A stretch of 64,000 bases of DNA, from positions 83,271 to 147,270 of the forward strand of contig CAYZAK010000001.1 in assembly GCA_964476445.1 (NCBI GenBank), given 5' to 3'. The stretch comes from an uncultured bacterium (GTDB taxonomy: Bacteria > CG03 > SLGR01 > JAGXOG01). A program made the position numbers and the translations under genes. The notes below the pieces were generated by a model. The model worked only from the letters and a program-made list of their open reading frames with translations, did not search any database and was not told the origin of the DNA. Shown here piece after piece: positions 1 through 64,000 of this stretch (positions are counted from its first letter, which is position 1; every line of letters starts with the position of its first letter).

Positions 1-1639
1 CTCCCCATCTGTCTCCCCGCCAGTATTCCCAATTACCGGCACCATCGTCTTTTCTTAACTGTATTGCTACCTCACTTACTCTGGATCCGTAATTTGGATC
101 CCTGAAAGAACCCGTAAAAGTAGCAATCATTATATTATACGATTCTCCCCTGACCGGATAAACCATATCACTGTAAGGCGGAGTTATATCGTACCTGAAC
201 TCGGAATTGTAATTTTGGCTATTTAAAATATCGGTTTCCTCAACCTGCTCTTTATTAGGCTCCGATTTTACATCATCATAAGCCCTGACCCATATATTAT
301 TTACCAGTCCATCTCTCAAATTCACCCCGGTATAGGTCCAGGAAGAAGGATGCAATTCAGCTTCCACCCAGTTAATATCTTCCGTGGTCCATCCCTGTTC
401 TGTCCAGTAGTCCTCCTCATCCATCTGTATAACAAGTTCAACTTTGCTTACATCGGAATACTCATCAACTGCTGTTCCGTAAATAGTGAAAGTATGAGTG
501 GAGTCGTTTATCTGTTCGAATTCTCCCTCCATGGGGTACTCTACAAAAGATTCCGGAGTAGTGATATCGTAGATAAATGAAATACCGTTTTTTTCAGCGG
601 TGCTTTCCTGATTGCCGGCCAGGTCGGTCATTTTGGAAGTTACCCAATATTCCGAGCCGGCCGCTCCCCAATCTACATTGGAAGAATTCCAGCTCCAGGA
701 AGTAGTTCCTTCAACCAGGATCCAGTTTTCCTCTGCCAAGTCAAAATCAGTGGTTTCTGTATTATAATAATATTCACCGTTAAATATGGAAATACCCACA
801 AAATCCACTCCCTGGTCGTCGTAAGCAGACCCCTGGATTAAATCCATCTCATTGTAGTTCTGGCCTCCTCCTTCAGGATAGGTTACCGCCGAAACTCCCA
901 CTTGGGTATCGTAAACTATTCTATTCTTCAGAGGAGATTCAATATTTTGAGCTTCATCGTGAGCCCGGGTATATATCCAGTGTTCCTCCCCGTCATTCCA
1001 CTCGGCGGCGGTGGCGTCCCAAACCCATTGTTCGCTGGGAGAATCAAACGCTTCTCCTAACGGAGCCGCGGGATTCCAGATATAAGTTTCGCTTTCCTCC
1101 CAATTACCCTCACCGCTATGATTCCAGAAATAAGTAGTTCCTTCATCAATATATTTTAATGCTATATCAACTTCGGTTATGGCTGAAATTTCTCCCGCAT
1201 CCACCGCGGTACCTTCTATGGTGGGCTTCTCGTTTACATATTCCCCGTCCGGACTGCTTATTCCGGTCTCCGGGGGGGCATTATCCACCCAGAAATCAAT
1301 AGAACTTTCCACTGTCTCGGTAGAACCCAGAGAATCAAAAGACCTGGTCCACAGACGGTATCTTGCCGCCTGGGATTCTTCTTCCAGTCTCCACAGAGCA
1401 GGTACCCCGCCGGTCCACTCTTCGGTTCCATCCCGGGGACGCCAGTTTTCTTCGGCCACCCAGGAGCCTCCCCCTTCCCAGTATAGATCTTCATAGGCTT
1501 CGTCACCCTCCATATACCGGAGTTTTATTTGAGCTCCGGTAACTTCGGCCGGAGAGTATGCCAAAGCGGTTCCCGAAATATCGGTTAAAGGTTGAGTATG
1601 TAAACCAACATAGGGCATAGTTGATGCGGACACCGGTCG
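1..1639 (-). repeat. Trp-rich Ig-like repeat block 4 (4 full units + 1 partial)
   Basis: Units begin RPVSAST, DNAPPET, DTQVGVS, DITTPES, DITPPYS; same consensus as the other Trp-rich blocks. Confidence 0.8.
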
Positions 1640-4600
1640 GGTAGCCACAGTTATTCCGTCCTGCCAACCGTAGATATCCGGATCGTTTATATCGTATACC
1701 TGGACATCATGTTCTCCCGGAGTCATCATCTTAACTTCAAATTCTGATTCTCCTTCGTCTTCAAGTACAAAATTATACGGTTCCGGACTTACCTGTATAT
1801 CGGAAGTGGGAGCGTTAAAAGATACCGTGGAGGTATAATTCTCAAAAATATTACCGAACTGATCAACGGCCTGGACCAGGACCCCGGAAGTTTCATAATC
1901 AACCCTCTGGGGATCGGCTATCCCGGATAGGGATAAGCTGTCTAAAGAGGCGGGTTCAACAGATATCGGATATTGATGACCTTCAATAGTTTCATCATAA
2001 GGATCGCTCTGAAAAGCTCGCAGAGAAAAATTATCGCCGGATTCTCGGAATTCAACGGTAAAAAGGTTCAGGCCCCTCTCGGTGGAAGTGGAGTAAGTAA
2101 ACGTTCCCGGAGCCACGGTCCAATCAGTGTTGTCAGAAGTAAATGTTACGGTATTAGAATAATTGATATCCCGGTTGCCGTATTCATCCCGGGCTATCAC
2201 GTAAAAAGCGTCTTCCTCACCCGCTGCCAGCGTGGCTTGAATACCGGTGACCCTGAACTGACTGGTTTCCGCGGGGTTGACTTTTATACCCGGCTGACGG
2301 CCGTCTATTTCCGGCGAGGGATGATCAATATGCCTGACTTCCACGTACCACGGATCGTTAATATATCCTTCCGTGGTCCAGGAAGACCTGTTAAGGGTTA
2401 CCCCATCCGTAAATGTCCGTTCTCCTTCCACCAGATTCTGACCGGCAGTGGGCAGGGAATAGTAACCTACCGGATTATTGGTGAAAAACTGAACCGGGTC
2501 GGAGCTGCCGGTATCCAGATTGCCGAATTCATCGACGGCTCTTACCGTAATATCATAATCCGCACCGGCATCTATATCCGTGGACATTGAAACTTCGTAA
2601 TTCACCCGCTCGCCGGCAATTACTTCAATCTGGTCTTCTCCCATCCAGGGAGTGTAGTCTGTATCCTTTATCCTCACCACCCGATTTTCGGCGGCGGTAA
2701 TCAGTCGCACGGTGGTGGTATCATAGTCTGCTTCAAAGACGTGCAGTCCGTTATCGGCCAGGGTTCCGGTGGAGAAAGTATAATCAGCGGGAAGGATAAC
2801 TCCCTCATGCTCGTCGTCGGTATCGAAAGTAACTGTTCCTGTATAGTCGGTCTTTCTGTTGTTAAACTCATCCCTGGCCTCCACAACTATGCCCGTGGAA
2901 GTTCCCGCCCGATAGGGGTCGGGCAGGCCGGTAAGAACAAAATTATCTATCCCCGCCGGATCAACAGCTATGGTCATATCGCCATACCATTCGCCGGGGT
3001 TGGCCGTATCCCTGGCCCTGACTGTCCAACCTTCTTCGGCGGTAGTCCTTAAAACCATCTCCTCGGTAAATGTCCGATCGCCGTTATCTTCTCCTTCACC
3101 GGTTGTGAAAGTGTGGGTGGAAGGCAAAGTAGCCTGGGTATCTTCATCGCTGATAAAGGCGAACTCAACAGTCCCTTCATAGTCAAGAACCAGGTTGCCC
3201 CACTCGCCCCACTGACCGTCGTAAATTCTTACCCGGGGGCTTAACTCATCTCCGGCGGTCTCTGTCTGGGAACCTTCATAAAGATCAAGACGAACCTTCT
3301 CTATAGAAGCGTTTTCAACTGTAACAGTATTTGAATCCGAAGCAGGACCTTCCGGATCCACGGCGCTGACAGTCACCTGCCAGTCCCCCGATTTTTTCAG
3401 GTTTAATCCGGCCGGAAACTCAGCCAGTCCTTCATCATTAAGGGTAAAAGTATAATTATCTGGTAATTTTGCTTCCTCCGAATCCTCGGTGGTATAAAAG
3501 GTTATTTCTCCGGTATAACCCAGGGCCACGGTCCCGTCTTCGTTTAGGGCTCTTACCTGGATATCCATATCATCGCCGGCTACGGTGAACTGTCCGTCAA
3601 GATCCGTCCCATCTATTAATTCAAGAGAAAGATGGGTAACCGGTTTTACATACCTGAACCGACTTGAAGAAGGATCTGATTCCTGTAATCCCACATTATC
3701 CACCGCCCGGGCATATACATTGTAGTACCGGTCATCCTCCCACTGAATAGTTGAAGTGTCCAACTCAAAAAATTCTCCGCTTTGAGTGGTCGGATTATAT
3801 GTCTGTACTTCTGTCCAGGTAGAACCGGAGGCATCCCACCAGTAGTAAGGGCTAAAATCCTGTCTTATGGCCATATCCACGGTATCCAGGCCGGACAAAT
3901 CATCCGCTCCCGTGCTTCTTACAACATCCATCGATTCGTACATCGCTCCGTCCACCGGAGTATTAAGATAGGAATAGGGTTCGCTGTCATCGTAGATAAA
4001 AGTGACCGACGGCGTAGAAATCTGAACGTTGCCCGCCTCATCTTTAACGTAAGTTTTTACCTCATACGCCCCGGCGTCAGCCCAGGCTCCCGAAAGGGTG
4101 GTATAGGTCCAGGAAGAGGTGAACATCTGAGTTTCTACCCGAACCTCAGCGGTGGTCCAGGAACTTCCGGTCCAATTATAAGATCCCGAAGAGATTTGAA
4201 GTTTTACAAAATCGACCCCGGAGTATCCGTCATGCATTTCTCCTCTTATTTCTTCCGGTTCACCGCTGGTGTAGTACTCCCCTTCATCCGGATAGTTTAT
4301 AGTACTTGTCGGGGGAACCACATCATAGTGATATACGGACTTTATTTCCCAGGGTTCGATGTTCCCGGCATTGTCCCTGGCCCGGGAGTATATATAGTAA
4401 GTTTCCTCGTTATTTTCATAAAAAATTCCTATATCAGTTTCAGAGATACCGTATTCCCAGCTTCCCGCTCCATAATCCGCGTACATGGATATATCACCGC
4501 CCCAGACTTCTCCGTCCCAGTAATTTCCGTCGGAACTTCTTTGGATTTTTATTCTGACATCGCTTACTCCGCTGTTGGGGGAAGGATAATCCTCCGCTGC

Positions 4601-7600
4601 ACCGGTTAGAGGTTCCACCATATCATTATGACTGGCTTCATTTTTGGGATAATCTACCCAAGCCGTGGGAGTGGATTCGTCGTATCTGAAAGACAGCAGC
4701 GATCCCTGGTTGGCTTCTATATGCTGGGATACATCAGAATCGTACACTTCTTTGTTACCGGCCTCGTCCTTCACTCTCATCCACACCTGGTGCATCCGGC
4801 CGTTCTCCCAGTCTATCTGGGGCAGATTCCAGTTTTCATAATTATCCGCTGTCTGGCCGTCTATCCATTTCATATCTTCAAAATCTGTGCTCCAAGCTGT
4901 TCCGTCCCACCAGGCGCCCGGATCCCGTCGTAGAGCAACCTGAACCAGTTCCACTTCGTTTGTATCATAGGCCGTTCCCTCGATACCTTCAAATGACCAG
5001 TTCACCGCATCACCATCGTATACGGAAGTAACGGTGGCTGTCGGGGCCAGGGTATCGTAAATAAATATAACTTCAGTTAAATCCCCGGCATCTTCTACGT
5101 TTCCGGCCGTATCCTCGGCCCGGGAGGTAAGTTGATACTGGGTATTTTCATCAAAAGGTTCTCCGGGAATACTAAAATTCCAGCTCACTGCCGAATCACC
5201 CCAGTTTCCGGACGCTCCTTCAAGCCACTCTTCCCCGCCCCATCCGCTGCCGGTCCAGTACTGACCGTCCTTCTCTATTCTAACATCAATCTTATCCACT
5301 CCGAATTCGTTAAAAGCCGTACCAGAAATTACCTCGAGTTCGTTTCTTACCTCTCCCTCAGCGGGTACGTCAATATCCGACACCGGAGTATCTGTATCGT
5401 AAGTAACCGCTATCTCGTAAACCGGTTCTTCCACATTAGCTGCGTCATCTACCGACCGGGTACGGATTTTGTGTTCTTTCTGGTTCTGCCAGGCTACGTT
5501 CTCGGCGTTAAAATACCAGTCCACTACCGGAGAAATTCCGAACCCATCGCCGGTGGCTTCTGTGGTATCGTTCCAGTAAGAAGCTGTTGTTGTGGACTGG
5601 ATACTCTGGTTCCAGTAATATGTGGTTCCTTCATCTATATAACTTATCTGTATCTGGACATTAGTTATATTTGAAAATTCTCCCGGGTCTTTTGCCGTTC
5701 CTTCTATTAAATCTATGGAAGAATAATTTTCTCCGTGGCTGTGGGAGGTAATTTCCGATTCGGGCAGACCCCGGTCGGTGTAAAACCGGTAAGGGCCTCT
5801 GACCGTTTCGGTTCCCTTAAGCGAATCATAGGCCCGAAAGTAAAACCTGTAAATCGCATTGCCGTCTACATCCAGGTTATCCCAGGAAGGTAAATCTTCG
5901 CTGTAGAATACCTGTTCCTGACTGTTGTAATCCAGTTCTCTCCATCTTTCGGCTCCCCAGGAAATTCCTCCCCTCCAGTACTGACCTTCTCTGTCTCCTC
6001 CCGATTCACAGTAAAGACGCATCTCCACTTTAGTTACTTCAGCATAATCTTCGTGGTGGGGCACCGCTGTTCCCGAGGTCGAATCCAGGGACCAGGAACG
6101 GTAGCCGTCGTAAGGCATATCCACCGAAGTATCCGGGGGTAAAAGTACTCTGACATTTACCGATTCCCCGGTTTTTGTAGCATCATTATCATCGGTTACC
6201 GTAATCTTCCAACCTTCAGCGGTGTTAGAAGAGTTAAATACCGCTCCGCCGGGCCAGGTCTTTACCCCGTCGTCATCTTCAGTGTAATTGGAAGGTCCGG
6301 GTAAATCAGCAAGAATATCTTCAGAAGCAAAAGTTACAGTTGATACATAATTTTCTACTACATTGTCAAACTCATCCTGGGCTTCCACGGTTATATCCAC
6401 CGGTCGGTTTATACTCACGGCATTATCTTCTGAAAGTCCGCCCAATTTTACCCCGAATTGTTCCAATTCTCCGGCATCAACTGTTATTCCGGTCCGGGTA
6501 CCGGAAGAAAGTCCGCCGGCATAGGCCCACAGCTCCTGGTTCACTCCCGCGGAGCGGTATATCGCGGTATAGTTTTCACTGCCCTCGGTAAGGGTAAGCT
6601 CCACAGGTACAGCAAATCCATCCACCGTGGCCGTATCATCCGTTCCGCCGGTATGGAAGGTAACTTCTCCGGACCAGTCATATACAATATTGTTAAACTC
6701 GTCCCTGACTGATACTCCGGCGGTGTTCGGACTTCCGGCATCCACCTGTCCCGGATAATCTACGGTCAATTTTTCAGCAACAGCAGCCTCTACCATTATT
6801 CCTTCCTGAGATCCAAGGTTATTGTTGCCGTCTTCTACAGTTACTTCAAATCTTTGGGTTAACGGGTCGCTGGCCTCTTTAAGGGTAACCCAGTTGGTGA
6901 ATTCCTGGTAACCGTCAGATATTTCTCCGGGTCCCAGAGATTCAAAATTCTCGTTATCGCTGTCAAATACCACTGTTCCGGTATAATCTGTCTGCAAGTT
7001 ACCGAATTCATCCACCGCTTCTACAGTTATATTCTGAACCACTCCTGCAGTTATTTGAGTGGTCATACTAACTTCAAAAGCTTCCACTGCGGACGGCTCC
7101 ACAGTCACCGTCCGGGTTCCCATCCACACTCCAAAGGCCGTCTCTTCCACTCTCACGTATCGACTTCCCGAAGTAATCAGCCGCACGGTATCCGTCACCG
7201 TTAATCCTTCAAAATTATGGACTCCCGAATCTTCCGGTTCAAAGGTGTAATCATCCGGAAAATTGACTTCTTCATGGACATCATCTGTATCAAAAGATAT
7301 GGTTCCCTGGTAATCGGTTTTGGTGTTCTCAAATTCGTCCCTGGCTTCTACCGTTATCCCCGATTCAGCTCCGGCTTCAAAAGGATCGGGCAGACCGGTT
7401 AAGATAAAATGATCTATCCCAGCCGGATTTACAATAACGTACTGATCATTTTCTATACTTGTACCCACTATCCGGGCATTAACCTGCCAGCCGGTATCCT
7501 GGTTCTTTTCTTTTAACTCCAGCTGATCGGTGAACTCATGTTCTCCGCCTTCTATACCATCGAAATTATAATTTCCGGGCATGTCTGTCTCATAGGGATA

Positions 7601-10600
7601 ATTTTCACTTTCAAAAGTTACCTCCCCGTCAAAATCTTCCACCGGGTTACCCCAGTCACCCCACTGTCCGTCAAATATTTCCACTACCGGTGATTGTATT
7701 TCTCCGGCCACCTGATAGGCGGGTACCCCGGTAAGCTGGATTTTCTGAGCGGGAGCCCATTTTACGTCAATATTCTGTACTTTAAAAAGATCTTCGTCAT
7801 CGCTGTCTTCAGCTCTTACCCAGGAAGAAGCATCCCGGTAGACAAAGTTTAAAGCAGTTGAAGATACATTGCCTTCAAATATCCTGCTTCCTTCATCCGC
7901 GGTTGTAAATGTATAGCTTGTTGGAGCGGTATCGTATTCTTCATGGGCCACGCTGAATTCCACCGTTCCCTGGTACCATTTTGCCGGATTTCCATCTTCA
8001 TTTAAAGCTGTCAGTTTAAACGGTACTGTCGAACCGGCGGTAACTTCCCCGTCCAGTTCAGTACCGTCGGGACGGACAAATTCAAAATCGACCGCAGGCT
8101 TGTAGTAGGTAAAGACTGACTGGGATTCATTGGTAATATTAGTTTCGGTTATTCCCACATTATCTGTGGCACGCAAACGGATACGATAATCCGAATCATC
8201 CTGCCAGGGGACTCCGGAAGAATCAAAACGCCATTTTCCTCCAGAAAACACCATGGTGGAAAATACGGTTCCCGACACCCAGTCCCCGGTCTGAGTATCC
8301 CAGTGACGCAAATCACCAAAATTCTCTCTGATTGCCACCTCAACTTCATCCACTCCGCTGGTAGCATCTAAAGCCGTTCCGGTTATCTCATCCATCATCT
8401 CATACCCCTGGCCATCAACGGGCATCTCCACAAAACTTTCCGGTTCGGAAATATCGTACTGAAAACGTTTTGTAACGGGAGTCTCTCCTACGTTACCCGC
8501 CACATCCAGGGCCCGGGAGGTTATCTCATAAAGTACATCGTCTTCCCAGACAGGCACGTCGGTATAAGTCCAGGAGGAAGTATGGAGCTGAGCATTAATT
8601 GCAGAATACTGTTCTTCTTCGGTCCAGACGCTCCCGGTCCAATAGTTGTTTCCGGAAGAAATTTTTACCTCAACCTTATCAATTCCCGAATACCCGTCAT
8701 ATTGCCCCCCGTGTATTAAAGTGTCAACCTCATCACCGGCGGTATAATATTCTTCTTCGGTTTCTGTTTCGGGCAGTTCTACGGTACTTGTCGGGGGAAC
8801 CACATCGTAATAAAAAGTGGTCTTTGCCGTTAAGTCTTCGATATTTCCGGCGTAATCCTCAGCATAAGTATAAATAAAATATTCTTCTTCGGGATTTTCG
8901 TAAAAAACCGAACGAGCCTCTGGAGAAATATAAAATTCCCAGTCAGGATCAAAAAAGTCAACTGTCATAGTCCGTTCACCACCCCAGTATGTACCTCTCC
9001 ACCACTGGTCATCGCTGGCACGCTGGAGCAGTATTCTCACTCTTGAGACGCCGGAACCCGGCAGCGGATCAAAGGCCTGGCCTGTTACAGTTCCGTATTG
9101 AATGTTATAATATTTATTATTTTCAGGAAAATCTACCAGGGAGTCCGGCGGGGTTTCATCGTAAGTAAATCTGACATAATAATCCTGAATGTTTTCTATA
9201 GTAGAATCAGATTCGGTATCATAAACTGTCCTGTTCTCGGCTTTATCGGTTACCCTCATCCATATATGATGGGGGATGCCGTCTAGCCAATTTATCCCGC
9301 CAACCTTCCAGGTTTCATAAGTATCGGCAGTAGTTGATTCTGCAGGAATCCATATTATTTCATCTCCCTGCCATGATTCAGTTGCTGGGTTCCAGTACTC
9401 ATCTTCCGCTTCAACCACAACCTCTACCGAATAAATACCGGAAGGTTCACCCGAAGCTTCTCCTTCTATATCCACAAGTGTATTGGGATTATAATACTGC
9501 CCGGATTCAATATTCGTTATTTCTGCACTAGGGAAGGCTGTATCGTTATAAAAAGTCACAGCCGGCGCCGTATAGGTATTTCCGGCGTCGTCACTTATCA
9601 TGGCCAGGACTTCAAAAGGAGTACCATCATCATATTCGCCCAGCGCCGATGCCCCCGGCCCGGACTCGAAACTCCAATCCTCGACCGAGAAACTTGCTTC
9701 CACCCAGACTTCGTCCAACACCCAGTCCGTTCCACTCCAGTAGTATATTGGCGAATCCGACTTTCTTATTCTTAACTTTACTCCATCCACACTTATCCCG
9801 GAAAGATCATCCGCAGCGGTACCGGAAATATCGGTCATAGTGTTGTAGTACTCATCCGGTTCGGGAAACTCTATCAATCCTTCAGGGGGAACTGTATCCA
9901 TCATGAAAAGATGCGCGGTAGGAACAGTCTGGGTATTTGCCGCGCTGTCATAAGCCCGGGTTTCTACTCTGTACTCCCGGTTATGTTCAAACGCAGTAGT
10001 TACGGTAACTTCGTACTGCCATGATTCTGTCCCTTCGGCGGAAAGCCAGTGGGAACCGGAATCCCAGCTTTCACCATCCCAGCTTTCCTGAGAACCTTCC
10101 CCGTAATCTCTGAATATCCTGACTTCAGTTCCTTCCACTCCCGCGAAGAACGATCCCGCGGTCGGCGGCGGATCTTCAGCAGTACCGGAAATTATTGACA
10201 TTGTGGAATGATCGTATTTATACGGATAGGTAAACTTGGACTGGGGACGGGTAGTATCATAAATCATATCACTAAAATACCAAGAACCGTCATCAAAATT
10301 TCCGGCCAAATCCTGGCCCTCCAGTCTTAAGGTATACCTGTTACCGTCTATAAGTTCCCCGTCGAACTGATCCCAGGGTATAGTCTGGAATTCCAGATCT
10401 TCGCCCTGGGCTTCATTTAAGATGGCCGTATAGGTAGAACCTTCAACTTCCTCGTTCCAACCAGATTGGGCTTCAAAAACAACTCTTGTCGGTCCCACCT
10501 GCATTTTCTCATCAAGGGTAAGTCCAACATCCATAGAATTTATCGTAGCGGACGTAGAAGGACTCACATCGGAAAATCCGGGCGGGGTTAAATCCCAGGT

Positions 10601-13600
10601 GAATGTTACGGTAGAAAATTCCGTCTGCCAGTTTCCGGCCTTATCCAAGGCTCTTATTATCACCTGGTACTGTCCGTCATCAGGCGGTGAATCTTCATCG
10701 GCAAATGGATTTTCCACTTCTTCAGTCCAGTTGCCCGCGGAATAAAAAGCGGTCCACCAGTTGCCTTCGGAGCTCTGGCCGGTCCAGTCCTCCTGGGTCC
10801 AGTACCCGGTGGTCCCCTCTGATTTCCTGTAAGCCACTTCAACGTCTTCTATACCGGAGACCAGTTCCTGACCGGAACTATCATCCTGGGCGGTCCCTGT
10901 TATTTCCAGAAGTTCGTTATAATAACCCCCGTCTGAGGGTTGATCACCCCCGGTTACAGGAGGCCGGTTGTCATAAACGAATTCCGCGGTTTGAGTGGAA
11001 GTTTCTATATTGCCGGACCGGTCTTTACCTCTTACGGTTATACGATATTCATAACCTGAAGCCCAGGAAATGTCCGAATATGTCCAGGAAGAAGAGTATA
11101 TAATGAGATCCTCATCATCTTCATCGGACAACGTCTCTTTGGAAATAGACCAGCCCCCCCCGTCCCAGTATCTGGTAGTACCGGGAGTCCGGCGGATCAT
11201 TATATCAATATCGTACCATTCCCCGGGTGGCGTGTCCGCTCCCGTACCCATAATTTGAGGCAGAGCGTTGTAATACTCTTCATAGGGTTCGGTAATTCCG
11301 CTGGTGGGCGGTATAGTATCTATAATAAGTTCACTTAAACCCGAACTGCCGGTATTGGGCGACGGCTGAACATGATCCCTGGCCCTGGACCTTATAAAAT
11401 ACTGGCCGTCGTCTTCCCAGACCGCCGTGGGATAGTCAACGTCCCAGTACCATTCTTCGGAAAGAGAATCAAATGTTCCATCAATGGGTTGAACGGGAAT
11501 CCAGTGTTCTCCGGCTCCCCAGTCCCCTCCCTGCTGATAATAATTATCTTCAGTATCCTGGATAGTTATATGCACCTCTCCTATTTTTCCCAGCTCGTAA
11601 CCCCAGGCTTCCCCGGAAGGATCTTCGGCTATTCCCGATATCCGGGAAACACTCTGGTGATGCGCACCAGCGGCGGGCTCCTGGACACTGGCAGTCGGAT
11701 CGGTCTGGTCAATAATAAAGTATCTTCCGGAGCCGGGGGACTCTTCGCCCGCGGGGCCAACACCCTTAGACCTTATGTTATACATAGTTCCGTCAATCCA
11801 CACTGACTGGTCAACTGAAAGATACCAGGAATAAGGAGCTTCACCGGTCGGGGTATCCACCTGGTTCCAAACCTCGGTATCGGACCACTGTCCGGAATCA
11901 TTGTCCCAGTATGTACCGTAAGTGGGGCCCGAAGATATGAGAACATATGTTTCGTTCTCATATGTATACTCATCCGCCTCACCGCTTATCTGGGAGGGCG
12001 ACCTGTAATAGTTGGGGTTCAGCTCAGTTCCCGACGGCGTGTTGATTACGGTTGTCGGAAAAGGTGAACTGTAATACCAGGTATGAGACTTGGTCTCTTC
12101 TACATTTCCGGCTCTGTCCGTTGCCCGGAATTCTGTTTCATACTGCACACCTTCTGCAGTCGCCTGCCAGGAGACGCCGGAAGTGCTTATGCTCCAGCTT
12201 TCACCATCCGGTGTTATACCGTCGCTCCACTCCTGCTGGGGGCTTGAGCTCCACTCATCCTCCTGCCAGTCCCACATCATTCCCGTGAAATCTCCGCCGG
12301 CTGTCTGTCTTATCCTTATCTCAACATAATCCACCTCACCGGGAGGAGTGTCACTGGCGGTACCGTAAATCTCCGGCATCATCTCATACGTATTGTTATC
12401 CTCCGGCCTCTCCATAACTGTCTCGGGAGCTATGGTGTCATATATAAATGTCCTGGTGGAAAAGTCCACTTCCACGTTCGGCCCGGTAATTCCGTCAGAA
12501 GTAGTCCTGTCAATAGCCCGCGCATTAACGTTATAGGTAATGCCGTCCTCAAATGCTCCCTCAAGCGACGTGTACGTCCAGGAAGACCCCCACCACTCGG
12601 CCTCCTGCCAGGCCTGGCCGGGATCCATATGCTGCCAGGATGAACCGTCCCAGAAAATTTCCGTACCGGTCCCGGAGGATATTCTCACCTGAACCCGGTC
12701 CACTCCGGCGCTGTAGTACGGCTCGGCGGGAAGGTCCTCCGCGGTTCCCCATATCTTCTCCAGCGTCTTATCACTCTCGTAATCGCTGTCGGGCTTACTT
12801 ATGGTGCTCTCAGGCGGGGTCTCGTCATATATGAAAGATACTGATTTTATATCTTCCACGTTTCCAGCGTGGTCGCTGTGCCATGCATAAATATGGTAAA
12901 GGTAGCCCTCCTGCCAGTTAGGCATAGTATCATAGACCCACTCCTCTCCCGCGGGCGGGTAAAGAGTGCTTTCTGTGGTAACCCAGTCCGGAGTGTCCCA
13001 GTAATAGGTGGCCGGGTCCCCGGGGCGCTGATGCGTAATCTGAAGCCTTAGCTGAGCCAATCCGGAATCAAACCCTGCCGGGTAATCCATAGCCGTACCT
13101 GATACAAGAAAGGGCTCGTTCCTGTGCCCTCCATCCTCAGGATGGGTAAAAGAAGTCTCAGGAGGTGTGGAATCAAAAAGAAAGGTAATCGTGGAGTAAT
13201 CTATCTCGTAGTTACCCCTGTTATCCCTTGCTCTTGACATTATCCGGTAATCGTTACCGGATATCCAGTTTATGCCTTCTCCGGCATAAGTCCATGAAGA
13301 CTCATGCACTTCGGCCTCGTTTAAGAACTCATTCTCCTGCCACTCACCGGCGTCTTCATTCCAGAAAAACATGTTTGACACCCTCTGGATCTTTACCTTA
13401 ACTTCAACAACTTCTTCATCATCCCAGTGCGTTCCTTCTATGGCCGGCGGGGTCAACTCGTTAATATAATCTCCGTCTTCAGGAAAGGTTACCGTTGATA
13501 CCGGTCTGTCAGTTACAAATACATCTTCTTTAATTCCGTCTTTAGCGGGACTTTCAAAGTCATACACACGCAGGTAGTAAACCCCTCGCGTGGAAAATCT

Positions 13601-16600
13601 TATTCCCTCACCATCAATGGATCTAAACTCCCTGATTCCTTGGTCCTCTTCCTGAAAATCATATTCAAAGGGGATAAAATCAAAGTCAGACGCATCAGAA
13701 TCAAACCTGACACTGCCGGTATAATCAGTAACTATATTTCCATATTCATCTATAGACTCCACTCTAGTCGAGTACCTTTCGCCGCTCGTCTGTATTGTTG
13801 AAGTTTCCACCCTGAAGCCGTCATGTTCTGCGGGAACAACCGTGATGGCAATCGTAGAACCTATCACATCAGGACCTTCCATGCTGTTTATATATATATC
13901 CTGGTCTCCAAGTGTTTTAAGGGTGAAAAGGTCCGGAAACTCCCGGCGCCCTCCATGTTCCTCTGTATACTCAAAAGTTTCCGGGTTAAATACGGCTTGT
14001 TCATCACTTGAAGCAAATTCAACTGTGCCAAGGTATGGAGGATTCTGGCAGCGGTTGCCAAATTCATCCCTAATCCACACCCGGAAAGTTTCCATTGTAG
14101 TACCTGCCGCGATCGGCGGCTCGGGTGAAATTCTGTCAACCGTAAAGTGGTCCGGTTCGGCATTAAAAACCCTTATCCCATCTATTGTTTCGGAAATACC
14201 CACGGGCTCCTGATCAACAATATTTGTAGCAGTTATCTCTCTTCCGGTGCCGGCTTCTGTAAACGCAACAACAGCCGTATATGTACTGATTCCGTTATTG
14301 GCAGCATAGAAATCAACAATGTCATGAGAGACATTTGTCATAAATCCGCCGGTACCGGAAAGCTTTATACCTTCATCATTATCATCAAGTGATTCAAAAT
14401 TGACATCTCTGTTACCGTATGGATCCAATGCCTCTATAACAATATCGTTATATTCCCCCGCGGTTGCGTCGGTTGAAACCGAAAGCCGGAAATATGAAGC
14501 CGGTGCGGGCAAAATTTCAATTCCTTCCTGCAAGCCCTCTCTTTCACGCTCCTCATCTCTTACTCGGATCCAGTGCTCTCCGGCTGTCTTTAAGATAACC
14601 GATGTTTCAAACTCTACGTGAGCGTTATCTTCACCGGTAAAGGAGTAAGGAGATGCCGGAAGCTCTGCCTGGGTATCGGAAGATGTAAACTCCACTTCAC
14701 CCGTGTACTCGTAAGTTCCGCTTGATAGTAAATTTAGAAATTCATCTACGGCTGATACGGTGATACTGGCAGCCTGACCTTCATAACCTGCAATCTGCGG
14801 CCCGGTATCAGTCACAACAAGGAAACTGTCAAGCATATCAGGTTCGACCACTAAGTTTTCATAGAAAGATTCAGAGCCCGGAACTGTCTGATCGCGCGCC
14901 GATACGTGCCACTTTTCAGTTTCATTCCCTTCTCCTATATTGGCCCGCCTGAAAATAAATCCTTCCGTAAATGTTACGACCCCGTAATCTGATTCCTGAA
15001 ACTCGTAATCCTCGGGAAGGCCGTCTCCTCTTGAAATTAAAGGGTCGTTTGAAGCAAACCTTACAACACCCAGATAGTCATGTTTTATGTTTCCGTATCC
15101 TCCTTCCATATCCCCGAAATCATCCCTGGCCTCTATGGTTAACGTTCGGCTCTCACCAGCGCGGGTGTTTGCCCAGTTTTCCTGGAAAGTAAACCTTGAC
15201 AGTGCAGACGGATACACATTCACGTACGCCCTTGTTGAGATAGGTTCCGCATATGTATCATCGTCATAAACCTCGAGATAAATATCACCGTCAGCTGTAG
15301 GATAAGGACCGGTATTTGCTGAAAAGAACCGCGTTGTCTCGGTTGAAACTTCTCCCGAAAAAGTCTTTATCCCGTCATCCTCTGCGGTAAAAGTATAACT
15401 TGAAGGAACAACCCCTGCGACCCCCGCAGGTCCACCCAGGTTAAAATATACGGTCCCCCTGTATCCCATAGCTGTGATTTCCTCAGTTATGTTGTATGCT
15501 TCCACCTGTATTGTAAGTTCCTCACCCGCCTGTACATCGGTGGTATCGGAATCCGAAAGGTCCATGCTTATTTTGAAAGTCTCGGCCGGAGCCACAAACC
15601 TGAAAGTATTTTGATTTTTTCCAGTTTCTTCTTCCGTTTCTATGTTAAGGGCCTTATCCACACCTCTTGAGATAACAGTATAATATTCTCCGCTCTCCCA
15701 TATAACCCCGGGTAAATCATATTCCCACTCCCAGTGAAGCGGGCCTTCGCTTACAACATCGGTTTCAATCCAGTCATTGCCGCCCGAAGACCAGCTATCT
15801 CCGTTCCAGGTATAACCGTCACTATCTCTTACGATCATTAGTTCGACGTAATTCATACCTCTGGTTGGTATGTTCTCATAATTATCCTCAGCGGTCCCTC
15901 TTATCACATCAAGCGTATCATAGTCATTACCATGAATCGGCACCGTTATTTCGGTTTCCGGAGGAATAAAATCCGCAGCAAAAGACACAGTTGAAAAATC
16001 CGTTTCCCAGTTGCCTGCCGCATCCAGGGCCCTGATATTGGCTTCATAATCATCCTCAAGAGTCTCCCACTGGGGACTGTCTGAAAGCACCCAGCTTGTA
16101 GCATCAGGGGAGAGCTGGGTCTCGGCCCATACCGGATCAGTTGTCCATACGGACGGTGATGATGTATTATCCCACCAATACTCTGAGCCGCCGTCAATCT
16201 TTTTCAACCTTACGTAAACCGCTTCGACTTTCCCGGTTTTAACCATTTCACCCGGGATATCTTCCATGGCCCCGGTCTCATCATGTGCCGTTCCTTCAAT
16301 GAAAGCATCTTCTGCTATCAGCCCGTCATTAAGCGGATATACAGCTTCTGATTCGGGAGGTGCCGGATCCCAGATAAACTCATTCCAATTCTCCTCATAA
16401 TTTTCAACGTTTAAATATCTTGGGGAAGCGGGCCCTCTCTCATCCCGGGCCCTTGAAACTGCACGGTAAATACGACCCGGTGTAAAATCTGCCTCATCCG
16501 GCAGGTCGCCCGGATCCACGTGCCACTCAGAAAGAGGCTCCTCAACACTTATCCACTGCGGGGTCTCCGTCTCTGCCCAGCCAACCGAATCCCAGTAGAA

Positions 16601-19600
16601 ACTCTGTCCGCCCTCCGTATACTTAAGAAGGGCTCTTACATCATATACACCTGCTCCGCCATCATAGGAGGCACCCTGCAGCTGGGGAGAGCTGCTCCAG
16701 AAGGAATCTTCATCCGGCACGGTCACACTTGATTCAGGCGGTATTGAATCATAAATAAAAGAGTAGGTATTTCCAGGGATGGATTCAGTATTTGTGGCTG
16801 TGTCAACAGCGTAGCTCCAAACCCTGTACTCCCAGTTGTCCACCCAGGACGGAATATCGGTAAACGTCCAAGAGGAGCTCCATACCTGTGCCCTGTTCCA
16901 GCTATCCTCATCCTCCTCCCAGTCCTCGATTTCCGCATTCCAGTACTGATCAAGCGCTCCACGCTGTATCCTTACATATACATCCCTGACCTGCTGGTTA
17001 TCAGTAACCGTACCGTATATCATGTCTGTAATATCGTGATCGGAATCATTGTAATTGTGAAGCCCGTCGGGTTTTAAGACTTCAGACTCAGGCGGCTCAT
17101 CATCAAAAATAAACCAGATGCTGCTCTGGGCCGGTCCTATGTTGCCAAGGTTATCTATTGCCCGGACAGTGATAGTTGAAGAATGGTCGTTTACCCAGCA
17201 GTCTGTAGTCAGGGAGATATTCCATTCTCCTAACTCATATTCAGTCTGAAGCCAGTTATCCTCAGCATCCCAGCTGTAGTCATCCTGAAGATAATTTGCG
17301 CCTCTCTTTACCTGTATCTCGACCTGTTCAACCTGTGAAAGCGCATCATTTGCCGTACCGGATATATCGTAACTTTCGGTAAAAAAATTAATTATCCTGC
17401 CTGTGGGAGGTGATGTTATAACCGAATCCGGACCTTCCCTGTCACAGATTATTTGAGGTCCTTCCACGGGCGGATCTTCCACGTTTCCCGCCCTGTCTGT
17501 GGCCCGGCTCAGCAGTTGATACTCAATACCGTGTTGAAACTCATTATTTAAATTTGATGCATCAAATGTCCAGGTCACAGTTGAGCCTCCCACAGCGGAG
17601 TCACAGACGCCCGAATGCCATCTGTTATCCGTGGTGGAAGAGAATTCTCCCGCATCCTCATCCCAGTAGTAAATGGTGCCGCCGTCCTCGTATCTAATCT
17701 GCACTTCAATTCCGTTCTGCGCGATTCCCGAATCTTTATCCATTGCCGTACCCGAGATAGTTAATATATCTTTAAAAGTACCCGGAGAAGGATAAAGGAT
17801 TTCCGAAACCGGGTCAACTCTGTCTACCATGATAAGGGTTCCTCCGGTATGAGTTTCATTTATATCCCGCGCTCTGGAACGGATCCTGTAGTAATAGCCG
17901 TGAATCCAGTCTATTTCCCCTTCAGGGCCTGACTCCGAAACATCAAGCGACCAGTTCCAGTCCCCTTCAATACCGGACAAATCGGCATCCAGCCAGTAGA
18001 CAGTTGACTGCCATTCATCATGAGTCCATCTCCAGTATTCGTCTTCCTGGTTCTCGTCATATACATCAAGTTCCTCGGGAACGGCAACTTTCTGGACTGA
18101 TACCTGAACCTGGGCTGGAATATTTCCTGCTCCGAGCCCCGTTATTTCTTCTATCTCCGAAAGATAATCTCCATGCACCGGTGAATCGGGCCAGGTTAAA
18201 GGAAATCCGGTTTCAATTTCGAATGCGGTTCCTCTTCCGGCCGACTCCGAATAAGATTGTGTGCGCGCCCTGGAATATATACGGTATACCGCTTCCTGCT
18301 CATCAAAATTTATGCCGGAGACGTCAACCTCAAAATAATGCCGGTCTCCGGCAGGATAATCCGCACCGGCCCAGTGATAATATGACACTGTTCCGGAGAC
18401 CTCTACCCATTCCTCTTCTGCCCAGTCCCAACGATAGTACACTTTTTCGCTTCCAGAAATTTCACCTCTTACAATACTCACATCAACGCCACTTAGGCTC
18501 TCTTCCGAAAGGTTCAACACCTCTCCCCTAACAAGTGATATATTCCCGTCAATTATTGTCCCGTCTCTTGGAAGAGTTATAAGGGAATAGGGTATGTTTT
18601 CATTGTATGTAAAGGTGATTTCCGGATGTGTTTCTTCAACATTTCCGGCGTCATCGGTAGCTCTTGATACTACCGTATATTCTTTTCCATGCGAGAGTTC
18701 AGGCAGTTCATAATGCCATCTTCTGAATGAATAGGCTGACATCCAGCTTCCCCAGGAGGCTTCAAGCCACTGCATTTGGGAATCCCACTGGTTTCCGCTT
18801 CCCGTGTAATACTCCTCATCCGTTTCATTGTATATATAAATTTCAACAACCCCGTGCCCGTCCATATCCTGCGGCGAATCAAAGGAATATCCTTCAACCA
18901 TAGAAATAACGCCATACTGACCGTCATCGGGCGTGGTAATAAACGAAGAAGGAGATTCTATATCATAGTAGAACATATTTGTTGATCCGTAACTTACATT
19001 ACCGGCCACATCTTCCGCCCGGGGAGTTACGGAATATACGTGTCCGTGCTCAAGGGGAGGAACCGGATACTCCCATATTCCAAGTGGCGGGCTCACTTCC
19101 GCCCATGTATCCTCCGAGGGGTCATTTACCCAGGACGTTCCCGTCCAGAAAGTCGTTCCCCGGGACAGGTCCTGTATTTTAAGTGATACGGAATCAACAC
19201 CCGTCCCGTGTTCGTCATCGGCGGTCTCCCCCTGAAAATGTGTCAGTACATCATTATACCAGCCCCCATCTTCCGGAATAGAAACAATGTTGACATCGGG
19301 CGCTGTAGCATCAAACATAAATCCCCGGGCCGGACCTGGTTCCTCAATGTTTCCTACGATATCACTACCCCTGGTCCTAATCCTGTGTTCTCCCGAAAGC
19401 CAGGGGATACCGCTGTAAGACCAAGTCCCGTCATAAATTTCAAAATTAGCGAAGTCTTCACTTGAGACCCACTGTTCGCTGTGATCTGTCCACGAACCTC
19501 CCGTCCACCATCTGCCGGTATCGGTGTTTTCAATGCAGATTTCAATCCGGTCAATTCCATGAGGATCAGACCAAGTTCCTTCAACAACCATATCCGGATC

Positions 19601-22600
19601 GCTAATAATATCATCTTCCTCCGGAAAAACGACAGAAGTAACAGGCGGGGTTTCATCCCATGTGAAAAACACACTCTCCGGCTTGGATGTCCCATCGTCA
19701 CTGCACTCAAGATTCATTGCGCGGTCCTGAGCTCTCACCTTAATCTCATAATAACCGTCATCAAATGTACCTTCAACAACATTATAATGCCATTCTTCCT
19801 GGTCAAAAGAAGTAACATCTATCCACTCAATTGAATTCTGCCATTCTGTGCCGTCATAGTAAAAATCATCTGACTGCCTCTGTATATATATCTGAACCAT
19901 GGTAACTTCCCCTATGCCCGGTTCATCATTCACGGAACCGGAAATCACCGTTAGCTCGTTATAAATACCCTCATCCTCGGGGTTAAGCACTTCTGTTACA
20001 GGAACCTGAAAGTCCATCCGGAAAGTTCTGCCGGTGCCCGGAGTGGATATGTTTCCGGCAATATCGGTTGCCCTCACCCTAACATTATAACTGTGACCGT
20101 CTATCCAGTTTGCCGTTGATATGCTGTAGGACCAGTTGGACGGGTCTATCGCATTAACATCAAAAAACTGATCCTGACTCACCCAGTCGCTTCCATCCCA
20201 GAAAAGTTCCGAGTCCTGATCACGAATACGAAGCTCTATCTTTTCTGTCCCTTCTTCAGCAGTTCCGAATATCTGATTAAGGCGGTTATCAATCTCACCA
20301 GATCCATCATTGTAGTGGGCAAGGTGAACGGGTCTTGTTATAGAAACTTCCGGCGCCTCGGTATCATAAATAAAAGTCACTCCCGAGCCCGGCTGTTCTC
20401 TTCCGGCGTTTGTTCCGTGACCGTAAGTCCTTATGTAATAACTTGTGCCGTGCTGCAGCTCTCCAAGCGGCATACTGTATTCCCAGACCTCTTCACCGGT
20501 TGTATAGGCCGCCTCTATCCATTCCTCGGAAGTGGAAACAAACCCGGAACCGGCACGAAACCACCTCTCATCCGAAAGTCTTTTAAGGGACAGATACACT
20601 TTCTCTGCATCCGTGGTTACGGTACCGGTAGAATGAGTAAGTGTGTCATTATGACGTGATTTCCACGGGGCGCCTATGGCGGTCGCGGGGCTATCGCCAA
20701 CTGTAAACCCGTCTTCTAATATATAAGTTCCGCCGTCAGGATTAACCACTGTTACATCACGCGGTCCCAAGTCCGCCCCGTATGTTATGCTCAAAGTTAC
20801 CTGCAGCTCTCCAGAGCCAATGCGGGTGGTAGTAGACAAAGTCAGCCCCTCGCCACTGATTGTTACTGTTGAGCCTTCCTGAAAAGCGCCACCGTATATC
20901 CTCATATCCTGCTCAAGCGCTCCCCGGCCTCGTTCCGGATGATTAAGATGTGATATATAGGGTTTATCACTTACCGTAAAACCGTTCGTAACTGTTGTAA
21001 CTCCTCCGTCCCGGTTAACCACCGTTATATCATAATCCTGCGCTCCGGCAGTGGAAAGAATGTTTATATAAGCCCTCAGCTGACTATCAGAGATATAACT
21101 TACAGATATTGTTTCTATGGTTGTTGTGCCGAAAGAAACCTCTCTGGATATATTTCCCGGCACATCGAAACCGCTTCCGTATATATTGATTTCCTCATCG
21201 TACATATCCTGGGAGAGCTGGGACGGCACTATTTCCGTCACATCCGGCGCCGGGTTAACCGTAAATATTCCCGTCTCGGTTTTTATCCCGCCGTCAGGAT
21301 TAACAATTGTTATATCCCCTGTCTGAGCGGTACAGCCGTGAGGCACATTGACAGTTAATGTTATTTCCGAAGGGCTCTGATACTCTACGTTAGTTACTTC
21401 TATACCGTCACCGCCGTGAGAAAAGGAAATATCTTCCGGAGTTATACCATCCTGAAAATTGGATCCCTGAACAATAATTTCCCTCTGCTGGGCGCCCTGC
21501 CCCAGGCTGGAAGGAGAAAGCTGCGTAACTGACGGGGCTCTATTGATGGTAAAAGTATCAAAAACAATGCTGTAACCGTAATCCGGATCCTCCAATCTTA
21601 TGGAACGTTCCGAGGGAGCTGTGGCGTCGGTTGAAATGCTTATGGTCACACTCATCTCGGTCGAACTTCCCGAAGCTCCCGCGGGATTTGGGGAAATCCC
21701 GTCTCCGCCAAACAGTGCCTCCATCCCTGTTTGAAAACCCGTACCGTGTATCTCAATTATCCTGTTTTGGGCTCCCTGGCCCGCTGCATCCGGAGAGGCG
21801 TAGTGAAACCTGGGCCGGGGTGTTATCTGAAAACCATCTTCATCGACATCGGCTCCCTGATCTGGGTTTTCCACTCTCACATTCCGGAATCCCGGGTCAG
21901 CTTCAGCATTTATACTAACCCGGACCTGGATGGAATCCTCGCTTATACGGTTAACCTCGTGTTTGGTAATTCCGCTTGAGGGCTCAAAAGTTACGTTCCC
22001 GTATCCGATTCCTTCCTGAAAATTAAGCCCGCTTATATTCAGAGTTATATTTGAAGCATTTTGCCCAAGTCTGTTGGGAGAAATGGCCTGAATAACGGGA
22101 GCAAGCGTTACCTCAAAAACAGGCTCGTCGCTCACGGCCCGGCCCCCGTCGGGATTTATGACCACAAGATACCTGGGACCAATCTCCGCTTCGGGGTCAA
22201 CATCAACATTACTGAATGTTATTACATCTCCGTCTCCGCTTATATCACCGATGGAAATCTGGTTATCTTCCGTATCTCCGAGTGAACTAAGCGAAAAATA
22301 TGCTTCAAGGCCGCTCTGGAACCCCTCGCCCGTCACTTCTATAATCTGGTCAAGTGCTCCGGCACCAAGGGCATCAGGGTCGCATTCATAGATTTCCGGT
22401 TTAAGCCCTACCGTAAAAGCACCTTCTATGGTATCCATTCCCATGTCCGGGTTTCTTACAGTAACATCCCTGGCCGTATCGGTTGAGGCGTTGTGGGCAA
22501 TATCTATCACAACAGTCATAGACGATCCGTCTACGGCAACAAAAGGAACATCCGTAACGTCTATGCGGGTACCTGAAAACCACACATCATCATGGGTAAG

Positions 22601-25600
22601 CGCATCACTGAAATAAGCTCCCTTAATATCCACCTCCACCCCTTGGCTGCCCTGGCCTCTTGTGGTGGGACTTATAGAATCAACCCTCGGGCCGAGATTA
22701 ACTGAAAAAACATCTTCGCCAACGCCTACTCCGAAATCAGGATTAACAATAGTAACATCTCTGGCAACCGGAGATGCGTTTCCGTCAATATCCACCGTTA
22801 CCCTGAGTTCCTGATCGCTTTCAACGATAACATTCTTTACAGAAATGCCGCTTCCAAAATCAATATCCTCTTCTCCTATGCTTTGAAGGAAATATTCCCC
22901 TGTTAATACAATCTCCACATCTTCGGATCCCTGCCCGTAATTATCAGGCGATGCCGATGTTATTGCAGGTTTCGGTGTGATGGTCAAAAATTCGGGGTCA
23001 CTCTGAGTGGAGGTTCCCTCGTCGGGATTTGTAACCGTAACAGATGCCGCACCAAGCGCGGCATCGGGTGACACATTTACTGTCACATCAATACGGGATG
23101 AACTTATAAAATCTACATCAGTTACAGCCACATCACCGTCATCTTCATTTATAATTATATCTGCTCCTTCCTGAAAATTTTCCCCTCCAAGTTCCAGCGT
23201 TACGCTCTGGGCTCCCTGCCCGAGTTCGTAAGATTCGGCCGGCCAGGAGGCTCCCGTATTACAGGTCTCAAGCAGAGGAGGTTTATTAATAGTAAGCAGG
23301 GGATCTTCGGTAACATATTCCCCTCCGTCGGGGTTTAGCAACCGCAGATACCTGTCCGGATTTCCCCCGGGACTCCAGTCGGCTTCAGGCGAAACCGTAA
23401 TCTCTATATCCAGAGTCCTGCTGTCTGTATAAGTAATGGTAGTTACTGTTATACCCGGGTCTTCCGGGGACCCGGCGCTGTAAGTTGAAAAATATACTTC
23501 ACAACCCTCCTGGTAAGAACCCCACTCGGGCGCACGTATTCTTATTTCCCTGTCTGTTGCTCCTCTTGCCACATTATCAGGGGATATCCATTCAATTTCA
23601 GGATTTCTCCTTATTTCAATACCGTCTTCAAGAATATCCCATCCGAAATCGGGGTTTTCTATTCTCACGTCATACGTATCCACATCCAGTTCTTCTCCTA
23701 CATCAAGAAGAACAGTAAAAGATGAAGATCCATAATCATAATTGTAGCTGTGAAAATTATACTGACCCGAAGGAGGCCCCACAAGAGTCAGCACAGCTCC
23801 TTCTTTAAAACCGGGAGCCTGCACCACCATTTCTCTGTCATCGGCGCCACGGCCTATAAAATCGGGATCAAATTCCTGAAGTACGGGATGGGGATTAATC
23901 ATAACTCCGTCTGTAATAACGTAGTTACCCTGGTCGGGATTTACGATTATCAGATCGCTGTATCCGGTGCTCATATATTCATCAACGGTTATATCGCATT
24001 GAATTTTTGCCGGGTCTACGGAAACATTGGACAGAGGAATCCATTCTTCGCCAAAATATATTCTTAATCCCGAAACAAAATTATCACCCGTAATCTCAAC
24101 CGCCTGGCCGGAGGTCTGGGCGCGCTGGCCGAATTCAAACGGGACCGGCGAAACAATACTTATATTATCCGGCCGGGCACCTATTACAAAATATCCCGGA
24201 TCGTCTCTTGAGGCTGTTCCTCCGCTTACGGGATTTCTAACTGTAACCTCCCTGTCACCCACCGGGCAATCGTGATAAACATTTACAAGTACGTCAATCC
24301 TGCTGGAAGACCTCCAGTTAACAGTTTCAACCTCTATATGCGGCACGTCAAAAAAGACATCACTGGCGCTTATCCCGGTCTCAAAACCCGAGCCCCTTAT
24401 CCTCAGTGTTATCTCCCGGGCATTCTGCCCCAGCTGATTACTGGGGTTTGAACCCTCTACTGTCAGTTCATCGGGAGTAAGATAGGGAGGCTCAACTATA
24501 CTCAGCACGCTCACGCCCGAGATAAATATCCCTCCATCGGGATTCTCCGCTACAATCCACCTGTCTCCGAGATCCGCTTCGGCATCCACATTGAAATTCA
24601 CAAATTCCATCACATTCTGACTGAAACTGGTAAGCTCGCCGACATCTATTTTATCGTCAACAGGATACCCTGTCGAACTTTTTGAAAACCATATATCGAT
24701 TCCCTCCTGAAAGTACGGGCCGTCTCCCACAACCACCAGAGTTGACCCCGTCACACCCTGCGCCCTAACTTCAGGCGTAATGTAGTTTATATCCGGAGAG
24801 TGGGTGACATTGAAAAAATTGTTCCTGGTTACATAACCTCCATCCGGATTGGTTACGGTTACGTCTCTTAAACCCGTGGAAGTATACTCATCAATATTTA
24901 AAAGAACTGTTAAAGTTTCAGGATTGTAATCTACAATTTCCACCGATATACCGGAACCGAAATCTATTTCGCACCCGTCCTGAAAATTACTGCCATGCAG
25001 TGTAACTTGATAATCTTCAGCTCCCTGACCGGCTTCCGCTGGATCAAGGGATTCTAATCCGGGGGCACCAACCACATCAATCGCATCTGGAAGGGGATCG
25101 CTCTCCCCCAGGTCCTGGTTTATAATTTTAAGATCTTTGGGGCCCAGTGGACAGCCGTCATGTATTCTTACGGTAGCGTAAAGTTTGGTTCCCTCCTCCT
25201 CCACAACGGCATCTACCAGTTCAATCTCGTCATCCTCAACTCCAAAATCTAGCTGAATACGGCTCTCCACAAAATTCTGTCCTTCAATCTCCAGTGTAGT
25301 TTCCGAATAAACTCCTAGCTGAAGCGGCGTGGGCCACTCTGGGTGCACAATCTGGTTAATCACCGGTCTCGGGTTTACCGTCATCGAACCGAACCAGACG
25401 TAATAACCCCCGTTATTAATATTTCTTACATGTATATCACGGGGGCCGGCAGGACAGTCGCCGGCTACATCAATAAGGGCTTCAATGCGGGTGGCGTAGG
25501 TTTCAACACCCTTTACTTCAATATCCGCCTCTTCGTCGAACCAGACCTCCACGTTTCCGGACTCAAATCCCGATCCCGTTATTCTCAGGGTTTCATCAGT

Positions 25601-27313
25601 GGCTCCCTGGCCTATTTCATCACGGGGCCTGGACCCCATGATATTGATCTCATTAAGTGTGAGCCGGGGCGCCACTTCAAAACCTATTGGTGGAGATATA
25701 TCCTGTCTTGTATTTGTCTTTCCTCCATCCGGATGCCTGAGTTCAAGCTCCCAGTTGTCGGAAACCGGAGAAGCGGTAGATAGCACCGTAACATACAGCT
25801 CAAGAGTGTTTGCGCTTATACGGTTTTTATCCCTTATAATAACCCCGCCGTGCGGATCCGGGTGCTTAAGTTCGGCAATTACATCTTCTCCAATATAAGC
25901 TCCGTTTACTGTTATGGTAGACCACTGTTGAGAATCGAGAGGAACTCCTTGAGCCCGGCTTTTAGGATTAAAATCATATATCTGTGGGCGCCTGGTAATT
26001 GTAAACTCAGGACTGCGGCCGGGGGAGGAAATACCTCCGTCCGGATTTACCACCCTTACTCTTTCCGTTCCAATACCGGAATTTCGGGTTATCTCAACTG
26101 TTGCGGTTATGGTTCCCGGAGCGAGGTCGTAATTATAGTCATAAGCGAGCACACCTCCGTGTTCAAAATCAAGCGTCGCACCCGGCTGAAACCCGTGACC
26201 GTATACGCTGTAAGTGAAAGTCGAGGCGTTTTGACCGTAAGGCCCCTCGGTGCTTGCCTCGTATACCTGGGGAAGAAATCTGACGGGAACCTCCTGGGAA
26301 GCTCCTGCTCCGTCTATATTGACGCTTATATTTACCGTCCCTGTGATATTCGGGGCCTCAAAAAGAGTCCAGGAATTTTGCCAGACAGACGGCTCTGTTG
26401 ACGGTATATTGTAGTCATCCCAACCCTCAAACCTTATTTCACTCGAAGCGTTTCGGTCTCTAAACATTCCCCCCCGGATCTGGAGCATTATCGGTTCATC
26501 CGGAGTGCTTCCCAGAGTCTCGGTTATTTCTTCTTCGGCGGCATCAAGCACGCTGTATATGTAAGGCCTGAATGTCAGATTATCACTCCAGTTAAGGTAA
26601 GAGTTATTATCTCCCCCGGTATTGTTGTAATAAAAAGCCACTGCACCGCCGTCGCCGGCACTGACTATCTCGTTTTCCACTTCCAGGACCAGCCGGTCTC
26701 CATGATCAATCTCCAGATTTGGATGGGTCTCGGACTCACCGTCAATTATATTGGCCTGCCATCTGTTATATGAACCCTCGCCGCCTGTCTCAGTTTCCGA
26801 CATCGGGCTTTCTCTTATTATCCATTCATTTTTCCGGCTTCCATCGCCCCGCGGCTCAAAATATTCAGTAGAAAGCCAGTTCCTCCTCCATAAATAAATG
26901 TATGCGTTTGCCCTGTGCTGGGGCATTGCATCCTGGTCGTCGTCACTTCCGGCTATTCCAAAACATCCTCGGAAGGTCCAATTCGTTGCATTATATATGG
27001 TCTGTGCGCCATCCAGAGGCGGGGAGACAAAAACACCCATATTATAGTAATCCCCATCAGCTCCCACACTAAATCTATGCTCCTGCTCTTCACTTCCCTG
27101 CCCTATGGTCATAGGATAGGCTTCGCCACTTGCATATTCACGGTCATAATATATACGTCCCCGCGGACTGTTTGGCCTGGGGCCTCTTTCAAAACCGTAA
27201 ACCCCTCCGCTTCGGGGATAAATCGTGTCCGTCTCTATGCCGTCAGCGAAAACCGAGCCGGCGGACAAAATAAGCACAAATATTATGTTTAACAGCGTTT
27301 TATACATCTTCAT
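1..27313 (-). CDS. Giant secreted/surface repeat protein, at least 9,104 aa, 3'-partial (continues beyond position 1)
   Basis: ATG at 27313-27311 overlaps the TGA of the upstream gene (ATGA). N-terminus MKMYKTLLNIIFVLILSAGSVFA-DGIE is a Sec signal peptide. Hand translation stayed open down to position 2 (ends ...GAGNWEYWRGDRWG). Frame checks at 26564, 13508, 8099, 3644 and 1640 agree. The ORF track lists no fragment of this frame, as expected if it has no stop inside the window. Confidence 0.95.
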   Translation of the reverse strand, partial: MKMYKTLLNIIFVLILSAGSVFADGIETDTIYPRSGGVYGFERGPRPNSPRGRIYYDREYASGEAYPMTIGQGSEEQEHRFSVGADGDYYNMGVFVSPPLDGAQTIYNATNWTFRGCFGIAGSDDDQDAMPQHRANAYIYLWRRNWLSTEYFEPRGDGSRKNEWIIRESPMSETETGGEGSYNRWQANIIDGESETHPNLEIDHGDRLVLEVENEIVSAGDGGAVAFYYNNTGGDNNSYLNWSDNLTFRPYIYSVLDAAEEEITETLGSTPDEPIMLQIRGGMFRDRNASSEIRFEGWDDYNIPSTEPSVWQNSWTLFEAPNITGTVNISVNIDGAGASQEVPVRFLPQVYEASTEGPYGQNASTFTYSVYGHGFQPGATLDFEHGGVLAYDYNYDLAPGTITATVEITRNSGIGTERVRVVNPDGGISSPGRSPEFTITRRPQIYDFNPKSRAQGVPLDSQQWSTITVNGAYIGEDVIAELKHPDPHGGVIIRDKNRISANTLELYVTVLSTASPVSDNWELELRHPDGGKTNTRQDISPPIGFEVAPRLTLNEINIMGSRPRDEIGQGATDETLRITGSGFESGNVEVWFDEEADIEVKGVETYATRIEALIDVAGDCPAGPRDIHVRNINNGGYYVWFGSMTVNPRPVINQIVHPEWPTPLQLGVYSETTLEIEGQNFVESRIQLDFGVEDDEIELVDAVVEEEGTKLYATVRIHDGCPLGPKDLKIINQDLGESDPLPDAIDVVGAPGLESLDPAEAGQGAEDYQVTLHGSNFQDGCEIDFGSGISVEIVDYNPETLTVLLNIDEYTSTGLRDVTVTNPDGGYVTRNNFFNVTHSPDINYITPEVRAQGVTGSTLVVVGDGPYFQEGIDIWFSKSSTGYPVDDKIDVGELTSFSQNVMEFVNFNVDAEADLGDRWIVAENPDGGIFISGVSVLSIVEPPYLTPDELTVEGSNPSNQLGQNAREITLRIRGSGFETGISASDVFFDVPHIEVETVNWRSSSRIDVLVNVYHDCPVGDREVTVRNPVSGGTASRDDPGYFVIGARPDNISIVSPVPFEFGQRAQTSGQAVEITGDNFVSGLRIYFGEEWIPLSNVSVDPAKIQCDITVDEYMSTGYSDLIIVNPDQGNYVITDGVMINPHPVLQEFDPDFIGRGADDREMVVQAPGFKEGAVLTLVGPPSGQYNFHSYNYDYGSSSFTVLLDVGEELDVDTYDVRIENPDFGWDILEDGIEIRRNPEIEWISPDNVARGATDREIRIRAPEWGSYQEGCEVYFSTYSAGSPEDPGITVTTITYTDSRTLDIEITVSPEADWSPGGNPDRYLRLLNPDGGEYVTEDPLLTINKPPLLETCNTGASWPAESYELGQGAQSVTLELGGENFQEGADIIINEDDGDVAVTDVDFISSSRIDVTVNVSPDAALGAASVTVTNPDEGTSTQSDPEFLTITPKPAITSASPDNYGQGSEDVEIVLTGEYFLQSIGEEDIDFGSGISVKNVIVESDQELRVTVDIDGNASPVARDVTIVNPDFGVGVGEDVFSVNLGPRVDSISPTTRGQGSQGVEVDIKGAYFSDALTHDDVWFSGTRIDVTDVPFVAVDGSSMTVVIDIAHNASTDTARDVTVRNPDMGMDTIEGAFTVGLKPEIYECDPDALGAGALDQIIEVTGEGFQSGLEAYFSLSSLGDTEDNQISIGDISGDGDVITFSNVDVDPEAEIGPRYLVVINPDGGRAVSDEPVFEVTLAPVIQAISPNRLGQNASNITLNISGLNFQEGIGYGNVTFEPSSGITKHEVNRISEDSIQVRVSINAEADPGFRNVRVENPDQGADVDEDGFQITPRPRFHYASPDAAGQGAQNRIIEIHGTGFQTGMEALFGGDGISPNPAGASGSSTEMSVTISISTDATAPSERSIRLEDPDYGYSIVFDTFTINRAPSVTQLSPSSLGQGAQQREIIVQGSNFQDGITPEDISFSHGGDGIEVTNVEYQSPSEITLTVNVPHGCTAQTGDITIVNPDGGIKTETGIFTVNPAPDVTEIVPSQLSQDMYDEEINIYGSGFDVPGNISREVSFGTTTIETISVSYISDSQLRAYINILSTAGAQDYDITVVNRDGGVTTVTNGFTVSDKPYISHLNHPERGRGALEQDMRIYGGAFQEGSTVTISGEGLTLSTTTRIGSGELQVTLSITYGADLGPRDVTVVNPDGGTYILEDGFTVGDSPATAIGAPWKSRHNDTLTHSTGTVTTDAEKVYLSLKRLSDERWFRAGSGFVSTSEEWIEAAYTTGEEVWEYSMPLGELQHGTSYYIRTYGHGTNAGREQPGSGVTFIYDTEAPEVSITRPVHLAHYNDGSGEIDNRLNQIFGTAEEGTEKIELRIRDQDSELFWDGSDWVSQDQFFDVNAIDPSNWSYSISTANWIDGHSYNVRVRATDIAGNISTPGTGRTFRMDFQVPVTEVLNPEDEGIYNELTVISGSVNDEPGIGEVTMVQIYIQRQSDDFYYDGTEWQNSIEWIDVTSFDQEEWHYNVVEGTFDDGYYEIKVRAQDRAMNLECSDDGTSKPESVFFTWDETPPVTSVVFPEEDDIISDPDMVVEGTWSDPHGIDRIEICIENTDTGRWWTGGSWTDHSEQWVSSEDFANFEIYDGTWSYSGIPWLSGEHRIRTRGSDIVGNIEEPGPARGFMFDATAPDVNIVSIPEDGGWYNDVLTHFQGETADDEHGTGVDSVSLKIQDLSRGTTFWTGTSWVNDPSEDTWAEVSPPLGIWEYPVPPLEHGHVYSVTPRAEDVAGNVSYGSTNMFYYDIESPSSFITTPDDGQYGVISMVEGYSFDSPQDMDGHGVVEIYIYNETDEEYYTGSGNQWDSQMQWLEASWGSWMSAYSFRRWHYELPELSHGKEYTVVSRATDDAGNVEETHPEITFTYNENIPYSLITLPRDGTIIDGNISLVRGEVLNLSEESLSGVDVSIVRGEISGSEKVYYRWDWAEEEWVEVSGTVSYYHWAGADYPAGDRHYFEVDVSGINFDEQEAVYRIYSRARTQSYSESAGRGTAFEIETGFPLTWPDSPVHGDYLSEIEEITGLGAGNIPAQVQVSVQKVAVPEELDVYDENQEDEYWRWTHDEWQSTVYWLDADLSGIEGDWNWSLDVSESGPEGEIDWIHGYYYRIRSRARDINETHTGGTLIMVDRVDPVSEILYPSPGTFKDILTISGTAMDKDSGIAQNGIEVQIRYEDGGTIYYWDEDAGEFSSTTDNRWHSGVCDSAVGGSTVTWTFDASNLNNEFQHGIEYQLLSRATDRAGNVEDPPVEGPQIICDREGPDSVITSPPTGRIINFFTESYDISGTANDALSQVEQVEIQVKRGANYLQDDYSWDAEDNWLQTEYELGEWNISLTTDCWVNDHSSTITVRAIDNLGNIGPAQSSIWFIFDDEPPESEVLKPDGLHNYNDSDHDITDMIYGTVTDNQQVRDVYVRIQRGALDQYWNAEIEDWEEDEDSWNRAQVWSSSWTFTDIPSWVDNWEYRVWSYAVDTATNTESIPGNTYSFIYDSIPPESSVTVPDEDSFWSSSPQLQGASYDGGAGVYDVRALLKYTEGGQSFYWDSVGWAETETPQWISVEEPLSEWHVDPGDLPDEADFTPGRIYRAVSRARDERGPASPRYLNVENYEENWNEFIWDPAPPESEAVYPLNDGLIAEDAFIEGTAHDETGAMEDIPGEMVKTGKVEAVYVRLKKIDGGSEYWWDNTSSPSVWTTDPVWAETQLSPDATSWVLSDSPQWETLEDDYEANIRALDAAGNWETDFSTVSFAADFIPPETEITVPIHGNDYDTLDVIRGTAEDNYENIPTRGMNYVELMIVRDSDGYTWNGDSWSSGGNDWIETDVVSEGPLHWEWEYDLPGVIWESGEYYTVISRGVDKALNIETEEETGKNQNTFRFVAPAETFKISMDLSDSDTTDVQAGEELTIQVEAYNITEEITAMGYRGTVYFNLGGPAGVAGVVPSSYTFTAEDDGIKTFSGEVSTETTRFFSANTGPYPTADGDIYLEVYDDDTYAEPISTRAYVNVYPSALSRFTFQENWANTRAGESRTLTIEARDDFGDMEGGYGNIKHDYLGVVRFASNDPLISRGDGLPEDYEFQESDYGVVTFTEGFIFRRANIGEGNETEKWHVSARDQTVPGSESFYENLVVEPDMLDSFLVVTDTGPQIAGYEGQAASITVSAVDEFLNLLSSGTYEYTGEVEFTSSDTQAELPASPYSFTGEDNAHVEFETSVILKTAGEHWIRVRDEEREREGLQEGIEILPAPASYFRLSVSTDATAGEYNDIVIEALDPYGNRDVNFESLDDNDEGIKLSGTGGFMTNVSHDIVDFYAANNGISTYTAVVAFTEAGTGREITATNIVDQEPVGISETIDGIRVFNAEPDHFTVDRISPEPPIAAGTTMETFRVWIRDEFGNRCQNPPYLGTVEFASSDEQAVFNPETFEYTEEHGGRREFPDLFTLKTLGDQDIYINSMEGPDVIGSTIAITVVPAEHDGFRVETSTIQTSGERYSTRVESIDEYGNIVTDYTGSVRFDSDASDFDFIPFEYDFQEEDQGIREFRSIDGEGIRFSTRGVYYLRVYDFESPAKDGIKEDVFVTDRPVSTVTFPEDGDYINELTPPAIEGTHWDDEEVVEVKVKIQRVSNMFFWNEDAGEWQENEFLNEAEVHESSWTYAGEGINWISGNDYRIMSRARDNRGNYEIDYSTITFLFDSTPPETSFTHPEDGGHRNEPFLVSGTAMDYPAGFDSGLAQLRLQITHQRPGDPATYYWDTPDWVTTESTLYPPAGEEWVYDTMPNWQEGYLYHIYAWHSDHAGNVEDIKSVSFIYDETPPESTISKPDSDYESDKTLEKIWGTAEDLPAEPYYSAGVDRVQVRISSGTGTEIFWDGSSWQHMDPGQAWQEAEWWGSSWTYTSLEGAFEDGITYNVNARAIDRTTSDGITGPNVEVDFSTRTFIYDTIAPETVMERPEDNNTYEMMPEIYGTASDTPPGEVDYVEIRIRQTAGGDFTGMMWDWQEDEWSSSPQQEWSDGITPDGESWSISTSGVSWQATAEGVQYETEFRATDRAGNVEETKSHTWYYSSPFPTTVINTPSGTELNPNYYRSPSQISGEADEYTYENETYVLISSGPTYGTYWDNDSGQWSDTEVWNQVDTPTGEAPYSWYLSVDQSVWIDGTMYNIRSKGVGPAGEESPGSGRYFIIDQTDPTASVQEPAAGAHHQSVSRISGIAEDPSGEAWGYELGKIGEVHITIQDTEDNYYQQGGDWGAGEHWIPVQPIDGTFDSLSEEWYWDVDYPTAVWEDDGQYFIRSRARDHVQPSPNTGSSGLSELIIDTIPPTSGITEPYEEYYNALPQIMGTGADTPPGEWYDIDIMIRRTPGTTRYWDGGGWSISKETLSDEDDEDLIIYSSSWTYSDISWASGYEYRITVRGKDRSGNIETSTQTAEFVYDNRPPVTGGDQPSDGGYYNELLEITGTAQDDSSGQELVSGIEDVEVAYRKSEGTTGYWTQEDWTGQSSEGNWWTAFYSAGNWTEEVENPFADEDSPPDDGQYQVIIRALDKAGNWQTEFSTVTFTWDLTPPGFSDVSPSTSATINSMDVGLTLDEKMQVGPTRVVFEAQSGWNEEVEGSTYTAILNEAQGEDLEFQTIPWDQFDGELIDGNRYTLRLEGQDLAGNFDDGSWYFSDMIYDTTRPQSKFTYPYKYDHSTMSIISGTAEDPPPTAGSFFAGVEGTEVRIFRDYGEGSQESWDGESWDSGSHWLSAEGTESWQYEVTVTTAFEHNREYRVETRAYDSAANTQTVPTAHLFMMDTVPPEGLIEFPEPDEYYNTMTDISGTAADDLSGISVDGVKLRIRKSDSPIYYWSGTDWVLDEVWVEASFSVEDWSFESGPGASALGEYDDGTPFEVLAMISDDAGNTYTAPAVTFYNDTAFPSAEITNIESGQYYNPNTLVDIEGEASGEPSGIYSVEVVVEAEDEYWNPATESWQGDEIIWIPAESTTADTYETWKVGGINWLDGIPHHIWMRVTDKAENRTVYDTESDSTIENIQDYYVRFTYDETPPDSLVDFPENNKYYNIQYGTVTGQAFDPLPGSGVSRVRILLQRASDDQWWRGTYWGGERTMTVDFFDPDWEFYISPEARSVFYENPEEEYFIYTYAEDYAGNIEDLTAKTTFYYDVVPPTSTVELPETETEEEYYTAGDEVDTLIHGGQYDGYSGIDKVEVKISSGNNYWTGSVWTEEEQYSAINAQLHTSSWTYTDVPVWEDDVLYEITSRALDVAGNVGETPVTKRFQYDISEPESFVEMPVDGQGYEMMDEITGTALDATSGVDEVEVAIRENFGDLRHWDTQTGDWVSGTVFSTMVFSGGKWRFDSSGVPWQDDSDYRIRLRATDNVGITETNITNESQSVFTYYKPAVDFEFVRPDGTELDGEVTAGSTVPFKLTALNEDGNPAKWYQGTVEFSVAHEEYDTAPTSYTFTTADEGSRIFEGNVSSTALNFVYRDASSWVRAEDSDDEDLFKVQNIDVKWAPAQKIQLTGVPAYQVAGEIQSPVVEIFDGQWGDWGNPVEDFDGEVTFESENYPYETDMPGNYNFDGIEGGEHEFTDQLELKEKNQDTGWQVNARIVGTSIENDQYVIVNPAGIDHFILTGLPDPFEAGAESGITVEARDEFENTKTDYQGTISFDTDDVHEEVNFPDDYTFEPEDSGVHNFEGLTVTDTVRLITSGSRYVRVEETAFGVWMGTRTVTVEPSAVEAFEVSMTTQITAGVVQNITVEAVDEFGNLQTDYTGTVVFDSDNENFESLGPGEISDGYQEFTNWVTLKEASDPLTQRFEVTVEDGNNNLGSQEGIMVEAAVAEKLTVDYPGQVDAGSPNTAGVSVRDEFNNIVYDWSGEVTFHTGGTDDTATVDGFAVPVELTLTEGSENYTAIYRSAGVNQELWAYAGGLSSGTRTGITVDAGELEQFGVKLGGLSEDNAVSINRPVDITVEAQDEFDNVVENYVSTVTFASEDILADLPGPSNYTEDDDGVKTWPGGAVFNSSNTAEGWKITVTDDNDATKTGESVNVRVLLPPDTSVDMPYDGYRSWSLDSTSGTAVPHHEDYAEVTKVEMRLYCESGGDREGQYWRGGISWGAERWRELDYNSQEQVFYSEDLPSWDNLDVDGNAIYRFYFRAYDSLKGTETVRGPYRFYTDRGLPESEITSHSHGENYSSIDLIEGTAKDPGEFSNITNVQIQISYIDEGTTYYWNQSIQSTTTASYWNDTTEATGDGFGISPVVDWYFNAENVAWQNQKEHKIRTRSVDDAANVEEPVYEIAVTYDTDTPVSDIDVPAEGEVRNELEVISGTAFNEFGVDKIDVRIEKDGQYWTGSGWGGEEWLEGASGNWGDSAVSWNFSIPGEPFDENTQYQLTSRAEDTAGNVEDAGDLTEVIFIYDTLAPTATVTSVYDGDAVNWSFEGIEGTAYDTNEVELVQVALRRDPGAWWDGTAWSTDFEDMKWIDGQTADNYENWNLPQIDWENGRMHQVWMRVKDEAGNKEVYDSDVSQHIEANQGSLLSFRYDESTPTAWVDYPKNEASHNDMVEPLTGAAEDYPSPNSGVSDVRIKIQRSSDGNYWDGEVWGGDISMYADYGAGSWEYGISETDIGIFYENNEETYYIYSRARDNAGNIEPWEIKSVYHYDVVPPTSTINYPDEGEYYTSGEPEEIRGEMHDGYSGVDFVKLQISSGSYNWTGSSWTTAEVRVETQMFTSSWTYTTLSGAWADAGAYEVKTYVKDEAGNVQISTPSVTFIYDDSEPYSYLNTPVDGAMYESMDVVRSTGADDLSGLDTVDMAIRQDFSPYYWWDASGSTWTEVQTYNPTTQSGEFFELDTSTIQWEDDRYYNVYARAVDNVGLQESDPSSSRFRYVKPVTHLSLELIDGTDLDGQFTVAGDDMDIQVRALNEDGTVALGYTGEITFYTTEDSEEAKLPDNYTFTLNDEGLAEFPAGLNLKKSGDWQVTVSAVDPEGPASDSNTVTVENASIEKVRLDLYEGSQTETAGDELSPRVRIYDGQWGEWGNLVLDYEGTVEFAFISDEDTQATLPSTHTFTTGEGEDNGDRTFTEEMVLRTTAEEGWTVRARDTANPGEWYGDMTIAVDPAGIDNFVLTGLPDPYRAGTSTGIVVEARDEFNNRKTDYTGTVTFDTDDEHEGVILPADYTFSTGTLADNGLHVFEADYDTTTVRLITAAENRVVRIKDTDYTPWMGEDQIEVIAGERVNYEVSMSTDIDAGADYDITVRAVDEFGNLDTGSSDPVQFFTNNPVGYYSLPTAGQNLVEGERTFTDGVTLNRSSWTTEGYINDPWYVEVRHIDHPSPEIDGRQPGIKVNPAETSQFRVTGIQATLAAGEEDAFYVIARDEYGNRDINYSNTVTFTSDNTDWTVAPGTFTYSTSTERGLNLFTVEFRESGDNFSLRAFQSDPYDETIEGHQYPISVEPASLDSLSLSGIADPQRVDYETSGVLVQAVDQFGNIFENYTSTVSFNAPTSDIQVSPEPYNFVLEDEGESEFEVKMMTPGEHDVQVYDINDPDIYGWQDGITVATRPVSASTMPYVGLHTQPLTDISGTALAYSPAEVTGAQIKLRYMEGDEAYEDLYWEGGGSWVAEENWRPRDGTEEWTGGVPALWRLEEESQAARYRLWTRSFDSLGSTETVESSIDFWVDNAPPETGISSPDGEYVNEKPTIEGTAVDAGEISAITEVDIALKYIDEGTTYFWNHSGEGNWEESETYIWNPAAPLGEAFDSPSEQWVWDATAAEWNDGEEHWIYTRAHDEAQNIESPLKNRIVYDTQVGVSAVTYPEGGGQNYNEMDLIQGSAYDDQGVDFVGISIFNGEYYYNTETTDFDLAEENWILVEGTTSWSWNSSNVDWGAAGSEYWVTSKMTDLAGNQESTAEKNGISFIYDITTPESFVEYPMEGEFEQINDSTHTFTIYGTAVDEYSDVSKVELVIQMDEEDYWTEQGWTTEDINWVEAELHPSSWTYTGVNLRDGLVNNIWVRAYDDVKSEPNKEQVEETDILNSQNYNSEFRYDITPPYSDMVYPVRGESYNIMIATFTGSFRDPNYGSRVSEVAIQLRKDDGAGNWEYWRGDRWG
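1640..3646 (-). repeat. Type-B Ig-like repeat block 3 (6 units)
   Basis: Six ~100-115 aa units, e.g. AGIDNFVLTGLPDPYRAG..VEARDEFNNRKTDYTGTVTFDTDD..LPADYTF. Confidence 0.8.
3647..6146 (-). repeat. Trp-rich Ig-like repeat block 3 (7 units)
   Basis: Units begin PPDTSV, DRGLPES, DTDTPVS, DTLAPTA, DESTPTA, DVVPPTS, DDSEPYS. Confidence 0.8.
6147..8101 (-). repeat. Type-B Ig-like repeat block 2 (6 units)
   Basis: Six units with A-x-D-x-F/Y-G/x-N...Y-x-G-T-V-x-F motif. Confidence 0.8.
8102..13510 (-). repeat. Trp-rich Ig-like repeat block 2 (15 units, one Trp-poor variant at ~10262-10597)
   Basis: Units begin DRPVST, DSTPPET, DETPPES, DTIAPET, SSPFPTT, DQTDPTA, DTIPPTS, DNRPPVT, DLTPPGF, DTTRPQS, DTVPPEG, DTAFPSA, DETPPDS, DVVPPTS, DISEPES. 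Confidence 0.8.
13511..15592 (-). repeat. Type-B Ig-like repeat block 1 (6 units)
   Basis: Consensus AG..v.v.A.D.FGN....Y.G.V.F.S.D...LP..Y.F...D.G...F, e.g. VESIDEYGNIVTDYTGSVRFDSD..FEYDFQEEDQGIREF. Confidence 0.8.
15593..20692 (-). repeat. Trp-rich Ig-like repeat block 1 (14 units)
   Basis: ~115-130 aa units: DxxPPxSxIxxP...IxGTAxD..SGVxxVEVxI...YWxGxxW...W...WxY...WxxGxxYxIxSRAxDxAGNxE...FxY. Confidence 0.8.
20693..26569 (-). repeat. 20 tandem IPT/TIG-like repeats
   Basis: ~90-105 aa units with P-x-I-x-x-x-x-P..GQGA..v.I.GxxF.xG..v.F....R.V.V.NPDGG, e.g. APSVTQLSPSSLGQGAQQREIIVQGSNFQDG...ITIVNPDGG. The first unit is more divergent. Confidence 0.8.
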
Positions 27314-28890
27314 AATGCTATGACCACATATTTTCTTATGAAGTATAAAATCACGCCGTAATAAAGTATGCTTATATAAGAAACATAAGCAGCTTTATGC
27401 TCAAACCTGTAGACTATAAATGCCGCCGTCAGGCCCAACACTCCGGCGGCAATATACAGCATACTCAAACCCGTCAGTAACGGAACAACCATAAAAGCGC
27501 TAAAAATAACCGGGGGAACAATATGCCTGCTTAGCTTTTTTCTGTACCTTAAAATTCCTGCAAGTGTAAAACCTAAAAGAGCCGCTTGCCACAGAGGGCC
27601 GGGCAAAAGGTGGACCGCTTCCCTGTCTGCAAGCAATCCATATCCGGTAAAGAAAGAAAACATGTATGTAAGAGCAATAAACAGATCAGAAATTATAGGT
27701 ATCCGTTCTATCTTAAGAGGCGGAAGCATTATAAAATAAAAAAGAAGAATAAATACGATAAGATAAAGCAGGCACCAGTAAGTGGTGTTGATAGCAGCAA
27801 ATATTGCCATAAAAAGGAAAATTGACGCTATCAGCTTCTGCTCTCCGAAAGAGGCCCATTTTAAAGACCGGTCAGATCTTTTATTAATAATCCCTTTTAC
27901 CGTGCAGATATGTAAATAGGCAAAAAAGACAGCCAGGGCAAGCATTACGGAAGCAAAGTAATCTATCGGATTCTGAAAGGCGTGGGGCAGCACATTTTCC
28001 ATTCTCCAGATTCCCATAACAATCCCGGCAACCGTGAGTGCTGCATAATTTAAACCTTTTGACCAATTAATATTTTTAATCCAAACGCTAAAATTTTTCT
28101 TTCCAGCATATATTCTAAACCATATTAATAGAAAAATCGTTATCATAACCATAAGCAAAATTCCGGTTATCTGGGTATTGGTGTGTACTAAACCGGGTGT
28201 TCCCATAAGCTTATCGCCAAGCGAAGCCCCAATTAATTCCTCAGGAACATATCTGCTAAATATGGGAAATATTCTGTATATAGGCCCAACAGTAACAACG
28301 TGAAGGAAACCTAGTAGTACAACAAAACTGAACTGACTCATTATCCAGCCTGATACCGCTTTTAAAATACTTTGGGTTTTTATATATATGTAAGTTGCCA
28401 CACCGATACAAAGAAAGAGAGCCTCTAACCGTTGTCCGATTGAGTGCCTTTCAAATTGGTAGAAAGGGTTAAAAATGTTTATGAGTGCTGGGAGTATTTC
28501 CGAAAATTCGGTTCCGTACTGTAAGGGATATCCTCCAACGGTAACATAATCCCATAAGGGGACAATCCAGCTCACAATCCAGAAAACAATAACTATTTTG
28601 GATATTTTGAGGATATTTTCCTTTGTGAGAAGATATATTATGCAGCAGACTATCAGATACATTTCAATGTGAGCAAGTGCGTATGCGTTAAATATCTTCA
28701 ATATGGAAAAAAACTGAGGATAAGACGGATGGGTTTCGTGTCCTATTGTGTGGGTCCAGGCAAGCCCGTCACCAAAATTTCTCATCAGAATTACTACGGC
28801 AAAGAAAAGCAGCCACCAGGCGGTACCCGCCGGGTTATTTTCAACGGGTTCAATAATTTTTTCCTTTATGCAGTTAATCATTATCTCCAA
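27310..28890 (-). CDS. Multi-pass membrane protein: unknown N-terminal membrane domain plus catalytically degenerate UbiA-like C-terminal domain
   Basis: Many hydrophobic segments. The C-terminal ~260 aa align by eye to the 288-aa UbiA two genes upstream but lack both Asp-rich motifs. Confidence 0.8.
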   Translation of the reverse strand: MEIMINCIKEKIIEPVENNPAGTAWWLLFFAVVILMRNFGDGLAWTHTIGHETHPSYPQFFSILKIFNAYALAHIEMYLIVCCIIYLLTKENILKISKIVIVFWIVSWIVPLWDYVTVGGYPLQYGTEFSEILPALINIFNPFYQFERHSIGQRLEALFLCIGVATYIYIKTQSILKAVSGWIMSQFSFVVLLGFLHVVTVGPIYRIFPIFSRYVPEELIGASLGDKLMGTPGLVHTNTQITGILLMVMITIFLLIWFRIYAGKKNFSVWIKNINWSKGLNYAALTVAGIVMGIWRMENVLPHAFQNPIDYFASVMLALAVFFAYLHICTVKGIINKRSDRSLKWASFGEQKLIASIFLFMAIFAAINTTYWCLLYLIVFILLFYFIMLPPLKIERIPIISDLFIALTYMFSFFTGYGLLADREAVHLLPGPLWQAALLGFTLAGILRYRKKLSRHIVPPVIFSAFMVVPLLTGLSMLYIAAGVLGLTAAFIVYRFEHKAAYVSYISILYYGVILYFIRKYVVIAL

Positions 28891-29858
28891 TCAAGTTTTC
28901 TCTCTTCTGCTTCCCGTATTCGTTCTATGCTTTCAATACGGCTATCCAGTGTTTCTCTGTAAACATCCCCACGTGAAGGCACATATTTGTAGCTTTCCCT
29001 GTATATCTCTTCTGCTTTTTCCAACTCGCCTTTTCTCCTGTAAACATCTCCCAGAAGAAGACTTATCCCCGGGTTATCCGGTGATATTTCAAGCGCATCA
29101 TAAACAATACTCAAGGCCCTCTCATACTCCTCGGCACTCAGCATTGAATTAGCCAGGTACAGGTGGATAACTGCCGTTCTGTTACCTAATTCTTCATTTT
29201 TCAGGATTCCTTTAATGTATACTTTCTCCGCCTCATCATAGTTTTCTTTCCGGGCATGAAAAAACCCCAGGTAAATGTATCCCTTAAGAAAATCCGGATT
29301 TTCTTCAACAGTTCTCTTCAAGTTTTTTTCCGCATTTTCAGAGTCATCCAATTTCATGTGCGTATGCCCAAGCACGAAATAAGCAATAAATTTATCGGGG
29401 TTTCGGGATATTGCTTTTTCAAGTACGGAGAGCGCGTCATCATTACGATTAGCTCTGGCGTATGCATCACCAAGCATCACTTTGGAATAATAATTGCCGG
29501 GAATTGCCTCATTTAGTTGTTCGGCAAATTCAAGAAGCTGCTCAAATTCGGAATCCATCGACGCAGCCCTGCTTAACGTCTCCCTTGCTTCATCAGGATA
29601 GTTTAAAATGTAGTAAGAGTACGAAAGAAGATAAACAGGAACAGCGTTTTCCGGCTCATCATCCATCCATTCTTCCGCTAAATCTTTCAGCATATCGAAA
29701 TCTTCTTTTTCATAAGCAGCAGATACTTTTTGCAGGAGATTTTCGTCAGCCAAACCGGAAGTGCTTAAAGCAAGGCATATAAAAACAATAAGGATAAAAT
29801 ATTTAATTATAATTGCGTAGTTTCGCACAGAAATTGTTTTTTTATAACTGTTCCTCAT
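28881..29858 (-). CDS. Exported tetratricopeptide-repeat protein
   Basis: Signal peptide (..LALSTSGLA-DE). TPR units such as AYFVLGHTHMKLDDSENAEKNLKRTVEENPDF and ISLLLGDVYRRKGELEKAEEIY. Confidence 0.88.
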   Translation of the reverse strand: MRNSYKKTISVRNYAIIIKYFILIVFICLALSTSGLADENLLQKVSAAYEKEDFDMLKDLAEEWMDDEPENAVPVYLLSYSYYILNYPDEARETLSRAASMDSEFEQLLEFAEQLNEAIPGNYYSKVMLGDAYARANRNDDALSVLEKAISRNPDKFIAYFVLGHTHMKLDDSENAEKNLKRTVEENPDFLKGYIYLGFFHARKENYDEAEKVYIKGILKNEELGNRTAVIHLYLANSMLSAEEYERALSIVYDALEISPDNPGISLLLGDVYRRKGELEKAEEIYRESYKYVPSRGDVYRETLDSRIESIERIREAEERKLDWR

Positions 29859-30721
29859 ATAATTCCTCCGTACATAAGCTCACTTCTTAAAAATAAAAAC
29901 ATAACTGCCGAATAAACATAATAAGTTACAAAATACGGACCTTCGTCCCACTTTTTTTTAAGAAGCCAGTAAACACCAAGCACGGAACCCGCAATGGAAA
30001 AGTAATAAAGAGCGGTGATACCAAGAATTACAGGTACGCTAAAATAAGCCAGTACGGTAAGCATAATAATCATAGCGCGTGCCAATCTTTCGCCCATGAT
30101 CGTCGGAATAGTTTTTATACCCTCAACCAAATCTCCTTCTCTGTCTTTGATATCTTTAATATTTATAGAAAACATGAAAACCACAAATATCATAATTGCC
30201 ACGCGATGCGGAAATAATTTGGGCGTTTCATAGCCTGCTATTACACTGAATCCGGCAACCACAGCAATCAAAGCATTAAGAGCTATTACTAAAGTGTTTA
30301 GGGGGAAAAAACGTTTTAACCGAAAAGGCGGCATGGAATAAAAAACTGCTGATATATAGCAGCATAAAATAAGAATTAAAGGAACAAGCCCAGCCAGATA
30401 ACTTAAAATAACAGAGACAAAGAAACAAAATAGCCCCCACTTTTTATAAATAGAAGCGCTTACCTTCCCTGTCAGTAACGGGCGATCCGGGTTAGAAACC
30501 CTGTCTCCATTAATATCATAAAAATCATTAAAAACGCAGGCAGCCTGGAAAGCAAATATTATACCTGAAAAAAGAAATATTATTCTCATTAAATATTCAC
30601 TAAAACTTCCCTTAACGGCGGGATGCCAGCAGGCTATAAAAGCACCGCCTAAGACCAGTCCCGAATAATGAACCGAACGATACGGCCTCATATTTTTAAT
30701 GAGCACTTTTAAGTGACTCAT
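29855..30721 (-). CDS. UbiA-superfamily prenyltransferase (DGGGP-synthase/chlorophyll-synthase-like motifs), substrate unknown
   Basis: Both Asp-rich motifs intact: NDFYDINGDRVSNPDRPL and NIKDIKDREGDLVEGIKTIP; YSMPPFRLKR; ~9 hydrophobic segments. Confidence 0.92.
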   Translation of the reverse strand: MSHLKVLIKNMRPYRSVHYSGLVLGGAFIACWHPAVKGSFSEYLMRIIFLFSGIIFAFQAACVFNDFYDINGDRVSNPDRPLLTGKVSASIYKKWGLFCFFVSVILSYLAGLVPLILILCCYISAVFYSMPPFRLKRFFPLNTLVIALNALIAVVAGFSVIAGYETPKLFPHRVAIMIFVVFMFSINIKDIKDREGDLVEGIKTIPTIMGERLARAMIIMLTVLAYFSVPVILGITALYYFSIAGSVLGVYWLLKKKWDEGPYFVTYYVYSAVMFLFLRSELMYGGII

Positions 30722-31404
30722 CTTAACAGTTCTCCTCTTTCTCTTGTCTCTTCAACCCTCCTTAACCCTCTCAAAGCGGCGTTTTTAACAGTTGGTTCTC
30801 CTTCATCCGCCGCTTCTGTCAAAGCTCTCTCAATCCTGACGGTATCCCCATCGTCAGGCGCCCCCGATATAAGCATCTCTGCAAGCGAATCAAGGGCAGC
30901 TACCCGAACCCGGGAACTTTCATGGTCTTTGGCTTTTTCAACCAGGATATCAAGCACTTCCTCTCCCCCGCTTCTTCCCAACGCTCTTATAGCAGCTGGT
31001 CTTGTGTTTTCATCTCCTTCAGCAACTGCCTCTACAAGGGCTTCCACGGCTTTTTTCTCACGGAACCCGCCCAGTGCCTGGGCCGTCATTATCCTGACCG
31101 CAGCGGACTGATCGGAATTTAAAGCATTCAGCAGCGCCGGCAGGGCGCTTCTGTCCCCGATCCGACCAAGTGAAACTGCAGCATGTAACCTTACTCCGGA
31201 AGAGTTGTCCTCAAGCAAAGCTATTAACTGCGGAAGGGATTCCCTGTCAAGTTCGTTGCCCAGGCGCTGCGCTTCCCTCATCCGGACAACCGGGTCGGTG
31301 CTGGATAAAAGAGTGTATTCCGCCCAAAGAACAGAATTAACAGTTATTGCGAATATTGCCGCAATAACCGTAACTTTAACTAACTTATTAATTTTTTTAA
31401 TCAT
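30718..31404 (-). CDS. Exported HEAT (PBS-lyase-like) repeat protein
   Basis: Signal peptide (..VNSVLWA-E). Repeats such as DNSSGVRLHAAVSLGRIGDRSALPALLNAL. Confidence 0.88.
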   Translation of the reverse strand: MIKKINKLVKVTVIAAIFAITVNSVLWAEYTLLSSTDPVVRMREAQRLGNELDRESLPQLIALLEDNSSGVRLHAAVSLGRIGDRSALPALLNALNSDQSAAVRIMTAQALGGFREKKAVEALVEAVAEGDENTRPAAIRALGRSGGEEVLDILVEKAKDHESSRVRVAALDSLAEMLISGAPDDGDTVRIERALTEAADEGEPTVKNAALRGLRRVEETRERGELLR

Positions 31405-31422
31405 CTTTATTTTTTATTTTTC

Positions 31423-31493
31423 TTTCTCAACATGCAGATAAATACTTACGCCTGAAGGTTAAATTATAGTTGATTTATCTGAACCTTGAGAAA
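31423..31493. repeat. Two-armed imperfect inverted repeat enclosing a minus-strand TATAAT
   Basis: TTTCTCAA(31423-30)/TTGAGAAA(31486-93) and CAGATAAAT(31435-43)/ATTTATCTG(31473-81); attata at 31463-68 reads TATAAT on the minus strand. Confidence 0.7.
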
Positions 31494-31535
31494 TAGATTT
31501 GAACAGACGAGATATTTGGGGTGACTGGGTAAATA

Positions 31536-32042
31536 TTATTCTAAAAAGACGGGAACCCTGAATCTGGGCTCGTCTAAGGTAGGTAGGTTTCCCTTAAAAG
31601 TTAAAACTGTGGTAATAAAAATCAGGGGGAACCCTAAAAAGAAAAAAGTGCTGTTAGTACCGGAATGGGATAACAACCTGAAAAATTCTTTCATTGAAGT
31701 GTTTGGGCTGTAAAATAGAGTAATCGCCGGAGAAGGAAACTCAAAATTGGGAACATGGTTTAAATTTGCTTCCACCGGGGTTAAAGGTCCGCGACGCCAC
31801 CTGGTCGAACCGGCCGGGCTTAAAATATTGTAAATTTTTGAAAACGCGGTCTGTTCAAAGACAACTGCGGACTCTACCGGCCGGTTGTTTTTATCCCTGG
31901 ATTCTACCCTCATAAAATGAGAGGTGTCGCCGCCGGGAATATTTAAAACCCGGGCCTGGAGCTTTTGCCCGCCGGATAATCCTCCGATCATTATGGAGGT
32001 CAGCGCGAATATTAAAGTTATTTTTTTTATCTTATTATTCAT
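31536..32042 (-). CDS. Hypothetical exported protein with hydrophobic C-terminal segment
   Basis: 168-aa ORF with signal-peptide-like N-terminus and FFFLGFPLIFITTVL near the C-terminus; first gene after the riboswitch terminator; no recognised family. Confidence 0.6.
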   Translation of the reverse strand: MNNKIKKITLIFALTSIMIGGLSGGQKLQARVLNIPGGDTSHFMRVESRDKNNRPVESAVVFEQTAFSKIYNILSPAGSTRWRRGPLTPVEANLNHVPNFEFPSPAITLFYSPNTSMKEFFRLLSHSGTNSTFFFLGFPLIFITTVLTFKGNLPTLDEPRFRVPVFLE

Positions 32043-32050
32043 ATTTTTTG

Positions 32051-32076
32051 TCTATACATCTATACACATCTATACA
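32051..32076. repeat. Three copies of TCTATACA in the 5' leader of the 168-aa gene
   Basis: Copies at 32051, 32059 and 32069. Confidence 0.7.
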
Positions 32077-32077
32077 T

Positions 32078-32111
32078 AAAAAAATCCGGTTTCACTGATA
32101 AGGTAAACCGG
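32078..32111 (-). terminator. Intrinsic terminator (riboswitch expression platform)
   Basis: Minus-strand RNA CCGGUUU-AC-CUUAUCA-GU-G-AAACCGG followed by AUUUUUUU. Confidence 0.85.
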
Positions 32112-32127
32112 CTTTATGCTAACCTTG

Positions 32128-32213
32128 TCCTACCGGTAATCCAGCCCTCCGGATGTCCCGGAGCTGTGATTTTGCGAGCCGCCCGTTACCGAACGGTTGC
32201 CCTTATCAGCGGA
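32128..32213 (-). promoter_or_regulatory. Cyclic di-GMP-I (GEMM) riboswitch aptamer
   Basis: RNA UCCGCUGAUAAGGGCAA-CCGUUCG[GUAA]CGGGCGG-CUCGCAAAAUCACAG-CUCCGG[GACAU]CCGGAG-GGCUGGAUUACCGGUAGGA. P2 has a GNRA loop; GCAAA linker; UUACCG 3' motif; P1 UCCGCUG/CGGUAGGA. Positions equivalent to Vibrio Vc2 G14-C93, G20, A47 and C92 are all present. Confidence 0.88.
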
Positions 32214-32243
32214 CTTTCCATATATTTCATACTTCAATCGTTC

Positions 32244-32279
32244 ACTATAATTACTAACATCAGTTTTACAATTTGTCAA
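32244..32279 (-). promoter_or_regulatory. Probable sigma70-type promoter for the riboswitch leader
   Basis: TTGACA at 32279-74, TTGTAA at 32271-66, TATAGT at 32249-44 (TTGTAA-N16-TATAGT); exact -35/-10 pairing is ambiguous. Confidence 0.55.
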
Positions 32280-32347
32280 GGATAACCTACTTAAAATTAA
32301 CTTAAAATTCTCACTCCGGTTCAATGCTTAAAATTATTTGGAAAAAA

Positions 32348-33280
32348 TTACGGTAAATCTATACCCAGAAAAGAAGCCGCTGTTGCCGCATCCCTTTCCA
32401 CCCGGGGATTGTCCGAATTGTAAGCTGCCCGGACTGCAGCTTTTACCTGTTCATTTACCTGGCCTATGGCACCTAAAGCCCTGAGACCGGTTCTTTGAAT
32501 GTCGGTATCATTGGAAGTGGCCGCCTGTAAAGCTACGGGCAAACCCCGGTTATCCCCGAGCTGCCCCAGGGCGTGGGCGGCGGCTATCTTTACTTCCCGG
32601 TCCGGTTCCAGGTTTAATAAACTTTTTAACGGGGATAGGGCATCGGCTTCTCCCACTTCGCCTAAGGCACGGACTGAAAAAAGTCTTACGTCTTTATTTT
32701 CATCGTTTAATCTTTCTATTAGAGCACCTGTGGATTCTGAACTTCTAATACGGCCTAAAGACTGGGCGGCCACCCTACGAATTCGGGGTTCTTCGTTTTC
32801 AAGGGCTTCCGTCAATAAGGGCACCGCCTCACCGGCCCCTAAAACTCCCAGGACATTAATGGCAGAAACTTTAAGTCCCCTGTCCTCCTCTTTTCGGACA
32901 AAATCAATCAGATGTTCAACCGCGCTGCGGTCCCTTATGTAACCAAACGAAACTATGGCCGCCGCTTTAACGTTCCGGTTTTCATCTTGAAGGGCTTCTA
33001 TTAAATACGGCAGGGCATCCCGGTCTCTTAAATTACCGAGAACTTCCGCAGCCCTGGCTCTCACGCTAAAATGAGGATCCCGGGTCAAAACCCGGCCGAG
33101 CCTTTCAACTATTTCCGTTCCGTCATATTCCGAAAGTCCGGAAACGGCCGTCCGCCGGCGGGACGGAACTGTGCTCTCTAAAAGTTCAAAATGCTCCTCC
33201 GGACCGGCAGAGTAGCCTTCGCCGGACGTCACTAATAGTATTAATCCTATAACTGGAACTAAAATTGTTATTTTTCTCAT
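32348..33280 (-). CDS. Exported HEAT (PBS-lyase-like) repeat protein
   Basis: Signal-peptide-like N-terminus; ~8 repeats such as DPHFSVRARAAEVLGNLRDRDALPYLIEAL; AGGAGG RBS at 33290-85. Confidence 0.9.
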   Translation of the reverse strand: MRKITILVPVIGLILLVTSGEGYSAGPEEHFELLESTVPSRRRTAVSGLSEYDGTEIVERLGRVLTRDPHFSVRARAAEVLGNLRDRDALPYLIEALQDENRNVKAAAIVSFGYIRDRSAVEHLIDFVRKEEDRGLKVSAINVLGVLGAGEAVPLLTEALENEEPRIRRVAAQSLGRIRSSESTGALIERLNDENKDVRLFSVRALGEVGEADALSPLKSLLNLEPDREVKIAAAHALGQLGDNRGLPVALQAATSNDTDIQRTGLRALGAIGQVNEQVKAAVRAAYNSDNPRVERDAATAASFLGIDLP

Positions 33281-33314
33281 ATTTCCTCCTAAAATTTAAC
33301 TTTTTCTATTTAAA

Positions 33315-33343
33315 ATTATGATAGCTTTTTTACGGTTTGTCAA
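33315..33343 (-). promoter_or_regulatory. sigma70-type promoter
   Basis: TTGACA(33343-38)-N17-CATAAT(33320-15) upstream of the 310-aa HEAT gene. Confidence 0.75.
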
Positions 33344-33352
33344 ATATTCTGC

Positions 33353-36300
33353 TCAATTATCTCCCAAAAGATCAATATTTTTCAGCATATCTTCAATTTC
33401 CCGGAAATTGTCTGATTTTTTAAGCCGGGTCTTAATCTTCTCTCCGGATTGCAATTTAAAAATAACTTCCTGCTTTTTGTTTGCCGAGATCCCGGATACT
33501 CCCGCCTTAGAAGCTAGAATCTTAAGTTTTATAATCTTTAAAAGATTTCTCAACGGACCGGGAATACTCCCGAACCGGTCATATAGCTCATCTGTTAATT
33601 CTTTTAAGGTTTCTTCTTCTTTAGTGCCCGCAAGCCGGCGGTAAAAAGAGAGCCTCAACCTGGCTGAGTCTATATAATCTTCGGGTATATACGCATTTAG
33701 GGGTAAAGAAATGTCCACCTCCAGAGGGGTCACATAATCCTCCCCTTTCATCCGGGCCACCTCCTCTTTTAGAATTTCGGAATAGTACTCAAATCCCACT
33801 TTCATAATATTGCCGTGCTGACGGGGTCCTAAAAGTTCTCCGGCACCCCGGAGTTCAAGATCTTTCAGGGACAGCTGAAACCCTCCACCCAGGTTTGAAA
33901 ATGAAGAGAGCACGGACAGCCTTTTTGATACTTTGGGAGTGAGTTTTTTATATTCCGGATACATAAGATAACAGTAGCCTTTAATATCGCTTCTGCCCAC
34001 CCGTCCTCTTAGCTGGTATATGTCGGCCAGGCCCAGTTCATCGGCCCGGTCTATTACCATGGTATTAGCATTAGGTATATCCAGCCCGTTTTCCACAATG
34101 GTGGTGGCCACCAGACAATCTATTTCCCCCTCTACGAATTTCTCCATTTTACCGTCTATCCGACCGGAACTCATCCGGCCATGGATATAATCTATTGTCA
34201 ATCCTGGTAACTTCTCTTTTAATTCGCCGGCGACCTTTTTAATACTCCGGACCCGGGAATGGATGTAAAAACTCTGTCCTCCCCGAGCAACTTCTTTTTT
34301 TAAGGCTTCCTGTACGGTATACATATCCATTTCCATAACCATAGTTTTTACCCCTACCCTTCCCGGTGGGGGCGTATTTATAAGGGAAAACCCTTTAACT
34401 CTTCCCAGGGCCATGCCAAGGGTCCGGGGTATGGGAGTGGCGGTAGTGGTTAGAATATCCACATTTTCACTTTTAAATCTCAATTTTTCTTTCTGTTTTA
34501 CCCCGAACTGCTGTTCTTCGTCTATAATAACCAGACCAAGTGAGGGAAATTTAAGGGCGTCGGATAAAAGTTTATGGGTTCCTATGACTATATCCACTTT
34601 TCCGCGATTGACATTTTTAATGATTTTTCTCTGGCGTTTTTTAGGCACTAGCCTGGACAACATCTCTATTATAACCGGCTGGTTTGAAAATCTATCCAAA
34701 AATGTATGAAAATGCTGTCGGGCTAAAACAGTGGTGGGGGCCAAAAAAGCCACCTGTTTTCCGTTTAAAACCGCCCGGTAGGCGGCTCTCATGGATACCT
34801 CGGTCTTTCCGAAACCCACGTCGCCGCAGACCAGCCGGTCCATGGCCTGCTCCGATTCCATATCCCCGATCACATCCTCCACGGCATCTTTCTGGTGAGG
34901 AGTCAAAGTATGGGGAAAAGCCCGGTTAAACTCTTTTTCCATCTTTGAAAAAGGCTCAAACGAAAACCCTTTATTCTGCCGTTTTTTGTACATCTTTATA
35001 AGTTTTTTGGCCAACTGTTTTACGGATTTTCTTATCCTGAAAACCTTCTTTTGCCAGGAATTGCCGGAGAGTGAATCCAGGCGGGTGGAAAACCGGCTGC
35101 CAACGTACTTTTGAACCATGTCGGCATTCTCCACCGCCACATACAGCTTTCCAGCACCCCTGTATTTTAACTTCAGAAAATCACTGGTTATTCCATCGTG
35201 CTTCATTTTTATTAATCCACTAAAAAGCCCTACCCCGAATTTTTTATGGACCACGTAATCCCCCCGGTTTAACCCTGATACTTTTTCCATTGGATGCTTG
35301 GGAACCGCCCGGGAAGAAGAAATTCTTCGGTGATAGGGGAAAATATCAGTTATGCAGACCACGGCTTTTTCACTATCCTTTACAATAAACCCCTTTTCCA
35401 GGGGAGAAATTTCTGACCGGGGGATAAACCCCAGGACCTGTTTAACTTTTTCGGAAAGTATCCTTAATTCTGAAGCGGTGTGGGCGGTCAGGGTTATATC
35501 ATAACCTTCTTTTTTTAACGGACGTAAAATTTCATCCGGTGAAATATCGTACTGTCTGGAATATCTTACCGGCCGGATGTCAAACTCCATATCCGGTTTT
35601 TGCACCTCCGTTTTTATGATAAAAACAGGAGAAAAATTGTTTTCTTTTTCCTTTATTTTTGACAAAATTTCTTCATTAAATATAAAAACTGGGATATTTT
35701 TATCCATATATTCTGCTACGGTTGAACTGTCCGAGTCACCTCCGGCGGTTACGGGTATTATTTCGGTTTCCTCCACAGTTTTTAAGGTTCTCTGGGTGGT
35801 AACGTCAAAAACTTTAATTTCGTTTAACCGGTCGAATTCAAATACCAGCCGGACAGGATTGTCGTTCCCGGGAGGCCAGAAATCTATAACCTCGCCCCTT
35901 CTTGAAAAATCTCCGGGTTCGGCTACAATTTGCTCTCTTGAGTAAGAGGCTTTTTCCAAAACTTTAAGTATTTTTTCGTATGTACTATTAGTAGGCCGGA
36001 GTATTAACCCCTCGGCTTTAAATTCTTCCGGTGGTACAACTTTCTCAAAAAAAGAATCCAACGAAGCCACCACTACCATGGATTCTTCACGGGTAAGGGC
36101 TTTTAAAACTTCAACCTGTCGGGAAAGGTAATCCGAAGGATATGCCATTACTTTACGATCAGTGAAACTCTGGATATTGTTTTTTACCTTGTGTAACCGG
36201 TTATCTTTTTGGATCAGGCAAAGAATATTTCGGTCAACGGTTTTCGAAAAAGATCCGGCCAGGGAAGCAAAGGCAGGGGGAGTGGTCCCCCGGATTTTAC

Positions 36301-36421
36301 ATTCCTTATTTTTATGAAAAAACTTTAACAGTTTTTCCGGCGCCGTAGAACCGGTTCCCGGACCGGATCGGTACCATAAATCTATAATTTTTTTTTTATC
36401 TTTAGAATGCTTTTCGGGCAA
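33353..36421 (-). CDS. mfd: Transcription-repair coupling factor
   Basis: CarD-like RID (GDYVVHKKFGVG), MDRLVCGDVGFGKTEV, IIDEEQQFGV, TATPIPRT, QLRGRVGRS, DLELRGAGELLG, TRCF C-terminus. Confidence 0.96.
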   Translation of the reverse strand: MPEKHSKDKKKIIDLWYRSGPGTGSTAPEKLLKFFHKNKECKIRGTTPPAFASLAGSFSKTVDRNILCLIQKDNRLHKVKNNIQSFTDRKVMAYPSDYLSRQVEVLKALTREESMVVVASLDSFFEKVVPPEEFKAEGLILRPTNSTYEKILKVLEKASYSREQIVAEPGDFSRRGEVIDFWPPGNDNPVRLVFEFDRLNEIKVFDVTTQRTLKTVEETEIIPVTAGGDSDSSTVAEYMDKNIPVFIFNEEILSKIKEKENNFSPVFIIKTEVQKPDMEFDIRPVRYSRQYDISPDEILRPLKKEGYDITLTAHTASELRILSEKVKQVLGFIPRSEISPLEKGFIVKDSEKAVVCITDIFPYHRRISSSRAVPKHPMEKVSGLNRGDYVVHKKFGVGLFSGLIKMKHDGITSDFLKLKYRGAGKLYVAVENADMVQKYVGSRFSTRLDSLSGNSWQKKVFRIRKSVKQLAKKLIKMYKKRQNKGFSFEPFSKMEKEFNRAFPHTLTPHQKDAVEDVIGDMESEQAMDRLVCGDVGFGKTEVSMRAAYRAVLNGKQVAFLAPTTVLARQHFHTFLDRFSNQPVIIEMLSRLVPKKRQRKIIKNVNRGKVDIVIGTHKLLSDALKFPSLGLVIIDEEQQFGVKQKEKLRFKSENVDILTTTATPIPRTLGMALGRVKGFSLINTPPPGRVGVKTMVMEMDMYTVQEALKKEVARGGQSFYIHSRVRSIKKVAGELKEKLPGLTIDYIHGRMSSGRIDGKMEKFVEGEIDCLVATTIVENGLDIPNANTMVIDRADELGLADIYQLRGRVGRSDIKGYCYLMYPEYKKLTPKVSKRLSVLSSFSNLGGGFQLSLKDLELRGAGELLGPRQHGNIMKVGFEYYSEILKEEVARMKGEDYVTPLEVDISLPLNAYIPEDYIDSARLRLSFYRRLAGTKEEETLKELTDELYDRFGSIPGPLRNLLKIIKLKILASKAGVSGISANKKQEVIFKLQSGEKIKTRLKKSDNFREIEDMLKNIDLLGDN

Positions 36422-36869
36422 GATACTTATCGGATTTAAAATGCAGTTTGCAGGTAAGCTTATCTTTATCTATCCAGGCTGAGGGATAGGAATCGGTAGC
36501 AGATTTTTCGCCTTTTTCAACCGGCTCCATTTCAAACCAAAACACCTTCTTAATTATCAGTTTGCCGGACCGGATAAACAGATAACCGGCGGAGAGAAGA
36601 CTTCGTTTTATCGTGCAAGAGTATCCGGTCTCTTCCCTGACTTCTCTTCGGGCTCCCTGACCAAGAGTTTCAAAAACTTTGAGTTTGCCTTTGGGGAAGG
36701 TATATACCGTTCGGGGAGAATATTTGCCGGTCTTGATTACCAAAACTTTATTGTTTTTTACCGCTATTCCCCCGGCGGAAAATTCAAAACCGGGTTTCCC
36801 GGGAGAATCAATATCTTCTTTTTTAATCGTACACGTATTCATTTTCACTGTCCGGAGTTTTTCCCTCAA
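36402..36869 (-). CDS. NUDIX hydrolase
   Basis: Nudix box PKGKLKVFETLGQGARREVREETG; true start may be the ATG at 36842. Confidence 0.88.
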   Translation of the reverse strand: MREKLRTVKMNTCTIKKEDIDSPGKPGFEFSAGGIAVKNNKVLVIKTGKYSPRTVYTFPKGKLKVFETLGQGARREVREETGYSCTIKRSLLSAGYLFIRSGKLIIKKVFWFEMEPVEKGEKSATDSYPSAWIDKDKLTCKLHFKSDKYLARKAF

Positions 36870-38742
36870 ACCCCTCTTCTATGAACCGGGAGGGTATATG
36901 CCATCTGGTCTGGCCGTAGAGCATTCTCTGGGAAGCCGAGGTTAAATAGAGCCGTTCTTCGGCCCGGGTTATTCCCACGTAACACAATCTTCTTTCTTCT
37001 TCCATCTGGGCAGGGTCTTCAAGAGCGTCGTAGTGGGGAAAAAGTTCTTCCTCCATGCCGGTTAAAAATACCACCGGGAACTCCAATCCCTTGGCTAAAT
37101 GTACGGTCATAAGGGTTATAAATTCCCGGTCGTAATCCCAGTTGTCCATATTGGTAACCAGAGAAATTTCGTTAAGAATTTCGGGAAGAGATTTTGATTT
37201 ATTATCTTCCTCGGCAAAAGCAGTTACCAGCTCCTCCACGTTTTCAAGCCGGCTCCGGGCCTGAATATCTTTTTTACTCTTCTCTTCCAACATCTTATGA
37301 TAGCCGGAAAGTTCTATTACATCCCTGGTCAGCCGGTCGGGAGATTTTTCCCGGGCTGAAACTTTCAGTTTCTTGAATAATTTTCTCAAGGGTTTTAACT
37401 TTTTTTCAGCCCTTAAAGAAATTTTATCGCTACCTTTCATCACCACTTCAAAAAGAGATTTCGACTCTCCGGCGGCAGCATCTTTAAGACGGCCCAGCGT
37501 TACCTTCCCTATTCCCCGGCGGGGAGTATTTATTATTCTCTCCATGCTTACATCGTCATCGGGGTTTACCAGTACTTTTATATAACCTAAAATATCTTTT
37601 ATCTCCTTCCTCTCGTAAAATTTTACTCCCCCTATAATCCTGTAGTTCAATCTGGCCGAACGGAGGCTGTCTTCAAAAGATCTGGACTGGGCGTTTACCC
37701 GGTAGAAGACGGCTACATCGCTGGGAGAATACCCCTCTTCCCTGATTAACCTTCTTATCTCTTCTATTACCCCCCGGCTCTCTTCGCGGGCTGTAAAAAA
37801 CTCCCTGTACCGAACGCTACGGCCTCCTTCTTTTTTAGTCCACAATTTCTTGCTTTTCCGAGACTCATTATGTTTTATTACATTGTGGGCCACATCCAGT
37901 ATTTTTTGGGTGGAGCGGTAATTTTCTTCCAGTTTAAGGACCCGGGCGTTCTCAAAATGTTTTTCAAATTTAAGTATATTTTCTATATTGGCACCCCGGA
38001 AACTGTATATGCTCTGATCGTCGTCACCCACCACGCATATATTATTCTGGGGGGGAGAAAGCAGCCTGATAAATACATACTGGGCGTAATTGGTATCCTG
38101 GTACTCATCCACCATTATATACTTAAACCGCTGGCGATACTTATTCAGTATTTCCGGATTATTCTTTAAAAGCCTTACCGCCTCCACTAAAAGATCAGCG
38201 AAATCATAGCCCCCGTTGGACTGTAATATTTTTTGATATATTTCGTAAATCCGACTTATTTTATGCCTGGCCCCGTCCCCGGCGGCGGACGCGTTTATAG
38301 CGTAACTTTCCGGGTCCACCAGGTTGTTTTTGGCGTTGGATATTAAACTTCTCAGTTGGGAGGGTGGGAACTTTTTTCGGTCTATATCCAGTCTCTCGAG
38401 GGCTTCTTTTATAACCACGTTCTGATCTTTCTCGTCGTATATGGTAAAATCCTTCTCGCCGTCCTTGCGAAGAATTTTTGTAGCCAGAGAATGAAACGTG
38501 GATATCCATACGCTCATGCCCCGGGCTCCCACCAGTTTCTTTACCCTGCCTCTCATCTCCTCAGCGGCTTTATTGGTAAAGGTGACCGCTAATATTCTAT
38601 AAGGCGGAACCCCTTTTTTCAAAAGACGGGCAATTCTGCGGATTATTACAAGGGTCTTGCCACTGCCCGCTCCGGCAAAAATCAACACCGGTCCTTCAGT
38701 AATACTTACCGCCTGTTTCTGTTTACTGTTCAATTCATTCAT
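36823..38742 (-). CDS. pcrA: ATP-dependent DNA helicase PcrA/UvrD
   Basis: AGAGSGKT, VDEYQDTN, VGDDDQSIYSFRGA, LEENYRST, TVHLAKGLEFP, EEERRLCYVGITRA; no C-terminal Tudor-like domain. Confidence 0.95.
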   Translation of the reverse strand: MNELNSKQKQAVSITEGPVLIFAGAGSGKTLVIIRRIARLLKKGVPPYRILAVTFTNKAAEEMRGRVKKLVGARGMSVWISTFHSLATKILRKDGEKDFTIYDEKDQNVVIKEALERLDIDRKKFPPSQLRSLISNAKNNLVDPESYAINASAAGDGARHKISRIYEIYQKILQSNGGYDFADLLVEAVRLLKNNPEILNKYRQRFKYIMVDEYQDTNYAQYVFIRLLSPPQNNICVVGDDDQSIYSFRGANIENILKFEKHFENARVLKLEENYRSTQKILDVAHNVIKHNESRKSKKLWTKKEGGRSVRYREFFTAREESRGVIEEIRRLIREEGYSPSDVAVFYRVNAQSRSFEDSLRSARLNYRIIGGVKFYERKEIKDILGYIKVLVNPDDDVSMERIINTPRRGIGKVTLGRLKDAAAGESKSLFEVVMKGSDKISLRAEKKLKPLRKLFKKLKVSAREKSPDRLTRDVIELSGYHKMLEEKSKKDIQARSRLENVEELVTAFAEEDNKSKSLPEILNEISLVTNMDNWDYDREFITLMTVHLAKGLEFPVVFLTGMEEELFPHYDALEDPAQMEEERRLCYVGITRAEERLYLTSASQRMLYGQTRWHIPSRFIEEGFEGKTPDSENEYVYD

Positions 38743-38778
38743 ATATATCTTTTCCTTATATTTCTCGTTACCTGTTTA

Positions 38779-39933
38779 TTATAAGTTAAATTCCGCTATC
38801 ACTTCAAGATGTGGGGTATGTACGAACTGGTCTATACCGGTTATATCTGTTAACTCCCAGCCCAGTTTTTCTTTTAAATGGTAGATATCTTCCTCTAAAT
38901 TTTTTAAACTGCAGCATATATAGATAACTTTTTCAGGGCCCCCGGTCTCTTTTTTCAACCTGTTTATATGATTAAACACTCTGTAGCTTATACCCCCCCG
39001 GGGCGGATCAAGTATAACCGTATGGTAAAATTTATCCGCAGAATCCAGAAACTGCCGGGCTTTGCTGTAAATAAACTTCAACTGACCCGGAGGCTGTATC
39101 CGGGCATGATTGTATCGGGCGTCCTCTATGCAGGAGCGAAAATTTTCCACCCCGGTTATCTCCCGGCCTGGACCGGAAATATAAAAAGGTATGCTACCCA
39201 CCCCGGTATAAAGATCCAGTATATTTTTTACGTCACCCACACCTTTTTTTACGGTTTTATATATATTGCTTATCTGGTAGGAGTTGGGTTGAAAAAAAGA
39301 ATAAGGCGATAAACTTATGCTGAAATCCTCGGAAGGGGAAATTTTCATATTTAGATATTTTTTTGAAGTTAATATCTCATAATCGTTCGATACTGCCGTA
39401 TCCCCCCGGCTGTGCCTGTAGGAAATTACCGCAACCGCTGGGCAATTAAAATATTCAACCACTGTTTTTTTAAATTTATCTTTAACCTCATTAAATTTTT
39501 GAAGTTCGGAAGTATTTCCGTCCACTACCAGCATCACCAGCTTCTCTTTGGTAAATTTGCTCTCCTTCACTATAAGATACCTCAACAGCCCCCGGTTTTT
39601 CTCCCGGTTGTAATAAGATAGCCCGTACCCGGCGGCGAATTTACGGATATTCTCTAAAAAATCTCCTATCCATTTTGAAAACACGGGACATTCTTTTAAA
39701 TCTACCACTTTGTTGTACTTTCCTTTAGGATGCAGCCCGAGATTACCTTTTTCAAACGAATACTCCATCTTATTTCTGAAACCGTAAATATTTAAAGAAG
39801 GAACTATCCGGGGATTTGAAACGCTGGTAATATGCTCTAATCTTTCTGTTTTTTTCTCCAGCTGACGGGAGTATTTCACATCCTGAAAACTGCACCCCCC
39901 GCATTCTTTAAAATGTTGGCATTTTGCCCTCAC
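38779..39933 (-). CDS. rlmD: 23S rRNA m5U methyltransferase, RlmD/TrmA family
   Basis: Fe-S motif CQHFKECGGC..CPVF, SFFQPN, DLYTGVG, LDPPRGG, YICCS, DQFVHTPHLE; no TRAM domain. Exact target base not determinable. Confidence 0.85.
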   Translation of the reverse strand: MRAKCQHFKECGGCSFQDVKYSRQLEKKTERLEHITSVSNPRIVPSLNIYGFRNKMEYSFEKGNLGLHPKGKYNKVVDLKECPVFSKWIGDFLENIRKFAAGYGLSYYNREKNRGLLRYLIVKESKFTKEKLVMLVVDGNTSELQKFNEVKDKFKKTVVEYFNCPAVAVISYRHSRGDTAVSNDYEILTSKKYLNMKISPSEDFSISLSPYSFFQPNSYQISNIYKTVKKGVGDVKNILDLYTGVGSIPFYISGPGREITGVENFRSCIEDARYNHARIQPPGQLKFIYSKARQFLDSADKFYHTVILDPPRGGISYRVFNHINRLKKETGGPEKVIYICCSLKNLEEDIYHLKEKLGWELTDITGIDQFVHTPHLEVIAEFNL

Positions 39934-40781
39934 AGTTTAATTACCCCGTCCCCCTCTTTTACTCCGGTGCTCCGGGCCACCACCGGGCACTTGGCCCTTA
40001 AAAGATAAACTATATTTTTAAGGCGGGTATCGGTAAGTATCTCGTAATTGGCCTGCCCCTTGGCTATTATAAAATCTGATTCATCCATTATTTTTTTAAG
40101 CTCCGGCGGAAGGTTTCTATAATCAAGCCCTACTGTATTGGGAGCTTCCACTATTTCAAATTTTCTGTCCAGTCCGAAAAATTCAACATCCTCCGAGGTG
40201 ACATCGTTTATAATGGGTGCGGAGTTGACAAATACAGTTATCTTAAGCCCGGGATTTAATTTTTTTAACTGTTCTAAAAAGATCCCGTCAAAACCTATCT
40301 CCCCGGCATTATCAGCCAAAAAGGTTGTACTATCGGCTCTTAAAATTTTACTTTTAAATTTTTTAATCTTTGAATCATCCAGATTTTTTTTCAACTCCTC
40401 TTTTATTAGGTCTTCCACGTTAAAATCTTCCAGAATACCGTAATCTATTATATTTCCGCAAAGAGCCAGATTTAGGGCTGTCCTGAACTGCGAGGGTGAT
40501 TTTTGAACTATTTTTTCAAGACGGGGTATTAATTTTTTAACTTTCCGGTTTGATGCTCTTTTAAGCTCCCTGAAAGCATCTTTTTGATTGGTCTCTTCAA
40601 TAACAGTTTTAAATACCCCGGTGGCCGTCTCCGGAGGAGTCTTATAAGGGTCAAGATCGCCTATTAGCCGGGCGGCCTGTTTTACCGCCTTTAACTGTAT
40701 CTTAAAATCATCCGTCGATAATTTTGCGGCTTTAACCGCCTGTTTCATAAAACATGTAACGCAATCAATCTCCATATTCAT
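39930..40781 (-). CDS. DUF89/ARMT1-like damage-control phosphatase
   Basis: DCVTC, GNIIDYG, LADNAGEIGFD, PIINDVT, IAKGQANYE, LRAKCPVVA. Confidence 0.92.
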   Translation of the reverse strand: MNMEIDCVTCFMKQAVKAAKLSTDDFKIQLKAVKQAARLIGDLDPYKTPPETATGVFKTVIEETNQKDAFRELKRASNRKVKKLIPRLEKIVQKSPSQFRTALNLALCGNIIDYGILEDFNVEDLIKEELKKNLDDSKIKKFKSKILRADSTTFLADNAGEIGFDGIFLEQLKKLNPGLKITVFVNSAPIINDVTSEDVEFFGLDRKFEIVEAPNTVGLDYRNLPPELKKIMDESDFIIAKGQANYEILTDTRLKNIVYLLRAKCPVVARSTGVKEGDGVIKL

Positions 40782-40821
40782 ATCTTAAAAATTAATCTCC
40801 TTTTCTTATTCTCTTATTCTT

Positions 40822-40986
40822 TTACTGAACCATTTCATCCGGCATAAGAGCAGCTTTATGGTTACCGGGGTCCAGCTCAAGCACTTTTTCAAATTTTTAG
40901 GCCGTTTCCCTCCGTTTCCCCTGATGGTAGTATATATATCCCAGATTAAAAGGGGTGGCAACATATCCGGGATACTGCTTTGGAAT
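40822..40986 (-). pseudogene. TPR gene remnant
   Basis: Translates IPKQYPGYVATPFNLGYIYYHQGKRRETA*KFEKVLELDPGNHKAALMPDEMVQ*; internal TAA at 40899-97, another TAA immediately upstream, no start codon. Confidence 0.7.
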
Positions 40987-41092
40987 TTAACGGTAAGGTA
41001 TATAACCCCCTTTAACTTATACTTTCCAAAATACGCTAAAAAGATAAAGCCTATACCTGATCCAATATCTCTGCCAAAGTTTTTACCATTTT

Positions 41093-41116
41093 AAAACCAG
41101 CCTTCGGTGGCTTTTT
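41093..41116 (-). terminator. Probable intrinsic terminator after degP
   Basis: AAAGCCA-CC-GAA-GG-C-UGGUUUU directly after the degP stop; a U-tract is also present on the opposite strand. Confidence 0.6.
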
Positions 41117-41122
41117 AAAGTA

Positions 41123-42649
41123 TCAGTTTGATTTATAAGTTATATACATAGGTTGACCTCTTCTTAAAATGTCCAGCACTATCCCATCCGAAAGATCTAC
41201 TTTATCAACCGCTTTTTCAAAATTTCCCACAGTTTCTATACTGTCTTTATTTATCTGCCTTATAACATCCCCCACCCGGAGACCTATTTCATATCCCTCT
41301 TTAGAGGGAGCTATCTCACTGACTACCACCCCTCCATTTACATCTATATCAAACTGTTCTCTGGCCATAGGCGTGATCTTAGAAACCGTAATCCCTTTCC
41401 ATTTAGCTGTTATTTCCTCCACGGCTTCAGGCCTTTCAACCTGTTCATCGGGAAGACTGTCGGGCATTTCCCCCAGCTCTACATTGAGAGTTTCCCTGTT
41501 ACCGTCCCTTATTACGGTTAATAAGACGTTTTCTCCAGGGTTCGCCGCACTTACCATATCCTGTAAAGTTCTTACATCCCCTATCGGAGTACCCTCAAAT
41601 TCTACTATTACATCCCCCCGTTTCAGACCATCTTTATATGCCGCGGAATCTTTAAATACCCGATTAATTAAGACCCCCTCTTCGGCTTCCAGATCAAAAT
41701 GTCTCTGAACTACCTCGTCAACTTCTCTTATCTCCACACCCAGCCAACCCCGGACCACTTTACCCTCTTGTATTAAAGCGTCTAAAATATCTTTGGCCCG
41801 GTTTATAGGAGAGGCGAATCCCACTCCGGAGAACACCCCCGTGGGGGCATATATGGCCGTATTTATTCCTATAGCCTGCCCATTCAAATTCACCAGGGGC
41901 CCGCCGGAATTTCCTCGGTTTATGGCCGCGTCAGTCTGAATCATATCCCTGTAAACCGTATTCTGTATAGTTATATCCTGACGGACCGCGCTTATTATCC
42001 CCGCAGTATAGGTCTGCTGGAGTCCAAAAGGACTACCGGCCGCTATAACCCAATCACCTATGTTCATATCGGCGGAATCCCCCATCTCCAGCACATCAAA
42101 ATTGCGGGAAGATTTCATCTTAACTACCGCCAGATCGGTCCGGGGATCCGTCCCCACCACTTCGGCATCATACTGTTCTTCATCGTAGGTGGTAACTTTT
42201 ATCTCTTCGGCGTCCTCTACAACGTGGGCGTTGGTAAGAACATACCCGTCAGGGGTAACTATAAACCCAGAACCCGTCCCCTCCTGACGATGTTCTCTCC
42301 GGCTATCTGGCTCTCTTCTTCCAGGGGGCTGACCAAAAAATTTTTCAAAAAAATCTTCAAATGGCTCTCCGAACCTGAACTCTCCAAATGGAGACCGTAC
42401 CTCAAAAACATGAACCGCGGAAACATTTACTACCGCCGGCTTTATCTTTTCAACGGTATCCGCAAAAGACTGCTTGGGTATATAATTACGGGAGGGTGGT
42501 TCATTTACAGAATTATCTATAACCGGTTCACTCTTGGGCTCTTCAGTTGAAACTTCTTCACTGTTGTCCTGATAAAAATCTGAATAATATCCTAAAGTTA
42601 TACCTCCAATTAAAATCACCATCAGGATAAAAAAGCTTTTTTTATTCAT
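41123..42649 (-). CDS. degP: HtrA/DegP (Do family) serine endoprotease with two PDZ domains
   Basis: TNAHVV, DLAVVK, IQTDAAINRGNSGGPL, VVRGWLGV, two PDZ domains, N-terminal membrane/signal segment. Confidence 0.94.
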   Translation of the reverse strand: MNKKSFFILMVILIGGITLGYYSDFYQDNSEEVSTEEPKSEPVIDNSVNEPPSRNYIPKQSFADTVEKIKPAVVNVSAVHVFEVRSPFGEFRFGEPFEDFFEKFFGQPPGRREPDSRREHRQEGTGSGFIVTPDGYVLTNAHVVEDAEEIKVTTYDEEQYDAEVVGTDPRTDLAVVKMKSSRNFDVLEMGDSADMNIGDWVIAAGSPFGLQQTYTAGIISAVRQDITIQNTVYRDMIQTDAAINRGNSGGPLVNLNGQAIGINTAIYAPTGVFSGVGFASPINRAKDILDALIQEGKVVRGWLGVEIREVDEVVQRHFDLEAEEGVLINRVFKDSAAYKDGLKRGDVIVEFEGTPIGDVRTLQDMVSAANPGENVLLTVIRDGNRETLNVELGEMPDSLPDEQVERPEAVEEITAKWKGITVSKITPMAREQFDIDVNGGVVVSEIAPSKEGYEIGLRVGDVIRQINKDSIETVGNFEKAVDKVDLSDGIVLDILRRGQPMYITYKSN

Positions 42650-42694
42650 AATATTTCTCCATTTTTTTTCTTTTAACCTATAGTTAAATAATCC

Positions 42695-45295
42695 TTATTC
42701 TTTTATCTTTAGAGCCGGAATTTCAATAGCTCCTCCACGACGATTGCCCCCTAAAATCTCTCTTTGAGAATATCCGGAGGGTAAGATAACATCTAAAATA
42801 TTAGTGTCCGACTCTTCCCGGCGGCCGGTTATGGTAACCGTGGACTTAGTATCTTCATAATCGACCCGTTGAATCTTACCATCTGCCCCGTTAGCAGCCA
42901 TTAAAACAGGAATCACATGAAAATTTTCTAAAGAGGCGGGGACAAGTTCATCCGGGATAAAAATATTTATTTTATTTTCAAACGGACTCACGCTAACTTC
43001 CGGCTCGCCTATTTTATTAAACGACGTATTGTAAATAGACTTATGGTAGCCACTGACCGATATACAGTACTCCCAGGCGTCCTGCGAAGTCGTATAGGCA
43101 TTACGATCCGGCAAAAGCTGCGTTCTTCCCGACCCCGGTATATTATTTATATCTATATATAAATCTACCACCGGATAACTGAATCCATAGGGAGCTTTAT
43201 CCGGATTGTCCAGGGCGCCAAGCTCTACTCTTATAACTTTCTCATCTTCCCGGTTTTCAAACTGGATACCTCTAAAATCTAAATTTGCGGTTTTATCTTC
43301 TAATTTTTGGGGATATCTATAATTACCCGGTCCATAATTATCTCCTGCCGGATCGACAAACGAAGCCATAATATCACTATCCCCGAATTCGGGAGCCGTT
43401 TTGATATAGTAGCTTTTTTGGGGAAAAATTTGTTCATTATTAAAAAATTTAAAAAATATTCTCTCATTTGATTTCACCCCTAAATATCTAAAAGGCACTG
43501 AGAACTCAACATAATTATCTTTAAATTCCACATCGTAATATCTGGTTAAATGCTCCCATCTGTCAATTCCTCCGGCCCGATAAATATTAACTGACCCTGG
43601 CCGGTCCCGGCGCCATAACACTTCTATACATATCGGGAAATCTTGTATATTATCTAAAGTTATCTCTTTTTCACTACGGGCAACCAGCGCCGGAGATCCA
43701 GACCCTATAGTTCCCATAAAAACTCCAAGTTCCTTAACCGTACCGGTATCTATTTTAAACATATAATATATATTTTCCTCATCCATACCGGTATATATTT
43801 TTTCTACACCATTTACGGGACGGTCTAATTTAAAGGCTCCCGCCCATTCTTTTTTCTCTACCTCTCCGTTTATATTGACATCTACCATACTGGACATTTC
43901 TTTATCGGGTAAGGAGGGGTCTTTTTCAATAACCGGTAAAAAATAATTTCCCGGAGGAGACTGACCTATTTTACGGTAAATATTAAGTAAAGTATTTCTA
44001 AAAAAACGATCATATCTATTTTTATCAAGAGAATCATGAAGTAACCCTGACTCGATTTTTAATAATTTATTCTGAATTTTCCTAACTATATCCATCCTTC
44101 CCCGACCAGAATTTTGATAAATGTCTATAATTTGATAGGTATCCTCTAAAATTCTTTTTACATTTCCCAATCTACCCTCTAAATCAACTTTAACAGGAGT
44201 ATATACGGATGTGCTTAATCGAACTTCTTTTCCAGCTGAATATTCTATAGTATTTTTAACATCTTCAAAACTTATAAAATTTAAAAGATCGGATTTTACA
44301 AAATACTCCAGCTGATCGAAACTAACAATAATTGATAACGGCGAAACTTCCCGGGGTAATCTCCCAGCTACTTTAATAACCGAAGTAGAGCTGTTGTTAT
44401 TGTAAAAATAACTATCAGTAAAAATAACCTGGGGGGCAGTATTTAGATACTCCACCGGCGAGGTTGAAAGAACCGTAATCCATTTAACCGGTGTCGGCTT
44501 AATTAAATCGATGCTCGATTCATCAAGAAAACCTTGCCTGGGAATAAAACCGGAAGGAAAAGTATCTCTCCATCTGTTATAACTTATTAAACTTTCCATG
44601 AGGTGAGCCCGGCGGCGGCGGGGATTGAGAACGTTAAGATAAGAATCGCTTAATGAGGTTGTGGCTTCTTCAACATTATCTTTATTTAGTATTTCAAACA
44701 GTTCCTGTTCAAAATTCAATAATTTTTTTTCCATAAAATTTAAAACTGTATTTTTATCAGTGACCGTGGGCGAACTTTTTTTAACTATATCTTTCAGGGG
44801 TTCCTGCTCTAATAAAAATTGGTCAAAATAGTTTAAAACTTCTTCAACCTGATAACTGATTATAGTGCCGGTATTTAAATCAAGTCTGTATTCTCCGGTT
44901 AACTGTTCAATTTGGGATTCAGATAGTTTTTCAGGCGAAATAATTAAATGCTCTCCTATTTCTAACTGATCCTGCTTTAATCTTTTAATCTGTTCAATTA
45001 CAGGCACTGAAATATTAATACTTATATAAAAGTTACTGTCATCTTTTTGTAAAATATGTAATGGTTTCTGCCAGTCTCCGAGAACTTTTCTATAAAATTC
45101 ATCTTGATCTCCGGTATCCATATACTCTAGACTAGCCGTTAAAAAAACATCTTTCTCAGTTATTTCTTCGGTGATCTCCCACACTTTTTCTTCAAACTCT
45201 ATTTTTTCGTGCGGCACAACCGTTACCCTGGGCCCGGCGCAGCCTGATACAAAAATAAATATAATAAAAATAATTGTTCTTTTAATAAATTTCAT
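42695..45295 (-). CDS. Lipoprotein: degenerate GH57 amylopullulanase-like body plus DOMON-like/glucodextranase C-terminal domain
   Basis: Lipobox FVSG-C. C-terminal DPAGDNYGPGNYRYP..LDNPDKAPYGFSYPVVDLYID. YDRFFRNTLLNIYRKIGQSPP resembles the GH57 C-terminal helices. Confidence 0.7.
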   Translation of the reverse strand: MKFIKRTIIFIIFIFVSGCAGPRVTVVPHEKIEFEEKVWEITEEITEKDVFLTASLEYMDTGDQDEFYRKVLGDWQKPLHILQKDDSNFYISINISVPVIEQIKRLKQDQLEIGEHLIISPEKLSESQIEQLTGEYRLDLNTGTIISYQVEEVLNYFDQFLLEQEPLKDIVKKSSPTVTDKNTVLNFMEKKLLNFEQELFEILNKDNVEEATTSLSDSYLNVLNPRRRRAHLMESLISYNRWRDTFPSGFIPRQGFLDESSIDLIKPTPVKWITVLSTSPVEYLNTAPQVIFTDSYFYNNNSSTSVIKVAGRLPREVSPLSIIVSFDQLEYFVKSDLLNFISFEDVKNTIEYSAGKEVRLSTSVYTPVKVDLEGRLGNVKRILEDTYQIIDIYQNSGRGRMDIVRKIQNKLLKIESGLLHDSLDKNRYDRFFRNTLLNIYRKIGQSPPGNYFLPVIEKDPSLPDKEMSSMVDVNINGEVEKKEWAGAFKLDRPVNGVEKIYTGMDEENIYYMFKIDTGTVKELGVFMGTIGSGSPALVARSEKEITLDNIQDFPICIEVLWRRDRPGSVNIYRAGGIDRWEHLTRYYDVEFKDNYVEFSVPFRYLGVKSNERIFFKFFNNEQIFPQKSYYIKTAPEFGDSDIMASFVDPAGDNYGPGNYRYPQKLEDKTANLDFRGIQFENREDEKVIRVELGALDNPDKAPYGFSYPVVDLYIDINNIPGSGRTQLLPDRNAYTTSQDAWEYCISVSGYHKSIYNTSFNKIGEPEVSVSPFENKINIFIPDELVPASLENFHVIPVLMAANGADGKIQRVDYEDTKSTVTITGRREESDTNILDVILPSGYSQREILGGNRRGGAIEIPALKIKE

Positions 45296-45692
45296 GATCC
45301 CCTTGTTTTGTAAGTTTTATATTAAATATTTTTTTTTGACCCGGATTAATATTTATAATTTTTTGCTCCTTTATATATCCGGGTTCCACCAAAGTAAGTA
45401 AATACTGTTTTTTTCTTTCCACGGAGACAATAGTGAACTCTCCCGGGGTTCTTCCTTTTAAATAACCATCTATAAAAACTTTTACTCCGGAAGGTTTTGA
45501 ATTTACTTTAATCCGCCCCGGTTTAGACTCTTTATCGGAAATTTCAGAAGTTGCAATTGTTTCCTCATTCTTGTTAATAGTTTTAAAGCCCGGGATATAA
45601 TCCCTGTTTACATAATTATACAAATTTATTCCCGCAGCGGAAAAGCCTAAAAAATTTATTATAAATATTATTATAAGAGAAAGTTTTTTCAT
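45282..45692 (-). CDS. Exported PEGA-domain protein
   Basis: Signal peptide; GRIKVNSKPSGVKVFIDG..GRTP...L.EPGY. Confidence 0.88.
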   Translation of the reverse strand: MKKLSLIIIFIINFLGFSAAGINLYNYVNRDYIPGFKTINKNEETIATSEISDKESKPGRIKVNSKPSGVKVFIDGYLKGRTPGEFTIVSVERKKQYLLTLVEPGYIKEQKIININPGQKKIFNIKLTKQGDHEIY

Positions 45693-45694
45693 TT

Positions 45695-46165
45695 TTACAG
45701 GTCTTCTATATCTTCCTGATCTACACTTAAAGATTGTAATTTATTTTTTAGGTTTTTCATATCTTTTTTCATATTGGTTAGTTCTGTTAAACTTTTATTT
45801 AATTTTTTCAGCTGTAAATGCTCCCGCTTTACCAGAGAAAATATTTTTTTAGTACCCGCTTTTACAGTTTTCATATCTTTGTTTTCTATTTGCACATTTC
45901 CGGACTTTTCCAGTCTGTCTATCTGTTTTTCCAATTCTTTTAATTTATCCAGGACTCCCCAGAGCTGATCTTCAATTTTTTCGTTTTTTTGATCTGCCGT
46001 CTTAAGAGAATTACTGATTTTTTTAAAATTTATAGTTCCAGAATATTTTCTTCTGGTTTTTAATATATTCCATACCATAGTCCATAAGGCAAAGTTTAAA
46101 ATTGCAAATATTATGGCTAACGCTGTAAAAATTACGGTTGGATTAAGCTGTTCAATATAATCCAT
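45695..46165 (-). CDS. Hypothetical protein, N-terminal TM helix plus coiled coil
   Basis: VIFTALAIIFAILNFALW followed by heptad-rich charged sequence. Confidence 0.75.
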   Translation of the reverse strand: MDYIEQLNPTVIFTALAIIFAILNFALWTMVWNILKTRRKYSGTINFKKISNSLKTADQKNEKIEDQLWGVLDKLKELEKQIDRLEKSGNVQIENKDMKTVKAGTKKIFSLVKREHLQLKKLNKSLTELTNMKKDMKNLKNKLQSLSVDQEDIEDL

Positions 46166-46219
46166 TAAATTTACTCCTTATTTATTATTTTTTTATGTTA
46201 TTTTATTTAATCTTATTTT

Positions 46220-46783
46220 TCAAATACCGGCGGTGAATATTTTCTTCTTAAATAGTATTTTTGAAGAAAACTCCAACGTTGAAACTATACCTGCGGCACC
46301 GGCAATTGTATCTGAAACTGAAAATACTCCGTGGTCTTTTATTATTACCGCTTTTACATTTTTAAGAATACCCGGAATAACACCGGCCACCTCTTTTGAA
46401 CCTATGCTTTTATCAACCTCCACTACCGGTACCTCGGGTATATATAGTTTACCTTCCGCATCAATCGGTTTTACAATCTCTACCTTTTCAGCTACTACCA
46501 GAGTGTTGGGAGGATGGGTATGGATAATGGCCCTGTAGCCGGTATTGTTATAAATTTCTTGGTGGACTTTGTACTCCACAGAAGCCTTTTTTGGCCTGTC
46601 TCTTCCGGTTCTGCTGTGCACTATGTCGCTTTTTTTTAAATCCCCCAGCATACTCCCGGATGCTGTAATATACATATCTTTCTTTATCTTTCGGCTCATA
46701 TTTCCGGCGGTAAGAGATATCACGCCCTGTTTAAACAGCATTTTTCCGGTTCTGATAAATTCTTTGTAAATTTTTGTTTTCAT
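46220..46783 (-). CDS. Class II aldolase/adducin family protein (FucA-like)
   Basis: GNMS, TASGS, ASVEYKVHQEIY, IHTHP, DHGVF. Confidence 0.9.
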   Translation of the reverse strand: MKTKIYKEFIRTGKMLFKQGVISLTAGNMSRKIKKDMYITASGSMLGDLKKSDIVHSRTGRDRPKKASVEYKVHQEIYNNTGYRAIIHTHPPNTLVVAEKVEIVKPIDAEGKLYIPEVPVVEVDKSIGSKEVAGVIPGILKNVKAVIIKDHGVFSVSDTIAGAAGIVSTLEFSSKILFKKKIFTAGI

Positions 46784-46791
46784 ACAGTTAA

Positions 46792-48288
46792 CTAATTTTT
46801 AGGAAATAGGGATTCGCCTTTAGACACCTGATCAAAATTTAGCTTTATATCCCATTTTAAATTTTCCTGGGCGGATATTTTATTTATGCCCATTTGGTGC
46901 CTGATCTTCAGGCTGGTTTCCGGCATAAACGGATATATCAGCTGGCCAACTATTCTCAATAAATTAAATAAATTAGTCAACACCTCGTTTAACCTATGCT
47001 CTTTGTTTTTTTTATTTAAAACCCAGGGTTTTTCTTCCTCAATATAAGAGTTGCCTTTTTTAATTATTTTCCATATATTTGCCAGGATCCGGTTGAATTT
47101 CAGATGATGATAATGATTCTTATTTATTTCAATTATCTCTTTAACCATTATGGCAAATCCATCCGGCTGACCGGATTGAAATTGAGGTTCATACTTTTCT
47201 ATCATCCCCAGTACTCTGCTTAACAGATTCCCAAGTTCGTTAGCCAGGTCTGAATTATAGCGATTTTTAAACTGCTTGTGAGAAAAATTTCCGTCCTGCC
47301 CAAAGGTAACCTGTCTTAATAAAAAATACCTAAATGAATCCACATTCCACTTATCTATCACATCCAGCGGCTCTATCACATTACCCAGGGATTTACTCAT
47401 TTTTTCGCCGGTGATTGTCCACCAGCCGTGGGCGAAAATTTTACAGGGCAACTCTAAATCCAGAGCCATCAGCATGGTGGACCAGTATACCGAATGGGTG
47501 GTCAGTATATCTTTGCCTATTAAATGACAAGTTGCCGGCCACCATTTTATTTCTTCCGGGGTAAGATATTTTGTTGCCGAATAGTAGTTAATAAGGGCGT
47601 CAAACCAGACATAAGTGACATACTCTTTATCAAAAGGTACGGTTATGCCCCAGGATAACCGGCTCTTGGGTCGGGATATACACAGATCATCAAGTTTATT
47701 GTTTTTTAAAAAACCAAGTACTTCATTTCTTCTAATTTCAGGGCTGATGTAATCGGGGTTAGACTGTATATGATTTATTAATTTGTCCTGATATTTAGAC
47801 ATTAAAAAAAAGTAGTTTTCTTCTTCTATTTTTTCAACTTCTCTGCCGCAGTCCGGACATTTTCCGTCCTCTAAATCGCTTTTTTTCCAAAATCGTTCAT
47901 CCGGGACACAGTACCACCCCGAATACGAGCGCTTTTCAATATCCCCTTTTTCATAAAGTTTCATTAGAAAATTTTGAACAACTTTTTTGTGCTCGGGATC
48001 GGTTGTTCTTATAAAATCGTCATTAGAAATATTTAGTTTTTCCCATAAATTTTTAAAACTTTTAACCATCTGATCGGTATGCTCTTTTGGCGGAATACCC
48101 CGCTCGGACGCTGCAGACTCAACTTTCTGCCCGTGTTCATCGGTTCCGGTTAGAAAAAAGACTTTATGCCCCCTGCTCCGATAATATCTAGCCAGAACAT
48201 CTCCGGCCACCTGAGTATAGGCATGTCCTATATGAGGATCAGCGTTTACATAATACAATGGAGTTGTAATATATTTTGGTTCGGTCAT
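46792..48288 (-). CDS. metG: Methionyl-tRNA synthetase (short form)
   Basis: ITTPLYYVNADPHIGHAY, GTDEHGQK, YVWFDALINY, KMSKSLGN. Confidence 0.97.
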   Translation of the reverse strand: MTEPKYITTPLYYVNADPHIGHAYTQVAGDVLARYYRSRGHKVFFLTGTDEHGQKVESAASERGIPPKEHTDQMVKSFKNLWEKLNISNDDFIRTTDPEHKKVVQNFLMKLYEKGDIEKRSYSGWYCVPDERFWKKSDLEDGKCPDCGREVEKIEEENYFFLMSKYQDKLINHIQSNPDYISPEIRRNEVLGFLKNNKLDDLCISRPKSRLSWGITVPFDKEYVTYVWFDALINYYSATKYLTPEEIKWWPATCHLIGKDILTTHSVYWSTMLMALDLELPCKIFAHGWWTITGEKMSKSLGNVIEPLDVIDKWNVDSFRYFLLRQVTFGQDGNFSHKQFKNRYNSDLANELGNLLSRVLGMIEKYEPQFQSGQPDGFAIMVKEIIEINKNHYHHLKFNRILANIWKIIKKGNSYIEEEKPWVLNKKNKEHRLNEVLTNLFNLLRIVGQLIYPFMPETSLKIRHQMGINKISAQENLKWDIKLNFDQVSKGESLFPKN

Positions 48289-48329
48289 TTTATTGTTTTA
48301 TCCTTATTCTTTAATTTCTTTTATACACT

Positions 48330-48989
48330 TCAATTACTTTTATTATTATCATTTTTATCATTACTGTACATCTGATTTTCAAATCTCAGACAGCACAGCA
48401 ACCGGCCGCAACATCCGGTTATATTTTCCGGGTTTATAGAAATATTCTGTTTTCTGGCCATTTCCAGATTCACGGATTCTAAGCCCTTTAAAAATTTAGA
48501 ACAACATACTTCTCGGCCACATAACCCTATCCCCCCCATAAGTGAAACTTCATCTCTTACACCTATCTGAACCATCTGTATTCTAACCTTTAATTTACGG
48601 CCTAACACCCGGATTAGTGCTCTAAAATCCACCCTGGTCTCAGCGGTGTAGTAAATATATAATTTTTTACGATCGTACGTATAATTGATTTTTGTAACAC
48701 TCATGCTGAGATTTTTCCGGCTAATCTCTTTTATAATCTTAGGTCTAACTTCATTAACTTTTTTTCTATTTTCCTTAAGGACATGGTAATCGTTCTTATT
48801 TAATTTTCGTATAACTTTCATATCCATTTCCTCTTTAGCGGAGGATTTAATTTCAGAAATAACACGGGCGGTTTCCAATCCGTTATTAGTACTTAATAAA
48901 ACCCTATCCCGGGGGACTACCTTTTTTCTGCCTGGAGACGCCGGATAGTACTCGCATAATTGTCTTAATGCTACAGTTACTATTTTCAT
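48330..48989 (-). CDS. ricT: PSP1-domain regulatory iron-sulfur protein RicT/YaaT
   Basis: RVDFRALI, QIGVRDE, GLCGREVCC, ITGCCGRLLCCLRFE; located between holB and metG. Confidence 0.9.
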   Translation of the reverse strand: MKIVTVALRQLCEYYPASPGRKKVVPRDRVLLSTNNGLETARVISEIKSSAKEEMDMKVIRKLNKNDYHVLKENRKKVNEVRPKIIKEISRKNLSMSVTKINYTYDRKKLYIYYTAETRVDFRALIRVLGRKLKVRIQMVQIGVRDEVSLMGGIGLCGREVCCSKFLKGLESVNLEMARKQNISINPENITGCCGRLLCCLRFENQMYSNDKNDNNKSN

Positions 48990-49030
48990 AAATCTATTTT
49001 CACCTGATTAATTTTAATCTTCCTCTTTTA

Positions 49031-50062
49031 CTATATATCCGTTAACCCTAATTTTAAAAACATATTTGAAACTGTCAAAGTTATATTTGCATTTTTATTC
49101 AGATCCCGTATTGCTTTTTCCATTACTTTTATATTTCTGTATTTTTTTTCACCGGGACTTCTATTAAAATCAACTCCCTCTTTTTTAAGAAGCATATTTA
49201 GTTTTTCTATACTTTCTTCCCGGTCTGAAAACTGTTTTGAAATAACCTTAAAAAAATCGGTTATATTAATATTATCCGAAATAAATTCTTCTATATCTAA
49301 AAATTTTAAAAACTTACCCGGAGAACCATCTGAAATATCAATTAATTTTTCAGCAGTCTCTTTATTTAATTTCTTATCAACTTTTTTATTTATAAAATTT
49401 TCCATCTGCCTATCAGTTAAAGGTGAAAATTCTACTGTCTGGCATCTGGAATGTACGGTAGGTAACAATTTTCGGGGACTGAATGTTATAAGAATAAAAT
49501 AAGTACTACCCGGTGGTTCTTCTAAAACTTTTAATATGCCGTTAAGGGCTTCCCCGCTGGCTTGGGCAACGTCATCAATTATAAATATTTTCTTACCATC
49601 TATGTACGGTTTGTGATTGGCTTCTTTTTTTAATTCCCTGATCTGATCTATATTAATTTTTACGGTTTTACTTATTTGATTATTTTTATTTTTTTCTGCG
49701 GGTTTATCTTTACCGGATGTTATAGACCGGCGACGGCCGGAATGAACCATATTATTAAATCTGATTTTTAAACCGGAACCGTAATTTAATACTATATGAG
49801 GCTCTTTTTTAGGAGATCCTATAAACCTTATAAGAGGATGGGAACCGTTCAGTACTCTTTTACAGGAAATACATTTAAGACACGGTCTGTTTTTTTGTCT
49901 ACTGCGGCAATTTATATATGCGCCCAGACTAAATGCCGTTAACCTTTTTCCTATCCCTTCAGAACCTGTGAAAAGTAAGGAGTGAGGAATTCTTTTATCC
50001 CTGGCCATATTTTTAAATCTTTGCTTTATTAGTCGGTGTCCTATTATGTTTTTAAATTTCAT
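49031..50062 (-). CDS. holB: DNA polymerase III subunit delta-prime
   Basis: HSLLFTGSEGIGK, Cys4 zinc module, KVLEEPP, LLPTVHSRCQ; follows tmk. Confidence 0.9.
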   Translation of the reverse strand: MKFKNIIGHRLIKQRFKNMARDKRIPHSLLFTGSEGIGKRLTAFSLGAYINCRSRQKNRPCLKCISCKRVLNGSHPLIRFIGSPKKEPHIVLNYGSGLKIRFNNMVHSGRRRSITSGKDKPAEKNKNNQISKTVKINIDQIRELKKEANHKPYIDGKKIFIIDDVAQASGEALNGILKVLEEPPGSTYFILITFSPRKLLPTVHSRCQTVEFSPLTDRQMENFINKKVDKKLNKETAEKLIDISDGSPGKFLKFLDIEEFISDNINITDFFKVISKQFSDREESIEKLNMLLKKEGVDFNRSPGEKKYRNIKVMEKAIRDLNKNANITLTVSNMFLKLGLTDI

Positions 50063-50097
50063 TTTTAATTTCTACTTAATAATTACCTGGCATGCAC

Positions 50098-50736
50098 TTA
50101 AATTATTGTTTTATTTTTTAACACAGATATCAATTCCAAATGTAAATCGGATATAGATTTGCAGGCGTCCAGAACTACAATATTATCTTCTTCTTTACTG
50201 AGTTTTAAATATCCTTTTCTTACTCTCCGGTGAAATTGTAGATTTTCTGATTCAAGCCGGTCTAACTGATTACCAGAATCCTTGGTTCTTTGTAAACCCT
50301 TTTTGACCGGAATATCAAAAATAACAGTTAAATCGGGGTTTATTCCCCCGGTAGCTATATCATTTAAATTTCTTATTAAATCCAAATTCAACTTTCTACC
50401 GTATCCCTGATAAGCGAGACTGGCATGAATATACCGCTCGCATATAACGTATTTGCCGGCCTGTAACGCCGGATTAATGAGTTCTTCGGTATGCTGGGCC
50501 CGGCCGGCGGCGTAAATAAGTAACTCCGCACGCGAAAAAATTTTACTGTCCGGATTTAAGAGCAATTCCCTTAGTTGTTCAGCGATACTTACTCCGCCCG
50601 GCTCCCGGGTCCAGACCGACGGATAACCTTTTTCTTTTAAATACTTAGACAGCAGTCTTGCCTGAGTTGATTTCCCTGCTCCTTCGGGGCCCTCCAAAGT
50701 TATAAATTTTCCTGGGTTGTTGTTAGATTCTATCAT
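50098..50736 (-). CDS. tmk: Thymidylate kinase
   Basis: FITLEGPEGAGKSTQ, TREPGG, SLAYQGYGR, DRLESE. Confidence 0.96.
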   Translation of the reverse strand: MIESNNNPGKFITLEGPEGAGKSTQARLLSKYLKEKGYPSVWTREPGGVSIAEQLRELLLNPDSKIFSRAELLIYAAGRAQHTEELINPALQAGKYVICERYIHASLAYQGYGRKLNLDLIRNLNDIATGGINPDLTVIFDIPVKKGLQRTKDSGNQLDRLESENLQFHRRVRKGYLKLSKEEDNIVVLDACKSISDLHLELISVLKNKTII

Positions 50737-50737
50737 A

Positions 50738-51238
50738 CTATTGATTAATTTTCCTCCCTCTCAACATTACTCTTTGAGAAAGCGTCGCGCTCTGCTGATT
50801 CTGAGTTACAGTCAGAGTGGCTCCCACATGGGCATAGTTTGAAGCGGGTTCCGTATCCATATATATAAAAAATTTTTCCACCCCACCGGGAATTAAAGTA
50901 GTAGTTGACTTTCTCATCATCCTGTATAGATTATCTCCGGATTTAAAATATTTAATTGTATTGTCCCCCCCCCACTCCTGGGTTGAGCGAGAAATTTTAA
51001 ATTTTATTGAACTGTTACCGGTTATCTCAATAGGATCTTCCGAAGTCTGCCGGACATATCTTGTGATTTCATTCATGGCCGATCTGGATTTTCCAAACAC
51101 ATCAACCGAATCCCTGGTCATCCACCATATATCAAAAGTATTTCTAAAAAACCTGAAAGTTCCAATACTTAAAATTCCCAATATGGCTATACTTATACCC
51201 AACTCTATTAAGGTTACACCCTGGTTCTTTTTTATCAT
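50738..51238 (-). CDS. Type IV prepilin-like protein (PilW/GspJ-like minor pilin)
   Basis: Class III signal KKNQG-VTLIELGISIAILGIL (G-1, E+5). Confidence 0.88.
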   Translation of the reverse strand: MIKKNQGVTLIELGISIAILGILSIGTFRFFRNTFDIWWMTRDSVDVFGKSRSAMNEITRYVRQTSEDPIEITGNSSIKFKISRSTQEWGGDNTIKYFKSGDNLYRMMRKSTTTLIPGGVEKFFIYMDTEPASNYAHVGATLTVTQNQQSATLSQRVMLRGRKINQ

Positions 51239-53583
51239 TTTATAATAATAATTTTTTCAGTATCTTCACTGCCGTTAATCTGAATATTAACAAAATACGT
51301 TCCGCTGGCCGCATAATGGCCGGTATTAGTAAGTCCGTACCATTTTTTACTTCCCGAACCCTTTTTTACATATCCATCCATTAATGATTTTACCAGTTCT
51401 CCCCGGATATTAAAAATTCTTAATTTTATATTACCGCTTTCTTCGGCAACATAATTTATCCGGGCAAACTGTACCCCGGGCTCCCGAATAAAATTATTAT
51501 CCACTGTAATTAGTTCAACGGGGGTCACTTCCCCGCTCCATTCAGACCAGCCGCTGTAAGGCCCATCTAAGGTATAATGTTTTGATTCCGGGTGCCATAA
51601 AACATATTCGTCGGATTCCCCCGAAAATTGGCCGGTTTTGTATGTTTCAGTCGCCAGAGATGGTTCGGTGAAACCGTGCCTGGCTTTGCATCTTATCCGG
51701 TAAGTTTTATTATATTCTCCCCGATAATTATACATCCACCGACCGGTTTCACTCCATACCGGAGGTTCGCCCTCAGACCATATTTCTTCTGAAAATATAA
51801 CCTCCCCATCTTCTTCAATCTCTATATAAGCGCCGTAAATCCCCGTTTCCGGATCCCGGGAAGATCCTTTATCAATTACGAATTCTATATCCCTTTCATA
51901 AATAAATTCACCCGGTATTTCTGGACGAGACGGATAACCCACCGGTGGTGAAGTGTCCACAAAAACCTGTTGTTCCGACCATCCGCTGTAATCGGGATTG
52001 GCCCAGGAATATCCCAGGCCGGTATCTATGGTCTGAACCGCCCAGTAGTAGTCCGAACCAGAAATATTCATTGCCCGAACATGCCGGTGATTGCTCACAT
52101 TGATTCTGTCGGGTACATCTATGGTATCGGAGGTAACCTTGGTTAAATAATTCCCCATGAGCGGGGAGCCGTAACTCATGGGCACCAGGTTGTCCGCTCC
52201 CGATGAGGTTCCCACTCTGAAATTGTAGTACAACCCGCTGGTGGGAGTTTCAAAATCCGGCACCTTCGGATCGTTCCACATAATATAAAGAGTTCCATCA
52301 AAGTACCGGGTAGCGAAACTTTCCACTTGAGGAGGTAGATTATTTTCATCATAAGGAGCAGAATCCACATTGTTTTTTAATAATTTAGTTACCGGGTCAT
52401 CCGTGTCATCTTCCCCTAAAACTGCAAGATCCAGGGCTCTGGAATTATTATAATCTGCCCAGCTGACAGCACCTCGCTGTAAACCTTCCACCCCTACAGA
52501 ATTTCCGATATCTATATAACTGTCAAAGGTATCGGTTCCCTTATAAATTTTTAAATGAAAAGGCCCGGTAATCTCTTCTTCGGCGCCCAAAACAGCAAGA
52601 TCCAGTCGGCCGTCGTTATTATAATCCCCGAAAGCCAGGTTGCTGTTGTACACTCCCGGGAAGCTGAATGTGGATGAACTGAAATTTATCTCCCCCCCGG
52701 GCTGAGTCTTATTGGTATACACTACAGTCTCGGGGGTATCGGGTTCCCGACTAACTATTCCGGAGATCACTAAGTCTATCAGACCGCTGTTGTTATAATC
52801 TCCGGCGATCAGCGAGCCCAGGGCAAAACCTTCTTCTATAATATTGTTCTCCCCGGTGGAAATATTTTCTTTAAAACTTTCCCCGTCCTGGTTTTCATAT
52901 ATTACCGTCACCGGGTTGTCGTCTTCATCCTGCCCTATTCCTATTAAATCCGTCCAGCCGTTATTATTTAAATCCGCCTGGCCCAGGTTCTCAATAGATA
53001 TATTGGTATTAAAACCGGCCTCTTTAGAAACGAATTCTTCGGCGGTGTTAATATATAAAACAGGTTTACTATCAGCAGAAACCGGGCCCACCACTAAATC
53101 CATACGGCCGTTATTGTTAAAATCAATTGTTTCCACAGACCCGGCCCCGATATCCGACAGTTCCTGCATAAGATTAAAGTAGCCGTTATTATTTTTGTAT
53201 ATCCAGACTTTCTGGCCGGTACCGTCATGGCCGGCAATAACTAAATCCAGGGTCCCGCTGTTATCCATATCCCCCCAGACAATATTACCGAAATGACGGT
53301 TTTCCAGAGCTATACCCCTTATGCCGTGGTTTTCAATTTTCTGAAACGAGGAACCGTTGTTTTTATAAATTATAGTTCGTCGCTCTCCTTCACTGTCCCG
53401 CCCCACCGTTATTAAATCCCAGGCGCCGTCATTGGTATAATCGCCCCAGGCCGCTGCCGACTGGGCCAGAGGAACAGCAACGCTGTTAAAATCTGTATCT
53501 TCACCAAAATTGGCAAATAAATACGCCGGCAAAGCAAAAGATATATAAAGGAATATCCCCGCCGATTTTATTAATAACTTCAT
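51235..53583 (-). CDS. Secreted FG-GAP/VCBS beta-propeller protein with FN3-like domains and C-terminal FlgD-Ig/T9SS-type sorting-like domain
   Basis: Signal peptide; seven xGDxNNxGxxDL repeats; C-terminus IKLRIFNIRGELVKSL..WYG..SGTYFVNI..EKIIIIK. Confidence 0.85.
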   Translation of the reverse strand: MKLLIKSAGIFLYISFALPAYLFANFGEDTDFNSVAVPLAQSAAAWGDYTNDGAWDLITVGRDSEGERRTIIYKNNGSSFQKIENHGIRGIALENRHFGNIVWGDMDNSGTLDLVIAGHDGTGQKVWIYKNNNGYFNLMQELSDIGAGSVETIDFNNNGRMDLVVGPVSADSKPVLYINTAEEFVSKEAGFNTNISIENLGQADLNNNGWTDLIGIGQDEDDNPVTVIYENQDGESFKENISTGENNIIEEGFALGSLIAGDYNNSGLIDLVISGIVSREPDTPETVVYTNKTQPGGEINFSSSTFSFPGVYNSNLAFGDYNNDGRLDLAVLGAEEEITGPFHLKIYKGTDTFDSYIDIGNSVGVEGLQRGAVSWADYNNSRALDLAVLGEDDTDDPVTKLLKNNVDSAPYDENNLPPQVESFATRYFDGTLYIMWNDPKVPDFETPTSGLYYNFRVGTSSGADNLVPMSYGSPLMGNYLTKVTSDTIDVPDRINVSNHRHVRAMNISGSDYYWAVQTIDTGLGYSWANPDYSGWSEQQVFVDTSPPVGYPSRPEIPGEFIYERDIEFVIDKGSSRDPETGIYGAYIEIEEDGEVIFSEEIWSEGEPPVWSETGRWMYNYRGEYNKTYRIRCKARHGFTEPSLATETYKTGQFSGESDEYVLWHPESKHYTLDGPYSGWSEWSGEVTPVELITVDNNFIREPGVQFARINYVAEESGNIKLRIFNIRGELVKSLMDGYVKKGSGSKKWYGLTNTGHYAASGTYFVNIQINGSEDTEKIIIIK

Positions 53584-53586
53584 CTT

Positions 53587-54555
53587 TTAAAACTCCACAG
53601 CCGCCATCACGGAATGTTCACTGTTTATGGCTCCTACAATACCCATACCGTAATCCAGCGAAAAACGATTGTATTTAAGACCGATACCCCAGGTAAAATT
53701 TTTTATTTCGTAGTTTAACCGGTAGCCTGCTCGGAAAAAGATTATCTCGCTGTGGCTGTACTCCAGCCCCACATTTCCCCGGACAGATTCACATTCCGGT
53801 TCATAGGTAATATCCAGACTAATAAGAGAAGCATGTTCATCATTAAACCTTACCGGGTAGCTTGCTCCCCCCTTAAATAAAACAGGCAGAGGATCGGTAT
53901 CTGCCCCTGAAGTATACGCTACCCCCTGACCCAGGTTTAATACAGCCCCTCCCACTTGAATCCCCGGGGAAAATAGTCTGGTATATACATTCTTATGTCC
54001 GGTTTTAAAAAAATGTGTTTTAACTAACACCCCCCCGTCACCGGAAAAAGAAGAAGCCCTATAACTTTCAAGTAATTTTGAAGTGTAGTATTTTAGCCGC
54101 CACCCGGCGTACACTCCCGTAATAATACGGAACCCGTAACCTGAAGAATAAATTATGTCTTTTTGGGTCTGGAAGTTCTGTTCGTGTAAGCCTTCATGCC
54201 TTCCGGAAGAATCGTCTATAGTTATCATCCCTCCAAAATACCCCAAAACGCCTATCCCCAGACTTCCCGGACCTATTTTTAAGGAAGAACCTAAATAGCC
54301 TACGTTCGAATCAAGAAAGGAATTATAAAAAAGAGCTGAAAAATTTCTTTTTTCAACCGTTCCTAGGATGGCCGGATTTAAATCCGAAGCCGAATAATCT
54401 CCGGACAGAGAAACCCCGCTTTCACCCATAGAATTCACTCTGGGGGACGGATAAAACTTAAGCATGGCTCCGCCGGTAACTCCCCCGGCGTAAGAACACT
54501 GAAGCCCCCCCGATAATACAAAGTAAAAAAGAATAGTAAATAGTTTAAAAAACAT
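53587..54555 (-). CDS. PorV/PorQ-family outer-membrane beta-barrel
   Basis: Signal peptide; SPRVNSMGESGVS..LNPAILG; alternating beta strands; GLEY...FFRAGY...GIGLKY..FSLDYG; terminal Phe. Confidence 0.85.
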   Translation of the reverse strand: MFFKLFTILFYFVLSGGLQCSYAGGVTGGAMLKFYPSPRVNSMGESGVSLSGDYSASDLNPAILGTVEKRNFSALFYNSFLDSNVGYLGSSLKIGPGSLGIGVLGYFGGMITIDDSSGRHEGLHEQNFQTQKDIIYSSGYGFRIITGVYAGWRLKYYTSKLLESYRASSFSGDGGVLVKTHFFKTGHKNVYTRLFSPGIQVGGAVLNLGQGVAYTSGADTDPLPVLFKGGASYPVRFNDEHASLISLDITYEPECESVRGNVGLEYSHSEIIFFRAGYRLNYEIKNFTWGIGLKYNRFSLDYGMGIVGAINSEHSVMAAVEF

Positions 54556-54573
54556 TAAGCCACAAAAAGTACT

Positions 54574-55842
54574 TTAAAGCTCCGTCCAGGAAATTATTTT
54601 TACCCCACCGGCGCCGTCGGTGTCCTTTAACGGAGGCATAAATAAATCGTCTTCATAAGTAATTTCAACGTTTGAAGATGCGTCCAAATTTCCTCCGGCG
54701 GCAACTATTCCGGTTAACTCCACATTGGAGGAAAGCGAAATATCTCCGGGACACTGAATTATCCCCACGGGATCAACATTGGATTCTATATTTATATCTA
54801 TTCCGTCTTTCCATTCCCCGCCGGACACGATCCAGTTAACCTTTCCGTCACCCTGGACATTGGATCTTATATCAATACCGTGATGGTCTGTATCACCGTC
54901 GGGACCGACCACAAAACTCCCGTCCCCGATAAACTCCACATTTGAGTCCACATTGAGCCCCCCCGGATAATAGTAAGTACCTCCGTCTAAATTATAAGTA
55001 TAGCCGGATTGAAAATTTGCCCGCCCTCCGGTTATATTTACTTTTCCGCCAAAATCGTAATTTTCAATTGTATCTTCATCATCAATCATGGCTTGGGCGT
55101 CTACAAACTCAACTTCGTCGATCGGGTCGGTTTTTTCGGTATAATCAGGAGAGTTCCAGTGAACATCATCGGGGATCCGGGTATTATTGAATATTTCTTC
55201 CCGGGCCAGAATTTCTCTGATTCCGGTTGCGTTATTATCGGGATCAAAATCAAAATTGTTGCCTATGTCTATGGTTCTGGCGCTGTATAGAGCAACATTC
55301 CCTTCTTTGTCCGGTTTAAATACAACTCCCGACCCCATGCTCACCGGGTCATTGGAAAAAATTACTCCCCTGACCTCTGTATTGGCCGCAAAATCAGTAC
55401 GTCCTTCGGTCATAGTTGCGTAATTCGGTAATCCGGCCTGTACTTCGACCCTGGCCCGGATAGTCCTTTCTCCAAGAGCCTGAGCCGGCTTTGGCACATA
55501 TCCGGTGGAGGTTACGGTATAAATACTACCGGACTGAACAACACTCACCCGGGCTACGCCATTACTGTTTCCGGTAGTAGTCCCCACGTCAATTTCAAAA
55601 TCCTGATAATTTTTGTTCTGAATCCGGTAAATGGCATTTTCTATACCGCCGTCGGCCACATAAAAAGCCATCTCCCCCAGTCTCTGACTGGTTTCACTCC
55701 TTGTTTCAAACCAGGTAATCATCAACATACCCGTACCCAGTATTACCAGCACTACCATCATCAATATGGCCCCCACCAGCGCCATACCCCTGTTTTTATT
55801 ATTTTTTTTCATCACATTAGTTGGCAGAGTAGTCCGCTGCAT
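54574..55842 (-). CDS. PilX/GspK-like minor pilin with beta-solenoid C-terminal region
   Basis: RG-MALVGAILMMVVLVILG (no E+5), AFYVADGGIENAI, ends IISWTEL; likely start at 55812. Confidence 0.85.
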   Translation of the reverse strand: MQRTTLPTNVMKKNNKNRGMALVGAILMMVVLVILGTGMLMITWFETRSETSQRLGEMAFYVADGGIENAIYRIQNKNYQDFEIDVGTTTGNSNGVARVSVVQSGSIYTVTSTGYVPKPAQALGERTIRARVEVQAGLPNYATMTEGRTDFAANTEVRGVIFSNDPVSMGSGVVFKPDKEGNVALYSARTIDIGNNFDFDPDNNATGIREILAREEIFNNTRIPDDVHWNSPDYTEKTDPIDEVEFVDAQAMIDDEDTIENYDFGGKVNITGGRANFQSGYTYNLDGGTYYYPGGLNVDSNVEFIGDGSFVVGPDGDTDHHGIDIRSNVQGDGKVNWIVSGGEWKDGIDINIESNVDPVGIIQCPGDISLSSNVELTGIVAAGGNLDASSNVEITYEDDLFMPPLKDTDGAGGVKIISWTEL

Positions 55843-56209
55843 AAGAGACCAGCCGGTTTTCTCTTTGACCTTCCAGCGTCTCCCAGGTAACTTTAACTAC
55901 TATCTCTTTTAGACCACCGTTAACTTTGTTTACCGTAACGATTTGGGTAAAATTTATGTTTTCGCCCAGTTTTTTTGAATCAGAAGTCCAGGTCCCCGTA
56001 GCTATATCAGCATAATAAAAAGATTTCACCTCTTCTATCTTATCCGCGGCCCAGCTGGTAGCCAGAGTACTCATTTTAGCCTGGTTTAAAGCTATATTAT
56101 TTTTCATGAAAAGCTGGGCAAAAGAGACTACGATAAAACCAATTATGGCTATCGAAAGCATAATTTCTATATAAGTAACCCCCAAGTTCCTGTTTTTTTT
56201 AATTTTCAT
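55817..56209 (-). CDS. Type IV prepilin-like protein (PilV/GspI-like)
   Basis: LG-VTYIEIMLSIAIIG; AADKIEEVK..Y; GLKEIVVKVTW. Confidence 0.88.
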   Translation of the reverse strand: MKIKKNRNLGVTYIEIMLSIAIIGFIVVSFAQLFMKNNIALNQAKMSTLATSWAADKIEEVKSFYYADIATGTWTSDSKKLGENINFTQIVTVNKVNGGLKEIVVKVTWETLEGQRENRLVSYAADYSAN

Positions 56210-56239
56210 AGTACTGTAATAATAACTGAAGAAAAAGGT

Positions 56240-56662
56240 TTAATCAATCCGGTCAGAATCTTCAGATATTACGATCTCGCCGGAAGCGGCGACATTATCA
56301 TCTACCAGGACCTCTCCTTTAAACTTAAATGAGCTCTGTTCTATATTTTCTAAAATTACATTTATTTCTATTATATCATCAGGTTGTATAGTATGACGGA
56401 ACTTTACTTTATTTACCTTTCTTAATTTTAAATCACCTCTTTTTAAAACAGCCATTGCAGTCTGGGCTATACTTTCGATTATAATAACCCCGGGCATAAC
56501 CGGTCTTTCGGGAAAATGACCTTCAAAAAAATAATCATTGGAAAGCATTTTTTTCACCCCCCGGCCTTTGACCCCTTCCTCCTCTATATATACCCGATCA
56601 ATAAACAGATATGGGTCTCTGTGAGGTAATACTTCTTCAAGCTGTTTTTTCTTTAATAGCAT
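56240..56662 (-). CDS. fabZ: 3-hydroxyacyl-ACP dehydratase
   Basis: LPHRDPYLFIDRV, FEGHFPERPVMPGVIIIESIAQ. Confidence 0.9.
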   Translation of the reverse strand: MLLKKKQLEEVLPHRDPYLFIDRVYIEEEGVKGRGVKKMLSNDYFFEGHFPERPVMPGVIIIESIAQTAMAVLKRGDLKLRKVNKVKFRHTIQPDDIIEINVILENIEQSSFKFKGEVLVDDNVAASGEIVISEDSDRID

Positions 56663-56699
56663 TTTTTTATTAATCTTACATACCCTGACTATATTTAAA

Positions 56700-56728
56700 A
56701 GTATATATAATTAAATTTAGTTTATCAA
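56700..56728 (-). promoter_or_regulatory. sigma70-type promoter upstream of fabZ and the pilin cluster
   Basis: TTGATA(56728-23)-N17-TATACT(56705-00). Confidence 0.7.
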
Positions 56729-56760
56729 TTACAAACTTTAACCCCGAAAAATAACAGCAA

Positions 56761-58437
56761 TTATTTTTTCCGGTTCTGTATTTTTGCCCAGGTATCTTTC
56801 AGGGGAACAATCCGGTTAAATACCGGATTTTTTTTGGTATAATCCTCTATATCCGCACAATAATATCCCTGTCTAAAAAACTGAACTCTTCTACCCGGTT
56901 TAAACTCTTTTATTGAAGATTCAGCCAGAGCTTTTTTATTTACGGTAAGTGAATTTTCATTTAAACTATCAGTAAAATCTTCTCCCCGGTCAACTTCTTC
57001 CGGATTGACAGTTTTAAAAAGACGGTCGTAATTACGGACTCTTACATTAACCGAATTTTTTGCGCTCACCCAGTGTAGAGTTCCTTTAACTTTATGTCCA
57101 TCGGGATTCCACCCCCCTCGGGATTCAGGGTCATAGGTACACCTAAGTTCGGTGATTTCACCCCTCTCATTTTTTATCACTTCCTGGCAGGTTATGTAGT
57201 AAGCGTGTTTGAGTCTCACCTCTTTTCCCGGATACAGCCGGAAAAATTTTTCATCGGGATGCTCCTGAAAATCTTCCCTTTCTATATAAAGTTCCTTAGT
57301 AAAAGTTACTTTTCTTTTACCGGCGCTATTATCTTCAGGATTGTTTTCTACCTCGAATTTTTCAACTTTATCCGAAGGATAATCGGTAATAACAACCTTT
57401 AGAGGATCAAGTATAACAAAAATTCGGGCTGCCGTACGGTTTAAATTGTCTCTGACACAATGTTCGAGTAATGCCATATCAACCCTGGAATTAGCTTTGG
57501 AAATTCCTATCTCCCGGCAAAAATTTCTTATGGCCGCCGGGGGATAACCCCGTCTTCTCATACCCGATAAAGTGGGCATACGGGGATCGTCCCACCCGAT
57601 CACATGCTCCTCTTTTACAAGTTTATTTAATTTTCTTTTACTTAACACCGTGTAACTTAAATTCAGTCTGGCAAACTCAATCTGCCGGGGCTGATAAATA
57701 TCCAGTTTTTCCAGAAACCAGTTATACAGCGGACGGTGATCTTCAAACTCAAGAGTACACAGAGAATGGGTTATCTCTTCTATGGAATCTTCAATACCGT
57801 GGGCCCAGTCATAAGTAGGATATATGGTCCATTCATCTTCAGTCCGGGGATGATCCTGCTTTACTATCCGGTACATAACCGGATCTCTGAGGTTAAGATT
57901 TCCCGATGACATATCAATTTTGGCCCTTAAAACTTTTTCTCCTTCTTTAAACTCACCGTTTTTCATCCCCTTAAAAAGTTTAAGGTTTTCCTCTACACTC
58001 CGATCCCGGTAAGGACTGTTTTTACCGGGTTGAGTAAGAGTGCCCCGGTATTCTCTAATCTTCTGGGGACTTAACTCATCAACGTATGCATAACCTTGCC
58101 CTATTAATTCCAAAGCGTAGCTATACATCTTTTCAAAATAATCTGAAGCATAACATAAATCATCCCATTTAAATCCCAGCCATTTCACATCTTTAATTAT
58201 GGAATTGATATACTCCTGCTCTTCTTTTTCAGGATTAGTGTCGTCAAATCTTAGATTACAGGTACCCCCGTAATCCTGGGCAATTGTAAAGTTAAGATAT
58301 ATGGATTTAGCGTGTCCTATATGCAGGTATCCGTTGGGTTCGGGAGGAAAACGGGTGGCCACCCGGTCTCCATACCTACCGGAACTCCGGTCCCGTTCTA
58401 TTATTTCATAAATAAAATTTTTATATTTGGGAGACAT
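56761..58437 (-). CDS. glnS: Glutaminyl-tRNA synthetase
   Basis: TRFPPEPNGYLHIGHAK, THSLCTLEF, VLSKRKL, GWDDPRMPT, KVKGTLHWVS. Confidence 0.96.
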   Translation of the reverse strand: MSPKYKNFIYEIIERDRSSGRYGDRVATRFPPEPNGYLHIGHAKSIYLNFTIAQDYGGTCNLRFDDTNPEKEEQEYINSIIKDVKWLGFKWDDLCYASDYFEKMYSYALELIGQGYAYVDELSPQKIREYRGTLTQPGKNSPYRDRSVEENLKLFKGMKNGEFKEGEKVLRAKIDMSSGNLNLRDPVMYRIVKQDHPRTEDEWTIYPTYDWAHGIEDSIEEITHSLCTLEFEDHRPLYNWFLEKLDIYQPRQIEFARLNLSYTVLSKRKLNKLVKEEHVIGWDDPRMPTLSGMRRRGYPPAAIRNFCREIGISKANSRVDMALLEHCVRDNLNRTAARIFVILDPLKVVITDYPSDKVEKFEVENNPEDNSAGKRKVTFTKELYIEREDFQEHPDEKFFRLYPGKEVRLKHAYYITCQEVIKNERGEITELRCTYDPESRGGWNPDGHKVKGTLHWVSAKNSVNVRVRNYDRLFKTVNPEEVDRGEDFTDSLNENSLTVNKKALAESSIKEFKPGRRVQFFRQGYYCADIEDYTKKNPVFNRIVPLKDTWAKIQNRKK

Positions 58438-58451
58438 ATTTTACCTCTAAT

Positions 58452-58799
58452 TTAATTTTTCTCATCCGAATCTTTATCTTTGCCGTCTTCAGTGTTTGGG
58501 GACTCTTTTTCTTTCTCCATTTCATCAACATACGTTAACTGTAAATTGGTGACGGTGGACTCCAGAATGTCTTTCTCTTTTTTGGTTAAATTCCCTTTGG
58601 TCTTTTCAGACAGCATCTCGAGCATATCAATGTAAGTCCGGGCCATATTCAGATTTTTATCCACTTTACCGGTCTGGGGGTTGGAAATTTTCCCCATTCC
58701 CACCAGAGCAGTTTGAGAAAAAGAGACCACTATATTGGAAAAATCTTCATCCACCTGATTAACTTTATTTTTCTGTTGATTCATAATTACCTCCATCAT
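58452..58799 (-). CDS. DUF1844-domain protein
   Basis: ALVGMGKISNPQTG..NLNMARTYIDMLEMLSEKTKGNLT..E...L..LQLTYV. Confidence 0.88.
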   Translation of the reverse strand: MMEVIMNQQKNKVNQVDEDFSNIVVSFSQTALVGMGKISNPQTGKVDKNLNMARTYIDMLEMLSEKTKGNLTKKEKDILESTVTNLQLTYVDEMEKEKESPNTEDGKDKDSDEKN

Positions 58800-60213
58800 T
58801 TAAAATATTTTCTAAAGTATATTCTATTCTGTCTAACACTTTTTCACGGCCCAGGATCTCAAGTATTTCAAAAACCCCCGGGCCCTTCATTCTGCCGGAA
58901 ACCGCCACCCTTAAAGGATGAAATATTTTTCCTCCACTTATACTATTGTCCTGGCAATAACCCCGCAGATTATCCTCCAGTTCACTCTTTTTAAAAAATT
59001 CTACAGTTTTAAAAATTTGGTGAAGATCTTCAATGATTTTTTTCACCCCTTCTTTTTTTAACCTTTTTTGTACTGCTTCAGGACGGTACTCATATCTCTC
59101 ATTTACAAGAAAATCTATTCTGCTCGGAAGTTCACTTAATACTTTTATTTTATTTTTTTCAGCTTTTATTGCCTTTAAAATTGCGGTTTTGTTTTTCTCA
59201 GGTTTTAAATTTTCTTTTATTAGCCAGGGTTTTGCTTGTTCATATAGTTTATCAACCGTGAGTACCCTTATGTACTTACCGTTAATCCAATCCAGTTTTT
59301 CAATATCAAATATAGCCGAAGAGGAATTACACCTTGAAATATCAAACTTCTCAATAAGCTCTTGTTCCTGAAACAACTGCTGGGAATCACTGGTTGACCA
59401 GCCAAGAAGAGCAAGATAATTTTTAAGCGCTCCAGGAAGATAACCTTTCTTTTTATATTCCTCCAGGGATACCGCTCCGGTCCGTTTGGAAAGTTTCTTT
59501 CCGTCTTTACCGTGAACCTGGGGCAGATGCGCAAATTTAGGATGTTTTTTCTTCAGCGCTCGGCAAATTAAAATCTGCTTGGGGGTATTGGAAATATGAT
59601 CATCACCACGGATAACATGGGATATATTTAAATCGTCATCATCCACCGCACAGGCAAAATTATAAGTGGGCAACCCGTCTGATTTTAAAATAATAAAATC
59701 AGAAAGCGTACCCGAATCTATCTCGATTTCCCCCTTAACTAAATCCTTAAAAACAATATTTCCGGATCCGGGAGTTTTTAAACGATATACAAAGCCCTGT
59801 TTTTCTTTCGAAAATTGTTTTTTTTGAGCTTCGCCAATATTTCTACATCTACCCGAATATCCCATCCCGGAAGTTAACTCTCTTTCTTTTTTTAATTCCT
59901 CCGGCGTACAGTAACATTTATATACCGAACCGGTTTCAATTAATTTTTTCAGGGCACGATCATAAATATTTTTCCGTTTACTCTGATAATACGGTCCTTC
60001 ATCGGGTTCCATACCCAGCCATCTCATACCTCTTAGAATAGCTTCAGTATAATTTTTTTGGGACCGTCTCCGGTCAGTATCTTCAATTCTTAATATAAAC
60101 TTACCTTCTCGGTGTCTAGCGTAAAGATAGTTATAGAGAGCCGTGCGCACACCACCTATATGGAGGTAACCCGTGGGGGACGGAGCGAATCTGACCCGAG
60201 TTTCAGCTGACAA
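58765..60213 (-). CDS. gltX: Glutamyl-tRNA synthetase
   Basis: RVRFAPSPTGYLHIGG, RIEDTD, HVIRGDDH, KLSKR, PLRVAVSG. Confidence 0.97.
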   Translation of the reverse strand: MSAETRVRFAPSPTGYLHIGGVRTALYNYLYARHREGKFILRIEDTDRRRSQKNYTEAILRGMRWLGMEPDEGPYYQSKRKNIYDRALKKLIETGSVYKCYCTPEELKKERELTSGMGYSGRCRNIGEAQKKQFSKEKQGFVYRLKTPGSGNIVFKDLVKGEIEIDSGTLSDFIILKSDGLPTYNFACAVDDDDLNISHVIRGDDHISNTPKQILICRALKKKHPKFAHLPQVHGKDGKKLSKRTGAVSLEEYKKKGYLPGALKNYLALLGWSTSDSQQLFQEQELIEKFDISRCNSSSAIFDIEKLDWINGKYIRVLTVDKLYEQAKPWLIKENLKPEKNKTAILKAIKAEKNKIKVLSELPSRIDFLVNERYEYRPEAVQKRLKKEGVKKIIEDLHQIFKTVEFFKKSELEDNLRGYCQDNSISGGKIFHPLRVAVSGRMKGPGVFEILEILGREKVLDRIEYTLENILNDGGNYESTEK

Positions 60214-61096
60214 TTTTATTTAGGGGATATTCTATAATTCCCTGTGCTCCGGCTCTCTTTAGACGGGGAATTATTTCTTTTACTTTCTCTTCCTTTATTA
60301 TTACCTCCAGGGCGACCCAGTCTTTAACAGTTAGCTGGGATACGGTAGGTTTTTTAAGGGAAGGTAATATATTAATAATTTTTTGGATCTTATCTTTTTT
60401 TATATTCATTTTAAGGCCGACCATTCCTTCAGCTCTTACGGCGGATAATAACAAAGTGGCCATATTTTCAAGTTTTTTCTTTTTCCAGGGGTCTTTATAG
60501 GACTCCCGGTTGGCCACTAACCGGGTTGTGGAAGTAAGAATTTCTTCTACAACTTTAAGATTATTTGCCCTCAAAGAGCTGCCGGTTTCGGTTAACTCGA
60601 CAATGGCATCGCAAAGGACACCCGGTTTAACTTCGGTGGCTCCCCAGCTGAATTCAACTTCGCAATCTATATTTTTTTTATTTAAATATCTGGTTATATA
60701 ATTTTTTAACTCTGTCGATATTCTTTTTCCCTGTAGATCTTCAACAGAATTTATATCAGAATTTTCGGGGACAGCCAAAACCCATCTTACCGGTCTAAAT
60801 CCGCTTTTTGCATACACCAATTCACAGATTTCTTGCACTTGAGAATTATTTTCTTTCAACCAGTCCCAGCCGCACAGACCGCCGTCAAATACCCCTTTTT
60901 CTATGTACCTTCCCATTTCCTGAGGCCGTATTAACATTAACTCCAGTTCATTGTCATCCGAAGTAGGATAGTAAGAACGTTCATCGGAAAGATATATATT
61001 TATCCCTCCCTTTTTAAAAATCTCTATAGTCGATTCCTGTAAGCTACCCTTGGGTAACGCAAATTTTAATTTATTACTATTCATTATTCTCTCCAT
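60203..61096 (-). CDS. hisG: ATP phosphoribosyltransferase (long form)
   Basis: LPKGSL, EFSWGATE, DAIVELTETGSSLRANNL, C-terminal regulatory domain. Confidence 0.95.
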   Translation of the reverse strand: MERIMNSNKLKFALPKGSLQESTIEIFKKGGINIYLSDERSYYPTSDDNELELMLIRPQEMGRYIEKGVFDGGLCGWDWLKENNSQVQEICELVYAKSGFRPVRWVLAVPENSDINSVEDLQGKRISTELKNYITRYLNKKNIDCEVEFSWGATEVKPGVLCDAIVELTETGSSLRANNLKVVEEILTSTTRLVANRESYKDPWKKKKLENMATLLLSAVRAEGMVGLKMNIKKDKIQKIINILPSLKKPTVSQLTVKDWVALEVIIKEEKVKEIIPRLKRAGAQGIIEYPLNKIVS

Positions 61097-61115
61097 TAAC
61101 TACTTTATTTCTCTT

Positions 61116-61688
61116 TTAACTGTATTTAGGTTTATACTCGGTTTCCATTATATAAATAGGCTCAATTGACCGCCAACTCTTTGATTTACCTTTTTTATAA
61201 ATTTCTACAGTCCGACATAAAACATCCTCAACTTTTATCTTTTTACTGACGGTTTCAATATCAGGATGCTCTTCAGCCCTGATAATGCTGTATTTTGATT
61301 TTCTTATTCCATTTTTGTCATAACGGGCTGTATAATACTTATCCCGGTAGGCCTTTAATACCGGTCTGGAAATACTTTTGCCCATAATATCTAACACCGA
61401 AAAACTACATACCGGAACTGATAAATACTGTCCCATAGTTATTATACAACTCATACCCACACGAATCCCCGTAAACGAACCCGGCCCTGTTCCCACGCCC
61501 AAAACATCAATATCTTTAACTCCAAGTCCGGCACGGGATAAAATTTCTTTTATCACCGGCATTAATCTATCTGCGTGTTTTCGGCCCGGGATAGACTTTT
61601 CAGCTATCAGGTTCTGCCCCTGACCGAGACCGGCCAGGAATTTATCCGTGGTAGTATCTATTACCAGAAAATATTTATTGTCTTTCAA
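61116..61688 (-). CDS. tsaB: t6A biosynthesis protein TsaB
   Basis: IDTT, GTGPGSFTGIRVG, IEPIY; adjacent to tsaE. Confidence 0.92.
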   Translation of the reverse strand: MKDNKYFLVIDTTTDKFLAGLGQGQNLIAEKSIPGRKHADRLMPVIKEILSRAGLGVKDIDVLGVGTGPGSFTGIRVGMSCIITMGQYLSVPVCSFSVLDIMGKSISRPVLKAYRDKYYTARYDKNGIRKSKYSIIRAEEHPDIETVSKKIKVEDVLCRTVEIYKKGKSKSWRSIEPIYIMETEYKPKYS

Positions 61689-62121
61689 AAATGGATATCT
61701 TTCTTTCTAATTTGGAAATTACATCGATTTTAATAACTAATGACCCCTCTGGCCATAATGCCTCTACCCGGTTTGCCCATTCAACTACGGTTACTGTCTC
61801 TGAACTTAAAATTTCCGGCCAATCCAGGCCCCAGGCTTCTTTTGGGCCTTCTATTCTATAGAGATCCACATGGGTTAAAACACTGTTTTCTTCCGGGTAA
61901 GTTTTTATAAGCTGGTACGTAGGACTAATTATCCTTTCCCGTATGTTTAACCCTTTACCTAACCCCTGAATAAAAGTAGTCTTACCTGCTCCAAGCTCTC
62001 CGCACAGCATAAGATTTTCATCCCCTTTTAGCCTCTCAGTAAATTTTTTCCCTAATCTGTATGTCGATTCAGGACTGGAGGTTACCTTATGGGTTTTTCC
62101 ACAATCCAAAAAGTTTTCCAC
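61675..62121 (-). CDS. tsaE: t6A biosynthesis ATPase TsaE
   Basis: GELGAGKTT, SPTYQLI, HVDLYRI, VEWA; GTG start uncertain. Confidence 0.93.
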   Translation of the reverse strand: MENFLDCGKTHKVTSSPESTYRLGKKFTERLKGDENLMLCGELGAGKTTFIQGLGKGLNIRERIISPTYQLIKTYPEENSVLTHVDLYRIEGPKEAWGLDWPEILSSETVTVVEWANRVEALWPEGSLVIKIDVISKLERKISIFERQ

Positions 62122-62133
62122 AGGTTATCAACA
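62095..62133 (+). promoter_or_regulatory. Cluster of three DnaA-box-like 9-mers
   Basis: TTTTCCACA at 62095 and 62114 (match TTWTNCACA), TTATCAACA at 62125 (one mismatch), same orientation, followed by an AT-rich stretch. Confidence 0.6.
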
Positions 62134-62205
62134 GGTTAATAATTATTCGTTATAAGACGATAATTGAATTCAAATTTAGAAGTTATTAACTATTTTCGTG
62201 CCTAT

Positions 62206-62451
62206 TTATTCTTTTTCTTCTTCTTCAGAATCTTCTAAATCTTCCTGCTCAAGTTTTTCTTCCTCAAGCTGAGCTGCTTTTTTATCTTTAATGCTGGAAA
62301 TTCCGGCAGCAATAGCCACCAGCCCGACCAAAATTAAAAACGGAGGTACAGATCCCTGAAGAACAGTTAAAAACGGCTGCCAGGCTCCCCATATCGCCAT
62401 CCATAAAATACCTACAACTACTCCGATCAAACCAAATAAAATACTCAACAT
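62206..62451 (-). CDS. Small two-helix membrane protein with acidic tail
   Basis: Two hydrophobic segments then Glu-rich C-terminus; AGGAGG RBS upstream. Confidence 0.8.
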   Translation of the reverse strand: MLSILFGLIGVVVGILWMAIWGAWQPFLTVLQGSVPPFLILVGLVAIAAGISSIKDKKAAQLEEEKLEQEDLEDSEEEEKE

Positions 62452-62495
62452 AATTTTCCTCCTTAAAGAAATTCTATTCTAACAAACTTACTGCT

Positions 62496-63980
62496 TTAAA
62501 CTATTTCTCCCAAACTTTTTACAATATTATCCGGACAAATAAATTTTTCCCCCTTACTCCAGGAACTTATATCTCCCGCCCGGCCATGTATCCAAACACC
62601 GGTTTTTGCGCTTTCCAGTCCGCCAAAATTTTGTCCTATAAGCGAAGATATTATTCCAGTCAGCACATCACCAGATCCACCGGTAGCCATCCCCGGATTT
62701 CCGGTAGTATTAATAAAAACTTTTTGTCCGTCGGTTACTACTGTTCTGTACCCTTTTAAAACAGTTACACATCTGTATTCGCCGGCAAAATCTTTTGCAA
62801 TTTTTATTCTCTCTTCAAGTAATTCGGAAGTGGTTTTTTTAATTAAACCGGACATTTCCCCCGGATGTGGCGTTATAACTGTTGGATAATCCCGGGTTTT
62901 TAAAATCTTAACATTTCCAGCCAAATTATTCAGTCCGTCCGCATCTAGCACCACTGGTTTTTTTATATCCTCCAATAAATTAACAACTAATTTACGAACC
63001 CCCAAACCTGTTCCCAAACCCGGTCCTAAAACTAAAACATCTACATTCCGCTGTTCAATAAACTCTTTAATACTTCCAAAATTTTCCGGATTTATAAAAC
63101 CAGACCGGTCTTCTTTTAAGTTTAAAGACATGGCACTTATTATATTACTAGATACCGCACAGGCTAATCTGCGGGGTAATCCTAAAGTTACCAGACCGGC
63201 ACCGGACTTAACGGCCCCCTGTGCAGCCATTATCGGGGCTCCGTCCATTCCCGGTGAGCCTCCTATCACTAAAATATGCCCATACGTTTTTTTGTGGGTA
63301 TCTTTTTCTCTTTTTGTAAAATACCTTCTACTTTCTTCCCTGGTTATAAATTCAGCTTCTTTTAAATAATCTTTTGGAGAAACTTCAAGTCCTATTTTTA
63401 TATTTTCAATACTACCGGAATACTCACTGCCCGGCTTACGGTAATGGCCCACTTTCGGATAGCCAAAAGTCACCGTACAATCGGCCCGGACAGCGGATTT
63501 ATCCGCCTGGCCGGTATCTCCGTTAACCCCCGTGGGTATATCGCAGGCTATGATTATTTTACTTTTTTTATTTATTATTTCAAGAATATCTTTTAGAGTA
63601 TTTCTCAGTGGGGGTTCGAATCCGGTACCCAGAAGGCAATCCACAACAATCATCCGTCGCTCCAAACTGTAACTTAAACTTTCTCTTTTCAGGGTTTTTA
63701 AATGTATTTTTAGTTTACCGGCCTGTTTTTTAGCTAAACCTTTTAAGTTTTCTTTGGCATATACTTCCACTTCCCGGTTCCGTTCAACCAGGTACCTGGC
63801 CGCCACCAGCCCATCCCCGCCATTATTGCCGCTTCCGCAGATAAAACATACCGGCCAGGAGGGGAAATTTTCCTGTATAAAATTAGCCAGACCACGGCCC
63901 GCTCTATCCATTAAAATTTCTGCTTTTACCGGCGAGATCTTATCCAGCCGGGCCATTTCTTGGGCGGTGATAATCTTCAT
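62496..63980 (-). CDS. nnr: Bifunctional NAD(P)H-hydrate epimerase/dehydratase
   Basis: CGSGNNGGDG, DCLLGTG, DIPTG, HKKTYGHILVIGGS, VLDADGLN, TPHPGEM, ATGGSGDVLTG. Confidence 0.96.
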   Translation of the reverse strand: MKIITAQEMARLDKISPVKAEILMDRAGRGLANFIQENFPSWPVCFICGSGNNGGDGLVAARYLVERNREVEVYAKENLKGLAKKQAGKLKIHLKTLKRESLSYSLERRMIVVDCLLGTGFEPPLRNTLKDILEIINKKSKIIIACDIPTGVNGDTGQADKSAVRADCTVTFGYPKVGHYRKPGSEYSGSIENIKIGLEVSPKDYLKEAEFITREESRRYFTKREKDTHKKTYGHILVIGGSPGMDGAPIMAAQGAVKSGAGLVTLGLPRRLACAVSSNIISAMSLNLKEDRSGFINPENFGSIKEFIEQRNVDVLVLGPGLGTGLGVRKLVVNLLEDIKKPVVLDADGLNNLAGNVKILKTRDYPTVITPHPGEMSGLIKKTTSELLEERIKIAKDFAGEYRCVTVLKGYRTVVTDGQKVFINTTGNPGMATGGSGDVLTGIISSLIGQNFGGLESAKTGVWIHGRAGDISSWSKGEKFICPDNIVKSLGEIV

Positions 63981-64000
63981 ATACTCTCCTTAAATACCAC

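Follow-up and report, generated by a model that had tools for sequence, protein, structure and literature searches.

The 5′ part of a gene predicted to encode a giant extracellular Ig-module fibre in an Elusimicrobiota-related bacterium

The locus described here raises the question of what is encoded in a 27-kb stretch of bacterial DNA that appears nearly empty in an ORF listing. The window, i.e. the whole 64,000-nucleotide stretch that was analysed, contains between positions 1 and 27313 no listed ORF larger than 275 amino acids, and most of those listed run antisense. Translation of the reverse complement of positions 2-27313 yielded a single minus-strand frame of 9,104 codons with no stop (2..27313, minus strand). 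Given the base composition of the region, stops should occur about every 18 codons, such that the probability of encountering none in 9,104 codons is approximately 1e-223. The gene starts with ATG 27313, which shares the sequence ATGA with the stop of the upstream gene, and runs past the left edge of the window. The N-terminal sequence of its product is MKMYKTLLNIIFVLILSAGSVFADG, with the leader MKMYKTLLNIIFVLILSAGSVFA followed by DG. A preliminary description of this DNA had reported the frame to be open from ATG 27313 to the window edge and had named in-frame stops upon machine translation as the finding that would overturn it; the frame is open and the translation contains none. The same description regarded the gene as unannotated and expected a naive annotation to leave the 27 kb empty, which is incorrect. 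The ORF listing leaves out ORFs that run off the window, so that the ORF track itself creates the apparent gap, and the gene caller applied to the public ENA contig ERZ27266011 k141_386779 had reported the giant gene, with a partial product of 6,864 aa that stops at the contig end.

Over the 20,978 nt that were compared, including 8,433 nt of the giant gene, this independent ENA contig is base-identical to the window. Within the gene no DNA repeat longer than 48 nt at 81% identity was detected, and at the protein level the repeated units are only 25-30% identical to each other. The GC content at third codon positions (GC3) is 0.465, within the range of 0.31-0.50 of the neighbouring genes, whereas GC is raised in codon positions 1 and 2, which reflects the amino-acid composition of the product. 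Horizontal transfer, which the higher GC might suggest, was rejected on the same grounds. The giant frame is a real gene and not a misassembly.

The visible part of the protein has a mass of 1.01 MDa and a pI of 4.05, with 1,655 Asp and Glu residues against 492 Lys and Arg residues (net charge about -1,160) and 17 Cys residues. It consists of a signal peptide, an orphan domain and an almost gapless array of Ig-like modules, as determined with HMMs that were each started from one unit and iterated against the giant protein. The positively charged n-region, the hydrophobic core at residues 3-26 and the VFA/DG junction are features of a Sec-type signal peptide (aa 1-23; 27245..27313, minus strand), and a hydrophobic leader is also present in relatives. 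Residues 3-26 are the only hydrophobic segment in the 9,104 residues. The orphan domain (aa 24-255; 26549..27244, minus strand) is followed by 20 IPT/TIG units (aa 256-2205; 20699..26548, minus strand), recognized by Pfam and by a self-derived HMM, which identified 19 of them besides the diverged first one. Two further unit types then alternate on the minus strand to the edge of the window: 14 W-rich Ig-like units, termed bigW (aa 2209-3893; 15635..20689); six Big1-like Ig units (aa 3894-4603; 13505..15634); 14 bigW units plus one aberrant unit at aa 5565-5689 (aa 4604-6391; 8141..13504); six Big1-like units (aa 6392-7059; 6137..8140); seven bigW units (aa 7060-7879; 3677..6136); six Big1-like units (aa 7880-8559; 1637..3676); and five bigW units, the last of which is truncated at the window edge (aa 8560-9104; 2..1636). 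All of these blocks were delimited by self-derived HMMs. The 41 bigW units, a number that includes the aberrant and the truncated one, are about 115 residues long and contain conserved Trp residues and an RAxDxAGN motif. The 18 invasin/MG-like Big1-like units, arranged in three blocks of six, are about 110 residues long and share the pattern AG..I.VEA.DEFGN..Y.GTV.F. Superimposed on this order is a super-repeat of about 1,490 residues, in which aa 6008-7490 and aa 7495-9000 (seven bigW units with flanking blocks) are 30-45% identical.

Most of these modules escape the current domain models. Pfam matches were limited to TIG, Qn_am_d_aIII, Big_13, Big_3_x and Big_7. On aa 1-4571 the TIG family (PF01833) is matched with 74 bits (cut-off 20.9) and Qn_am_d_aIII with 76.8 bits. 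When tested singly, only six of 38 bigW units and one of the 18 Big1-like units gave so much as sub-threshold hits to Ig domains, and none of the 18 Big1-like units was hit by Big_1. AlphaFold2 models, for which the internal repeats served as the alignment, are confident Ig-like beta-sandwiches with a pLDDT of 90.0 for bigW and 96.5 for the Big1-like unit. Foldseek searches with these models returned weak, generic Ig-like relatives (TM about 0.5-0.65), including the E-set domain of sulfite oxidase, FN3, LigA, InvE, MG domains and SbsC; the match of the Big1-like unit to the S-layer protein SbsC, weak in both cases, is seen in sequence as well as in fold. For bigW, profile comparison gave weak hits to adhesin extender domains of the BIg type, namely those of MpAFP (RII, 4p99, 4.8e-5) and SiiE (2yn3, 1.2e-3). 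Since about 59 of the 79 modules lie outside the current Pfam families, the locus offers two new Ig-like domain families. The structural part of the preliminary description agrees with these results: the tiling reproduces exactly its count of about 79 tandem beta-sandwich-like units (20 + 41 + 18), the two unclassified unit types are predicted to be beta-sandwiches, the Sec signal peptide has a typical n-region and core, and the lack of a recognizable catalytic motif in the visible part agrees with the Pfam assignments, which comprise Ig and TIG families only.

How far the gene extends beyond the window can be estimated from two relatives. In the Logan contig SRR21542050_31664, in which a TPR gene and a membrane protein gene precede the giant gene, the giant product comprises 17,658 residues and is complete within the contig. 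Over its first 3,331 residues this product is 52% identical to the window protein and collinear with it. The second relative, on an 84.6-kb contig from soda-lake sediment (IMG 3300000477, SL_5KL_010_SEDDRAFT_10000012), emerged when JGI metagenomes were searched by pattern with the two most similar Big1-like units. Its giant product of 18,919 residues, likewise complete within the contig, is collinear with aa 3050-9104 of the window protein at 55.6% identity and continues with 976 residues more of bigW units beyond the point that corresponds to the window edge. The predicted ends of the giant genes lie at nt ~56,085 of the Logan contig and nt ~10,424 of the SL_5KL contig. Parts of the soda-lake gene are present in at least three other assemblies, such that it has been assembled independently at least four times. 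Units in equivalent positions of the orthologues share 40-67% identity, neighbouring units only 25-30%, from which it follows that the array is old and has been under selection for length and order. Based on this collinearity the window gene is estimated at about 18,000-20,000 codons, less than half of which are visible, and the full protein is probably 18,000-20,000 residues long. The earlier proposal that much of the protein lies beyond the window is thereby supported. A scan of the last 500 visible residues against genome contigs and metagenome contigs, intended to extend the gene leftward, gave no match; the partial products of 6,864 and 9,104 aa, looked up by exact sequence, gave none either.

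The N-terminal domain differs from the rest of the protein in that it has no match in Pfam or NCBIfam, even at E<=1, and none in the PDB; a resemblance to CBM66 is not significant (E=0.07). A word-indexed homology search with aa 1-600 and with a 38-unit bigW alignment also returned nothing, from an index that apparently lacks giant products. By contrast with these searches, a HMMER scan of 1.84 billion representatives retrieved five true hits, two of which are named Elusimicrobia. In all five, which are N-terminal fragments truncated by contig ends, the domain directly follows the leader and precedes TIG arrays. The soda-lake orthologue is built differently: it begins with its own domain of about 200 residues, followed by one TIG unit in place of the 20-TIG array, and this domain bears only a faint, motif-level resemblance to that of the window protein. 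The N-terminal region is therefore not conserved across the family. Sequence comparison indicates that the presumptive head evolves modularly while the stalk is conserved. Because the tiling is almost gapless, the visible part has no room for a catalytic domain except in the orphan N-terminal region of about 230 residues; no catalytic Pfam family and no GGxGxD motif was detected in the 9,104 residues.

The giant gene is the last member of a cluster of co-directional genes with overlapping starts and stops. All ORFs of more than 180 residues between 27,310 and 64,000 are on the minus strand, among them those of Mfd, UvrD, MetRS, GlnRS, GltX, HisG, HolB and Tmk. The four genes directly upstream of the giant gene overlap by 1-4 nt. 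They encode a 523-aa orphan polytopic membrane protein (27310..28881), the stop of which overlaps the giant-gene ATG, a 325-aa TPR protein (28881..29858), a membrane-embedded prenyltransferase of the UbiA family (29855..30721) and a 228-aa HEAT-repeat protein (30718..31404), all on the minus strand. Further upstream, on the same strand, are orf168 (31536..32042), which encodes a 168-aa exported protein with the C-terminus EPRFRVPVFLE, and the gene of a 310-aa exported HEAT-repeat protein (32348..33280) that forms the conserved upstream border of the cluster. Both HEAT proteins and the TPR protein carry an N-terminal signal or anchor and thus act outside the cytoplasm. The 523-aa protein has no match in Pfam, NCBIfam or PDB, and only three relatives were found among 5.8 billion proteins; each of the three is encoded directly upstream of a giant-gene N-terminus, and the one on the Logan contig is 67% identical. 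Another of the three is encoded on an Elusimicrobia MAG fragment, where its gene again overlaps the start of a giant-gene N-terminus. The 523-aa protein shows no similarity to a 1,100-aa spermine-synthase-like membrane protein of another locus (L014).

Part of this cluster is conserved at other loci. At the soda-lake locus the HEAT protein of the upstream border is 56% identical to that of the window, the orf168 homologue is 34% identical with the EPRFRxPVFLE end preserved, and the stop of a HEAT gene overlaps the start of the giant gene. TPR or HEAT partners of giant genes recur at the loci L008, L013 and L014, with orthologues of the TPR protein upstream of the giant genes of L008 and L014; the HEAT partner of L013 is 40% identical and the TPR partner of L014 28% identical over its full length. 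UbiA, the TPR protein and the membrane protein are cluster members in the sub-lineage of the window. The closest GTDB species are two Elusimicrobia MAGs whose Mfd is 52-53% identical to that of the window, and the host is, as judged from sequence, an Elusimicrobiota-related diderm bacterium. In the closest MAGs the region near Mfd contains neither a giant gene nor a riboswitch.

The cluster is preceded by a regulatory leader (32075..32211, minus strand) in which a c-di-GMP-I riboswitch aptamer (32132-32211) is followed by a terminator-like hairpin with a U7 run. The aptamer matches the covariance model Rfam RF01051 over model positions 1-87 with 45.4 bits (gathering cut-off 35), and orf168 starts 90 nt downstream. 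The riboswitch recurs in the soda-lake leader (45.7 bits), where the stems carry paired substitutions and the terminator-like hairpin is preserved; there the riboswitch, the orf168 homologue, the HEAT gene and the giant gene follow one another at close spacing. In the window, orf168 and the run that leads from the HEAT gene to the giant gene are 131 nt apart, with a promoter-like site (31492-31463) in between, such that the riboswitch may control only orf168. Control of the giant gene by the riboswitch is plausible. No riboswitch was detected at the more distant locus L013, although the HEAT-giant pair is present.

Taken together, these features suggest that an Elusimicrobiota-related diderm encodes a giant extracellular fibre, an adhesin or a matrix tether by type, in a genuine gene whose 5′ half occupies the region, a reading that we hold to be probable but by no means secure. 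The protein would be exported by the Sec system and would fold outside the cytoplasm into a semi-rigid rod, which at about 4-5 nm per module would measure 0.3-0.4 µm in the visible part and perhaps 0.7-0.9 µm in full; by analogy with BIg extender arrays it may be stiffened by Ca2+. The fibre would be held to the envelope by its C-terminus, and the orphan domain at its free N-terminal end is proposed to bind ligands as the distal head. A role in export, folding or anchoring may fall to the orphan membrane protein and to the exported HEAT and TPR proteins. Binding of c-di-GMP to the leader would decide on transcription read-through into the cluster and thereby tie fibre production to the sessile, attached state. 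Adhesion, Ca2+ binding and the role of the N-terminal domain as a head are inferred. The earlier proposal of a filamentous surface protein that serves as an adhesin, a spacer or a prey-contact structure is retained in part: a giant secreted protein of tandem beta-sandwiches is encoded, and among the functions offered the conserved c-di-GMP riboswitch leader favours the adhesin, whereas nothing supports prey contact. Glycosylation of the fibre, which the presence of UbiA together with the TPR and membrane proteins might call to mind, is mentioned as a speculation, since the sequons D[ST][AILVMT] and NxS/T are not enriched relative to shuffled sequences.

The most serious alternative, to which we assign a clearly smaller but not negligible weight, is a released or loosely bound scaffold of the matrix or the envelope, such as a mesh, a sheath or an S-layer-like coat, in which the modules would act as spacers without a specific ligand-binding head. 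The resemblance of the Big1-like unit to SbsC is in keeping with such a coat, as is the encoding of S-layer-like and PEGA proteins nearby. Matrix proteins, too, are under c-di-GMP control, and the soda-lake orthologue has kept the stalk but not the N-terminal head. A lattice former of this length would nevertheless be extreme, the order of the domains is conserved position by position, and the retention of the orphan domain at the extreme N-terminus in five relatives is what is expected of a functional tip. Still less probable is a contact-dependent weapon or a device for attachment to host or prey, in which enzymatic or toxin domains would be located in the C-terminal half, along the lines suggested for the giants of Omnitrophota. 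More than half of the protein lies beyond the visible part, and the literature links the giant genes of Omnitrophota, Elusimicrobia and CG03 to predation or cell-wall degradation (10.1101/2023.11.21.568195; PMC12057145); yet the 9,104 residues of the window protein and 9,248 residues of the soda-lake protein, 976 of them past the window edge, consist of Ig-like modules only, the visible part lacks the transmembrane helices of the Omnitrophota proteins, and the conserved cluster contains no toxin, immunity or hydrolase gene. That the frame is an artefact, either a chimera assembled across repeats or a decaying pseudogene still open by chance, might be suspected of a repeat-built gene from a metagenome with several relatives fragmented in assemblies, but is effectively refuted by the lack of long DNA repeats, the identical second assembly, a GC3 inside the range of the neighbours and the open frames and collinear units of two orthologues at 52-56% identity.

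If its gene indeed has 18,000-20,000 codons, the length to which both complete orthologues point, the protein is one of the largest recorded so far in bacteria. The locus is a clean case in that the assembly is sound, about 80 modules are positionally orthologous across genomes and the regulatory leader is defined. Its points of interest are the size class, the conserved riboswitch-led cluster with its orphan membrane protein and two types of Ig-like unit that current Pfam models mostly miss. No new principle is claimed, since giant Ig-repeat adhesins and giant genes of Elusimicrobia have already been described. The orphan membrane protein and the exported HEAT and TPR partners are candidates for handling a Sec substrate of such size. 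A bolder and rather doubtful extension is that the riboswitch, orf168 and HEAT, joined in the sub-lineage of the window by UbiA, the TPR protein and the membrane protein, constitute a previously undescribed system with which Elusimicrobiota assemble and anchor Sec-dependent fibres of about 2 MDa. Such a dedicated route would be separate from T1SS, T5SS and T9SS, and c-di-GMP would switch fibre production directly at the RNA level.

By analogy, the protein may work like the giant fibrillar adhesins of the RTX/T1SS class, MpIBP/MpAFP of Marinomonas primoryensis, SiiE of Salmonella and LapA of Pseudomonas. These, too, are acidic BIg rods in the megadalton range, in which tens to more than 100 tandem extender modules of the BIg beta-sandwich type are combined with a binding region at one end; the corresponding extender region of the window protein comprises 59 non-TIG Ig-like units. 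The RTX adhesins are also controlled by c-di-GMP, in the case of LapA via LapD and LapG, and in the window cluster the riboswitch input would replace the LapD-type receptor. The differences are nonetheless substantial. The RTX adhesins carry an N-terminal retention module, in contrast to the cleavable Sec signal peptide of the giant protein; their modules are nearly identical, whereas those of the giant protein are highly diverged; and the predicted size of the giant protein exceeds that of SiiE or LapA by a factor of 3-10. No T1SS genes for an ABC transporter, MFP or TolC were found upstream of the giant gene, over 37 kb (27310-64000). Based on the Sec leader, the lack of RTX motifs in the visible part and the lack of T1SS genes nearby, the protein does not belong to the RTX/T1SS class.

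The inverse autotransporters (intimin/invasin, InvE) and LigA/LigB resemble the window protein in that a signal peptide is followed by arrays of Big-type Ig domains, and the model of the Big1-like unit has weak fold matches to LigA and InvE. The window protein is more than ten times larger, its N-terminal domain of 230 residues shows no detectable relation to the outer-membrane barrel of inverse autotransporters, and it contains no match to the 12-stranded IAT beta-barrel (PF11924) or to Big_1 and Big_2 of Pfam. As no beta-barrel was detected, it is not an inverse autotransporter.

Clostridioides difficile and Vibrio have adhesin and pilus genes with a GEMM-type aptamer in the leader. The window aptamer differs from these in that it leads a multi-gene cluster ending in a gene of about 55-60 kb and that its host belongs to a diderm lineage at the level of a candidate phylum. 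Large adhesins of Vibrio are under c-di-GMP control (PMC6890996). Riboswitch control of the window cluster would extend c-di-GMP riboswitches to a giant surface fibre of an uncultured diderm lineage.

Elusimicrobia have been listed among the lineages rich in giant genes (PMC12057145; PMC11573180). The giants of Omnitrophota, Elusimicrobia and CG03 (West-Roberts et al. 2023, preprint) share with the window gene the broad lineage, a size of more than 10,000 residues and fragmentation in assemblies. The Omnitrophota giants contain many transmembrane helices together with catalytic and carbohydrate-active domains and have been read as predatory weapons (10.1101/2023.11.21.568195; PMC12057145), in contrast to the window protein, which in its visible half is a pure array of Ig modules behind a single signal peptide.

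Giant Ig-repeat proteins of Bacteroidota that are sorted by the T9SS combine an N-terminal signal peptide with long arrays of Ig, FN3 or PKD domains and in this respect are similar to the window protein. At one Bacteroidota-like locus (L017) a protein of 4,615 residues has one Big1-like unit in common with the window protein (38% identity), and its Por_Secre_tail end and the PorV that follows conform to the pattern that the preliminary description proposed to look for. The L017 protein was rejected as an orthologue and hence provides no evidence for the C-terminus of the window gene. Two features expected of T9SS cargo, a signal peptide and a PorV-type partner in the genome, are present: the window itself encodes a protein of the PorV/PorQ family (53587-54555; 116.6 bits, cut-off 90). 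Its gene lies 26 kb from the giant gene and adjoins that of an FG-GAP protein with a FlgD_ig/Por_Secre_tail-like end.

The gene adjoining the giant gene on its upstream side (window 27310-28881, minus strand) encodes a 523-aa polytopic membrane protein for which searches of Pfam, NCBIfam and the PDB returned no match. Only three relatives were found among 5.8 billion proteins, and in 3/3 cases the N-terminus of a giant gene is start/stop-coupled or adjacent to the relative.

A small exported ORF of 168 aa with the C-terminal sequence EPRFRVPVFLE has in its 5' leader a c-di-GMP-I riboswitch and a terminator-like hairpin (window 32075-32211, minus strand). The leader and the ORF are kept as a whole in the orthologous soda-lake locus, where the counterpart leader occupies L019 2147-2290 and the stem changes are compensatory. 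In the soda-lake contigs L020 and L021, a full chemotaxis cluster (positions 1-9913), comprising genes for an MCP, CheA, CheB, two CheY proteins, CheR, a ParA-like protein and CheW, immediately precedes the HEAT-riboswitch-giant gene cluster; the chemotaxis cluster is absent from the matching position of the window.

Among the family members in other genomes, P0004 is a 5,180-aa fragment (whole locus L010, GCA_024206195.1 JAAGZO010000498.1). Its multi-unit TIG super-repeats are near-identical, and the sequence therefore indicates a recent amplification. By contrast, the units of the window giant gene are anciently diverged. P0007 (L014 7629-9668, GCA_002782565.1 PFIB01000195.1) is a 1,082-aa 'protein' cut by scaffold N-gaps; its frame runs on without a stop up to the contig end, a length of at least 2,658 codons.

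Within a region of type-IV-pilin-like genes with N_methyl and PilX_N motifs (window 50738-56209, minus strand), a PorV/PorQ-family gene (53587-54555, minus strand) is located directly upstream of a gene for an FG-GAP protein (51235-53583, minus strand) with a FlgD_ig/Por_Secre_tail-like C-terminus. The two genes may form a T9SS-like sorting pair, here in a genome of Elusimicrobia-like character. An unrelated 4,615-aa Ig/FN3/EF-hand/PKD protein of the Bacteroidota-like locus L017 (Ga0209697_10000097, 4112-19357) has a Por_Secre_tail at its C-terminal end, and a PorV gene comes next after its gene. L017 thus shows the arrangement predicted for the giant gene in the preliminary description, but both the protein and the lineage are different ones.

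Elsewhere in the window, at 42695-45692 (minus strand), the gene for a protein of 866 aa that contains a Glucodextran_C (SLH-like) module is followed by one for a PEGA-domain protein; both products may be S-layer or envelope components. Genes for glutaminyl-tRNA synthetase and glutamyl-tRNA synthetase are both present and adjoin at 56761-60213 (minus strand).

What the first reader, a model, noticed from the sequence alone, without database searches (positions are those of the whole stretch)
1..10600. Titin-like higher-order super-repeat: 13 domains (7 Trp-rich + 6 type-B), ~4.5 kb period
Seen: equivalent units recur at ~4,480-4,500 bp spacing. A 23-nt identity gtacttgtcgggggaaccacatc (DVVPPTST) lies at 8784 and 4302. 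GQWGDWGN/GQWGEWGN occur at ~7700/~3205, AGID(H/N)F(I/V)LTGLPDP at ~7430/~2960, and YIDEGTTY(Y/F)WN at ~5620/~1140. A unit with a long C-terminal insertion ends at ~9160, ~4687 and ~198. Inference: the gene grew by duplicating a ~1,495-aa module that preserves domain order, as in molecular-ruler proteins, which suggests a periodic function or defined length.
Basis: partly seen in the sequence, partly recalled or inferred. Interest (0 to 1): 0.75.

Follow-up and report, generated by a model that had tools for sequence, protein, structure and literature searches.

The report
Block-duplicated giant Elusimicrobiota surface protein
This is part of a giant secreted protein (over 9,100 residues in the window, probably over 17,000 in full) from a soda-lake Elusimicrobiota bacterium, whose chain of Ig-like domains was lengthened long ago by copying a 13-domain block. 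The repeat is real, but this is an ordinary way for repeat proteins to grow, and nothing points to a titin-like ruler.

Summary
Window 2-27313 (minus strand) is one open gene of 9,104 codons that runs off the left edge. It encodes a signal peptide, a 320-aa head, 19 TIG domains, then runs of Trp-rich Ig-like domains (W) alternating with three blocks of exactly six filamin/Big_1-like domains (B).

Window 1-10600 holds two full 13-domain modules and the start of a third: M1 (10582-6137), M2 (6136-1637) and M3 (1636-2). In-register self-alignment gives 36% identity and 726 bits at a 1,495-aa offset. Offsets of 12 or 14 domains give 24-26% and 112-142 bits. Domain-score autocorrelation peaks only at lag 13.

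Position-specific similarity is clear for W4-W7 and B1-B4 (M1/M2) and for W1, W2, W5, W6 (M2/M3). It is not seen for W3, B5 or B6.

The duplication is ancient. Synonymous sites are saturated, and collinear orthologues (44-54% identity) in other Elusimicrobiota MAGs carry both modules without concerted evolution.

In orthologues M3 is followed by about 48 W domains and no third B block. One orthologue lacks eight domains, and another has 7 rather than 14 leading W domains.

The best reading is an acidic megadalton cell-surface fibre or adhesin stalk extended by block duplication.

The parts
2..27313 (-). Giant gene, 9,104 codons from ATG 27313, with the 3' end beyond the window's left edge. The product in the window is 1.01 MDa, pI 4.05, D+E 18.2%, K+R 5.4%.
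   Evidence: It is the only open frame longer than 1,038 codons. Translation is and composition. Its ATG overlaps the upstream gene's stop as ATGA. An independent ENA assembly is 100% identical over the 8,433 nt compared.
27245..27313 (-). Sec-type signal peptide MKMYKTLLNIIFVLILSAGSVFA|DG
   Evidence: Read directly from the translation: basic n-region, hydrophobic core, V-F-A cleavage motif. This is by inspection; no predictor was run.
26285..27241 (-). N-terminal head of about 320 aa of unknown fold. It is a candidate ligand-binding or anchoring domain.
   Evidence: No Pfam or NCBIfam match. Only one homologue exists among 5.8 billion proteins, a partial Elusimicrobia protein at 43% identity.
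20690..26287 (-). 19 TIG/IPT-like Ig domains, with their own 4-domain higher-order period
   Evidence: Own HMM finds 19 copies. Pfam TIG and Qn_am_d_aIII match. Autocorrelation peaks at lags 4 and 8.
15590..20689 (-). Run of 14 Trp-rich Ig-like domains (W type)
   Evidence: Own HMM. Pfam Big_13 and Big_3_3 are weak hits.
13505..15589 (-). First block of six B-type domains (M0). It is a weakly position-equivalent older copy of the later B blocks.
   Evidence: Own HMM. Permutation test of M0 against M1: 17 of 720 orderings reach the observed value with window sequences only, and 3 of 720 with seven gene copies. M0 against M2 with seven gene copies: 1 of 720.
10583..13504 (-). Run of eight W domains between M0 and M1
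   Evidence: Own HMM. The run is orthologous in L002, L004, L005, L008 and L009.
6137..10582 (-). Module M1: atypical Trp-poor domain (10247-10582), six W domains (8096-10246) and six B domains (6137-8095)
   Evidence: The atypical domain is conserved in orthologues at 42% identity and has no Pfam match.
1637..6136 (-). Module M2: seven W domains (3641-6136) and six B domains (1637-3640)
   Evidence: AlphaFold models of M2.W6 (pLDDT 96.8) and M2.B3 (pLDDT 96.2) are both Ig-like beta-sandwiches.
2..1636 (-). Module M3, cut by the window edge: W1-W4 complete and half of W5
   Evidence: M3.W1, W2 and W5 are closest to M2.W1, W2 and W5 (36, 42 and 40% identity). W4 shares the C-terminal insertion. 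The region is orthologous to L002 4555-5110 and L004 4551-5212.

Best explanation
Window 1-10600 is an internal stretch of one giant gene of a soda-lake Elusimicrobiota bacterium. The gene encodes a Sec-exported, very acidic chain of Ig-like domains. This is most likely a cell-surface fibre, meaning a fibrillar-adhesin-type stalk or envelope filament. There are 77.5 domains in the window, and more than 140 are inferred from orthologues.

The 4.5-kb period is the trace of old in-frame tandem block duplications. A 13-domain segment (seven W-type plus six filamin/Big_1-like B-type domains) is present as two full copies, M1 and M2. These are flanked by a W-only third copy (M3) and preceded by an older six-B block (M0).

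Shown: the architecture, the lag-13 register, the position-specific homology, the age of the duplication, and its conservation and variation in orthologues.

Inferred: that the product is an extracellular fibre. Also inferred is why block duplication suits it: the stalk lengthens while closely similar domains stay 13 positions apart rather than adjacent. The copies now evolve independently, and B3 is under the strongest constraint.
For: Position equivalence over seven gene copies, as class-mean identity:
- M1/M2: W4 35, W5 40, W6 46, W7 39, B1 34, B2 37, B3 51, B4 33. Medians are 24-31.
- M2/M3: W1 34, W2 37, W6 42. W5 scores 37, second to the L005 M0.W5 class at 39.

Age:
- Nucleotide identity is 48.5%.
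- At identical residues the same codon is used 213 times against 188 expected from codon usage.
- Both modules are present and collinear in L002, L004, L005+L007 and L006/P0001 at 44-54% identity.
- Within-genome M1~M2 identity equals cross-genome identity, so there is no concerted evolution.
- The B4 indel marks M2 in both species.

Domain nature:
- The W profile hits the extender domains of the giant adhesins MpIBP/MpAFP RII (4p99, E=1.9e-8), an RTX adhesin (5irb) and SiiE (2yn3) through the shared D.AGN...vDt motif.
- Both AlphaFold models are confident Ig-like sandwiches. Their structural neighbours include MpIBP BIg, SiiE, SbsC, Rib, intimin and LigA/B.
- The B-type profile finds 17,986 representative proteins, many with 10-37 tandem copies. 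Two of the three top relatives scanned accumulate Filamin scores, and one of them also Big_1.

Export: a signal peptide is present and the composition is that of a secreted haloalkaliphile protein.

Organism and reality:
- All homologues come from Elusimicrobia/Elusimicrobiota.
- The sequence is held by soda-lake runs of 2019 and 2022.
- A second assembly is identical.

Block duplication is the usual route of domain-repeat expansion (PMC1553488).
Against: The 3' end of the gene is outside the window. No anchor, sorting signal or ligand-binding domain has been seen, and the N-terminal head is uncharacterised.

No expression, localisation or binding data exist.

W3, B5 and B6 show no position-specific similarity, and M1.W1 is a different kind of domain. 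The clean '13-domain unit' therefore rests on the offset plus 8-10 informative positions.

Tree-based clustering is weak for most positions. Strict monophyly of M1+M2 in neighbour-joining bootstraps was 24-46% for W5, W6 and B3 and near zero elsewhere, on alignments of about 114 columns. It was stronger only in the two-genome tree, at W6 94% and W7 81%.

The continuation beyond the window is inferred from orthologues. Two of these MAGs carry other phylum labels ('Caldiserica', 'Deltaproteobacteria'), which are probably binning errors but were not checked.
Confidence: 0.78

Rival explanations
1. Titin-like ruler or periodic scaffold. On this view the 7W+6B unit is a functional period of roughly 50-60 nm. 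It would set a defined length or present B blocks at regular spacing to a periodic partner.
For: The 7W+6B architecture and the count of exactly six B domains per block are kept in orthologues that have diverged to 44-54% identity. A paralogous gene (L010) also shows B6-W7-B. B3 is unusually conserved between modules, at 51-56%.
Against: There are only two full modules. Autocorrelation has no peak at lag 26. The third copy lacks B domains in orthologues and is followed by about 48 W domains with no periodicity. Domain number varies among orthologues: L008 has eight fewer, and L005 has 7 rather than 14 leading W domains. No partner is known.
Confidence: 0.1
2. Recent or ongoing repeat expansion of the 'periscope protein' kind. 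Near-identical DNA repeats would recombine to vary stalk length between strains.
For: There is one 23-nt perfect identity between the modules. Domain number differs between orthologues.
Against: The modules are 48.5% identical in DNA with saturated synonymous sites. The repeat finder finds no long near-identical direct repeats. Within-genome identity equals cross-genome identity. Both modules predate the divergence of the sampled lineages.
Confidence: 0.03
3. Position-specific resemblance arose by convergence or shared constraint at equivalent places in the fibre, not by block duplication.
For: Similarity is uneven along the module: strong at B3, W5 and W6 and absent at W3, B5 and B6.
Against: Eight consecutive positions are each other's best match in the same order, at a constant offset. 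Shared insertions are present in W4 of M1, M2 and M3, and a B4 indel pattern is shared between species. Convergence at eight positions in register is far less economical than one duplication.
Confidence: 0.04
4. Assembly artefact: a chimeric or mis-joined contig built from repeated sequence.
For: Giant repeat genes often break assemblies. The ENA contig of the same locus stops inside M1, at residue 6,864.
Against: The repeats are too diverged to mis-assemble. An independent assembly is identical where it overlaps. A Logan contig of another run spans window 1-3000 and runs 1,743 nt further left. Several orthologues are collinear over the whole region.
Confidence: 0.01

Closest known systems
Titin A-band super-repeats (7- and 11-domain Ig/Fn3 patterns; from my own knowledge) and the nebulin 7-module super-repeat (PMC1553488)
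   Same: A fixed order of two domain types recurs at a constant multi-domain offset. Position-equivalent domains are more alike than neighbours. The origin is block duplication.
   Different: There are only 2 full copies plus a partial one, against 6-11 or more in titin. No periodic partner is known. Copy number and domain number are not fixed among orthologues. The host is bacterial and the domain families are unrelated.
Giant Gram-negative adhesins with BIg extender domains: MpIBP/MpAFP (PDB 4p99, 4kdv), RTX adhesin (5irb), SiiE (2yn3), LapA type
   Same: The product is a megadalton, acidic, extracellular chain of about 100-residue Ig-like domains. The W-type profile matches their extender domains by sequence (E=1.9e-8 to 3e-4) and fold.
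   Different: Those proteins use near-identical single-domain repeats and type I secretion, with C-terminal RTX repeats and no Sec signal. This protein has a Sec-type signal peptide and no GGxGxD repeats in the window or in the orthologue tail. Its domains are 25-35% identical to their neighbours, and three or more domain types are arranged in blocks.
Fibrillar adhesins as defined by Monzon et al. (10.1101/2020.12.07.414375; PMC9210967)
   Same: It is a long multidomain secreted protein with tandem stalk-type Ig-like domains.
   Different: No adhesive domain or surface anchor has been identified in the part available.
Giant genes of Omnitrophota, Elusimicrobia and related phyla (West-Roberts et al. 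2023, bioRxiv 10.1101/2023.11.21.568195; PMC12057145)
   Same: It belongs to the same group of phyla, has no close annotated relatives, and is presumed extracellular and involved in cell-cell interaction.
   Different: Archaeovorin- and dockerin-type giants carry enzymatic, HEAT, TPR, dockerin or transmembrane segments. This one is made almost entirely of Ig-like domains, and no type II secretion locus lies upstream.
Invasin/intimin Big_1 arrays and filamin-repeat rods
   Same: The B-type domain is an Ig-like sandwich. Two of the three top relatives scanned accumulate Filamin scores, one of them also Big_1, and intimin, InvE and LigA/B are fold neighbours.
   Different: No inverse-autotransporter beta-barrel is detected at the N terminus. 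Single B domains fall below every Pfam and NCBIfam threshold.

Membership tests
Titin-type super-repeat | A fixed multi-domain pattern repeated in tandem many times | tested here: not met
   There are two full 7W+6B modules and one W-only partial copy. Autocorrelation has no peak at lag 26. Orthologues show no further B block in the next 26-48 domains.
Titin-type super-repeat | Domains at equivalent positions of different repeats are more alike than neighbouring domains | tested here: met
   This is met for W4-W7 and B1-B4 (M1/M2) and for W1, W2, W5 and W6 (M2/M3). It is not met for W3, B5 or B6.
Titin-type super-repeat | The period matches a periodic binding partner or lattice (ruler function) | not testable with these tools
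   No partner is known. Variable domain number among orthologues argues against a strict ruler.
Fibrillar adhesin | A stalk of tandemly repeated domains | tested here: met
   The window holds 77.5 Ig-like domains of three types. The models are Ig-like sandwiches.
Fibrillar adhesin | At least one adhesive (ligand-binding) domain | tested here: inconclusive
   The N-terminal 320-aa head has no family match and only one homologue. The C-terminal part is outside the window.
Fibrillar adhesin | A cell-surface anchor | not testable with these tools
   The 3' end of the gene is not in the window and could not be fetched.
RTX / type I-secreted giant adhesin (LapA, MpIBP, SiiE) | BIg-type extender domains | tested here: met
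   The W profile scores E=1.9e-8 against 4p99, 6.7e-5 against 5irb and 2.9e-4 against 2yn3.
RTX / type I-secreted giant adhesin (LapA, MpIBP, SiiE) | C-terminal RTX nonapeptide repeats and a T1SS signal, with no N-terminal Sec signal | tested here: not met
   A Sec-type signal peptide is present. No GG.G.D motif occurs in the 9,131 residues or in the 7,778-residue orthologue tail L013. The true C terminus has not been seen.
Inverse autotransporter (intimin/invasin) | An N-terminal outer-membrane beta-barrel followed by Big_1 domains | tested here: not met
   There is no IAT_beta or other barrel match in residues 28-370. TIG domains follow the head, not Big_1.
Periscope proteins | Highly identical DNA repeats that give strain-level length variation | tested here: not met
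   The modules are 48.5% identical in DNA. No long near-identical repeats are present.

The most novel reading that the evidence does not exclude
The alternation of W runs with blocks of exactly six B domains is functional and not merely historical. It is conserved across orthologues and is also seen in a paralogue. On this reading the six-B blocks are regularly spaced interaction or oligomerisation stations on a fibre of more than 17,000 residues. That would make it a bacterial counterpart of a periodic scaffold such as titin or nebulin, perhaps organising an envelope layer or a cell-cell contact in ultrasmall Elusimicrobiota.
Probability: 0.1. Interest if true: 0.7.

Novelty: new member of a known kind. 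Interest (0 to 1): 0.35.

Why it matters
It documents, with orthologue support, how a bacterial megadalton Ig-repeat protein was built. Growth came from old in-frame duplications of a heterotypic 13-domain block, with later loss of whole domains, rather than from the near-identical single-domain arrays typical of well-studied giant adhesins.

It also defines two building blocks for annotating the many unannotated giant genes of Elusimicrobiota and related phyla. One is a Trp-rich BIg-like extender. The other is a widespread filamin/Big_1-like domain that single-domain Pfam and NCBIfam scans do not detect; the profile finds about 18,000 representative proteins.

It does not open a new mechanism.

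Tried and rejected
- A global residue-offset identity scan over the whole protein showed no peak near 1,495, because the signal is diluted by the other 6,000 residues. BLASTP of the whole protein against itself returned only the diagonal. Overlapping pieces were needed.
- Exact search for the window's first 49 nt found nothing in genome contigs or metagenome contigs.
- An exact-protein look-up of the upstream gene with its TTG start was not on record.
- The ENA contig carrying this locus stops earlier than the window.
- A Logan contig in run X1 extends 1,743 nt beyond position 1, but its letters cannot be read with these tools. The window's proteins sit on a 161,201-nt NCBI contig, which could not be reached either. 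The continuation in this genome is therefore untested.
- The homologue search with 2,045 residues did not return the gene's own product.
- Strict-monophyly neighbour-joining bootstraps on 114-column domain alignments gave low support for most positions. They were partly spoiled by my first labelling of L008, corrected. I rely instead on class-mean identities, reciprocal best paralogue classes and permutation tests.
- I looked for periodicity in the 26-27-domain W tail of L002 and L004 and found none, apart from a weak 3-domain echo at lag 10.
- I considered concerted evolution for the highly conserved B3. I rejected it because within-genome and cross-genome identity are equal.
- PDB profile and fold searches for the B domain gave only generic Ig-like neighbours, with E no better than 1e-3.
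Full report
**What is in the window**

The only very long open frame is on the minus strand, window 2-27394 (9,131 codons), and it runs off the left edge. Translation starts at ATG 27313, which overlaps the stop of the upstream gene as ATGA. The N terminus reads MKMYKTLLNIIFVLILSAGSVFA|DG, a Sec-type signal peptide by inspection. The 9,104 residues in the window weigh 1.01 MDa. They have pI 4.05, 18.2% D+E, 5.4% K+R and only 17 Cys. The plus-strand ORFs listed inside the region are antisense shadows of this frame.

**Domain anatomy**

Iterative HMMs built from the protein itself give the following order. Residue numbers count from codon 1 of the open frame, so residue i begins at nt 27394-3(i-1).

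| Part | Residues | Domains |
|---|---|---|
| Head | 52-370 | 1 region of about 320 aa |
| TIG/IPT-like (T) | 370-2236 | 19 |
| Trp-rich (W) | 2236-3936 | 14 |
| B-type, block M0 | 3936-4631 | 6 |
| W | 4631-5605 | 8 |
| Atypical Trp-poor | 5605-5717 | 1 |
| W | 5717-6434 | 6 |
| B | 6434-7087 | 6 |
| W | 7087-7919 | 7 |
| B | 7919-8587 | 6 |
| W, cut by the window edge | 8587-9131 | 4.5 |

- module M1, window 10582-6137;
- module M2, window 6136-1637;
- the start of module M3, window 1636-2.

Pfam sees only weak Big_13, Big_3_3, Big_3_2 and Big_7 signals in W, TIG and Qn_am_d_aIII in T, and nothing in B.

**Checking the observation**

All quoted motifs are at the stated places. The 23-nt string occurs exactly twice, at 4302 and 8784, with none expected by chance.

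Self-comparison in overlapping pieces gives one collinear alignment at an offset of 1,495 aa. It has 36.5% identity over 1,546 columns and 726 bits. Alignments shifted by one domain within the module, or at 12- and 14-domain offsets, reach only 109-142 bits at 24-26%.

I applied the autocorrelation measure of Bjorklund et al. (PMC1553488) to local alignment scores of same-type domain pairs. It has a single peak at lag 13 (126-148 against about 75) and no peak at lag 26.

**Do position-equivalent domains cluster?**

Within the window, M1/M2 identities on the diagonal are W4 35, W5 47, W6 48, W7 39, B1 33, B2 35, B3 56 and B4 39%. The background is 20-32%. M2/M3 gives W1 36, W2 42 and W5 40.

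Averaging over seven gene copies from related genomes sharpens this.
- Reciprocal best paralogue classes are M1.W5-W7 with M2.W5-W7, M1.B1-B3 with M2.B1-B3, and M2.W2 and W6 with M3.W2 and W6.
- M1.W4 and M2.W4 (35) tie with or rank just behind the single L005 M0.W4 domain. M2.B4 picks M1.B4 (33). M2.W1 picks M3.W1 (34). M3.W5 ranks M2.W5 (37) second.
- W3, B5 and B6 show nothing specific, and M1.W1 is a different kind of domain.

The in-register order beats nearly all permutations:

| Comparison | Data | Orderings reaching the observed value |
|---|---|---|
| B, M1/M2 | window only | 1 of 720 |
| W, M1/M2 | window only | 9 of 5,040 |
| W, M2/M3 | seven gene copies | 2 of 5,040 |
| B, M0/M1 | window only | 17 of 720 |
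| B, M0/M1 | seven gene copies | 3 of 720 |
| B, M0/M2 | seven gene copies | 1 of 720 |

Shared rare features agree with this. The long C-terminal insertion marks W4 in M1, M2 and M3.

Tree support is weaker. In a two-genome neighbour-joining tree the W6 and W7 position clades get 94% and 81%, and the M2/M3 W1 clade gets 90%. In the larger set, strict monophyly of M1+M2 is only 24-46% at W5, W6 and B3 and near zero elsewhere.

**Age and mode of the duplication**

M1 and M2 are 37% identical in protein and 48.5% in DNA. At identical residues the same codon is used 213 times against 188 expected from codon usage, so synonymous sites are essentially saturated.

A scan of one genome per species found collinear orthologues:
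- L002, with further fragments L003 and L009 from the same MAG (isolate 01_128);
- L004 (HGW-Elusimicrobia-2);
- L006, which is P0001 (Elusimicrobia GH52);
- L005, L007 and L013 (a MAG labelled Caldiserica);
- L008 (a MAG labelled Deltaproteobacteria).

They are 44-54% identical to this gene from residue about 4,000 to the window's edge, and they carry the same odd-W6-B6-W7-B6 order.

An eight-residue insertion in B4 is shared by M2 here and M2 of P0001 but is absent from both M1 copies. Within-genome M1~M2 identity equals cross-genome identity at every informative position. The duplication therefore predates these lineages, and the copies have evolved independently since.

B3's high conservation reflects constraint, not gene conversion.

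The pattern fits one tandem duplication of a 13-domain segment in the register W4...B6-W1-W2-W3, plus at least one older event relating M3.W4-W6 and the M0 block. I cannot separate these scenarios with the data in hand.

The sequence left of position 1 could not be read. The exact-match scans were empty. The ENA contig ends earlier. A Logan contig extends 1,743 nt further but is not readable here.

In L002 and L004, which align with M3.W1-W5 at 47-49% identity:
- the next domain is clearly W6-like ('GIDFVDVRISTNSSYFWTGSSW...SWTYTTLPAW');
- the one after it is not DxSEP-like;
- no B block follows, and instead there are 26-27 W domains to the end of each locus.

L013 overlaps L004 at 56% identity and extends the picture. 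There are about 48 W domains in all, then one B, then about 17 copies of a third repeat of about 117 aa, then more than 1,400 further residues with the frame still open. The family's gene thus exceeds about 17,000 codons.

Domain number is not fixed. L008 lacks M2.W7, all six M2 B domains and M3.W1. L005 has 7 rather than 14 W domains before the first B block. The W tail has no periodicity.

**What the domains are**

- The W profile matches the extender domains of the ice-binding adhesin MpIBP/MpAFP (4p99, E=1.9e-8), an RTX adhesin (5irb) and SiiE (2yn3) through a shared '...W.v.v....D.AGN.....vDt' half-domain.
- AlphaFold models of M2.W6 (pLDDT 96.8) and M2.B3 (pLDDT 96.2) are Ig-like sandwiches. 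The fold neighbours are generic. For W they are CopC, the PPAD Ig domain, MpIBP BIg and SiiE. For B they are Rib, SbsC, intimin, LigA/B and InvE.
- The B profile finds 17,986 representative proteins at E<=1e-3, many with 10-37 copies. Of the three top relatives scanned, two accumulate Filamin scores and one of those also Big_1. B is therefore a common environmental Ig-like domain that single-domain scans miss.
- No RTX nonapeptides occur in the window or in the orthologue tail.

**Most likely function**

The product combines Sec export, extreme acidity, almost pure Ig-like content, relatedness of W to adhesin extender domains, and a unique N-terminal head. It is best read as an extracellular fibre, meaning a fibrillar-adhesin-type stalk or envelope filament. 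At about 4 nm per domain (my estimate from typical Ig-like domains, not measured) it would be roughly 0.3 micrometres for the part in the window and 0.6 micrometres or more in full.

Block duplication lengthens such a stalk while keeping the most similar domains 13 positions apart. Bjorklund et al. note that selection against aggregation may favour this (PMC1553488). These functional steps are inference; nothing here tests them.

**Comparison with what is known, and verdict**

Growth of domain repeats by multi-domain blocks is the rule rather than the exception (PMC1553488). Giant genes are known to be common in Elusimicrobia and neighbouring phyla (bioRxiv 10.1101/2023.11.21.568195; PMC12057145).

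What is particular here is the size and heterotypic nature of the block (7+6 domains of two families) and its clean conservation across genomes.

It works like a titin or nebulin super-repeat only in its evolutionary origin. The defining features of a ruler are absent or contradicted: many tandem copies, fixed length and a periodic partner.

I rate it a real, well-observed but ordinary feature, and a new member of a known kind.

Noticed in passing
window 20690-26287 (-): The 19-domain TIG/IPT tract has its own higher-order repeat of four domains. Domain-score autocorrelation peaks at lag 4 (108 against about 75) and lag 8 (90). The best self-alignment is at offset 402 aa with 30.5% identity.
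   Followed up: partly
window 27310-33280 (-): A chain of overlapping, probably co-translated genes lies directly upstream of the giant gene. In order they are HEAT-repeat proteins, a UbiA-family prenyltransferase (29855-30721), a TPR protein (28881-29858) and a 523-aa polytopic membrane protein with no family match (27310-28881, ATGA overlap with the giant's start). A lipid-linked glycosylation set acting on the giant protein is conceivable but untested.
   Followed up: partly
L008 (JAIVZN010000036.1), orthologue aa ~2800-3050: This orthologue goes from M2.W6 to an M3.W2-like domain and then M3.W3. It lacks eight whole domains (M2.W7, B1-B6, M3.W1), which is an in-frame loss of more than half a module.
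   Followed up: yes
L013 (QMOP01000002.1), aa ~4160-6160 of the open frame: The downstream part of the orthologous gene holds about 17 copies of a third repeat of about 117 aa ('LQVLLPGE..PG..G.P..Q.AG..F...V...D.YWN'), plus more than 1,400 further residues. It has no Pfam match above threshold and no RTX motifs.
   Followed up: partly
window 4302-4324 and 8784-8806: The 23-nt perfect identity (eight identical codons for DVVPPTST) sits in paralogues whose synonymous sites are otherwise saturated. This is roughly a 0.4^8 event per conserved 8-residue block. It could be chance found after the fact or a small local constraint; it is unexplained.
   Followed up: partly
window 1-27400 vs 27400-64000: The giant gene is richer in G+C (46-50%) than the rest of the window (33-45%). 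This may reflect its D/E/G/T-rich composition or a different history.
   Followed up: no
window 51235-53583 (-) and 42695-45295 (-): Two other secreted-looking proteins are present. One is a 782-aa FG-GAP protein with a sub-threshold T9SS type A sorting tail (TIGR04183, 21.7 against a cutoff of 23) and FlgD_ig. The other is an 866-aa protein with an SLH-like Glucodextran_C module. The sorting tail hints at a possible export or anchoring route in this organism.
   Followed up: no
window 2612-2953 and 7091-7420 (-), domain B3 of M2 and M1: B3 is far more conserved than any other position: 56% between modules here, and 51% as the class mean, equal to its orthologue identity. It carries the motif AGID.F.LTGLPDP..AG...GI.VEARDEF.N.KTDY.GT..FDTDD, making it a candidate functional site.
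   Followed up: partly
L010 (JAQICQ010000087.1): A second, paralogous gene in the MAG that holds P0001 has a head, one TIG domain, ten W, six B, seven W and then B. The six-B and seven-W counts therefore recur outside the orthologous gene.
   Followed up: no

What the first reader, a model, noticed from the sequence alone, without database searches (positions are those of the whole stretch)
27310..31404. Candidate new system: HEAT - UbiA - TPR - pseudo-UbiA membrane protein - giant protein, all translationally coupled
Seen: the genes overlap with no gaps (4-nt overlaps at 30718-21, 29855-58 and 27310-13; 10 nt at 28881-90), implying one operon ending in the giant gene. Established: UbiA-superfamily enzymes transfer polyprenyl groups to acceptors in the membrane. 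No quinone, heme or archaeal-lipid pathway gene is nearby. Inference: a dedicated module that makes a prenylated lipid or anchor, or modifies the envelope, for the giant protein, with exported HEAT/TPR scaffolds as chaperones or adaptors. I know of no described system with this composition.
Basis: partly seen in the sequence, partly recalled or inferred. Interest (0 to 1): 0.85.

Follow-up and report, generated by a model that had tools for sequence, protein, structure and literature searches.

The report
Split prenyltransferase module beside giant protein
A tightly packed operon in an uncultivated bacterium joins an active membrane prenyltransferase, a dead copy of it fused to a new membrane domain, and exported scaffold proteins to a giant surface-protein gene; this is a split form of a widespread, unstudied membrane machine.

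Summary
On the minus strand, HEAT (228 aa), UbiA (288 aa), TPR (325 aa), a 523/526-aa membrane protein and a giant ORF (at least 9,104 aa, runs off the window) are joined by overlapping stop and start codons.

- **Dead UbiA:** the 526-aa protein's C-terminal half has a UbiA fold but has lost both Asp-rich catalytic motifs.
- **New domain:** its N-terminal 6-TM half matches no Pfam or NCBIfam family and no PDB sequence. Its conserved polar cluster is predicted to face the periplasm.
- **Wider family:** this N-domain, an active UbiA domain and a TPR domain occur fused or split in many arrangements across several hundred proteins from uncultivated phyla. The three therefore work together.
- **Second dead/active pair:** another active-plus-dead pair arose separately (L036).
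- **Lineage additions:** the exported HEAT proteins and a 168-aa single-pass protein with an invariant C-terminal tail occur only in this clade. Some relatives add B12-radical-SAM genes.
- **Giant-gene link:** close relatives keep a giant gene next to the module in all three loci where the downstream side is visible, even after gene rearrangement. Distant relatives often sit among secreted surface-protein genes, but not always.

The UbiA belongs to no characterised clade. Function is inferred: a lipid-dependent step that modifies or anchors surface proteins. No chemistry was shown.

The parts
32348..33280 (-). HEAT310: exported HEAT-repeat protein (310 aa, signal peptide). Probable upstream member of the cluster.
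   Evidence: Pfam HEAT_2 8e-59. It is a paralogue of HEAT228 (34% identity). A weak match to the truncated first gene of L002 (E 1.6e-4) hints that it is conserved. A promoter-like site (11/12 matches) lies at 33343-33315, but such sites are not enriched in the region.
31536..32042 (-). g168: 168-aa single-pass protein with a signal peptide, a roughly 100-aa domain, a C-terminal TM helix and an invariant tail EPRF(R/L)xP(V/I)xxE ending at the stop codon.
   Evidence: No Pfam or NCBIfam hit. Orthologues lie in L002 (48%), L004, L007 and L016, always inside the cluster. The tail motif occurs only in these orthologues.
30718..31404 (-). HEAT228: exported HEAT-repeat protein, translationally coupled to the UbiA gene.
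   Evidence: Pfam HEAT_2 1e-29. Orthologues at 42-50% identity sit directly upstream of the UbiA gene with a 4-nt overlap in L003, L004 and L007. The signal peptide was read from the sequence.
29855..30721 (-). UbiA288: intramembrane prenyltransferase of the UbiA superfamily with both catalytic motifs intact. It is the presumed active enzyme.
   Evidence: Pfam PF01040 116 bits against a cut-off of 34.2. NDFYDxxGD and KDREGD are conserved in all 8 family members. The best solved relative is DGGGP synthase 6m31 at only 4e-14. No NCBIfam equivalog passes.
28881..29858 (-). TPR325: exported TPR protein.
   Evidence: Pfam TPR_2 3e-24. Orthologues lie in L001 (56%) and L007 (39%) at the same position. 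In about 800-950-aa relatives a TPR domain is fused to the C-terminus of the N-domain-UbiA protein.
27310..28881 (-). m526 (523 aa from the ATG at 28881; 526 aa from the TTG at 28890): a predicted 15-TM protein. Residues about 1-262 form a novel 6-TM N-domain. Residues about 265-523 form a catalytically dead UbiA fold.
   Evidence: Both Asp motifs are lost. The AF2 model has pLDDT 93 and pTM 0.92. Foldseek finds only UbiA structures. The N-domain has no Pfam, NCBIfam or PDB-sequence relative and no homology to UbiA. Conserved polar residues were mapped and topology.
1..27313 (-). N-terminal 9,104 codons of a giant secreted Ig-repeat protein. It has a signal peptide and its gene runs off the window.
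   Evidence: The frame is open with no stop codon. Pfam finds TIG, Big_13, Big_3_2, Big_3_3, Big_7 and Qn_am_d_aIII. The first 1,000 aa are 52% identical to those of the 17,658-aa protein that follows the same module in L001.

Best explanation
This is the 5' part of a conserved operon of an uncultivated, probably Elusimicrobiota-related bacterium.

**The core module.** Its core is a split version of a widespread, uncharacterised inner-membrane machine built from three modules:
1. A novel 6-TM 'N-domain' whose conserved polar cluster (R34, D/E38, D111, Y122, R151, E153) is predicted to face the periplasm.
2. A UbiA-type intramembrane prenyltransferase with a cytoplasm-facing Asp-rich site.
3. 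A periplasmic TPR domain.

**How the window differs.** In most relatives these modules are fused in one polypeptide. Here a duplication divided the work. UbiA288 keeps catalysis but has no N-domain. The 526-aa protein keeps the N-domain on a dead UbiA fold. The TPR is a separate exported protein.

**Additions in this clade.** Two exported HEAT proteins and a single-pass 168-aa protein occur only in this lineage. Some relatives add B12-radical-SAM enzymes.

**Proposed mechanism (inferred).** UbiA288, probably as a heteromer with the dead paralogue, makes a polyprenyl-linked lipid at the cytoplasmic leaflet. The N-domain uses or presents that lipid at the periplasmic leaflet. The TPR and HEAT solenoids hold the secreted client. 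The outcome would be lipid-dependent modification, anchoring or assembly of the giant Ig-repeat surface protein whose gene is translationally coupled to the module.

**Shown versus inferred.** Shown: gene order and coupling, domain identities, loss of catalytic motifs, domain fusions and fissions, and recurrence beside giant or surface-protein genes. Inferred: topology, heteromer formation, the lipid product and the client relationship.
For: - **Coupled genes:**
- **Active versus dead motifs:**
- **Wider family size:** an exhaustive HMMER search gave 442 representatives at E<1e-3 and 148 at E<1e-10. Most are 500-560 aa with N-domain plus UbiA. Of 152 proteins examined, 115 keep both Asp motifs.
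- **Fusion and fission evidence that the three modules work together:**
  - N-UbiA-TPR fusions of 800-950 aa.
  - N-TPR followed by a separate UbiA in L022.
  - UbiA followed by a stand-alone N-domain in L021.
  - UbiA and N-domain a few genes apart in L026.
- **Second active/dead pair:** in L036 a 572-aa N+active UbiA gene overlaps (TAATG) an 820-aa N+dead UbiA+TPR gene; the two are 36% identical.
- **Same clade:** the stand-alone UbiA288 clade is close to the UbiA domain of the fused family, at 35-37% identity and 245 bits to the A1 profile.
- **Topology:** a confident AF2 model gives 15 TM helices. Loops on one side carry 17 K+R and loops on the other carry 3. This places the dead Asp loops in the cytoplasm, and the N-domain polar cluster and the C-terminus in the periplasm. 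That fits the signal peptides on the TPR and HEAT proteins.
- **Link to giant genes in close relatives:**
  - Window: at least 9,104 aa.
  - L001: 17,658 aa.
  - L002: at least 1,682 aa. Its internal gene order is rearranged but the giant gene is still adjacent.
- **Link to surface proteins in the wider family:**
  - L034: a 3,483-aa SdrD_B/CLIPPER protein, a C25 peptidase and a downstream protein of at least 990 aa.
  - L031 and L036: Por_Secre_tail/FlgD_ig and Kelch proteins.
  - L026: Lgt, a pilin-like protein, Wzy_C-TPR and a DUF11/FlgD_ig protein.
Against: - There is no chemical or expression evidence. The prenyl donor, acceptor and product are all unknown.
- In L018 and L019 the fused active enzyme lies between mfd and unrelated genes (RND efflux, an oxidoreductase). 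L030 and L033 also show no surface-protein neighbour. The core module therefore does not need a giant client.
- The putative clients in different loci are not homologous to each other.
- Only three loci show the giant link, and two of them (window and L001) are fairly close relatives.
- The module sits after mfd in both the window and distant relatives. Part of the synteny could therefore be inherited rather than functional.
- H66, conserved in 87% of N-domains, is Ala in the window protein. Its N-domain could be impaired.
- The N-domain could not be fold-searched on its own.
Confidence: 0.45

Rival explanations
1. The module is a general envelope-lipid or envelope-polymer pathway, for example synthesis of a polyprenyl-linked glycan donor or export of a surface polymer with a TPR scaffold. 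It has no specific relation to the giant protein. The adjacency would reflect co-regulation of cell-surface genes or inherited synteny next to mfd.
For: - In L018 and L019 the fused active enzyme stands alone after rnc-mfd among housekeeping and efflux genes.
- L030 and L033 lack surface-protein neighbours.
- L026 places it with Lgt and a Wzy_C-TPR O-antigen-ligase-like protein.
- L033 has PAP2 and glycosyltransferase genes nearby.
- The window and L007 keep the position after mfd.
Against: - The giant gene overlaps the module's last gene by 4 nt (ATGA).
- The giant gene stays adjacent in L002 although the module's internal gene order is shuffled.
- Giant genes are rare, so three adjacencies are unlikely by chance.
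- No glycosyltransferase, flippase or polymerase gene lies in the window.
Confidence: 0.3
2. The module makes a specialised, tailored isoprenoid membrane lipid or cofactor, such as an archaeal-type ether lipid or a prenylated tetrapyrrole-like compound. The radical-SAM enzymes of relatives would tailor it, and the HEAT and TPR proteins would be assembly factors.
For: - The nearest solved or curated relatives of the UbiA are DGGGP synthase (6m31, 4e-14), PRK12884 and chlorophyll synthase.
- Relatives L001, L003, L004 and L009 carry one to four class-B B12-radical-SAM genes. Their best, sub-threshold matches are BchE, HpnJ, HpnR and the ladderane-lipid rSAM.
- The HEAT proteins' best sub-threshold matches are phycobilin lyase subunits and NblB.
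Against: - Every one of these matches is far below the family cut-off, for example 66-70 bits against 296-353 for DGGGPS and 113 bits against 481 for BchE.
- The window holds no GGGP synthase, G1P dehydrogenase, tetrapyrrole gene or polyprenyl synthase.
- The window has no radical-SAM homologue at all, so these genes are optional.
- This reading does not explain the periplasmic partners or the giant-gene coupling.
Confidence: 0.12
3. The module is decaying. After duplication the 526-aa protein is a non-functional relic, and the operon structure is only a leftover.
For: Both catalytic motifs are deleted, and the conserved H66 of the N-domain is Ala.
Against: - The ORF is intact at 523 aa and 67% identical to its L001 orthologue over its full length.
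- Twelve of thirteen conserved N-domain positions are retained.
- The dead fold still gives a confident model (pLDDT 93).
- An active/dead pair arose separately in L036, which argues for a selected pseudoenzyme role.
Confidence: 0.05

Closest known systems
UbiA superfamily of intramembrane prenyltransferases (DGGGP synthase 6M31, AfUbiA 4TQ3, ApUbiA 4OD5, chlorophyll synthase, MenA, UbiA, CyoE)
   Same: UbiA288 passes Pfam PF01040 and keeps both the NDxxDxxxD and DxxxD motifs. The C-terminal half of m526 has the UbiA fold (Foldseek probability 1.0, TM-score 0.5-0.6 on the target).
   Different: No characterised clade fits, since all NCBIfam equivalog scores are far below cut-off. The enzyme is paired with a dead paralogue and a new 6-TM domain. 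Its partners are periplasmic TPR and HEAT proteins. The acceptor is unknown.
Mycobacterial decaprenyl-phosphate phosphoribosyltransferase (Rv3806c, 8J8J/8J8K) feeding GT-C arabinosyltransferases
   Same: In that system a UbiA-fold enzyme makes a polyprenyl-linked donor at the cytoplasmic face, and a second polytopic enzyme uses it at the outer face. This is the logic proposed here. Rv3806c appears among the structural matches.
   Different: No sequence membership: the PRK12324 model for this enzyme did not match the window UbiA at all and gave only 25 bits (cut-off 207) for one wider-family protein, and the HAD-fused UbiA model PRK08238 gave 21 bits (cut-off 351). No GT-C, phosphatase or epimerase genes are present. 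The N-domain has no detectable GT-C similarity.
GT-C glycosyltransferases with C-terminal TPR domains (PMT/TMTC type) and Wzy_C-TPR O-antigen-ligase-like proteins
   Same: The architecture matches: a polytopic membrane enzyme fused to a periplasmic or lumenal TPR domain that is thought to bind protein substrates. A Wzy_C-TPR gene is a neighbour in L026.
   Different: There is no sequence similarity. The lipid-handling part here is a UbiA fold, not GT-C or Wzy.
Surface-protein anchoring systems: T9SS CTD cleavage with A-LPS attachment, sortase/LPXTG, exosortase/PEP-CTERM with the TPR lipoprotein PrsT, and archaeosortase-dependent lipid anchoring of S-layer glycoprotein
   Same: These are dedicated membrane machinery encoded beside large secreted surface proteins. 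Neighbours in L031 and L036 carry Por_Secre_tail/FlgD_ig C-terminal domains. The archaeal case uses an isoprenoid lipid anchor.
   Different: No sortase, exosortase or PorU-like protein is present. The giant protein's C-terminus lies outside the window, so no sorting signal could be checked. The enzymes are unrelated.
Giant-gene loci of Omnitrophota (West-Roberts et al. 2023 preprint, doi 10.1101/2023.11.21.568195; 2026 Omnitrophota preprint, doi 10.64898/2026.06.07.730766)
   Same: A very long secreted protein sits in an uncultivated bacterium with conserved accessory genes nearby.
   Different: Those loci are flanked by type II/IV secretion or pilus genes and glycoside hydrolases. Neither paper mentions UbiA or prenyl genes. 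The giant protein here is an Ig-repeat protein, not a multi-enzyme one.

Membership tests
UbiA superfamily (PF01040): UbiA288 | Profile match above Pfam's gathering score | tested here: met
   116 bits against a cut-off of 34.2, covering residues 45-255.
UbiA superfamily (PF01040): UbiA288 | First Asp-rich motif NDxxDxxxD and second motif DxxxD | tested here: met
   NDFYDINGD (N65-D73) and KDREGD (D193-D197). N65, D66, D73, D193 and D197 are invariant in all 8 family members; the middle Asp, D69, is present in 7 of the 8 (Asn in P0009).
UbiA superfamily (PF01040): UbiA288 | Prenyl-transfer activity | not testable with these tools
   This needs an enzyme assay.
Characterised UbiA clades (UbiA, MenA, CyoE/CtaB, ChlG/BchG, DGGGP synthase, HPT, EboC, MqnP) | Score at or above the NCBIfam equivalog cut-off | tested here: not met
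   All scores are far below cut-off.
- PRK12884: 90 against 269.
- DGGGPS: 66-70 against 296-353.
- ChlG: 66 against 313.
- ubiA_proteo: 47 against 275.
- cyoE: 43 against 210.
- MenA: 18 against 264.
UbiA superfamily: C-terminal half of the 526-aa protein | Sequence-profile membership | tested here: not met
   No Pfam or NCBIfam hit. Homology shows only by BLAST to the neighbouring UbiA (3e-6) and through L002_537 (1e-34).
UbiA superfamily: C-terminal half of the 526-aa protein | UbiA fold | tested here: met
   The AF2 model has pLDDT 93. Its top Foldseek hits are 6m31, 7bpu, 4od4, 4tq6 and 8j8k, with probability 0.94-1.0 and target TM-scores of 0.47-0.59.
UbiA superfamily: C-terminal half of the 526-aa protein | Asp-rich catalytic motifs | tested here: not met
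   Motif 1 reads KGIINKRS with a 6-residue deletion, and the motif 2 loop is deleted. It is a pseudoenzyme.
Archaeal-type ether-lipid pathway (GGGPS + DGGGPS) | A GGGP synthase, G1P dehydrogenase or CarS partner nearby, and a DGGGPS equivalog score | tested here: not met
   None appears among the window ORFs of at least 150 aa that were scanned. DGGGPS models score far below cut-off. Genes elsewhere in the genome cannot be excluded.
GT-C / PMT / Wzy-type polytopic transferases: N-domain | Sequence or fold similarity to GT-C or Wzy families | tested here: inconclusive
   There is no Pfam or NCBIfam hit and no PDB sequence hit with a 16-sequence profile (best E 5.6). No GT-C structure appears among the Foldseek hits. 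However, the N-domain could not be searched apart from the UbiA half.
T9SS cargo: giant protein | C-terminal sorting domain (Por_Secre_tail or type A/B CTD) | not testable with these tools
   The C-terminus lies beyond the window, and the second contig is also truncated.
TPR and HEAT solenoid proteins | Repeat profile matches above cut-off, plus an export signal | tested here: met
   TPR_2 84 bits, HEAT_2 103 bits and 196 bits. N-terminal signal peptides were read from the sequences; no dedicated predictor was available.

The most novel reading that the evidence does not exclude
The N-domain/UbiA/TPR machine is a previously unknown bacterial protein-lipidation or lipid-anchoring pathway. A UbiA enzyme builds an isoprenoid lipid donor at the cytoplasmic leaflet. 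The new N-domain then transfers it, on the periplasmic side, to secreted surface proteins held by the TPR and HEAT scaffolds. Those proteins include giants of 9,000 to 17,000 residues. Active/dead heteromers would be a recurring design of the machine.
Probability: 0.17. Interest if true: 0.9.

Novelty: categorically new. Interest (0 to 1): 0.72.

Why it matters
If the reading holds, three things follow.

1. **A new membrane-protein domain.** It has a conserved periplasm-facing polar site. With it comes a family of several hundred representative sequences in poorly known phyla. The labels on the family's proteins and contigs name Elusimicrobiota, Planctomycetota/Planctomycetia, Eisenbacteria, Edwardsbacteria and Sumerlaeota. 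All are currently annotated only as 'UbiA family prenyltransferase' or 'hypothetical'.
2. **A recurrent active-plus-pseudoenzyme pairing inside the UbiA superfamily.** I found no report of this.
3. **A conserved accessory module for giant bacterial surface proteins.** The published contexts for giant genes are type II/IV secretion and glycoside hydrolases, so this one is different. It offers a concrete handle on how cells export, modify or anchor proteins of 10,000 to 18,000 residues.

The catalytic core is an ordinary-looking UbiA enzyme, so the hypothesis can be tested by expression, lipidomics and point mutants.

Tried and rejected
- **First structure model.** AF2 of the 526-aa protein with a 3-sequence alignment gave pLDDT 42 and was unusable. 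It was replaced by a 68-sequence alignment.
- **Indexed homologue search.** With a 6-sequence profile it returned only 3 proteins, because the candidate list filled with membrane-protein words. The exhaustive HMMER search was needed instead.
- **Is the N-domain a third, degenerate UbiA repeat?** hhalign matched only the 17 residues that overlap the start of the UbiA domain. Rejected.
- **Does the N-domain resemble a solved protein by sequence?** Nothing was found; the best E-value was 5.6.
- **Are radical-SAM genes part of the window's system?** tblastn found none in the 64 kb, so they are optional.
- **L001's first gene.** I first took this truncated gene for a UbiA. It is the C-terminus of a B12-radical-SAM protein.
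- **More distant UbiA loci.** In L023-L029 (about 30% identity) the UbiA follows a roughly 800-aa protein. None of these proteins has the N-domain, so I left these loci out of the family.
- **GTDB species-representative genomes.** They hold only 4 loci of the close UbiA clade, all on contigs under 10 kb, so no complete genome context was available.
- **Promoter and terminator scans.** Promoter-like sites were not above the shuffled background.
- **Full length of the giant gene.** The second contig carrying this locus is also truncated, at 6,864 aa.
- **Literature searches.** No paper describes this module.

Full report
**1. The observation**

All long ORFs between 1 and 33,280 lie on the minus strand.

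| Gene | Coordinates | Size |
|---|---|---|
| HEAT310 | 32348-33280 | 310 aa |
| g168 | 31536-32042 | 168 aa |
| HEAT228 | 30718-31404 | 228 aa |
| UbiA288 | 29855-30721 | 288 aa |
| TPR325 | 28881-29858 | 325 aa |
| m526 | 27310-28890 | 526 aa |
| Giant ORF | starts at 27313 | 9,104 codons, open to the window edge |

- At the TPR/m526 junction the sequence reads ...AGA TAA TG ATT... An ATG at 28881 gives a 1-nt overlap. It fits the public 523-aa gene call and the homologue's start.
- Pfam confirms HEAT, UbiA and TPR. It gives nothing for m526 or g168.
- The giant protein has a signal peptide and many Ig-like domains (TIG, Big_13, Big_3_2 and others).
- The rest of the window is housekeeping: mfd, uvrD, NUDIX, htrA, metG, glnS, gltX, hisG and others. 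There is no quinone, heme or lipid pathway gene.

**2. The 526-aa protein is two things**

Its C-terminal half (about 265-523) is a paralogue of the neighbouring UbiA.
- BLAST gives 3e-6 directly and 1e-34 to 1e-40 through the intermediate L002_537.
- Motif 1 (NDFYDxxGD in UbiA288) reads VKGIINKRS with a 6-residue deletion. The loop holding motif 2 (KDREGD) is deleted.
- UbiA288 and its seven close homologues keep both motifs; the only variable position is the middle Asp of motif 1, which is Asn in one homologue.
- With a 68-sequence alignment AlphaFold2 gives a confident model (pLDDT 93, pTM 0.92).
- Foldseek against the PDB finds only UbiA-fold structures: DGGGP synthase, ApUbiA, AfUbiA and Rv3806c.

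So 'pseudo-UbiA' is correct.

The N-terminal half (about 1-262) is a separate six-helix domain.
- It has no Pfam or NCBIfam match and no PDB sequence relative.
- It is not homologous to UbiA.
- Across 100 representatives it has strongly conserved polar residues: E14, R34, E38, H66, P108, D111, Y122, G149, R151, E153, Y164, K168 and P206.
- The window protein keeps all but H66.

Topology was inferred from the model's helices and the positive-inside rule.
- There are 15 TM helices. Alternate loop sets carry 17 and 3 K+R.
- The N-terminus and the dead Asp loops are cytoplasmic, as in known UbiA enzymes.
- The R34/E38/H66/D111/Y122/R151/E153 cluster sits at the periplasmic leaflet, and the C-terminus is periplasmic.

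**3. The wider family**

The indexed search found only one relative of m526 (67% identity) among 5.8 billion proteins. The exhaustive HMMER search found 442 representatives at E<1e-3 and 148 at E<1e-10.
- Most are 500-560 aa with N-domain plus UbiA. Of 152 examined, 115 keep both Asp motifs.
- About a third are 750-950 aa. All nine proteins of this size that were tested have a C-terminal TPR domain.

Other loci show the same parts split in different ways.

| Locus | Arrangement |
|---|---|
| L022 | N-domain-TPR fusion followed by a separate UbiA |
| L021 | UbiA followed by a stand-alone N-domain |
| L026 | UbiA and N-domain a few genes apart |
| L036 | 572-aa N+active-UbiA gene overlapping (TAATG) an 820-aa N+dead-UbiA+TPR gene, 36% identical |

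- These fusions and fissions are strong evidence that N-domain, UbiA and TPR form one functional unit.
- The L036 pair shows that active/dead pairs arose more than once.
- UbiA288 belongs to the same clade as the fused UbiA domains (35-37% identity). It is far from any characterised clade.
- Source and record labels place the family in Elusimicrobiota, Planctomycetota/Planctomycetia, Eisenbacteria, Edwardsbacteria and Sumerlaeota MAGs.
- Every annotation reads only 'UbiA family prenyltransferase' or 'hypothetical'.

**4. The close clade and the giant gene**

| Locus | Gene order |
|---|---|
| Window | mfd, HEAT310, g168, HEAT228, UbiA, TPR, N-deadUbiA, giant (at least 9,104 aa) |
| L001 | ...B12-rSAM, TPR, N-deadUbiA, giant (17,658 aa); its first 1,000 aa are 52% identical to the window's |
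| L002 | UbiA, N-deadUbiA, g160, HEAT, large Ig-repeat protein (at least 1,682 aa, cut by the contig end) |
| L007 | mfd, g172, HEAT, UbiA, TPR, N-domain protein (cut by the contig end) |
| L003, L004, L009 | (g130), HEAT, UbiA, then one to four class-B B12-radical-SAM genes |

- In all three loci where the far side of the module is visible, a giant gene follows.
- In L002 this holds despite a different internal gene order.
- g168 orthologues occur in five distinct loci. All end in the invariant tail EPRF(R/L)xP(V/I)xxE after a TM helix.
- All the HEAT and TPR partners have signal peptides.
- The window has no radical-SAM homologue.

**5. Context in the wider family**

| Loci | Neighbours |
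|---|---|
| L031, L036 | several Por_Secre_tail/FlgD_ig (T9SS-type CTD) proteins and a Kelch/FlgD_ig protein |
| L034 | a 3,483-aa SdrD_B/CLIPPER protein, a C25 peptidase, PqqD and a downstream protein of at least 990 aa |
| L026 | Lgt, a pilin-like protein, Wzy_C-TPR and a DUF11/FlgD_ig protein |
| L018, L019 | rnc, mfd, then the fused gene, followed by unrelated genes |
| L030, L033 | no surface-protein link |

The putative clients are not homologous to one another.

**6. Mechanism**

What is shown:
- a coupled operon;
- an intact UbiA catalytic site;
- a dead paralogue that keeps an intact novel domain;
- exported solenoid partners;
- three-module co-evolution;
- repeated adjacency to giant or surface-protein genes.

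What is inferred:
- UbiA288, perhaps as a heteromer with m526, makes a polyprenyl-linked lipid at the inner leaflet. Oligomeric assemblies have been reported for solved UbiA-fold enzymes; that rests on my own knowledge.
- The N-domain acts on that lipid at the periplasmic face.
- TPR, HEAT and g168 hold the secreted client.
- The giant protein is thereby modified, anchored or assembled.

I put 0.45 on this client-directed model. I put 0.30 on a general envelope pathway that is merely co-located, 0.12 on a tailored lipid or cofactor pathway, and 0.05 on decay.

**7. Comparison with known systems and novelty**

- The enzyme is a member of the UbiA superfamily but of no characterised clade.
- The system resembles the Rv3806c-to-GT-C logic and the TPR-fused polytopic transferases in design only, not in sequence.
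- It contains no sortase, exosortase or PorU-type component.
- The giant-gene literature describes other neighbours: type II/IV secretion genes and glycoside hydrolases. It does not mention UbiA.
- Other literature searches found nothing on this module.
- I rate the catalytic core as ordinary.
- I rate the system as new. That covers the N-domain, the fusion family, the active/dead pairing, the HEAT and g168 additions and the giant-gene coupling.
- The function is unproven.

Noticed in passing
window 1-27313 versus 28000-50000: The giant gene has 46-50% G+C. The operon just upstream has about 39%, and housekeeping genes at 44-50 kb have 33-36%. This could reflect the amino-acid composition of the Ig repeats or foreign origin of the giant gene.
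   Followed up: no
window 51235-53583 (-), with 53587-54555 and 54574-55842: A 782-aa FG-GAP protein has a C-terminal FlgD_ig domain, like the CTD-type proteins that surround the module in L031 and L036. It is followed by two ORFs (322 and 422 aa) with no Pfam hit. This suggests the organism uses CTD-type surface proteins.
   Followed up: partly
window 42695-45295 (-): An 866-aa protein has a C-terminal Glucodextran_C (SLH-like) cell-surface binding module.
   Followed up: no
window 56761-58437 and 58765-60213 (-): Adjacent class-I tRNA-synthetase paralogues, one GlnRS-type and one GluRS-type.
   Followed up: no
L003 1696-7479; L004 2118-3982; L009 2830-4125; L001 2-538: Relatives insert one to four class-B (B12-binding) radical-SAM genes between UbiA and TPR. 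These include a diverged pair of 543 and 530 aa. None reaches any NCBIfam equivalog cut-off, and the best partial matches are BchE, HpnJ and HpnR. This suggests optional tailoring of the lipid or of a peptide.
   Followed up: partly
L034 6988-9878: A C25 (gingipain-like) peptidase and a 96-aa PqqD-like protein lie between a 3,483-aa surface protein and the N-domain-UbiA gene. PqqD-like proteins are usually peptide-recognition elements for radical-SAM enzymes.
   Followed up: no
L018 5009-10849; L019 5060-10828; window 33353-36421; L007 2-664: The N-domain-UbiA gene or module lies directly downstream of mfd (preceded by rnc in L018 and L019) in relatives whose UbiA regions are only 35-36% identical to the window's UbiA288. 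This is an unusually persistent position next to a DNA-repair gene.
   Followed up: partly
L035 6603-6752 (corresponds to about window 32130-32279): The public gene call places a 49-aa ORF in the 305-nt gap between HEAT310 and g168. I did not examine it.
   Followed up: no
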